From: Candidatus Saccharimonadota bacterium
GTDB lineage: Bacteria; Patescibacteriota; Gracilibacteria; BD1-5; UBA6164
Assembly (NCBI GenBank): GCA_963677765.1
Contig: OY782392.1
Span: forward strand, 600,001-632,000
DNA: 32,000 nucleotides
Direction of reading: 5' to 3'
Numbering within the stretch: position 1 is the first letter of the stretch; each line of letters starts with the position of its first letter. The translations under genes were made by a program, and so were the position numbers. A model generated the notes under the pieces. It had not been told where the DNA came from, made no database searches, and saw only the letters and a list, made by a program, of their open reading frames with translations. This document shows positions 1-32,000 of this stretch, one piece after another.

Positions 1-2136
1 TTAAGATATGATTACTCATATAGGTTTTATGATGACTTTCATAATAATACTAACAGTACTATATACTTTAACAACTATAGTGTTGATTTTATAAACTGAT
101 CTTTCTTAGATTCAGGTTGATCTTTTTGATGGACAAATAATATTGCAAATAATTGATATCAATTATGATCAAGATCAAGTACTAGGGTATTAGAAACATC
201 TGCACCAAAATGGAGAATTGATTCAAAACCTTCTTCAAGAACTAATTGAACAAGAAATAGTTATGATTTCGGTATAGAATATACTATTGCATATGACTAT
301 TCTAATAATTATCCAGATTCAAGTGATGATTATTCTCATAAGGAATGTGTTTATTATAGTGTAACTTGGTGTTGAGATGGTGTATTAGATAGCTCTTATG
401 AAACTTGTGATTATAATGATCCAAATCAATTATGATGGTGAACAGGAGGTTGTAATACTAGTTGTGAACCTATAAATGATACAACTTCAAGTTCAAGTTC
501 GTCTAGTTCTTCTAGTTCGTCATCATCTAGTTCGAGTAGTTCATCTTCAAGTTCTAGTTCATCTAGTTCATCATCATCTAGTTCAAGTTCGTCTAGTTCT
601 TCTAGTTCGTCATCATCTAGTTCGAGTAGTTCATCTTCAAGTTCTAGTTCATCTAGTTCATCATCAAGTTCAAGTAGTTCTTCTAGTTCTTCAGGTTGAT
701 CAAGCTCTTCAGGTTGAAGTAGTAGCTCATGATGATCAAGCTCTTCAGGATGATCTAGTAGCTCATGATGATGAACTCCAGATACATTTTGTTGAGATTG
801 ATCAGTTCAAAGACCTAGTAATAATCCTTATTCTTGTGTTACATGATATGATTCTACATGAAATCCTATTAATTGAGAATGTTATGAATATATTTTAGAA
901 GAATGTGATTATTGATCTTGAACATGGCCTTCTTGGTGTTGAGCTCCATGAACTTCGAGTCAATGTAAAATTACATGAGAATTATCTTTTCCATGAACTG
1001 GTGAATTAATATTTTGACCAGAGGATAATGTTACAATTTGAGATTGAATGAACCCATATTTTACTTATTCTCTTAGTAAACCTTATATTAGAAATAATTC
1101 GTCTTTTGATTACCATTTTGATGAATTATGTGTAGTTAAAAAATCATGAAATACTTTGGATTGAAGTACTACATGTCAATCTATGCCAGATATATTATGA
1201 GCATGACAAACTTATTATTTTACTAATTATCCTATATTAGTTTGAAATACAAGTAGTTTAACAGCATGAACTTATGATGATAATTTGGTAGTTACAACAT
1301 TGAAAAATGATGGTAGATTATATGATGATGCTTTCTTTGCAGCTGAATTATGAGTTAGAGTTTCTAAACCTAGTATAGCTACAACATGATGAGGTACTAG
1401 TTTTCTTAGTTCTACTGATTGAATATCTAATGTAAGTGTTGTTACAAATAATAAATCTAATAGTGATGAAAATAAAAACTTTGTATGATTAGGAGTTTCT
1501 ACATGAGATATTTCTAGTTATTCAGATGAACTTAATGATTCATCTTCTATAGATTTAGTTAAACAAGAATGAGATGACTATAGTATAAAATCAAACTCTA
1601 ATTCTGAGTCTACATGAATTACATTAGCAACTTCTAATAGCTTATCAGATTTTGAAAGTTATAATTGAATAAGTAATGCTTTTGTTTTGAGGGATACAGA
1701 CTTTATAATTAATTCTTCAACTCTATATTGAGAAACTTGAGTAAGAACATATATAATAGAGTGAGGTAATTTGTTTATAAATTGAAATATATTATATCCA
1801 AGTAATATTGCTTTTGTTGTAAAAGGTTGAAATATTATTATAAATAAAGATGTTTCAAGAATAGAATGAACTTATATTACTATAGCTAATTGAAGTGAAG
1901 GTTGAGATATAAAATCAGACTGAATAAAAACAACTAATACTTTAAATGTATTTTGATCATTGTATTGAAATACAAATGATTTAGTAAATAATAGAACTTA
2001 TATCAAATATAATTCATGATGACAACTAGATGTTTGAACTATAGTTAGTTTTGGTTCTTCTGTTTTTAGACAGCCAGCACCATTGACATCTACTTTTATA
2101 TCTGAATATATGGATAGTATAAAAATTTCTAATTAA
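1..2136 (+). CDS. Secreted/surface protein (5' end outside window): two Myxococcus-type cysteine-rich repeats, a 69-Ser + (GGSSSS)4 linker, and a beta-rich C-terminal region
   Basis: Frame 1 has no TAA/TAG from base 1 to TAA 2134-2136 (checked codon by codon) and contains dozens of in-frame TGA. CGDGVLDSSYETCDYNDPNQLGWGTGGCNTSCE (370-471) and FCGDGSVQ...LEECDYG...WCG...QC (790-966) fit the CGDG..(E/T)CD..GC..C repeat pattern (TIGR02232/DUF4215-like). Function is inferred only. Confidence 0.75.
487..774 (+). repeat. Poly-serine coding tract: 69 consecutive Ser codons (487-693) followed by (GGSSSS)x4 GGG. It contains a perfect 2 x 90-bp tandem duplication (about 491-580 and 581-666).
   Basis: Direct reading of frame 1. 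Mixed AGT/TCA/TCT/TCG codons. The 90-bp period is also visible in the off-frame ORF-track peptide (30-aa unit repeated). Confidence 0.9.
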
Positions 2137-2168
2137 AAAAAAGAATAGCAATTGCTATTCTTTTTTTA
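2135..2168. terminator. Bidirectional rho-independent terminator between convergent genes
   Basis: Perfect palindrome GAATAGCAATTGCTATTC (2143-2160) flanked by an A-run upstream and a T-run downstream. Confidence 0.6.
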
Positions 2169-3203
2169 GTATATTTTGGGTATAAACTTATATTTAACTC
2201 TTTTTTTGTATTCAATATAATCTGGATCCATTCATAAATGTTTTTCCTCTGTCATAGCCCTTAGGTAATATATTGTGAACCAAAGCGATAATGAAATAAT
2301 TATAAGTATTAATGTTTTTATATTTAAATTATTTATATTAAATATTATTATAGGAAGAGCTCAAATTAACCGAGAAATATTTTTTGAAGCATAAGCAGGA
2401 TGTCTTACATATTTATATGGTCATCTTGTTATTATTCATCTATTTGTAAGATTACTTGCTTTTAATCATAGTGATATTGAAGCCCGAGAATATATTCAAA
2501 AAGATATCAATAATATTGTATTTAAAGCAATATGAATATTTATATTTTCAAATGTAGGAAAATCACTGCTATACCATCATAATATTTTTTCTAAACTTAT
2601 ATTAAAAGGAGGGTAACATATTATTGTTACTATCCATCATAATAAAGTAGGTTCAACACTTTTTATTTTATTTCAAAGATATTTGCTTTCCAGCATATAT
2701 CATAAAGTAAAGAATAACAAGTCTATTATAAATATAAATGTTAATATTCATGCAAATAGATATGTATTAAAGTAGAATAAAAAATTACTTCATATCAAAT
2801 CTATTTCATTATATCACCAATATATTTTGTTTATTACATATCAAATATTTCAACTTAGCCATAGTATCATCATTGGTAAGAAAAATAATTTAACTATCCA
2901 TGCAAGTATAGAATTTTTTTCTTCCTTATTTATTTTAGTTTTTTTATTTTTGAATTTTTTTATAAAGAAATTAATTGCTACTCTAGCTTTAGAATTCTCT
3001 TTTTCAAATATATAAAATGGTATTAATAGTACTGCATATAAAATAATTATTATATGAAATATATCTAAACTATTAATATTAAAATCAAGGAAATTTAGAT
3101 CTTTTATGAAAAAATCTTTATAGTAATTATTATTAGTATAGAATAGATATCATATAATAATAAATAACATAGTAGATGAATAGTTTTTTATTAAGTCTTT
3201 CAT
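2166..3203 (-). CDS. Isoprenylcysteine carboxyl methyltransferase (ICMT)/phospholipid methyltransferase-family polytopic membrane protein
   Basis: 345-aa table-25 ORF, checked for absence of TAA/TAG. An in-frame TAA lies just upstream of the ATG at 3203. Multiple hydrophobic segments. C-terminal motif NLTNRGIITRGPYKYVRHPAYASK...YYLRAMTEEKHLGMDPDYIEYKKRV matches the L.T.G.Y..VRHP.Y / R...EE..L signature of this family. Confidence 0.7.
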
Positions 3204-3322
3204 TTTTTTTTATTATCTTTTTATTTGAATAAATATTAAGTAAAAATATTCAAAAGTAAATATTAATTGCATTTTAGAGTTTTTTTATTAAATTACTCTT
3301 TATTATTATTTAATTATTATAA

Positions 3323-3913
3323 ATGAAGAAAGGACATATATTTTTTATTTCATGAGTTGCTTGAGCATGAAAATGAACTGCAATAAAATGACTTTTAAAT
3401 GAAAATATACCTAATTTAGAGCTTGCATTATCTTGTAAAACCAGAGAGCCTAGGAAATGAGAGATTTTATGAGTAGATTATAATAAATTATCAGTTGAAG
3501 ATTTTAAAAAATCTATTGATAATTGAGAATTCTTAGAATATAATTTTATTCATAATCAGGCTTATTATTGAACAAGAATGGAAGATGTTATTGATAATTG
3601 AATAAATAAAGGGAAGATAATAATTAAAGAAATGGATATACTTATTTTACCTAAAGTATTAGAAGAGAGATTTAACTTAAGAGATCACTTTACTTATATA
3701 TTTATTGATTTACCGATTGAGTCAATTAGAGAAAGAATGATGCATAGGTGAGATGATGTTACATGATTAGATTATGAAAATAGAATTAATTCTGCATTGA
3801 AAGAAAAAAAACTTAAGCACTTAGCTGATTATATTATTGATTGAAGTTGAAGACCTGAAGATACTTTAAATCAATTAAAAGATATTATATTTAATAAAAT
3901 AAATAAACTTTAA
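3323..3913 (+). CDS. gmk: Guanylate kinase
   Basis: MKKGHIFFISGVAGAGKGT... P-loop with all four Gly encoded by TGA. CKTREPRKGEILGVDYNKLS and FLEYNFIHNQAYYGT motifs. 196 aa. Confidence 0.9.
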
Positions 3914-4569
3914 TGAAAATACATATTGTTACTATATTTCCTGAAAGTTTTGATTCATATTTTTCTAGTTCAATATTAAAAAAATCAATTGAAAATAAAT
4001 TCTTAGAAGTATTTTTTTATAAATTAAATGATTTTTCTGACCTTCCTACTAAGAGAGTTGATTCAAAAGCTTATTGAATGCACTGACAAGTATTATCTCC
4101 AATATATTTATCAAATGCTGTTGATTATATTTTTTCTAGGTTATGAAAAAAAATACCAGTAATATATTTAACTCCATCATGAGATCTTTTAAATCAAGAA
4201 TATTTAGAAAAATTTTATGAAAATAAAGGTTCTAAAGAATTTATTTTGATTTGTTGACATTATGAATGAGTAGATCAAAGATTTATAGATTTATATGTTG
4301 ATTATGAAATAAGTATATGAGAATATGTTTTAACAAGTTGAGAATTATCATCTATGGTTTTTATAGATTCTTTGATTAGGAATATTCCTGGTGTTTTATG
4401 AAATTCTTTATCTTTGGAAGAAGATAGTTTTTCCAAAAAATTAGATAGACAAAAGGAGTATCCTGTGTATACTCGTCCAGAGGTTTTTAAAGGCTTGCAT
4501 GTTCCAAGTGTTTTAATTTCATGAGATCATAAAAAAATTAATGATTGGAAAAATAATAACTTAAGATAA
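3913..4569 (+). CDS. trmD: tRNA (guanine37-N1)-methyltransferase
   Basis: The ATG overlaps the gmk stop (TAATG). [43 protein letters not shown], EEDSF and YPVYTRPEVF motifs. 218 aa. Confidence 0.9.
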
Positions 4570-4580
4570 CTAAAACTTTT

Positions 4581-4940
4581 ATGGATTGATTAAATAAATA
4601 TATTGATGTAATATGGACAAGTATTACTTTTGAATTTGCATTTAAATTTTTTGTTGTTTATTTTTTTATAATTTGGATTGCTTTATTAATTTGGGTTATA
4701 AAAGATATATCTATTAGAACTAATAACTTATTTATTCAAATTATTTCAATTTTTATTATATTATTTTTAACACCACTTTGAATTTTTATATATTTACTTA
4801 TTAGGCCAAGACATACCTTATATGAAAAATATTATTTAGAGATAGAAGAAAATTTAGATATAATTAATGAAATAGTTGAAGAAAGAAGAAAAAAGATAGA
4901 ATTAGAAAGATCTAATGATAATAAAAAAGAAGAAGCTTAA
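4581..4940 (+). CDS. Small membrane protein with a PLD-nuclease N-terminal (PLDc_N)-like domain
   Basis: 119 aa. Two TM helices, with WVIKDI...TPLGIFIYLLIRP resembling the PLDc_N pattern. Charged coiled C-terminus. Confidence 0.55.
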
Positions 4941-4954
4941 GCTTCTTCTTTTTA
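4923..4954. terminator. Bidirectional terminator between the small membrane protein gene and tig
   Basis: 24-bp perfect palindrome AAGAAGAAGCTTAAGCTTCTTCTT (4927-4950) with flanking A and T runs. It overlaps both stop codons. Confidence 0.6.
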
Positions 4955-6256
4955 TTATTTTTTAGTAAAAAATGATTCTATTAAATTTCTATATACCATT
5001 CTTTGTTTTAATTCTTCATAGTATTTAGTTCAAGGAACATATAATTCTTTTAATCTATTTAAAACTTCTTGGTTTTCAAATTTAGACATTATTTTTTCTA
5101 TTTCTTTTTTCATTTCTTCTTCAGAAATATCAGTTTTTTCAATCTCAGCTAATTTATGTAAAATTAATTCACCTTGAAGTCTTTTTAAAGCTGTTTCTTT
5201 TACATGATTTTCTTTGTAATCTTCTTCACTCATTTTTAGGCTTTCTAAGTAATCTGCCATTTTTATATTTTGTGAAGTCATGTTTTCTTTTATTTCAGAA
5301 AATACTTTTTCAATTTGATTTTTTAATAGATTTTCTCAAACTTCTAATTTTGAAACTTTTAATAATTCATCTATTAATTTACTTTCTTCTTCTATTCTGG
5401 CATTAGCTTCTTTAGTTTCTTTAATTTCTTCTTTTATAAGTTCTTTAAAACCATCTAAGTCTAATTTTTTACCTCTTAATTGTTCTATGAATTCTTCTGT
5501 AAACTCAGGTTTAACAGCTCTTTCAAATTTTTTTATTGTAACTTTAAATTTAGTTTTTTTGTTAGCAAAATCTGCATTGTGATAATCTTCAGGAAAATTA
5601 ACATCAATTTCTAGTTCATCATCTAATTTTGCTCATACTAATTGTTCTTCAAATCAAGGAACAAGTATGTTTGAACCTAAAACTAAAGGATAATCTTGCA
5701 TCGAAGTATTATCAAGTAATTTATCATTTTCAAAACCTTGAGTATCGATAGTTGCTCTATCTCACATTTTTAATTTTGATCTTTTATCTGTAACTTCTTC
5801 AAATTTTGTAAATCTTTTTTCTATATCTTCTAATGCTTTTTTAACTTCATCTGCACTAACTTTTATTTCAGTTTTTTCTAAAGATATATCTTTGTATTTT
5901 TTATCAATTTCTACTTTAGGTAAAACTTCAATATGAATTTTTATTTTTAATGGTGATTGAGAAATTATTTCTTTAATTATTCATTGAGCAACAGGAATTA
6001 ATTTTTCTTCTCTTATAGAATCTTTATACATTTTATCTATAGAGTAATCAATAGCCATTTTGTTTATATGGTCTTCTCCATATTGTCTTAAAATTACATC
6101 TTCTGGTATTTTAGAACCTTTTCTAAAACCTTTAACTTCAGCATTTTCTTGTAAATGTTTTAATGCATTTTTTCTTGCTTTTGCAACATTTTCAGTTGAT
6201 TCTTCAACAACTAATTCAACTATAGAATTTTCTAAATCTTTTCTAGTTATTTTCAT
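4955..6256 (-). CDS. tig: Trigger factor
   Basis: 433-aa table-25 ORF (frame checked for TAA/TAG). The N-terminus MKITRKDLENS...VKGFRKGSKIPEDVI carries the ribosome-binding GFR.GK.P signature. Length and domain order are typical. Confidence 0.9.
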
Positions 6257-6297
6257 GTTTATAGTTTTAAAATAAATAAATTTTTTAAACGGCGCGT

Positions 6298-6325
6298 ATT
6301 ATATATAAAATAAATTAAATATCAA
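6298..6325 (-). promoter_or_regulatory. Candidate sigma70-type promoter of tig
   Basis: On the minus strand: TTGATA (6325-6320), a 16-nt spacer, then TATAAT (6303-6298). It is followed at once by the only GC-rich block nearby, ACGCGCCG, about 40 nt upstream of the tig ATG. Confidence 0.45.
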
Positions 6326-6335
6326 TTTTTTAGTT

Positions 6336-7469
6336 TTATTTTTTTATTTTTATATCATAATCGAAACTGTCAAGTTCTTGATTATATATGTATTTTATTC
6401 AATAATCGTCATATTGTTGATAATCTTCTACATAGTAGTCTAAATATCATTTATTGAATAACTCTTCTTGATCTTCTGCATTTCTTCAATTATCATTAAG
6501 AAATTTTTTATTAGCTTTCTCAATGTATACTAAATTTAACTCACGACTTGCTTTGTAAATATAATTAAAACATTCTCTAGTTTCTGATTTATCATTTTCT
6601 AATTCTTTGTATGGTCATATTGCTTGTTTTGTAGTATTTGAAATAGTTTCAATTAATTTGCTGTCTAATTCTATATTTCAATTTAAGAATACTCATACTC
6701 ATATGTTAGTCATTTCATTTGCTAAAAATGAACATATTTCGTTGTTAGCTTCGTTTGTTGCAAGTGATAAGTTTAAAAACATAAAGTAAGACTTTTCTCT
6801 ATCTCATCATTTTCATTGCATTATCGCTGCCATTACTTTTGCTCAACTAGGAGAATCTTTTGCAGTTCAGGCTATTTTATAATATAGTGCAGATGATTTT
6901 GCATCCTTTAAATATTGATAATAATTGAATGCTAAATAGTATGCAGGTTTGTATGATTTACATACATCTTGAAATTCTTTATCTGTCCATAAGTTTTCTA
7001 AATTATTAACCATTTCAATTTTTTCAATTTTTTCTTTATCACAAAAATAATCTACTCATTTTTTTCATATTGTTATTGCTTCATCTATATGTTTTTTTTG
7101 CTCTTCATTATTTAAATTTTCATATCTTGGGTTATAATCTGGTAGTAATAATTGTGTTATTACATAAGGGTGTTCAAAATAAGGATTTATATCTGTTACT
7201 AAATTTGTTATATGAAATAAGTATTTTTTATATTCGCTATGAAAAGCATTAGATCATATATATTGTATTGTTTGAAGCCAATAATAATCAGCTTTTAAAT
7301 TTTTAAATCAAAAAGATGTTATTTTTGCTATTTCACTTTTTGGTAAATTTTCTGGGTGATTAATTAATTCTTTTTTTATTTCTTTTTGTTTTGTATAGTT
7401 TTGTTCATTTATTTTCCAAAATGAAAAAATACTTATAAATAAAAAAATAATTATTAATATTTTTTTCAT
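6336..7469 (-). CDS. Hypothetical N-terminally membrane-anchored protein, TPR-like helical repeats
   Basis: 377-aa table-25 ORF (checked). MKKILIIIFLFISIFSFW signal/anchor, then ADYYWLQTIQYIG and AYYLAFNYYQYLKDAKSSALYYKIAGTAKDSP...GGDREKS, which read as TPR-like. An alternative upstream ATG at 7499 is less likely. Confidence 0.65.
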
Positions 7470-7488
7470 ATTTATTGCTAAGTAATTA

Positions 7489-7980
7489 TTAAATATCATC
7501 TCAATCTATATCTATTGTAAGTTTTTCATTTACTTTACATATAAATAATCTTCTTTCTTCTCATTCTCAAATACTTTTTGTATAAATTTTTTTGTTATCA
7601 TATTCAGAAACAATAGAATGAATTTTTTTTCTTTCATATGCATTATAATATGGTAGCCTTAAATCGTTTCAAGATTTTTCTACATATGATATTTTTTCTA
7701 AAATTAATTTTTTTAATCTTTCATCCTTTGATTCTACATAGTCATTAACTTCTAAATAGACTTTTAATCTATCTTTAGAAAGTTTATTTATCATGAGTTT
7801 TAATATATTTGATATATTTGATAAATTTTTTCAACTAGGTCAAATTACTAATCATGAGTCACTAGTTTTTAATTTTATATAAAATATATTTAAGTCTTTT
7901 TCTTCTATACTTAAATCTTCTACATCAACTCATAAATTATAAAAAAATTTTTCTGATAAATCTTTTATTTTTTCTAACAT
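7489..7980 (-). CDS. khpB: RNA-binding protein KhpB/Jag (KH + R3H domains)
   Basis: 163 aa. GLVIGPSGKNLSNISNIL (KH GxxG loop) and LPYYNAYERKKIHSIV...TKSIGEGEERRLFI (R3H). Confidence 0.8.
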
Positions 7981-8116
7981 AATTAAAAAATTAATTTTAA
8001 GTTTTATTAAGATTAATAAAAAATGGCTTTGTTGCAAGTTTTTATATTTTTTTGACTTTTTATAAAAAATACTTATCTTACTGCAAATATTTCCTTTAAT
8101 TATTCAATAAATATAA

Positions 8117-10501
8117 ATGCCAGATAAAAATATAGTAGATGATTATTATTCAAATATAAATTCTTCAGATTGAAATCAATCAGAAGAGGGTAACTCTCAA
8201 AAAAAAGTAAAAATTGTTACTAAGAAAAAAGTAGTAGTTAAAAAACCTGTTCCAAAAAAGGAATCAGGTAATTTAAATGATTCAAAAAAATCAAATAAAA
8301 ATTCACAATGAACTGATTCTAATCAAAGTCAAAATAAAAAGAAAAAGATAGTTCAAAAGATAGAGGTTATAAAAAAACCAGAAAAGAGAAATATAACTGT
8401 AGTGAAAAAAGAAGATCAAGAACCTAAAGTAAAAACTAGAAGATCTGCTCAAAAAAATCAAAATGAACAAAATAAGGATTCAATAGTTCCTGGTGTTAAT
8501 CTTAATAAAGATAATGTTAAAACTTTTTGAAAAAATAAACCTAAAGTTACAAAAACTGATTCTCAAGATTCTGAGAAAAAAGCTGGTAAACCAAAATTTG
8601 TTAACAGAAAAACAAGAGGTAAGGTTAATTTTGCAAGAGATGAAGATTTAGTTTTTACTAGATCTAATAAAATTCAAAAAACAAAGAAAAAAGAAAAGGA
8701 TGTTGAAAATATACAACAAAATTTGGTTGAAAAAAAATGAGAAACTATAATTGTGCCAGAAGTTTTATCTTTAAAAGAGTTGTCTGAAAAGTTTTGAGTT
8801 GTTTTACCAAAATTGATTGCTGAATTTATGAAAAATTGATTAATGGTTAATATAAATTCAAAAATTGATTATGAAACAGCAGCAATTATCTGAGAAGCTT
8901 TTGATATAACTGTTGAAAAAGAAAGTTGAAATTGAGCATCTGTTGAAGATATTTTAATCTGAGATATTTCAAATTTTTTACTAGAAGATGATTCTTCAAA
9001 ACTTTTACCTAGATCACCTGTTGTATCTATTATGGGGCATGTAGATCATGGTAAAACTTCATTGCTTGATTATATTAGAAAAGCTAAAGTAGCATCTTGA
9101 GAAGCATGATGAATAACTCAAAGTATATGAGCTTATCAAGTAGAGTTAGATCAATGAAATATTACTTTTTTAGATACTCCATGACATGAAGCTTTTACTG
9201 TTATGAGAGCTAGATGAGCTAAGTCTACGGATATTGCTATATTAGTTGTTGCTTCTGATGAATGAGTAAAACCACAAACTATAGAATCTATTAATCATGC
9301 TAAAGAAGCTGATATACCTGTTATAGTTGCTATAAATAAAATGGATAAAGTTTGAGCTAATCCTGATCATGTAAAATGACAATTAGCAGAAAATTGATTA
9401 ATGCCAGAAGATTGGGGTGGAGATATTCCAATGATTCCAGTTTCTGCTCATACTTGATTTTGAATAGATGAATTATTAGAAATGATATTATTGGTTTCAG
9501 AAATGAAGGAATTAAAAGCTAATCCAAATAGAAATGGTGTTGCTACAGTTGTTGAATCTCATTTAGATTCTAATTTATGACCAGTAGCCACTGTTTTAGT
9601 TAATACTTGAACTATCAATTCATGAGACAATATAGTATGTCAAGATTCATATTGAAAAGTTAAAATCTTAAGAAATTATAATAATCAAAAAGTTAAGTTT
9701 GCTAAACCTTGAGATCCTGTTTTGATAGTTGGTTTAGATAAGGTTGTAGATGGTTGAGATATTTTACAAGTTGTTAATAATTCAGATATAGCTAAGGTAA
9801 AAGCACTTCAATATAAAGAATTACTTGAAAAACAAAAGAAAGAGTCAGCTTCATGATTAGATCTTCTTATGTCTAAAATTAAGGCTTGAAACTTAAAACA
9901 ACTTAAAATAATACTTAAAGCTGATACTAATGGTTCATTAGAGGCAATGAAAGCATCTTTAATTAAATTGTCTACTGAAGAAACTAGTGTTTCAATTATA
10001 CATTCATGAGTAGGTTCTATTACAGAATGAGATATTCTTATGTGACAATGAAGTGAAGCTATACTTGTTTGATTTAATGTTGGTGTTTTACCTACAGCAA
10101 AAACAACACTAGAGTCATCATGAGTTGAATTTATTTCTAGTGATATTATTTATCATATAACTGAAAGAATAGAAAAAATTATAACTTGAATGCTTGATCC
10201 AAAAGAAGTAGAAGTTATTTTATGAAGAGTTAAAGTTGGTTGAATATTCTTTACTGAAAAGAAATTTATGATTTTATGATTGATTGTTGGTCCAGATGCT
10301 AAGATAGAAAATAAAACTAAAGTTAGAATATTAAGAAAGAAAAAATTTGTAGGTTCTTGAGAAATAGATTCTCTTAAACAATGAACTTTGGAGGTTAAAG
10401 AAGTTGAATGACCAATAGAATGTTGAATAAAATTGATAACTTCATTTAAGGTTGAAGAATGAGATGAATTAGAAGTTTATAAAATTGAAATTCAAAAATA
10501 A
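8117..10501 (+). CDS. infB: Translation initiation factor IF-2
   Basis: 794 aa. K/N-rich N-terminus. G-domain motifs [20 protein letters not shown] (Gly = TGA 9182-9184) and NKMDK. C-terminal domains colinear with IF-2. Confidence 0.95.
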
Positions 10502-10521
10502 TTTTTAATTATACTATTACA

Positions 10522-10950
10522 ATGAAGAATTTATTAAAAAGTATGAATTTACTTTCTTCTCTTTGAGAAGATGATTTAAATAATTTAAGTTTATTTTGTC
10601 AAAATAAGATAGTAAAAAAATGAGAAGTACTTTTTTATGAATGAGACGAGGCTAATGCAATGTATTTGCTTAGAGTTTGAAGTTTTGATATAACAAAAAC
10701 AATTAAGTGAAGTTCTGTAAAATTGTGAAGTGTTCAAGCTGAAGAAGTTTTATGAGAAATGGCATTATTCTGAGATCATTGAAAAAGGATGGCTACAGCT
10801 ACTGCTACAATGGATAGTGAATTAATAACTATATTATCATTTTCTATAAAAGAGTTAGCTAAAAAAAATCCAGATCTTTTAACAAAAATAAAAGATATTA
10901 TAAATGCTAGGCTAATTGATAATAAATTAGTTGAAGAAAAATTAAAATAA
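10522..10950 (+). CDS. Stand-alone cyclic-nucleotide-binding (cNMP/Crp effector) domain protein
   Basis: 142 aa. GEVLFYEGDEANAMYLLRVG...GEMALF...RMATATA matches the beta-roll and phosphate-binding cassette. No HTH or other output domain. Confidence 0.7.
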
Positions 10951-10971
10951 AAAATGGCTTATAGTCAAGCT

Positions 10972-11025
10972 AAAAAACACCTAATGTAAGTTTTTGAAAA
11001 AAAGATTTGCAATTAGGTGTTTTTT
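10972..11025 (+). terminator. Hairpin/terminator downstream of the cNMP-binding gene
   Basis: AAAAAACACCTAAT (10972-10985) is the exact reverse complement of ATTAGGTGTTTTTT (11012-11025). The loop is 26 nt, unusually large for an intrinsic terminator. Confidence 0.4.
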
Positions 11026-11034
11026 GTATAGAAT
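11007..11034 (+). promoter_or_regulatory. Candidate promoter of infA-rpmJ-rpsM...
   Basis: TTGCAA (11007-11012), 16 nt, TAGAAT (11029-11034). It overlaps the 3' arm of the upstream hairpin. Confidence 0.35.
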
Positions 11035-11068
11035 GCTGTCACATTTTTGTATTTTTATTGACTTTTTT

Positions 11069-11299
11069 ATGTCAAACAAACAAGATAAAATCGAGGTAGA
11101 GGGTATTATAATTAAGGCTCTACCTGGTCTGGTATTTGATATTCAATTACCAGAAGAGTTTTGATGAGGAATTATCCAATGATACCTTAGTTGAAAAATG
11201 AGAAATAACTTTATTAAACTAATCGAGTGAGATAAAGTATTAGTAGAGTTGTCGCCTTATGATTTAACTAAATGAAGGATAGTCTTTAGACAAAAATAG
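11069..11299 (+). CDS. infA: Translation initiation factor IF-1
   Basis: 76 aa. IEVEGIIIKALPG..F.., [28 protein letters not shown]. The conserved Gly residues are TGA. TAG stop. Confidence 0.9.
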
Positions 11300-11353
11300 T
11301 TTTCTCTGTTTCTATAAAAAACAGAAATGTTTATTAATTACTTATATATTGAT

Positions 11354-11470
11354 ATGAAAGTAAGAGCATCTGCAAAACCAATTTGCGACAAATGTAAAGT
11401 CGTAAAAAGAAAAGGAATTGTTAGAGTTATTTGTAGTGTTGATCCAAAACACAAACAAAGACAAGGATAA
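11354..11470 (+). CDS. rpmJ: 50S ribosomal protein L36
   Basis: [38 protein letters not shown], 38 aa. Confidence 0.9.
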
Positions 11471-11524
11471 TTCTGTAAAATGTTACAATAAAGTATTTTA
11501 TATTTATATTATATAACAGATATT

Positions 11525-11893
11525 ATGGCAAGAATTGCTTGAATAAATTTACCTAAGGGTAAACATGTTGAAATTGCACTAACTTATATTTATGGTATAG
11601 GTAGAACTGCTGCAAATGAAATCTTAACTAAAGTTGGGATTGATAAAACAACAAAAATAGAAACTATTTCTGAAGAAGATTTAGATAAAATCAGAGAAGA
11701 AATAAAAGCTAGTTATGTTGTTGAAGGTGATCTTAGAAGATTAATTGCTGGTAATATAAAAAGATTACAAGAAATTAATTGTTACAGAGGTCAAAGACAT
11801 AGAAAAAGACTTCCAGTTAGAGGTCAAAACACTAAAACTAATGCTAGAACTAGAAAAGGTAAGGCTACAGCTATTGCTGGTAAAAAGAAATAA
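11525..11893 (+). CDS. rpsM: 30S ribosomal protein S13
   Basis: [28 protein letters not shown]...[27 protein letters not shown]. Confidence 0.95.
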
Positions 11894-11935
11894 TATTTCT
11901 AATTTAGTATAACATTTAAAAACTTATTTTATATT

Positions 11936-12328
11936 ATGGCTAAAACTATTGCAAAAAAAAGTAAAAAAACTAGACAAATAATACCACATGGTCAAGCTCA
12001 TATTAACGCTACATTTAATAATACTATAGTTAGTATTACTGATGAAAAAGGTAATGTGTTAACTTGGTCTTCAGGTTGAGCTGCTGGTTTTAAAGGTGCT
12101 AGAGAATCTACTCCTTATGCTGCTCAAGTAGTAGCAGAAGAAGCTGCTTCAAAAGCTAAAACTCTTCATTCATTAGAAACTGTAGAAGTTTTTGTAAAAT
12201 GAATAGGTATTGGTAGAGAACAAGCTATTAGAGGTTTAATATCTGCAGGAATTGATTTAACTGCTATTTATGATATTACTCCAGTTCCACACAATGGATG
12301 TAGAAAGAAAAAAGTAAGAAAATTATAA
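11936..12328 (+). CDS. rpsK: 30S ribosomal protein S11
   Basis: ...[45 protein letters not shown]...[15 protein letters not shown]. Confidence 0.95.
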
Positions 12329-12382
12329 TTTTTATAAACTTACTAAAACAATTTTTTTAAATTTTAAATTTTAAATTTAATT

Positions 12383-13006
12383 ATGAGGTATACTTGACCA
12401 AAGAAAAAACTTTGTAGAAGAGAAGGTGTAAATCTATTTGGTACTGAAAAATACGATTTAACTGACTCAAAAAGAGCTCCTCTTAGAAGTAGAAAAACTA
12501 GTGAGTTTGGTACACAACTAAGAAAAAAACAATTAGCAAAAAGAATGTTTGGTTTATCTGAAAAACAATTTCTTTCTTATTTTAAAAAAGCTCAAAAATC
12601 TACTGCTGAAGGTACAACTTGAGAAAAAATGTTACAATTATTAGAATTAAGAATTGATAACGTTGTTTACAGAGCTAACTTTGCTAGAACAAGAATTCAA
12701 TCTAGACAATTTGTTAGTCATGCACATTTTACTTTAAACGGAGTTAAAATTGATGTTCCATCAATCTCAGTAAAAGTATGAGACGTGATTGCATTAAGAG
12801 ATAAATTAAAAGAATCTCCATTATATAAATCATTATTAGAAGAATTAGAAGAATTTTCTAAAGCTAATAAATGAAAAGTATCTGCTTGTAAATGGATAGA
12901 TGTTGATTCTAAAAAATTAACTATAACAATAAAAGCATTACCTACTAAAGAAGATTTCGAACAAATAATTGATATCCAAAAAATAGTAGAATTTTACTCA
13001 AAATAA
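12383..13006 (+). CDS. rpsD: 30S ribosomal protein S4
   Basis: MRYTGPKKKLCRREGVNLFG...LELRIDNVVYRANFARTRIQSRQFVSHAHFTLNG (S4 domain). Confidence 0.95.
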
Positions 13007-13043
13007 TAGTTAATTTATGTTATTTTTGTAATCAATTTAAAAT

Positions 13044-14024
13044 ATGCACATCATTCACAATACAATAGGGGTTCCTAAAATTATTCAAAAAGATTTAGAA
13101 AATAATACTTCATCTTTTACAGTATGACCTCTACCAAAGGGTTATGGTGTAACATTAGGGAATTCATTAAGAAGAATACTTTTGTCTTCTATTCCATGAA
13201 CAAAAGTGACTTGAATAAAAGTTAAATGAGTTAGTCATGAATACTCTACTCTTCCATGAGTTAAAGATTCTGTTTTAGATATAATTCTTAATATAAAAGG
13301 ATTAGTATTATCAAAATCAGAAGTATGAGTTGAATGGTTAAAACTACATAAAACTAAATCTTGAAAAGTTGTTGCTTGAGATATTGAAACTGTTGCATGA
13401 GTAGAAATACTTAATAAAGATCATTATATAACAGAAATTGATCAAGACGGTTTAGAATTAGATATAGAAATAAGAGTTGAAAAAGGAGTTTGATATATGA
13501 CTCAAGAAGATTTAAAAGAAAGAGAAGATGATGTTGAAGTTTTATTAGTAGATACTAATTTTTCTCCAGTATTAAATGTAAAATATAGTATAGAGAAAGC
13601 TAGATTTGGTGAAATAATCGATTTAGATTCTTTAGAAATATCTATTACTACTGATGGTTCAATTAGTTCTTCTGATGCATTAAAATTTTCATGAAATATG
13701 TTAAATTCTTATTTTTCAATATTTAATGAAGAATCTCTACAAGTAGAATGACAATTTATATCTGATGTTAAGGATTTAATATCTAGAGAAAAAGAAGAAG
13801 TTCAAGAAGAGTTAGAAAAGGAAACTTACACTCCTATTGAAATTATGTGATTATCTCCAAGAACATTAAATGCTTTAATAAACTGAGATATACTTTCAAT
13901 CGAAAAATTAACAAAATGTACAGAAACAAAACTTTCTTCTATCAAATGATTTGGTAAGAAAGCAATGACAGAAATTAGAGAAGCTCTTGCAGAAAGAGGT
14001 CTTAAATTATTAGGTGATGACTAA
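13044..14024 (+). CDS. rpoA: DNA-directed RNA polymerase alpha subunit
   Basis: 326 aa. GYGVTLGNSLRRILLSSIPG, SPV.NV.Y, and C-terminal LSPRTLNALINGDILSIEKL...GFGKKAMTEIREAL (alpha-CTD). Confidence 0.95.
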
Positions 14025-14053
14025 TATATCTAATTATTAATAATTAAAAAACA

Positions 14054-14416
14054 ATGAGACATAGAGTTAGAAAAAATTTAAAGTTCAACAATAAAAGTTT
14101 TTCTCATAGAGATGCTATGCAAAGAAACTTATTGACATCTTTTTTCTTGCACAAATCTATTAAAACTACTGATAAAAAAGTTAAATTAATAGTTCCAATG
14201 ATTGATAAATTAATCAACGTTGCAAATACTAAAGATGAAATGAACGCAATAAGATATGCTATGAAATATCTATATACAAAAGAAGCATCATTAGAATTAT
14301 TTAAAAATGTTGCTCCTAAATACAAAGGAAACAAGACATCTGGTTTTACTAGAGCTACTGCTATCAAATTTAGAGATGGTGATAATGCTAAAATAGTTAA
14401 ATTAGAATTAGTTTAA
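14054..14416 (+). CDS. rplQ: 50S ribosomal protein L17
   Basis: MRHRVRKNLKFNNKSFSHRDAMQRNL... One of the few genes with no TGA codon, so it is intact in the ORF track. Confidence 0.95.
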   Translation: MRHRVRKNLKFNNKSFSHRDAMQRNLLTSFFLHKSIKTTDKKVKLIVPMIDKLINVANTKDEMNAIRYAMKYLYTKEASLELFKNVAPKYKGNKTSGFTRATAIKFRDGDNAKIVKLELV

Positions 14417-14438
14417 TATTTACTTAAGTTAATTAGAC

Positions 14439-14867
14439 ATGAAAACAATTACTCCAACACAATTAAAAGGTGATCAAAGAAACTGGTATGTAATTGATGC
14501 TAAAGGTGAAACTTTAGGTAGATTAGCAACTAAAATTGCTGTTATCCTAAAAGGTAAAAACAAAGCATCTTTTGCTCCTCACTTAGATAATGGAGATTAC
14601 GTTATAGTAACTAACTGTGATAAATTTAAAGTAACTTGAAAAAAGTTAACTGATAAAATGTATTACAGACATACTGGTTACTTAGGTGGTCTTAAAGAAA
14701 TTTCTTTAGAAGATTTATTGGCTAAAAAACCAGTTAAAGCATTAGAATTTGCTGTTTCTGGAATGTTACCAAAAAATAAATTAAGAGCATGAATGTTATC
14801 TAGATTAAAATTATTTACTTGAGATGAACATACTTTTGTTGCTCAAAAACCTGAACTTATAAAATAA
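14439..14867 (+). CDS. rplM: 50S ribosomal protein L13
   Basis: ...[40 protein letters not shown]...[13 protein letters not shown]. Confidence 0.95.
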
Positions 14868-14879
14868 TAACAATTATTT

Positions 14880-15272
14880 ATGGCAAATAAATATACTTAT
14901 AATATTTGAAAAAGAAAAACTGCTTCTGCTCAAGTTAAACTATTTGAGTGAAAAGGTAAAGATACTATAAATGGGAAACCAGCTTCTGAATATATCAATA
15001 GAACTGATTTATTTGATGTTGTTTATTCTCCATTAAAAACTTGTAAAGTAAAAGATAATTATTACTTTGAAGTTGCAATTTCTGGTTCTGGTATATCTGC
15101 TCAAGCTGAAGCTATAAGACTTGGTTTATCAAGAAGTTTAGCTTCAACTGATGAAGGATTTAAAAAATTATTAAAAGCTGCTGGTTTCTTAACTAGAGAC
15201 TCAAGAAAAGTTGAAAGAAAAAAACCAGGGAAACACAAAGCCAGAAAATCATTACAATGGTCAAAAAGATAA
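14880..15272 (+). CDS. rpsI: 30S ribosomal protein S9
   Basis: ...GKRKTASAQVKLFEG.G...GGGISAQAEAIRLG-like core (SGSGISAQAEAIRLGLSR)...LTRDSRKVERKKPGKHKARKSLQWSKR. Confidence 0.95.
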
Positions 15273-15289
15273 TTCTTTTTATCTCGTCA

Positions 15290-15340
15290 TTATCTGTTTC
15301 AAACAGGTAATACTTATTATTATCCATTTGAAATGGATAA
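15290..15340 (+). promoter_or_regulatory. Two tandem, related 21-nt palindromes/hairpins in the rpsI-rpsL spacer
   Basis: TTATCTGTTTCAAACAGGTAA (15290-15310) and TTATCCATTTGAAATGGATAA (15320-15340). Shared TTATC...TTT.AAA...(G/A)TAA architecture, centres 30 bp apart, no trailing T-run. Confidence 0.35.
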
Positions 15341-15380
15341 TGACAAAAAGATTATATTTAATTTATAAATATTTGTAGAA

Positions 15381-15800
15381 ATGCCTACTATAAATCAATT
15401 AATTAAAAAAAGAAGAAAAACTCCTGCAGTTAAGAGTAAATCACCTGCTTTACAAGTGATAAAAAATTCTCTTAAAAAAACTACTGTTGAGTTAGATGGA
15501 TGATGTCCAATGAAAAGAGGAGTTTGTACTAAAGTTACAACAATGACTCCTAAAAAACCTAACTCTGCCTTAAGAAAAGTTGCTAGAGTTAGATTAACAA
15601 ATGGTTATGAAGTTAACGCTTATATAGGTGGTGAAGGTCATAACTTACAAGAACACTCTGTTGTTGCTATTAGAGGTGGTAGAGTAAAAGACTTACCATG
15701 AGTAAGATACCACGTTGTTAGATGAGTATTAGACTGTGAAGGTGTTCAAAATAGAAAACAAGGTAGATCTCTTTATGGTACAAAAAGACCAAAAGCGTAG
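15381..15800 (+). CDS. rpsL: 30S ribosomal protein S12
   Basis: [13 protein letters not shown]...[69 protein letters not shown] (Gly of DLPGVRY = TGA 15699-15701). TAG stop. Confidence 0.95.
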
Positions 15801-15898
15801 TCTATTATCACTAAAATAAATGAGATGGAGTAAGTTTAACAATTGCTGAAAACCCATCTTGTTTATATATATTTTATAATTGTTAAAATACAAAAAAC

Positions 15899-16333
15899 AT
15901 GAGACCAAATCAAAAAATGTCAATGTTAGAAAAATTTACTAACTATGTAATGCTTGACGGTAAAAAAAGTGTTGCTATTAAAATTATGAATGATACTTTT
16001 GAAGAAATAAAAGAAAAAGGACAAAAAAATCCTAAAGCTATTTTTGATAAAGCTATTGAAAATATAATTCCAAAAATTGAAGTTAGACCTAAAAGAGTAT
16101 GAGGTTCAATATACCAAGTACCTCAAGAAGTTAAACCAAAAAGACAATTATTTTTGGCTTCAAAATGGATTATAGATTCAGCTAGAAGTAAAAAAGGTGC
16201 TTCATTTGCTAAATTTTTAGCTAATGAATTAATAGAAGCAGCTAATGAAACTGGTAATGCATATAAGAAAAAATTAGAAGTTTATAAAATGGCTGAAGCT
16301 AATAAAGCTTTTGCTAGATTTGCAAACAGATAA
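15899..16333 (+). CDS. rpsG: 30S ribosomal protein S7 (short N-terminus)
   Basis: 144 aa. ...KFTNYVMLDGKKSVA...EVRPKRVGGSIYQVPQEV...ANKAFARFANR. An in-frame TAA at 15884-15886 precludes a longer N-terminus. Confidence 0.9.
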
Positions 16334-16381
16334 TCTTATTATTAAAAAACTAAAATTTATTTAATTCATAATTTATAAAAG

Positions 16382-16654
16382 ATGGCTCACAAGAAAGCAC
16401 AATGATCTACTAGTAATGGTAGAGATAGTAACGCCAAAAGATTGGGTGTTAAATTATTTGGTGGACAAAAAGCTGTATCAGGAAATATTATTCTTAGACA
16501 AAAAGGTAATAAATATTGGCCAGCTGAATGAGTTTCACAAGGTAAAGATTTTACATTATTTGCTACTACTGAAGGTATAGTAACTTTTTCTGAAAAGAAA
16601 AGAAGAAGATACGATGGTAGAGTTTATAAAGATATTTACGTATCTGTTGTATAA
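16382..16654 (+). CDS. rpmA: 50S ribosomal protein L27
   Basis: [29 protein letters not shown]...[25 protein letters not shown]. 90 aa. Confidence 0.95.
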
Positions 16655-16662
16655 TCATAAAT

Positions 16663-16696
16663 AAAAAAAGACAAGAATTTATTTCTTGTCTTTTTT
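16663..16696. terminator. Bidirectional rho-independent terminator (rpmA / convergent nucleotidyltransferase gene)
   Basis: A7, GACAAGAA, 5-nt loop, TTCTTGTC, T6. The minus-strand gene's stop codon (16695-16697) sits in the T-run. Confidence 0.75.
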
Positions 16697-17873
16697 ATTT
16701 AATAATTTCTCATGGATTGGTATAAGAATCATTTTGAATTATTCTTCAAGGCATAGAATATGATTTTATTCAAGTTTTTACATTATCTCAAATAATTACT
16801 CATAGTTTATATAATCATGAATCAACTAAATTTCATTTTACCATTACTTTTATGTTAGACTTATCATGTCTTAGGTTTGCACTTATAAATCATCATCATA
16901 TATTAACATTGTTTCATATAATAGAATCTCATATATAACTTAGGTGAGCTATATTTGTATTATCTCATATACTAGAATTTTTCACTTCTACTGCATTTCA
17001 TATTTTACAGGCATCTCATATAACAGTTTCTCATCTTATATATGTATTAGGTCATATAATTGAATTTTTTCATACATATAAATTTCATTCTATGTATGTT
17101 CATGATTTTATTATTGCTCATTCTTCTAATATAATATTTCATTTTATCATTACACCTTCTTCTATAATTCATTTTATTTTATCTTTTTTTATGTTTGATA
17201 GGAAATATTTATTAGCACTTAATATATCCCAAGGGTATCAAACATCAATAAATTCTTTTTTTATTGTTATTGCTTTTAAAGGATGATATTTTACATATTG
17301 ATTTATTGCATCAGTTATTTCATATTCTCATCTGCTAGATTTTTCAATATTGTTTGCTAAATCAATTATTTTAGAATTAAATTTATAAACTCATAAGTTA
17401 GCAAGATTTCAAACATATTCACTAGGTTTTTCTATAATTTCTCTAACATTATTGTCAGAATCTACTTTGAATATTCAGTATTTTTCTGGATTTGTTACCT
17501 CTTTTACTAATACTCAATATCAATTAAATTCTATTATTTTTTCTAAATCTTTTTTATGAAATATAGAGTCTCAATTTAATAATAATATATCAAAATCTTT
17601 TTCTAATCATTTTATAGCAGCTCATGTTCATTTTTCTTCTCATTGAGTTATATAGTTAATTTTTATTCACTTATAACTATCTCATATTTCTTTTATTATT
17701 TCCTCTTTTTTATATTTAACAATAATTGTTATTTCAACAACATGTTTATATATATTTTCAATATTGTGTTTTAAAATAGATTTTCAAAATATTTTTATTA
17801 AAGGCTTAGGTTTAGTATTTGTAAATGGTCTAAGTCTACTTCATTCTCATGCTGCAAGAATAACTGCTTTCAT
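16695..17873 (-). CDS. Sugar-phosphate nucleotidyltransferase with a C-terminal left-handed beta-helix (GlmU-like/archaeal-type bifunctional)
   Basis: 392-aa table-25 ORF (checked). [28 protein letters not shown] (NTP-transferase G-loop), then hexapeptide repeats (IGPNTYIRGETVIGDACKIGNAVEVKNSSIGDNTNIAHLSYIGDSIIGNNVNIG). Confidence 0.8.
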
Positions 17874-17962
17874 AATTTATAGATTTTAGTTAAATTAATA
17901 AATCTATATTATTTTTTATTTTTTTTTTGTAAAGTTTCCTTTTAAAAAAAGCCAACTTTTGC

Positions 17963-17990
17963 TTGATTTAATCAAAAAAACAAGTATATT
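17963..17990 (+). promoter_or_regulatory. Candidate gyrA promoter
   Basis: TTGATT (17963-17968), 16 nt, TATATT (17985-17990), about 38 nt upstream of the ATG. Such matches are common in AT-rich DNA. Confidence 0.3.
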
Positions 17991-18028
17991 TAAAGCATAT
18001 ATTTTATTCATTTTTAAGCTACTAAAAT

Positions 18029-20566
<2,538 letters not shown>

Positions 20567-20570
20567 AATA

Positions 20571-20596
20571 AAAAAAACACCTTAAGGTGTTTTTTT
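20571..20596. terminator. Bidirectional terminator between gyrA and the convergent 1125-aa ORF
   Basis: AAAAAAACACC-TTAA-GGTGTTTTTTT. The minus-strand ORF's stop codon (20595-20597) overlaps the T-run. Confidence 0.7.
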
Positions 20597-23500
20597 ATTT
20601 TATAGAGTTTTCAAATTCAGTATTTAATAGTTCCATTACACTTCATCTAGGATAATATTTTTCAATAAACATATTTTCTAGATAAGTTTCTCAGTATATA
20701 AAATCTCTCTCTTGTTCTCAAGATACTTGAGTTTTATTTATATCTAAAACTTCTCATTTAAAGTTTTTTATATTTAGTACTGTAGGTATTTCATCAATTC
20801 AAAGAGATTTTAAGATTTTATTTATAAATATCTTTGTTTCATTTTCATTTAAATAATCTCAATCAACATTGAATCAAATTCATTCTACATTTGATATACT
20901 ATTAAATATTTGATCTTTTATTTTCCATAGTTTAGATAATCAAATATCATTTAATAAATTATAAAAATCAACTATATTATCAATTGCTTCAGGATTAGAT
21001 TCAACTATTTGTTTTTCTATAATATTAAGTTCAATTTTATTACCATTATTTTCAATTACTCATGTTTCAGGGTTATATCATTTAGTTTCAATAGTTTGAT
21101 TATATATTTCAGTATTATTATAGTTATTATTTGTTGAGTTATCTAATTTTTCTTTTTCCTCAATTATTCTTACTTCTTCTTCTATATTAATTCATTTTTC
21201 TATTACTAAATAGTCCCTAAAACTAATATCACTTCTGTTAGAAGAATAATAATCAATAATTAAATCTGTTTTTTCATTTGCATACTTTGTTTCTGTTTGC
21301 AAAGTATAAGTTTCAAATAATTTTAATATATTTTCTTTTTCTTCAGGAACTAGATTATAGAAGTATTTATCTAAAATTTGATTTTTTATTTCTGTTATTT
21401 CTTCATGACTTTTTCATTGTATAAGCTGATTAAATATTTTATTTAATTCCTCAGAGTTAATATATTCTTTAATTTCTCAATTTTCGTTTTCTTTTTTAAT
21501 AATAAGTAGTTCTCTATATTCCTCTTTTATTATGGAAGAAAGGTCACTTTTAGATATGTCTTCTTTCAGTTCTTCTTCTTGTTGCTCTAATTTTTCGTTA
21601 AATGATTCAGTTACTATTTTCAATATTTCTCCTATTTTTTGTTTTTTTTCTTCATTGTCTAGTCATTCATATTTTAACTCAGTAGTTATCGTTAAATATA
21701 TCGTATTCATTTTCTCACTATTTATTTCTCAATCTGATAATACATTATCAATAGTTTCATTTAGAGTATCAGAATCACTTTTATCTAAATTACTTGATGA
21801 TAAAAGTTCTTTTAATTTATCCTTATAATCTAATACTTTATTTTTGTCTATATCTTTATTATTTTTATATTCATCTGCTTTATCTCTTATTTGATTATGC
21901 TCATTTTTATAGTAAATTGCATATTGGTTTTCTGATACAAAATTTATAAGTTCATCATATGTATCTTTATATTCATCTTCTATATTTCAATTTATTCATT
22001 TTTCTATATTTCATATTATTAAAGCTATAGCTTTATCATTAAATAGTTTTTCTTTTACATTTAAAGGCATTTCTTTTATTCATCATTCCCATATAGAGTT
22101 TTCATTACTAAACTTTATAACTTGTAGAAATCTATTTATATCATCAGTATTTATAACTGAAAAATAAGCTTGTATATTTTTCATGTAAGTTTCTTTATCA
22201 AAAACACTTTTTTGATTATTTCCATCTACAGAATTTTTTTGTCATAGACTTTTTAGAAAAGTATCAATTATATCCTTATCTCATCTCATTTCTTTTGGTA
22301 GTATATAAAAGAAACCAAAATTATATTCTATTAATGTCTTGTTTAATTTTATATTATTTGTTGGGGTTGTTATAAATGCTGCTCATTCTCATAAGTATCA
22401 TAATCATATAAATTTTGTCATATAATATTGTGCATAACTATTGTCTATATTTTGTATTATATAACTTGTTATAGTTTTTAAATCTTCCTGATCTATAGTT
22501 TTTATTACTTCATGTTCTCATATTCATGATAAATAGTTATACTTTGATAATATAGATTTAAAATTATTTTTATCTATTTGTAAATATTCTCAAATATAAT
22601 TTTTTACATATTCAGAATGTACTGTTATATTAAAATCTTTTATTACTCTTGCTAATTCATTACTATCTACTCATAAATATACTGACCTTGTTAACAACTC
22701 ATTTAGCATTCATTCTCCACTATTTTTTCTATATTTTCTTATTATTACTCATAAGTTATCTTCTAGTATATTTTTTGGTATTTCTTGTAATCACCAGTAT
22801 CACAAATCAATATTTTCATGCCTTATTATATTTAGATTTCATTTTAAAACAGGATTTATATCTTTTATTTCCAAAGTTTTACTTTTTTCTTCAAATATTT
22901 TTAATACAGATAATAATTTTTCTTCATTATTAATTAATATTATTAAATCTTGGTTTTTATATAAATATTCAGCATCTTTTTTATTTATTTCTTCTATATA
23001 TTCTTGATTTTTTGCTCTTAAATTTGATATAGGCTCGATTTGTGAGTGTATTTTTTCTAATTCTTCTCATACTCAAGAGTTATTTAATATTTCTTTAGCA
23101 ATAGAATTAGTATTAGATGACCATATTTTATATAAATCATCAATTTTTTTTATACTCATTTTTTGCCTAAGAGTATCAATATTAAGAGTGTTTTTATTCT
23201 CTAAATATAAAAAATAATTTGCTAAAGCTCTTGAGTTTACAACATTAGGATTATTATTATCTCAAATTATTTCTGTATTTGGTCTTGATAAAAATTCTTC
23301 AAAATCACTAATTTTCATAAGGTAATTTGAACTTTCATTGCTATATCATTTTATAAATAAATCATTGAATCATTGTTCTCATCATATTATGTGATTTATA
23401 TATCTATCTTGTAGAGTATTATGTATATTATTTATATCAGCTAATACGTTTGTTTCTTTTTTAACATAAGATAATAAAAGGTATGTCCAACTATTTTTTT

Positions 23501-23972
23501 CTCATCATTTTTCTAATCTTTGAGCTTCTTCTTTTATATATTTTTGTAAAAAGCTATTATTTACTTTATTTCAATCTAAATTAAATTCTTCAATTATTGA
23601 TTCTTTTGAATTATTTTCATTAAAATAATTTAATGCTATTAAATCAGCTCTATAACCTAAATCTACTCACTCTTTAGGGATTTCATCTATAAAATTTTTA
23701 GATTTTACTTCTTTTACAGTCTTCAATAATTCTTCTATAAATTTTGTTTGAGATTCTATTTCATCAATTTTTCCCATAACTTCTTCCATAATTTCTGACT
23801 CTATATTCTGAATAGTTTTAGAATCTCAATCTAAATCTGCAAAACTATAATCCATAAATCATAACTCTTCATCATTTTTTATTAATGATAAAAGTTTTTC
23901 TACTTCTTCAATTTTTATTTCTTTTAATTGTTCTGTTGATATATTTTCTAATATATTTTGATTTTCAGTCAT
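20595..23972 (-). CDS. Giant hypothetical cytoplasmic protein (1125 aa), no recognisable domain
   Basis: I read the reverse frame codon by codon from ATG (23972) to TAA (20597-20595). It has no TAA/TAG and 49 in-frame TGA (hand count). No signal peptide, TM segment or Walker A motif seen. K/E/N/I/D-rich, apparently helical. Confidence 0.8.
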
Positions 23973-23982
23973 TTTGTTATTT

Positions 23983-24303
23983 TTAAAAATCTAAAAGTTG
24001 TTCTATTTCTTTTTTTTCTTTTTCTTGTTCTTTTTCTTCTTCCTGTAATTTTTCTTTAGTTTTTGCTTTTATTTTTATATGTTTTATTTCTTCTATTATT
24101 GATATGTATTCTTTATATTTTTTATCTAATAGTTCATATATTGGCTTTAGATCTCAGCTTTCCAAAAAATCAAGAAGTTTCTTTAGTTCATTATTAGAAA
24201 ATAATCAAATATTATTTTCTAATAAAAATTCTAACTTCTTGTTTTTTGTAAAGCTAACTATTTCAGAAATTCTTTTTATTGTTTTTTCTCTATATAAACA
24301 CAT
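23983..24303 (-). CDS. Small hypothetical protein (106 aa) with a charged coiled-coil C-terminus, immediately upstream of the 1125-aa ORF
   Basis: ATG 24303 is the first start after an in-frame stop at 24334-24336, and the stop is TAA 23985-23983. Sequence: MCLYREKTIKRISEIV...KEKLQEEEKEQEKEKKEIEQLLDF. A 10-nt gap to the next ATG suggests co-transcription. Confidence 0.5.
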
Positions 24304-24457
24304 ATTTAAATATATTAAGAACTTTTTTATATTTTATCATAGTTTTTTAAATAAATCAAAAATTTAAACTAGGTAAATTAGCTAAAAAAGTTGTTTTTTT
24401 TTATCTTTTTATTAAAATTTGTAATAATTTACTTTTAAATTTTGTAAAAAAATAATT

Positions 24458-26278
24458 ATGAAAATACTTAGTAGTGAAATAAGAGAGAAATATTTAGAAT
24501 TTTTTAAAAGCAAAAATCACTCTATAATACCAAGTGCTCCTGTTGTTCCTGAGAATGATCCAACTGTTTTATTTAATACTGCTTGAATGCAACCTTTGGT
24601 TCCATATTTATTATGAGAAAAACATCCAAGTGGTACTAGATTAGCTGATAGTCAAAAATGTATTAGAACATGAGATATAGAAGAAGTATGAGATAATACT
24701 CATCTTACTTTTTTTGAAATGCTTTGAAACTGGTCACTTTGAGATTATTTTAAAGAAGAATCAATTTCTTATTCTTGGGAATTTTTAACTAGTAAAGATT
24801 GGTTATGACTTGATCCTAGAATGATAGCTGTAACTGTTTTTGAGTGAGATGAAGATGCTCCTAGAGATGAAGAATCAGCTAATATTTGGGCTAATATAGG
24901 TATGCCAAGAGATAGAATTTCATATTTACCAAAATCAGAAAACTGGTGGGCTGCTGGTGATACTGGACCATGTTGACCAGATAGTGAAATTTTTTACTGG
25001 GTTTGAGAATCAGACTTTCCACCAGAAGGTTCTAATGTAGAAAATGATGAAGATAATTGGATGGAAATATGGAATAATGTATTTATGGAATACAATAGAC
25101 TTCCAAATTGAGAGCTTGTTAAATTACCAGCTCAAAATGTTGATACATGAATGTGATTAGAAAGAATTACAGCAACTCTTAATGGTGAAAAAACAGTATA
25201 TAATACAGATATTTTTAAAGAAATAATTGAATCAATTTCAAAAGAAATTTGAGTTGATTACAATGAAAATACAATGAAATCAATAAGAATAATAGCCGAT
25301 CATGTAAGAACTTCTACTGTTATGATTAGTGATTGAGTTATTCCAAGTAATGTTGATCAATGATATGTATTAAGAAGACTTATAAGAATATCTATAAGAC
25401 AAGCTTATAAATTATGATATAAATGAGAATTTTTATATAATGTTTCTAAAGTTGTATCTGATAAGTTATGATTAGCTTATCCTCATATGATTGATAAAAA
25501 AGATGAAATAGTAGAAGAAATATTAAGAGAAGAAAAACAATTTTGAGATACTTTAGAAAAATGATTAAAAGAGTTTGATAAGTTAATTAATGGTTTTGCT
25601 ATTGCTTTTGAAAAAACTGGTAAAAAAATTGATACTATAGCATGACCTAAAGCATTTAAACTTTATGATACTTATGGTTTTCCATTGGAAATGACAAAAG
25701 AAATAGCTGAAGAAAAAGGTTATAAAGTAGATGAAGAATGATTTAATAAAGCTTATAAAGAGCATCAAGAAAAATCAAGAACTGCTAGTGCTTGAAAATT
25801 TAAATGATGATTAGCTGATAGTAGTGAGGAAACAACTGCTCTTCATAGTGCTACTCATTTGTTACTTGCTGGTTTAAGAAAATATTTATGAGATCATGTT
25901 CATCAAAAAGGTAGTAATATAACTCCTGAAAGATTGAGATTTGATTTTTCTCATGATGAAAAAGTTGAAAGAGATATTTTAGATAAGGTAGAAGAATTTG
26001 TAAATGAAGCTATAAATTCTAATCTAAATGTTACAATTCAAGAAATGTGAAAACAGGAGGCAAAAGATTCTTGAGTAGAATGAAGTTTTTGGGAAAAATA
26101 TCCTGATATTGTAAAGGTTTATTCTATGGTATGAGAAAATGGTACTGTCTATTCTAAAGAGTTATGTGGTTGACCTCATGTTGAAAATTCTAAAAATATG
26201 TGAGTATTTAAAATCAAAAAAGAAGAAGCTAGTAGTAGATGAGTAAGAAGAATTAAAGCAGTTTTAATAAAAGATTAA
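24458..26278 (+). CDS. alaS: Alanine--tRNA ligase, short form (606 aa) lacking the C-Ala/DHHA1 domain
   Basis: Frame checked throughout. [60 protein letters not shown] and VDTGMGLERI (class II core). Editing-site HSATHLL...H and CGGPHV zinc motifs. Ends ...[12 protein letters not shown], and the next gene starts 11 nt later. Confidence 0.9.
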
Positions 26279-26288
26279 TTTAAATCTT

Positions 26289-27281
26289 ATGAAAAATAAA
26301 GAGAAAATAAATATTGTAACTATTTGATGATGAAATGGTAGTTATTGATTATTATCAAGTATAAGAGATAATGAAAACTATAATATATCAGCAATTATTT
26401 CTATGAGTGATAGTTGATGATCTACAGGTGTTCTAAGAGAAGAGTTCAATATATTACCTCCTTGAGATGTAAGAAGATGAATAATGGCTTTATCTCGTGA
26501 ACATGAAATAGTAAAAAAATTATTTGATTATAGGTATGATAAAGAATGTAGTGTATGAGGTCATAGTTTAGGTAATTTAATAATTACTGCTATGGCTGAT
26601 ATTACATGAGACTTTGATAAGTGATTAAAGCAAGTATCAAGAATGTTCAAGGTAAAAGGTAGAGTTATACCTGTTACATTAGAATTATCTCATTTAAATG
26701 TTAAACTAGAAGATTGAACTCTTGTAGAATGAGAAACAAATATTGATACAAAACTTGATGAGAAAAGTTCTCCAATAAAAAAAGCATTTTTAACTCCAGA
26801 TGTAGTTGCAAATAGTAAGGCTATAACATCAATAAATAAGGCAGATTTAATTATTATATCATTTTGAGACTTGTATACCTCTATTGTTCCAAACTTGCTA
26901 GTAAAGTGAATAAAAGAAGCTATATCTAGTAATAAAAAAGCCAAAGTAGTATATTTTTGTAATCTTATGACTAAGCCATGAGAAACTACAGATTTTGAAG
27001 CTATAGATTTTATTAATGTTATAGAAAAGTATTTATGAAAAGATATACTTGATTATGTAATTGTTAATAATTGATATATATCAGAAAAAATGGCTGAAAA
27101 ATATAAGTCATTAGAAAATAAAAAACCTGTAAAAATAAAAAATCAAAAATATTTTAGAGGTAAATCTTATAAAGTTATTGAAGCTGATTTATTACATGAA
27201 AACTCATTTGTTCGTCATAGTTATGATAAAATTGATAAAGTTATCAAAGATATTATAAAACAATTAAAAATAAAAAGTTAG
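26289..27281 (+). CDS. yvcK: YvcK/CofD-like gluconeogenesis-factor family protein (UPF0052)
   Basis: 330 aa. IVTIGGGNGSYGLL, AIISMSDSGGSTGVLREEFNILPPGDVRRGIMALS, GHSLGNLII and DLIIISFGDLYTSIVPNLLV motifs. Confidence 0.85.
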
Positions 27282-27309
27282 ACAATTTATAAATTGTCTA
27301 ACTTTTTTT
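27277..27309 (+). terminator. Rho-independent terminator after yvcK
   Basis: GTTAGACAATTT (27277-27288) pairs with AAATTGTCTAAC (27291-27302), followed by T7. Confidence 0.8.
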
Positions 27310-27332
27310 CTAACTCAATTATAAATTATAAT

Positions 27333-27360
27333 TTTACATATTTTTATAAAATTATATAAT
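27333..27360 (+). promoter_or_regulatory. Candidate promoter of the 1124-aa secreted-protein gene
   Basis: TTTACA (27333-27338), 16 nt, TATAAT (27355-27360). The predicted start falls about 27367, at the first TATCTCCCAAAA repeat. Confidence 0.45.
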
Positions 27361-27365
27361 TTTAG

Positions 27366-27398
27366 TATCTCCCAAAACACATAAACTATCTCCCAAAA
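27366..27398 (+). promoter_or_regulatory. Two exact 12-nt direct repeats TATCTCCCAAAA, 21 nt apart, in the predicted 5' leader
   Basis: 27366-27377 and 27387-27398. CTCCC stands out in otherwise A/T-only intergenic DNA. The repeats end 27 nt before the ATG. Confidence 0.35.
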
Positions 27399-27425
27399 AT
27401 TATTTTATTCATTAAAAATCTTAAT

Positions 27426-30400
27426 ATGAAAAAGATTTTTTTGTTAATACTATCATGTATAGTAATGTTTTTATTAGGGAATAATGTTAGTGCAAATGAT
27501 AATTATTATAGTGATTCATGTTGATATTATATAGAAAAGGAAGAAACTGATTATATAAATAATAATCCAACACAAGAGTTTTATATTTGAGATAATTATC
27601 AATCATCATATATAACAAATGATTATATATATTTATCATACATAGAATATAATCAAGAACCTTTACTAATGAATAATAATTCTAACTCAAATGGAGTATT
27701 AAAAAGAATTAATCATAAAAATGGTAATATAATAAAAAAAAATTTAAACTATATAAATGATTTTAATAATAATATATATAATATATTATTTATAGAAGAT
27801 TGATTTATATATTATCAAAATGAATGATCAATATATAGAATAAGTGAAGAATGTTGAGATATTAACTTAAAATGAAAAGAAATATATAAATTAGAGCTTT
27901 TGTTTTTTAATATATACAAAGAAAAATATCTTTTTTCAGATGGAAAATATATTTATTTTGAAGTAGAAAATAATATTTATAGATTTGATTATATAAATAT
28001 ATGAAATTTAGAACTAGTAGAAAATATCGATACTAGTATAGCTAATAATATACTATTCAACTCAGAGATATTATATTATTTAAATCATATTTACTATAAT
28101 AGTAATTGAAAACTATATAAACAATATATAAAAAATTGAACAATATTAGAACCAGAAGAAATATATAATGAGGAACTCAAGTTATTTAATATAAATGAGG
28201 ACTATATATTTTTTTTAGAACAAGATGCTGACATAGAATGATATATAACAAAATATATAAAAAATGATTGATTAGATAGAGAAAAAAAATTATTTTATGA
28301 ATGATATCTGGAATCTTGAATTATGCTAGAGACAGGATTTATATTTTATGAAGTTATTGATGAATGATTAAATGATGAAATTCATTATATATCTTTTGAT
28401 AAACCTCTAGAATCTACTAAAATATTAGATGAATATTATGATATTTATTATTCAGATAAGGAAAAAATATTGTATAATGAAAATTGATATGTAAAAACAA
28501 AATTATTAAATCAAAAAAATATCCCAATACCAACAAACTTAAGACAATATATTAAATCACCACTTCTAGAAAAAGAAGAGATAGAACTATGAAGCAGTAT
28601 AGGTAAGTTTCAATCTGGAAGTTGAATAATATTTGAAACAGAAATAGATAATCCAGAATCAAAAGAATTGAAAATAGAAATAGAAATATATGAAAAAATA
28701 TCTTGAAATACAAGAATTTTTAATAGTGAATTTTTAAATGTAACTTGAAAGAGATCATTTGTTATATGACTTGATGCATGAGATTATACTTGGAAGTTGA
28801 GACTAGAAGATACAGATTGAAATACTAGTGATTGGGTAGAATTCAAAGAAAATTGATTAGATACAGATTTTTCTATTTTTGAATGATTTGAACCTTATCC
28901 TTATGGGTTTAGTTTTGTAAATGCAAGTCCTGATCTATCAAAATTAACTTGATGAATAAGTTGAAAAGATTGATTTTTTAAAGATACAAGAGAAAAAAAT
29001 CCTTGAACAAAATGGGAAATAATGGATATGGTTTTTCCAATAGAATCATTTAATTGAGATGAAAGAAAATATTTTGCAGCATTTGAGTCATTGTGATTAA
29101 ATAATGATAATCCTACTATTTTTTCTGATGCTATATGTTTTTGACTTTGAATAAGTGCCTTAACTCAGTATCATAATCCAGAAATATTAGAAAGAAATTT
29201 TCCTGTTTTTAGTAATAATATATGAAATTGATATATTTTTGATAAAATAAATATAAAAAATGATACTAATAATAATTATCAATTAATATGATTAGATGAT
29301 AATTTAAAATCGATTTTAGCATTACAATTATATCAAAAAGAAACTAGTTTTTCTAATAAAAGAAATTATTCTTATACAAATGATACTCCAATAGATGTAT
29401 TAAATAAATTAAAAACTAATCCTTGAAAATATATACTTAGTTTTAGGTGAAAAACTTGATGTAATTTTTTATGAAAATTATGTAAAGATGTTTGACATAC
29501 AGTTATACCATACAAAGTAGAGTGAAACAAAATATATATTTGGGATAATATAACACCATATCCATTTTTTGAAGATAAGGAATGAATTAAAGAAGCATAT
29601 AACCAATATATAGAAATAGATATAATAAATAATAAATATTCAGTAATTTGATATAATCGGGATAAATTTGAAGAAATATGAATTGTATCTATAGATGAAG
29701 CTTTTACTGATAATACATCTGTTATATGATTTAATGATATAGATACTCTATACACTCTTAACTGAAATTCAGATATATTACTTACAGATATCAACTGAAA
29801 TAAAACATGATATAAAAACTGAGAAATATATGAAGAAATCCCTTGAACTAGAATAGTGGTAAACTATGCTTGAGAAACTATAGATAATACATTTAAACAA
29901 ATCTACCTACCACAAAAACTAGAAAACCTAACAATAGAAATAAATGCTAAAGTTGATGAAAGCTATGACCTAATGATAGCATGATGAGACTATTACACAA
30001 AAATAGAATGAATAACTACAGCATCATGACAAACTGATATTTTTAATATATCAAGAGAAAATATTAAAATAGATTTTGATGATAATAAAGCAGAAAATAA
30101 TTCATACAATATACTAGTAGATGACTTCAAAAATAATTGAACCTGAACAGTTATGCTGTGAAATCTAGAAACAATAAATTGAAAACAAGAATTAGATATA
30201 AACTGGATAGAAGTATTAAACAATAGCAATACTGCAGTAATATATTCAAAAGATTTAGACAATGATGGAATACAAGAAACAATAGAAAATCTTAAAGCAA
30301 TACTAGATTATAGTATAGAACCAGAACCAGAAATCTTATCATGAAATATAAGCTGAAAAATATGACTATATCTACCACAAGAAATATGCAAAAAGATATG

Positions 30401-30800
30401 AAATAAAAATTGTAGTCAAATAGTAAAACAACTAGAAAAAGAAATACTAAACAAAACTACAAAACTAATATTAGAAAAACAAGAAGAGTTAGAAGATGAA
30501 ATAGAATGAAATAATAAAAACAAAAATAAAGATAAAAAACAAAATAAAAAATTAAAAGATAAAAACAAAGAAGAAAAACAATATATAGAACTAGATAATA
30601 AATGAAACTATAAAATAGTAGATTTAGAACCATGAATTTATAAACTAAGTTTAGAATTAAAGAAGTGATGGATTACAAAAACTCCACAAACTTGATACTA
30701 TATTCTAGAAATAACTAATTGAGAAAATTATATAGATAAAGATTTTCAGGTTATAAATAAACTTCTAGAACAATTAATTAAGAATTTAAAAATTAAATAA
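27426..30800 (+). CDS. Giant secreted/surface multidomain protein (1124 aa): signal peptide, Tyr/Asn-rich propeller-like repeats, Ig-like module, papain-like Cys/His/Asn region, DxDxDG site, C-terminal Cna-B/SdrD-like domain
   Basis: I read the frame codon by codon from ATG 27426 to TAA 30798-30800 with no TAA/TAG and dozens of TGA. N-terminus MKKIFLLILSCIVMFLLGNNVSA. Repeats such as GFIYYQNEGSIYRIS and GKYIYFEVENNIYRFDY. GDYTWKLRLEDTDGNTSDW. DAICFGLG (Cys 29136), GHTVIPYKVEGNKIYIWDN (His 29496, Asn 29547). C-terminus GNYKIVDLEPGIYKLSLELKKGWITKTPQTGYYILEI. Domain names are inferred. Confidence 0.85.
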
Positions 30801-30819
30801 TATATAATAATAAAAAATT

Positions 30820-31269
30820 ATGAAAGAAAAAATTAAAAATATAGTTAAGAATAGATATTTTAAAATAATAGTTTTTGTATTATTATGATTATTTATACTT
30901 AGAGAATCATATGCGGTTTATATAGATATGTATAACTTTAAACAATTAGAAAAAGCTAAACCATATTTAGAAACAATAGATAAAAATACAAAAAAATTTT
31001 ATAGTTTAAAAGAATTTAATGTAATATATAGTGCTTGAATTAAACCAATTAGAAATTGTTATGATGTTAGTAATTACAATTGAAATGAAAAATATATTTT
31101 TTGATTTAAATTAGAGTCATTAATATATATATATATATATAAAACAAAATATTATGCATATCCTAAATATGATGCTCCATATAGAAATTGGTGTGAAGTA
31201 TGATTAGGTTGTTATGATAAAAATAAAGAAATATTTGAAAGAGTTATATCAAATCCATGTGAAAATTAA
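30820..31269 (+). CDS. Small N-terminally membrane-anchored Cys-containing protein, paralog A (149 aa)
   Basis: MKEKIKNIVKNRYFKIIVFVLLGLFIL (anchor), four Cys in total, C-terminus ISNPCEN*. Contains an in-frame (TA)9 tract (31123-31140) encoding IYIYIY. Confidence 0.65.
31123..31140 (+). repeat. (AT)9 dinucleotide repeat inside paralog A
   Basis: Direct count, positions 31123-31140. Confidence 0.95.
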
Positions 31270-31278
31270 ATAAAAATT

Positions 31279-31765
31279 ATGAAAGAAAAAATGAAAAATA
31301 TAGTTAAGAATAGATATTTCAGAATAATAATTAAATTTTTTATATGATTTTTATTATTATTAATATTGAGTTTTATATTAGTTGCTATATATAGTTTTAC
31401 ATTTGAAAAAGATAAGATAGCAATAGATAGATATAATTTTGAACAGTTAGAAAAATCTAAACCTATACTAGAATCAATACCAGAAACTGATAAAAATTTT
31501 TATAGTTTAAAAGAGTTTAATCAAAAATATAGTGCTGATATACAACCAATTAAAAATTGTTATTATATAAGAAATTATAATTGAGATGAAAAGTATATAT
31601 TTTGATTTAAACTAGAGTCATTAATATATATATATATATAGAACAAATTTATTTGCATATCCTAAATATGATTTACCTTTTGTTCCAATGTATTATTCAG
31701 GTTGACCTTGAGATAGAAATAAATCTAAATTTAAGTATACAATTTCAAATCCATGTATAGATTAA
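31279..31765 (+). pseudogene. Paralog B of the small anchored protein, interrupted by a -2 frameshift in its (TA)8 tract (TAG at 31639-31641); the conserved C-terminus continues in the frame shifted by the missing TA unit to TAA 31763-31765
   Basis: The 5' part is colinear with paralog A (MKEKMKNIVKNRYFRIII..., YNFEQLEKSKP, FYSLKEFN, NCY, NYNGDEKYIFGFKLESLIYIYI). After the TA tract, the homologous AYPKYD...ISNPC(I/E) segment is out of frame by exactly one TA unit (34 vs 36 nt between TTA and GCA). Confidence 0.6.
31624..31640 (+). repeat. (AT)8+A dinucleotide repeat inside paralog B, one unit shorter than in A
   Basis: Direct count, positions 31624-31640. Confidence 0.95.
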
Positions 31766-32000
31766 TAATAAATAAATTAGAACAAAATAGATATATATCC
31801 AAATCAAACAATAATTGAATTAATTTGAGAATGAAACCCTACAGTACAAACAAGTAATTGAACAAGAAGTAAAGACTGAACAGTTAGGTATGGAAGAAAT
31901 ATAAAAGCTACTATACCTCCAATATGAGAAACAAGAATAATAGAATTTAAAATAAATTGAGAATCATGATTTTTTACTATTATAAGGGAATAGATTATAT

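Follow-up and report, generated by a model that had tools for sequence, protein, structure and literature searches.

The window analysed here is a 32-kb stretch of DNA with a G+C content of 24%. Read with TGA as a sense codon, it holds 32 genes and has a coding density of about 94%. Of these genes, 31 were called directly; rpmJ, whose 38-residue product was left out by the ORF filter of 50 aa, was added separately. Table 1 gives the positions of the genes and codons discussed below. Neither prfB nor prfA is found within the 32-kb window, which is part of a 1.05-Mb contig, and tRNA genes are absent both from the window and from 21 syntenic loci of relatives.

Table 1. Genes and CGG codons of the window, with in-frame TGA and other codon-level observations.
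Feature	Position	Strand	Observations
g02, ICMT/DUF1295-like membrane methyltransferase	2166..3203	-	16 TGA; 2 of the window's 3 CGG
CGG, g02 codon 278	2370..2372	-	Trp (TGG) column in 58/58 standard-code homologues
CGG, g02 codon 240	2484..2486	-	Trp column in 43/58 standard-code homologues
gmk (guanylate kinase)	3323..3913	+	Four P-loop Gly (G-V-A-G-A-G-K-G-T) are TGA, at 3353, 3362, 3368, 3374
trmD	3913..4569	+	9/10 aligned TGA on E. coli Gly
infB (IF-2)	8117..10501	+	46 TGA; G3 motif DTPGH has TGA (9182-9184) for its Gly
infA (IF-1)	11033..11299	+	Gly of SGKMR, GDKV and KGRI is TGA
rpmJ (L36, 38 aa)	11354..11470	+	Without TGA
rpsM-rpsK-rpsD-rpoA-rplQ-rplM-rpsI-rpsL-rpsG-rpmA gene run	11525..16654	+	
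Nucleotidyltransferase with hexapeptide repeats	16695..17873	-	TGA is 40/41 Gly codons
gyrA	18029..20566	+	42 TGA; one frame, 797 columns against E. coli GyrA, through TGA codons
Hypothetical protein, 1125 aa, longest gene	20595..23972	-	49 TGA; no Pfam match
alaS	24458..26278	+	34 TGA, 10 TGG; 6 TGG on E. coli Trp
CofD/YvcK-family gene	26289..27281	+	18 TGA; 289.5 bits with Gly, 230.8 with Trp
CGG, codon 745 of g28 (1124-aa hypothetical protein)	29658..29660	+	Variable column

When TGA is treated as a stop, the longest stop-to-stop frame of the whole window is 163 codons, and gene calls made with NCBI table 11 are useless at such lengths. When it is treated as sense, frames stay open for up to 1125 and 1124 amino acids (1131 and 1144 codons from stop to stop). 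An open run of 1125 codons lies far beyond chance: at the window's base composition, a fraction of 0.075 of random codons would be TAA or TAG, which gives the run a probability of about 7e-39. The called genes end at TAA (27 of 31) or TAG (4 of 31), and one of these two codons also closes the rpmJ frame. In-frame TGA occurs 490 times, about once every 20 codons and in 30 of the 31 called genes, while in-frame TAA or TAG is absent from the window's genes. An earlier note on this DNA had described genes cut into pieces by the standard code and long frames closed only by TAA or TAG, and both descriptions hold.

Under the standard code the genes would have to be pseudogenes or the TGA codons sequencing artefacts, a reading that has the fragmentation of genes by table 11 as its sole point and is refuted, since all 490 interruptions are one triplet in frame and alignments cross TGA in a single frame (as over the 797 columns of GyrA); the TGA sites are, moreover, conserved across 21 related genomes, where they are either TGA or GGN.

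The meaning of TGA is reflected in amino acid composition. TGA accounts for 4.9% of codons in the window, GGN for 1.9% and TGG for 0.5%. If TGA encodes glycine, the glycine content is 6.8%, a normal level, and UGA is the main glycine codon, with 72% of all glycine codons in the window. If TGA encoded tryptophan, tryptophan would reach 5.4% and glycine would be left at 1.9%.

More direct evidence can be obtained from orthologous proteins. In a comparison of 17 genes with their E. coli K-12 orthologues (4394 aligned columns), TGA falls on glycine at 111 of 181 positions, on alanine at 21 and on tryptophan at none; with a background glycine frequency of 0.079, the binomial p-value for TGA on glycine is 2e-74. 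Conversely, no tryptophan of the 17 E. coli orthologues lies on TGA. TGG matches tryptophan at 11 of 19 positions and GGT matches glycine at 86 of 112. The other codons with more than two aligned E. coli positions follow the standard code, except for TCA (alanine 21, serine 19), which is taken as noise. TGA is found on E. coli glycine less often than GGN (61% vs 77%), and this is largely an effect of gene class: in non-ribosomal genes only, the values are 60% and 71% (p = 0.10).

The same assignment is found at invariant motif positions. The six TGA positions cited in the earlier note (3353, 3362, 3368, 3374, 9182 and 15699) are all in frame, in gmk, infB and rpsL; the last of them, at 15699-15701, encodes the glycine of DLPGVRY in rpsL. 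TGA also stands at the glycine of MAHKKAQG, the N-terminus of L27, and this and the IF-1 glycines in Table 1 bear out what the note had reported for these two proteins. In g02, four TGA columns (168, 189, 256 and 261) are glycine in 57-58 of 58 standard-code homologues, which range from Proteobacteria to Saccharibacteria-labelled MAGs, and two TGG columns (190 and 308) are tryptophan in 58 of 58. In recoded relatives, TGA codons of the window interchange with TGA, GGA, GGT and GGG.

Profile scores provide a further comparison. In 8 of 8 proteins tested, the Pfam bit score is higher when TGA is translated as glycine than when it is translated as tryptophan. Examples are guanylate kinase against Guanylate_kin (66.6 vs 37.4 bits), TrmD (129.5 vs 99.7 bits) and the C-terminal repeats of GyrA (206.7 vs 69.4 bits). 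In the nucleotidyltransferase, the Hexapep match disappears altogether if TGA is read as tryptophan.

These results bear on table 4, in which UGA encodes tryptophan in low-GC bacteria such as Mycoplasma, Spiroplasma and some insect endosymbionts. The window shares with table-4 organisms its G+C content of 24%, a sense UGA and the retention of TGG, and a large public protein collection stores this genome's proteins in table-4 translation. Even so, table 4 has almost no probability left: it is refuted by the alignments, in which TGA never falls on E. coli tryptophan and the TGA columns of g02 are glycine, and it also implies the amino acid composition given above and the loss of Pfam score in every protein tested. 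The earlier note had likewise rejected table 4, arguing from tryptophan still being TGG. The observation stands (the tryptophan of PEDWGG in IF-2 is TGG), but the argument does not, since table 4 itself keeps TGG as tryptophan; what excludes it is the amino acid that TGA aligns with. In practice, a table-4 call places tryptophan at 490 glycine positions, as in the stored translations; domain scores fall and some domains may be missed, as the Hexapep match and the GyrA repeats illustrate.

The window is best explained as part of the chromosome of an uncultivated member of Candidatus Gracilibacteria, of the BD1-5 type. Proteins that cluster with its L17, and the nearest genomic loci, come from Candidatus Gracilibacteria MAGs; the best loci, named Candidatus Gracilibacteria bacterium, are syntenic and share 74-57% amino acid identity. 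This agrees with the placement in Gracilibacteria or Absconditabacteria made earlier from the sequence. Judging from taxonomy, the organism may be episymbiotic or predatory. Gracilibacteria and Absconditabacteria are the two groups known for the UGA-to-glycine reassignment, code 25 (PMC8629427, which cites Campbell 2013 and Rinke 2013 for reports of the code), and proteomics of a BD1-5 bacterium has confirmed the reassignment (PMC4032931). It is, accordingly, an already known reassignment in Gracilibacteria, to which the window adds one more low-GC genome.

Taken together, the codon-level comparisons leave little doubt that UGA is a glycine codon in the window. Termination is left to UAA and UAG only, and UGG stays tryptophan. 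By analogy with published members of the clade, a tRNA-Gly with a UCA anticodon presumably decodes UGA, and the genome presumably lacks release factor 2.

A variation on this reading is that UGA is ambiguous, being read mostly as glycine and, in a functional share of cases, as a stop or as tryptophan. This would explain why UGA is avoided in highly expressed genes. In the ribosomal-protein genes of the rpsM-rpmA run, TGA makes up only 0-40% of glycine codons, and rplQ (14054-14416) has no TGA at all. Ribosomal-protein genes contain 18 TGA to 71 GGN, against 472 to 121 elsewhere (p = 7e-28), and the avoidance also holds in relatives. Rare non-glycine peptides at UGA have been found in the proteomics of the BD1-5 bacterium (PMC4032931). 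However, TGA is used for catalytically essential glycines, such as those of the gmk P-loop and the IF-2 G3 motif, and frequent misreading would be intolerable in a codon that supplies 72% of glycines. The abundance of tRNAs, or a slower turnover of codons where genes are conserved, explains the avoidance equally well. A functional ambiguity of UGA is therefore unlikely.

A second, probable departure from the standard code concerns CGG. Arginine codons in the window are nearly all AGA and AGG; CGC is unused, CGA does not occur, and CGG occurs three times in the whole window. Two of the three lie in g02, and these two codons of one gene are the window's own evidence on CGG. At codon 240, the recoded relatives carry either TGG or CGG, the two exceptions being a CGA and a TCA. 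The third, in g28, is also CGG in a relative of 47% identity; the residues of relatives in this column are R, T or E.

Further information can be gained from the 21 recoded relatives. Their 22 aligned CGG codons pair with CGG (14), TGG (7) or GCA (1) of the window, and none of the 22 falls on a window arginine codon (AGA, AGG or CGT). In the opposite direction, none of 999 AGA codons is paired with CGG. Swaps between CGG and TGG are seen in four genes. By comparison, CGT and CGA of relatives do align to arginine codons; CGA in Gracilibacteria relatives lies on AGA, CGT or AGG, for example at the invariant arginine of YTRPE in TrmD. In L011, the closest relative, three tryptophan columns of the g02 enzyme carry CGG. 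Four tryptophan columns of the g02 gene are occupied by CGA and CGG in an Absconditabacterales locus (L044), and among the relatives compared only this locus shows CGA on such columns. If CGG is translated as tryptophan, g02 scores 27.7 bits against the Pfam family ICMT, up from 24.9, and a DUF1295 match appears that is seen only in this translation.

Because CGG lies on tryptophan columns and is swapped with TGG, and never with AGA, it most likely encodes tryptophan rather than arginine, as far as codon comparisons can tell. If so, the code of this organism would be table 25 plus CGG to tryptophan. Such a code, with UGA as glycine, CGG as tryptophan and CGA still arginine, splits the CGR pair and is absent from the NCBI tables; on the codon patterns it is a probable description.

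The alternative is that table 25 applies unchanged, with UGA as glycine and CGG as arginine, and that CGG at tryptophan columns marks genuine replacements of tryptophan by arginine. One transition turns TGG into CGG, so that a true replacement would also yield CGG, and of the window's only three CGG codons the one in g28 stands in a variable column. Against this, column 278 of g02 is tryptophan in every standard-code homologue, and the closest relative would need three replacements of this kind in one enzyme. If CGG were arginine, synonymous exchange between CGG and AGA should far exceed the radical change from tryptophan to arginine; the counts of 0 of 22 and 0 of 999 show no such exchange. 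Table 25 in its plain form is thus doubtful, though it survives better than the other alternatives. The table had been named in the earlier note: its glycine assignment is upheld, while the full table probably fails at the three CGG codons, which most likely encode tryptophan.

The best overall explanation is that the window is Gracilibacteria chromosomal DNA in which UGA is the main glycine codon and CGG is most likely tryptophan, a reading that can be given a probability of roughly 0.9. Table 25 would then probably mistranslate rare CGG codons and, if this is true, conserved tryptophans are annotated wrongly. Codetta has tentatively predicted CGG to tryptophan for some Gracilibacteria (PMC8629427). 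One enzyme family and 21 related genomes now offer codon-level support for a change so far merely suggested for the clade.

Several known codes resemble the one proposed here. Table 25, used by SR1 and Gracilibacteria, has the same glycine UGA, the same two stops (UAA and UAG), UGG as tryptophan and a low G+C content, and occurs in the same lineage. It differs in keeping CGG as arginine, whereas CGG in the window is found on tryptophan columns; the majority use of UGA for glycine (72%) is a further difference.

Table 4, as found in Mycoplasmatales, Entomoplasmatales and some insect endosymbionts, is alike in low GC, a sense UGA and the presumed loss of release factor 2. It differs in what UGA encodes, which is tryptophan there and glycine in the window (0 of 181 on tryptophan).

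For Absconditabacteria, Codetta predicted UGA to glycine together with CGA and CGG to tryptophan (PMC8629427). CGG at conserved tryptophan positions, very rare CGN codons and AGA as the dominant arginine codon are shared with the window. CGA is tryptophan in that code, whereas the window has no CGA and the CGA of Gracilibacteria relatives lies on arginine codons, so that in the window's lineage only CGG, and not CGA, appears to be reassigned.

Finally, CGG has also been reassigned to tryptophan in Anaerococcus and in RFN20 / Onthovivens, an order of Bacilli (PMC8629427, PMC13092985). As in the window, CGG alone is changed, CGA stays arginine, the codon is extremely rare and G+C is low. These bacteria belong to unrelated phyla and use UGA as a standard stop, whereas in the window the CGG change would be added to the reassignment of UGA to glycine.

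The G+C content of the window is 23.8%. When TGA counts as a stop, stop-to-stop frames on the two strands run to 163 codons at most, and just 19 of them are 100 codons or longer. With TAA and TAG as the sole stops, 31 non-overlapping genes can be called, which cover 94% of the window; the largest two encode 1125 and 1124 residues. At this base composition a random codon has a 0.075 chance of being TAA or TAG, and an open run of 1125 codons has p ~7e-39. Of the 31 genes, 27 terminate with TAA and the other 4 with TAG. TGA is present in 30 of the 31 and occurs in frame 490 times, on average once in some 20 codons. Read with table 11, in which UGA is a stop, IF-2 falls apart into 47 fragments; the counts for GyrA and AlaRS are 43 and 35.

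The earlier note had claimed that standard-code gene calls are invalid here, and that frames with TGA as sense stay open for up to 1125 codons and end only at TAA or TAG. Both claims hold. Its motif readings are also reproduced: in-frame TGA codons lie in the gmk P-loop, in DTPGH of IF-2 and in DLPGVRY of S12, the IF-1 and L27 motifs match their description, and the tryptophan codon in PEDWGG of IF-2 is TGG. A small gene, rpmJ, is easily overlooked with length filters and is additional to the 31 called genes. Coordinates are collected in the table.

Features of the window and their coordinates
Feature	Position	Strand	Observation
g01, large protein truncated by the window start	1-2136	+	no Pfam match
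Poly-serine tract in g01	490-772	+	~100 residues; 90-bp unit x2.3 (100% identity over 2 copies)
CGG, g02 codon 278	2370-2372	-	TGG in 58/58 standard-code homologues
CGG, g02 codon 240	2484-2486	-	TGG in 43/58 standard-code homologues
gmk P-loop	3353, 3362, 3368, 3374		in-frame TGA
IF-2 DTPGH	9182		in-frame TGA
rpmJ (L36, 38 aa)	11354-11470	+	Pfam 69 bits; within the 225-bp gap infA-rpsM
Ribosomal-protein genes	11525-16654		TGA:GGN 18:71
rpsL-rpsG-rpmA	15381-16654		rpmA (L27) where fusA-tuf is usual
S12 DLPGVRY	15699		in-frame TGA
CGG, g28 codon 745	29658-29660	+	variable column
g29	30820-31269		intact
(TA)9 in g29	31124-31141		at the place corresponding to (TA)8 of g30
g30	31279-31770		frameshifted; TAG stop just past (TA)8
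(TA)8 in g30	31625-31640

The amino acid at UGA can be judged from codon usage. TGA makes up 4.89% of in-frame codons, GGN 1.92% and TGG 0.51%. TGA and GGN together give 6.8% glycine, an ordinary content; TGA as tryptophan would give 5.4% tryptophan and 1.9% glycine.

A second line of evidence is alignment to E. coli K-12. Seventeen orthologues (rplQ, rpoA, rpsD, rpsK, rpsM, rpsG, rpsL, infB, rpmA, gyrA, alaS, rpsI, rplM, gmk, trmD, infA and tig) were aligned over 4394 columns, with TGA masked as X in the window proteins. TGA lies opposite glycine at 111 of 181 positions and opposite alanine at 21; with a glycine background of 0.079, the binomial p for the pairing with glycine is 2e-74. For comparison, GGT faces glycine at 86 of 112 positions and TGG faces tryptophan at 11 of 19. 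No E. coli tryptophan stands opposite TGA in these columns (0/181), and table 4, in which UGA encodes tryptophan, is thereby excluded. The earlier note had rejected table 4 on the ground that TGG still encodes tryptophan, an argument that fails because table 4 retains TGG as well.

TGA matches E. coli glycine in 61% of cases overall, versus 77% for GGN; within non-ribosomal genes, the difference expected if TGA occupied less conserved glycines is not significant (p = 0.10). No further reassignment (AGG, ATA, CTG and others) emerges from the E. coli comparison among codons with more than two aligned positions, TCA aside; five very rare codons (two aligned positions or fewer) fall outside this judgement. 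TCA is opposite alanine 21 times and serine 19 times, a slight excess that is taken as noise.

Homologues of g02, an ICMT/DUF1295-like membrane methyltransferase encoded at 2166-3203 on the minus strand, were collected from a scan of GTDB species genomes. The set comprises 58 standard-code sequences without in-frame TGA (Steroidobacter, Uliginosibacterium, Nitrosomonas and Nitrotoga among them) and 21 recoded relatives. At the g02 TGA columns 168, 189, 256 and 261, glycine is found in 57-58 of the 58 standard-code homologues. Across the 21 recoded relatives, the counterparts of window TGA codons are TGA (1114), GGA (282), GGT (252) and GGG (50). In a simplified form of the Pfam check proposed with the original claim, the glycine translation outscores the tryptophan translation in all eight proteins, for instance the GyrA C-terminal repeats (206.7 versus 69.4 bits), the AlaRS core (502 versus 421), gmk (66.6 versus 37.4), CofD (289.5 versus 230.8), TrmD (129.5 versus 99.7) and the hexapeptide repeats of the nucleotidyltransferase g22 (54.8 versus no match). 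Because codon usage, alignments (including the g02 columns), Pfam scores and the TGA/GGN exchange of relatives agree, UGA encodes glycine, as the earlier note had proposed.

This reading is essential to annotating the window. In a large public protein collection the proteins of this genome appear in table 4 form, with tryptophan at every TGA; entries P0016, P0019 and P0025 correspond to S13, S12 and g02 of the window. Table 25 versions of the window proteins are absent from that collection. Because of the table 4 translation, a W in such entries can stand for either TGG tryptophan or TGA glycine, and this ambiguity confuses homology alignments for the Gracilibacteria clade.

Table 25 fits the window at UGA but probably not at CGG, which it assigns to arginine: the CGG codons of g02 fall on tryptophan columns and exchange with TGG. 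AGA (300) and AGG (24) supply nearly all the arginine of the window; CGT is used 4 times and CGG 3 times, and there is no CGA or CGC. At g02 columns 240 and 278 the recoded relatives carry TGG or CGG, except for one TCA and, at column 240, a CGA in Absconditabacterales; none has AGA there. The closest relative has CGG in three tryptophan columns of this protein. With CGG as tryptophan, the ICMT Pfam score rises from 24.9 to 27.7 bits and DUF1295 exceeds its threshold.

The main rival is that CGG at these columns marks real changes from tryptophan to arginine, which a single transition from TGG would produce. This is hard to reconcile with the invariance of the g02 columns in homologues, with the recurrence of the CGG/TGG exchange (seen in g01, g02, g05 and g07) and with the complete absence of CGG from arginine columns. 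In a codon-by-codon comparison of 14-18 genes shared with the recoded relatives, their 22 CGG codons face window CGG (14), TGG (7) and GCA (1) and no arginine codon, and none of their 999 AGA codons faces a window CGG. We put the probability that CGG encodes tryptophan at roughly 80%. The CGA of Gracilibacteria relatives pairs with arginine codons, including that of the invariant arginine in YTRPE of TrmD, and reassignment in this lineage appears from these pairings to be limited to CGG.

The third CGG lies in g28, a hypothetical protein of 1124 residues, at a column that varies among the six homologues found. The best of these (47% identity) has its sole CGG at the same site. The shared site hints at a conserved codon with a special role and fits one that does not trade freely with AGA; which residue it encodes does not follow from it.

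In the window UGA is thus translated as glycine, UGG as tryptophan, only UAA and UAG terminate, and CGG behaves as a tryptophan codon. By analogy with the published biology of the clade (PMC8629427), UGA would be read by a tRNA-Gly(UCA) and CGG by a tRNA(CCG) with tryptophan identity, while loss of RF2 would leave RF1 as the sole terminator. AT mutation pressure may first have depleted these G+C-rich or stop codons and later permitted their capture. ARAGORN finds no tRNA genes in the window or in the 21 recoded relative loci, which are syntenic and effectively one region, and Rfam at the gathering threshold gives no matches over the whole window.

The use of TGA differs among genes. Ribosomal-protein genes strongly shun it, with a TGA:GGN ratio of 18:71 compared with 472:121 elsewhere in the window (odds ratio 0.065, p = 7e-28), and the same bias is found in the 21 relatives (33:180 versus 1498:921). 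A scarce or inaccurate UGA-reading tRNA could account for this, as could slower codon turnover in conserved genes. Across the relatives the TGA share of glycine codons climbs as G+C falls, from 0.08 at 37% and 0.25 at 34% to 0.7-0.9 at 20-25%, so that UGA is the majority glycine codon in the AT-richest; in the window the share is 72%.

Other loci also deserve mention. The tandem paralogues g29 and g30 are 59% identical, and in g30 the g29-like C-terminus continues in the +1 frame. Slipped-strand phase variation could explain this frameshift, as could an assembly error, or g30 may be a pseudogene. In g01, (GGSSSS)n repeats with in-frame TGA come after the poly-serine tract. The gene complement is that of a chromosome: gmk, trmD, tig, infB, infA, rpmJ, the rpsM-rpmA run, gyrA, alaS and a CofD/YvcK homologue. 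Here rpmA directly follows rpsL-rpsG, rplM-rpsI directly follows rplQ, and AlaRS is short (606 aa versus 876 in E. coli).

The ribosomal protein L17 (rplQ) is the sole larger gene without TGA, and its sequence is therefore identical under any code. Every named member of its protein cluster is a "Candidatus Gracilibacteria bacterium" MAG, and an identical gene occurs in SRR32022433 (a 1-kb Logan contig). Among GTDB species genomes, that of Ca. Gracilibacteria bacterium GSC-VFA-60_REP16 is the nearest (g02 identity 74%), and the two regions appear syntenic because its locus matches g01-g14. The taxonomic placement in the earlier note is thus right; the episymbiotic or predatory lifestyle that it added is an extrapolation from taxonomy only.

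The UGA finding is correct; both the code and the clade that uses it were already known. In the Codetta survey, bacterial UGA-to-glycine reassignment is known solely from Gracilibacteria and Absconditabacteria (PMC8629427), and proteomics of a BD1-5 bacterium gave 97 unique peptides for the glycine translation versus 3 for tryptophan (PMC4032931). The CGG-to-tryptophan refinement was likewise already predicted, tentatively and for some Gracilibacteria, by Codetta, which predicts tryptophan for both CGA and CGG in Absconditabacteria (PMC8629427). In an Absconditabacterales MAG (JBDHUX010000016.1), four conserved tryptophan columns of the g02 homologue (3525-4553) are CGA, CGA, CGG and CGA, which, at the level of aligned codons, is an independent illustration of the prediction for Absconditabacteria.

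Follow-up and report, generated by a model that had tools for sequence, protein, structure and literature searches.

Near the 3' end of a 32-kb window, the whole stretch of DNA analysed here, two small tandem genes of a code-25 Gracilibacterium each contain a pure (TA)n tract, and the second gene is interrupted at that tract. The question raised by this locus is whether the interruption reflects a switch set by tract length, a decaying gene, recoding, or an error. The original prediction was slipped-strand phase variation, the first gene (paralog A) being ON and the second (paralog B) being OFF by loss of one TA unit. Hereafter a copy is called ON when its C-terminal part is in frame and OFF when a frameshift truncates it. 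The coordinates, repeat counts, spacings and stop of B that had been predicted proved exact to the base (Table 1), and a check of the open reading frames returned the 149 residues and four cysteines (C80, C124, C130 and C147) expected for A.

Table 1. Features of the locus, in window coordinates.
Feature	Position	Strand	Remarks
Best promoter-like site upstream of giant gene	27333..27360	+	TTTACA-16-TATAAT, 11/12 consensus match
Giant secreted protein, 1124 aa, code 25	27426..30800	+	signal-peptide-like N-terminus MKKIFLLILSCIVMFLLGNNVSA
Paralog A, ON	30820..31269	+	ATG 30820, stop 31267-31269, 149 aa under code 25
A tract, (AT)9	31123..31140	+	ATA-TAT x3 = IYIYIY, 100% pure
Paralog B, N-terminal 120 codons, OFF	31279..31641	+	ATG 31279, premature TAG 31639-31641 from shortened tract
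B tract, (AT)8	31624..31639	+	100% pure; 1 unit below in-frame (AT)9
B C-terminal tail, out of frame, intact	31640..31765	+	+1 frame, RTNLFAYPKYD...ISNPCID, TAA 31763-31765
Spacer-like DNA past B	31766..32000	+	blastn 75-80% identity to inter-copy DNA of L064, L008, L011, L037

The tandem paralogs and their (TA)n tracts

Paralog A consists of a K/R-rich N-terminus and a hydrophobic helix (anchor or signal), followed by a globular domain with invariant Cys80 and Cys147. A TTA codon (31120-31122) directly precedes the tract, so that the segment reads L-IYIYIY, and the distance from this codon to the start of GCA-TAT-CCT is 36 nt. In B, the distance from the equivalent TTA (31621-31623), also directly 5' of the tract, is 34 nt. 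At the tract, the DNA alignment of the two genes has no indel other than these 2 nt. With one TA restored, B reads as 162 residues colinear with A (56% identity, BLASTP E = 2e-54). As it stands, B corresponds to a database protein of 120 residues (P0045) that was present among the matches of the family search, and its ON orthologue (L065/L066, protein P0019) carries the in-frame (AT)9.

The +1 frame of B from position 31640 encodes RTNLFAYPKYDLPFVPMYYSGGPGDRNKSKFKYTISNPCID. Only 2 of 38 aligned residues differ from the tail of the ON orthologue, and the comparison with L065 counts 2 synonymous and 2 nonsynonymous changes. The displaced tail had been described as free of stops and using UGA for glycine; it does include two TGA codons, and code 25 was confirmed at universally conserved Gly positions of IF-2 (DTP-X-HEAF) and S12 (VR-X-VLD), where X is TGA.

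Within the window, (TA)n tracts of at least 5 units are found only in A and B. A 16-nt TA run has three overlapping matches at these two sites, versus 0.00 expected from 100 dinucleotide-preserving shuffles. The assembly is not indel-prone, since eleven long ORFs of the window (20 kb) are uninterrupted although they contain 36 A/T homopolymers of 7 nt or more.

The small-protein family and its giant neighbour

The family to which A and B belong is Gracilibacteria-specific, with proteins of about 145-165 residues. No significant match was found for the small protein in Pfam, NCBIfam, a PDB sequence search, or with Foldseek against the PDB and BFVD. The AlphaFold model of a homologue, P0004 (pLDDT 92, pTM 0.81), displays a long N-terminal helix (residues 2-46) ahead of a compact domain. 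The segment encoded by the tract forms a short helix (residues 96-102 of the model) between the invariant C80 and C147 (A numbering). The membrane anchor proposed originally for the N-terminus is supported by both the sequence and this confident model. The family proteins are predicted to consist of an N-terminal helical anchor and an extracytoplasmic, disulfide-bonded globular domain. The products of A and B may be exposed at the surface, as suggested by the K/R-rich N-terminus with its hydrophobic helix, the modelled helix, the invariant cysteines and the linkage to the giant protein.

The IYIYIY sequence is not required in the family. Of its residues, just the final Tyr is conserved, and the segment is often replaced by LIYKFIY, DKYKNKY or other variants. 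The tract is nevertheless present across sub-families with N-domains that are only 49-70% identical. Among copies, the similarities of the N-terminal part and of the tail are decoupled, in a mosaic pattern.

The gene upstream of A encodes the giant secreted protein, for which no known domain was found (Pfam, NCBIfam and PDB sequence search). A homologue of this protein lies directly upstream of the small genes in nearly all related loci, so that the adjacency pointed out in the original prediction is a conserved linkage, stronger than first supposed. No terminator-like site was seen between the giant gene, A and B, which therefore likely form one operon and are probably co-transcribed. Promoter-like matches in total do not exceed those in shuffled sequences, and the best site upstream of the giant gene is, on its own, weak evidence of a promoter.

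The small-gene array probably continues beyond the window. The DNA past B resembles spacers between copies of other arrays, a third family protein (P0067) is encoded on the same 1.05-Mb source contig, and inter-copy spacers elsewhere house orphan copies of the C-terminal part of the giant protein. Fragments matching giant residues from about 824 or 896 to 1124 were found between small-gene copies in L001, L005, L006, L024, L053 and other loci. A giant-small fusion of the 'Rosetta stone' type was also considered for L032, a GC-rich locus, but was dismissed because its small gene has a start and an anchor of its own.

This layout recalls polymorphic toxin, CDI and Rhs loci, where orphan C-terminal cassettes are followed by small cognate genes. 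In both arrangements, the gene for a large secreted protein precedes a small gene, after which come repeated units made of a 3' fragment of the large gene and, behind it, another small paralog. However, no toxin or delivery domain was found in the giant or small proteins (Pfam, NCBIfam, PDB), nor is any immunity, Rhs/YD or CDI domain detectable at the A/B locus. The duplicated part of the giant protein ends in a conserved C-terminus instead of a hypervariable one. Finally, proteins of the A/B type are predicted to be membrane-anchored with disulfides and appear phase-variable, a property not to be expected of an essential immunity gene.

Tract length in the family and among near-identical strains

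Of the 98 unique family copies surveyed, 22 have TA runs of 15 nt or more and 76 have shorter ones. In the long-tract homologues the runs span 15-24 nt; 13 of the 22 copies are ON, 8 are frameshifted exactly at the tract, and one (L002) contains an in-frame TAA that is not reversible by slippage. Shorter runs are found in 62 ON copies, 13 copies with a divergent C-terminus and a single frameshifted copy. To guard against ascertainment bias, statistics were restricted to the systematic scans, in which 4/17 long-run versus 1/76 short-run copies are frameshifted (Fisher p = 0.0036), or 3/15 versus 1/76 when the window copies are omitted (p = 0.013).

Shifts at the tract are always multiples of 2 nt and occur in both directions: four by -1 unit, three by +1 unit and one by -2 units. 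The dependence of the frame on tract length shown for B holds in 8 other alleles. In the nine frameshift alleles, the tail stays complete in the shifted frame down to ...ISNPCxx and the stop, L063 leaving its contig with the frame still open. Comparison of the OFF tails with their closest ON relatives yielded 13 synonymous and 10 nonsynonymous changes, a pN/pS of 0.18 that is pooled from small counts. The OFF tails look to be under constraint. ON copies predominate in the unbiased scans (12/17, whereas free switching would predict one third); an excess of ON copies would also arise if deleterious mutations kept recurring and were removed by purifying selection. The OFF copies are often, not always, non-first members of multi-copy arrays.

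Comparison with related metagenomes, proposed along with the original prediction, revealed three sets of near-clonal strains that differ essentially only in tract length, including n-1, n and n+1 of one gene. The ON contigs L040/L061 (JGI) align to the OFF contig L060 (ENA) over 3498-3516 nt with no mismatch and a single 2-nt gap in the tract; the toggling gene is the single copy directly after the giant gene. Likewise, L037 (JGI, ON) and L062 (ENA, OFF, +1 unit) share 4093 nt with no mismatch and a single 2-nt gap. Each of these ENA/JGI pairs might stem from a single set of reads assembled twice, in which case the pairs would reflect read heterogeneity or the choice of assembler instead of two populations. 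A series from four independent datasets consists of L008 (NCBI MAG), with (TA)10 and OFF; L068 and L069 (two SRA runs), with (TA)11 and ON; and L067 (a third SRA run), with (TA)12 and OFF. The four contigs differ by 0-2 mismatches over 1-1.9 kb. The protein cluster P0026 comprises an ON form on 9 contigs and two +1 OFF forms (ENA and JGI). These comparisons show that the tract is hypermutable across natural populations. The exact strain of the window was not found in a second dataset, P0001 and P0045 each occurring on one contig. A single-gap difference between L055 and L056, looked at as a control, was discarded as a contig-end artefact unrelated to a simple sequence repeat (SSR).

Could the 2-nt differences be technical, arising from PCR stutter, sequencing or assembly and polishing errors, with B truly in frame? 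Among dinucleotides, (TA)n is the most prone to stutter in vitro. The possible common origin of the ENA/JGI pairs would also fit such an artefact, as would the low coverage of several OFF contigs, which by contig name is 2.5x for L015, 8.9x for L022 and 0.27 k-mer coverage for L063. Given such values, a few of the OFF calls could be errors. However, the OFF calls stem from different runs, assembled with SPAdes, MEGAHIT or Logan, as well as from NCBI MAGs. Gains of one unit are almost as frequent as losses, while stutter mainly contracts. The neighbouring 24-nt tract of L008 copy 1 is invariant in the three datasets that cover it (L008, L068 and L069; L067 starts just past it). The window contig is free of frameshifts in its long ORFs despite their homopolymers, and a consensus error requires the wrong length in the majority of reads. 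Consensus or polishing error, which had been named as a possible refutation, is disfavoured by these comparative data and is considered very unlikely.

Full-length B could also be produced from (AT)8 by programmed recoding, either ribosomal frameshifting or transcriptional slippage on the TA run. The tail of B is intact, and the site is repetitive, so that polymerases or ribosomes could slip there. The orthologues of B (L065/L066, P0019) and most family members are however plainly in frame, and the OFF alleles need corrections of +2, -2 and +4 nt, a set that one recoding mechanism alone could not supply. The zero frame of B meets its TAG inside the tract, which does not correspond to any known slippery heptamer. 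The established substrates of transcriptional slippage are A/T homopolymers, and TA dinucleotides are not among them. The B family thus lacks the combination of a frameshift conserved in orthologues, a single direction and a slippery site that characterizes programmed frameshifting, and recoding is regarded as extremely improbable.

A more serious alternative is a mutational hot spot without switching function. The tract would then be a by-product of an Ile/Tyr helix written in the preferred ATA/TAT codons of a genome with about 22-24% GC; it would slip often, and the frameshifted, redundant paralogs would be young pseudogenes on their way to decay. The related genomes are indeed very AT-rich, and ATA (62%) and TAT (84%) are the commonest Ile and Tyr codons, giving IYIYIY a chance of about 0.14 per copy of being a pure tract by codon usage alone. 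In a column-wise control of codon purity, the codons of conserved Ile/Tyr columns outside the tract also rarely changed. The majority of ON alleles, the frequent location of OFF alleles in non-first array members, where redundancy would tolerate loss, and the TAA of L002, which is beyond repair by slippage, are also in line with a hot spot.

Against this, second lesions are found in 0/9 independent frameshift alleles, and the pN/pS of the tails is low. A single-copy gene, that of L060 and L061, also toggles, and the presence of one gene at n-1, n and n+1 in near-clonal strains fits frequent two-way switching, not one-way decay. Although the family can do without the peptide, its divergent sub-families have kept the tract. 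Long TA tracts are otherwise nearly absent from related genomes: in about 452 kb of related DNA, runs of at least 6 units occur 26 times at the tract site and 3 times elsewhere, these three all being of 13 nt or less. That the AT-richest loci simply bear the tract was rejected as a sufficient explanation, as the mean GC of tract-bearing loci is 21.6% versus 25.1% for the rest, with overlapping ranges. We consider the hot spot unlikely, though clearly less so than an artefact or recoding. The simple, long-dead pseudogene, the other refuting outcome envisaged at the outset, is disfavoured by OFF tails that are intact and look constrained.

Proposed switching and comparison with known systems

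Slipped-strand, SSR-mediated translational phase variation, with a frame-based ON/OFF switch at (TA)n, is the probable explanation for A and B. The prediction of such a switch gains support from the two-way shifts focused on the tract, the intact OFF tails and the near-clonal variants of tract length. As in contingency loci, A and B contain an intragenic, uninterrupted SSR of at least 6 dinucleotide units in which a unit change shifts the frame; repeat polymorphism between near-identical genomes was found in relatives, and OFF alleles that are otherwise intact were found in the nine frameshift cases.

The following mechanism is proposed. In one sub-group of the family, the helix segment (L/Y-IYIYIY) is encoded as an uninterrupted (TA)n of 15-24 nt, which would gain or lose TA units by slipped-strand mispairing during replication. 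Only one tract length in three keeps in frame the C-terminal third, with its invariant last Cys, presumably paired with Cys80. Loss of one unit would lead to an immediate stop (TAG or TAA), and gain of one unit to a stop after a short nonsense extension. Since out-of-frame lengths end translation, each copy would flip between ON, with the full domain, and OFF, truncated. In the window genome, A is ON with (AT)9 and B is OFF with (AT)8, and one more unit would restore B. Because arrays contain several copies, cells of one clonal population could express different combinations of partners of the giant protein, which might plausibly help them to attach to host cells or to evade phages or host defences. 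Tract switching is presumably reversible and presumably also takes place within the population of the window genome.

A broader possibility, regarded as rather unlikely, is a CPR-specific surface-variation module made of the giant protein and a tandem array of its small anchored cognate partners, with orphan copies of the giant C-terminal region in between. Slippage would switch individual partners, and the highly conserved DNA around the tract would be a site of recombination at which copies exchange their N- and C-halves. The decoupled similarities of N-terminal parts and tails would then result from this recombination, and the repertoire would be combinatorial, heritable and reversible.

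SSR-mediated phase variation typifies host-adapted pathogens, among them Haemophilus, Neisseria, Helicobacter, Campylobacter and Mycoplasma. In classical contingency genes the repeat is more often near the 5' end; that of A and B lies two-thirds into the gene, which counts against a switch. Tracts of (TA)n are known as promoter-spacer switches, in the hifA/hifB fimbrial promoter of Haemophilus influenzae and in Vmm of Mycoplasma mycoides. These share with A and B the TA unit, a similar length (about 9-12 units) and a control by slippage of the expression of surface structures, although they separate the -35 from the -10 element of a promoter and affect transcription, whereas the A/B tract is translated and would act through the reading frame.

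Intragenic switches with other dinucleotides are closer in principle. Helicobacter pylori oipA (hopH) and related outer membrane protein genes contain intragenic CT repeats that turn translation ON or OFF by slipped-strand mispairing (PMC10564699). As in the A/B family, the coding sequence contains a dinucleotide SSR in which one unit more or less displaces the frame, some strains have the ON and others the OFF allele, and the product is a surface or host-interaction protein of a paralogous family, a role that is presumptive for A and B. The CT repeat however lies in the 5' signal-peptide region, whereas the TA tract encodes a helix of a folded domain, so that OFF alleles of the A/B family would leave a fragment with the predicted N-terminal anchor. 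The hosts also differ, a diderm pathogen with the standard code versus an uncultured code-25 Gracilibacterium, and the proteins are unrelated in sequence or structure.

In the Type III methyltransferase M.MmyCI of Mycoplasma mycoides subsp. capri, 12 AG repeats in the coding region lead to a premature TAA (PMC3498834). Here too the genome is small, AT-rich and reduced, TGA is reassigned, and the length of an intragenic dinucleotide repeat decides between a full-length product and an immediate stop. Unlike A and B, which are predicted to be membrane-anchored and belong to a tandem array beside a giant gene, M.MmyCI is a single gene for a DNA methyltransferase of the phasevarion type.

Sieber et al. 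(2019, mBio; PMC6851277) described a hypervariable Gracilibacterium surface protein with PTD repeats and also discussed slipped-strand mispairing. That protein likewise belongs to BD1-5/Gracilibacteria with code 25, bears repeats, is N-terminally anchored and predicted to be extracellular, and varies at the population level. It was rejected as an instance of the same phenomenon, as its long array of 9-nt units shows synonymous variation without frameshift or ON/OFF switch. It has no TA tract, belongs to another family and is not linked to the giant protein of the A/B locus.

Full-text literature searches retrieved no report of SSR phase variation in the Candidate Phyla Radiation (CPR)/Patescibacteria, consistent with the claim that it had not been described for code-25 CPR bacteria. 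The slippage mechanism is already known; the lineage and the gene family are new.

The CPR/Patescibacteria are uncultured and ultra-small, and their dependence on hosts has been deduced mostly from genes that their genomes lack. If a surface module specific to the lineage contains a contingency locus, this would constitute positive genomic evidence of fluctuating selection on the cell surface, whose source might be attachment to hosts, receptors for phages or competitors. The giant protein and its small partners are thereby singled out as concrete candidates for interaction genes. The ratios of tract lengths in existing read sets or time series could serve as a cheap and testable marker of population dynamics. 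If these genes are switches, family members that appear 'truncated' would be switch states, neither errors nor dead genes, and should be annotated with caution. If the broader module also exists, an episymbiotic or predatory Gracilibacterium would possess a repertoire with which to attach to hosts or evade phages, and a system resembling antigenic variation would exist in an ultra-small bacterium from the environment.

Paralogs A and B and their TA tracts

The anatomy originally predicted for the two tandem small-protein genes, A and B, was recovered exactly in coordinates, repeat counts, TAG and displaced tail. The DNA alignment of A and B contains a single 2-nt gap, which falls at the tract. 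With its shorter tract, B therefore meets an in-frame TAG; addition of one TA unit yields a 162-aa protein with 56% identity to A (E = 2e-54). The orthologue of B that is ON, with the tract in frame and the full domain encoded (P0019; loci L065/L066), has (AT)9. Judged from its sequence, B is currently OFF (frameshifted at the tract), short by one TA unit. TA runs of at least five units occur in the 32-kb window only in these two tracts, the expectation from dinucleotide-preserving shuffles of the window being none.

Coordinates of the small-protein array and its surroundings in the window
Feature	Position	Strand or frame	Remarks
Terminator-like hairpin	27272-27307	minus-strand reading	16-bp stem, palindromic, then T-run
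Promoter-like site	27333-27360	+	only good site; 5' of giant gene
Giant gene	27426-30800	+	1124-aa product, signal-peptide-like
Paralog A	30820-31269	+	149 aa under code 25
A tract, (AT)9	31123-31140	+	codes L-IYIYIY
Paralog B	start 31279	+	colinear with A
B tract, (AT)8	31624-31639	+	TAG at 31639-31641
B out-of-frame tail	from 31640, stop 31763-31765	+1 frame	codes RTNLFAYPKYDLPFVPMYYSGGPGDRNKSKFKYTISNPCID

Two TGA codons lie inside the +1-frame tail of B. The proposed reading of UGA as glycine was confirmed by TGA codons where IF-2 (DTPGH) and S12 have an invariant glycine. In the database entries for proteins of the window (P0001, P0045), TGA was translated as Trp (code 4), whereas the organism uses it for Gly, and code-11 gene calling has shortened many family entries; the family's public annotation is therefore unreliable. 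The window assembly is not indel-prone, because all of 11 long ORFs (20 kb) are intact despite containing 36 A/T homopolymers of 7 nt or longer. A technical artefact as the source of the frameshifts is very unlikely.

Tract length and reading frame across the family

A database search returned 54 homologues of the small protein; every source-named one is from Gracilibacteria, and none carries a Pfam domain. The small protein itself has no match in Pfam or NCBIfam, and an exhaustive profile search of 1.84 billion representatives yielded just 147 clusters at 50% identity. A 286-kb contig labelled as a Hyphomicrobiaceae MAG (L032) holds a family member and a giant homologue at 53% GC, with TGA still Gly; it is probably mis-binned, Gracilibacteria-like and of unusually high GC. 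The confident AlphaFold model of a correctly translated homologue (P0004; pLDDT 92, pTM 0.81) predicts a long N-terminal helix (residues 2-46), the first part of which would be a K/R-flanked hydrophobic anchor, and then a compact alpha/beta domain; within it, YLYIYIY, the segment coded by the tract, would form a short helix (96-102). This fold had no match in PDB or BFVD. The tract lies between the two invariant cysteines (C80 and C147 in A numbering), and an OFF product would therefore be missing the C-terminal strands together with the final helix and cysteine.

The IYIYIY peptide is not conserved across the family: many copies have LIYKFIY, DKYKNKY, LFNMFIY and others instead, and only the last Tyr is nearly invariant. 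Tract-bearing copies span sub-families with N-domain identity of only 49-70%. Codon usage favours ATA (62%) and TAT (84%) and by itself gives a pure tract a probability of about 0.14. In a column-wise comparison of purity, conserved Ile and Tyr columns elsewhere in the protein likewise showed little codon change. Across related loci totalling about 452 kb, nearly all at 18-36% GC, runs of at least six TA units were found 26 times at the family's tract codon position and three times elsewhere, the latter all of 13 nt or less.

Among the 54 database proteins, nine terminate or leave frame exactly at the tract. Locus DNA was collected from species-representative genomes (36), JGI metagenomes (23) and exact protein look-up (10), and copies were found with two HMMs (N-half, C-half) on code-25 six-frame translations. 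The tally covers 98 unique copies. With a TA run of at least 15 nt (22 copies), 13 are ON, 8 are frameshifted at the tract, one has an in-frame TAA and none a divergent C-terminus; with shorter runs (76 copies), the numbers are 62, 1, 0 and 13. Restricted to systematic scans, frameshifts affect 4/17 long against 1/76 short runs (p = 0.0036), or, with the window left out, 3/15 against 1/76 (p = 0.013). The shift is of -1 unit in four alleles, +1 in three and -2 in one; none is by an odd number of bases.

The sole short-run frameshift (L036/L051, 325-700) has TATATAT; it lacks 2 nt compared with the frame of the family, and its tail is intact. In L002 (1618-1962), a 23-nt run ends in an in-frame TAA (LIYIYIYI*) and the tail remains in frame 0; this is beyond repair by slippage, hence a point mutation extending the tract, or an error. 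Genome STC_119 carries two identical copies (L022, 6016 and 7691), each OFF by -2 units with a 15-nt run; either an allele already OFF was duplicated recently, or the assembly is collapsed or duplicated here.

The predicted slipped-strand signature is supported by this clustering at long tracts and by near-identical strains that differ by single units. L060 (ENA), which is OFF, matches L040/L061 (JGI) over 3.5 kb in everything except a tract shorter by one TA unit; L062 (ENA), also OFF, is identical to L037 (JGI) over 4.1 kb save for one extra unit. One gene exists in three states, (TA)10 OFF in an NCBI MAG (L008), (TA)11 ON in two SRA runs (L068, L069) and (TA)12 OFF in a third (L067), with 0-2 mismatches over 1-1.9 kb; the neighbouring 24-nt tract of the first copy is constant in the three datasets spanning it (L008, L068, L069). 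The 90% cluster of P0026 comprises an ON form, present on 9 contigs, together with two OFF forms of +1 unit that come from separate sources.

The intact out-of-frame tail described for B is kept in all nine frameshift alleles (...ISNPCxx and stop), one running off its contig still open. Programmed recoding at the tract is scarcely credible. Between OFF tails and their closest ON relatives there are 13 synonymous and 10 nonsynonymous differences (pN/pS = 0.18, small counts), and the further lesions named beforehand as contrary evidence were not seen. OFF copies thus appear not to be decaying, their tail differences, on small counts, being unlike those of long-standing pseudogenes. That they are young pseudogenes at a non-adaptive mutational hot spot is improbable, but retains some weight.

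Giant gene and array architecture

The adjacency of the giant gene extends beyond the window: nearly every related locus has a homologue immediately 5' of the small gene. No known domain was found in its product by Pfam, NCBIfam and PDB sequence searches. It is separated from A by 19 nt, and A from B by 9 nt; a scan of 27200-32000 found no terminator between the three. The hairpin, the sole terminator-like site in that range, stands between the preceding gene (26289-27281) and the probable operon of the giant protein. At the other end of the window, a partial large ORF (1-2136, +) codes about 65 serines and then (GGSSSS)n, especially at 490-692. A 90-nt stretch within it is perfectly duplicated in tandem (490-666, 2.0 copies, 100% match). 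The ORF's product is a further protein with repeats, probably secreted, and could vary in length.

In many arrays a giant gene and small gene are followed by an orphan giant fragment (residues about 896-1124), another small gene, and so on. Such orphan copies lie between small genes in L001 (5328-5957, 6441-7145, 7609-7917), L005, L006, L024 and L053, some with a start codon only late in frame; the repeated unit recalls orphan-cassette arrays. Window DNA at 31766-32000 is similar to inter-copy DNA of other arrays, and for the source contig a third member of the family (P0067, ON) is on record. In a close relative (Logan contigs L065/L066) the giant gene is followed by a B-type (ON) and then an A-type gene, the reverse of the window, so the array has been rearranged between strains.

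N-halves and tails differ in their closest relatives (window B 31279-31765, L001, L063, L064). The L063 tail is identical to that of L001 copy 2, while their N-halves differ at pS 0.31; window B closely resembles L001 copy 1 in the N-half but not in the tail. Such decoupling is suggestive of recombination in or close to the tract and the highly conserved sequence flanking it.

Slipped-strand mispairing as a candidate switch

Slipped-strand mispairing at the intragenic (TA)n, as candidate phase variation of the small proteins, is the best explanation of these sequence patterns. Mispairing would change the number of TA units inside the coding sequence, and these changes would give ON and OFF alleles of small anchored proteins, putative partners of the giant secreted protein. 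The classical role of TA tracts is that of promoter switches (H. influenzae hif, Mycoplasma Vmm), whereas that of the A/B family is intragenic. The mechanism is itself classical and is shared with H. pylori oipA, where the repeat is CT (PMC10564699), and M. mycoides M.MmyCI, where it is AG (PMC3498834), in place of TA. Literature on phase variation, contingency loci and slipped-strand mispairing in CPR lineages yielded nothing beyond one report of variation in Gracilibacteria, of a 9-nt PTD repeat without frameshift (PMC6851277), in contrast to the frameshifting TA unit, which agrees with the claim that such switching had not been described for code-25 CPR bacteria. The A/B tract is thus a candidate for the first contingency locus in CPR, within a new gene family of unusual array architecture.
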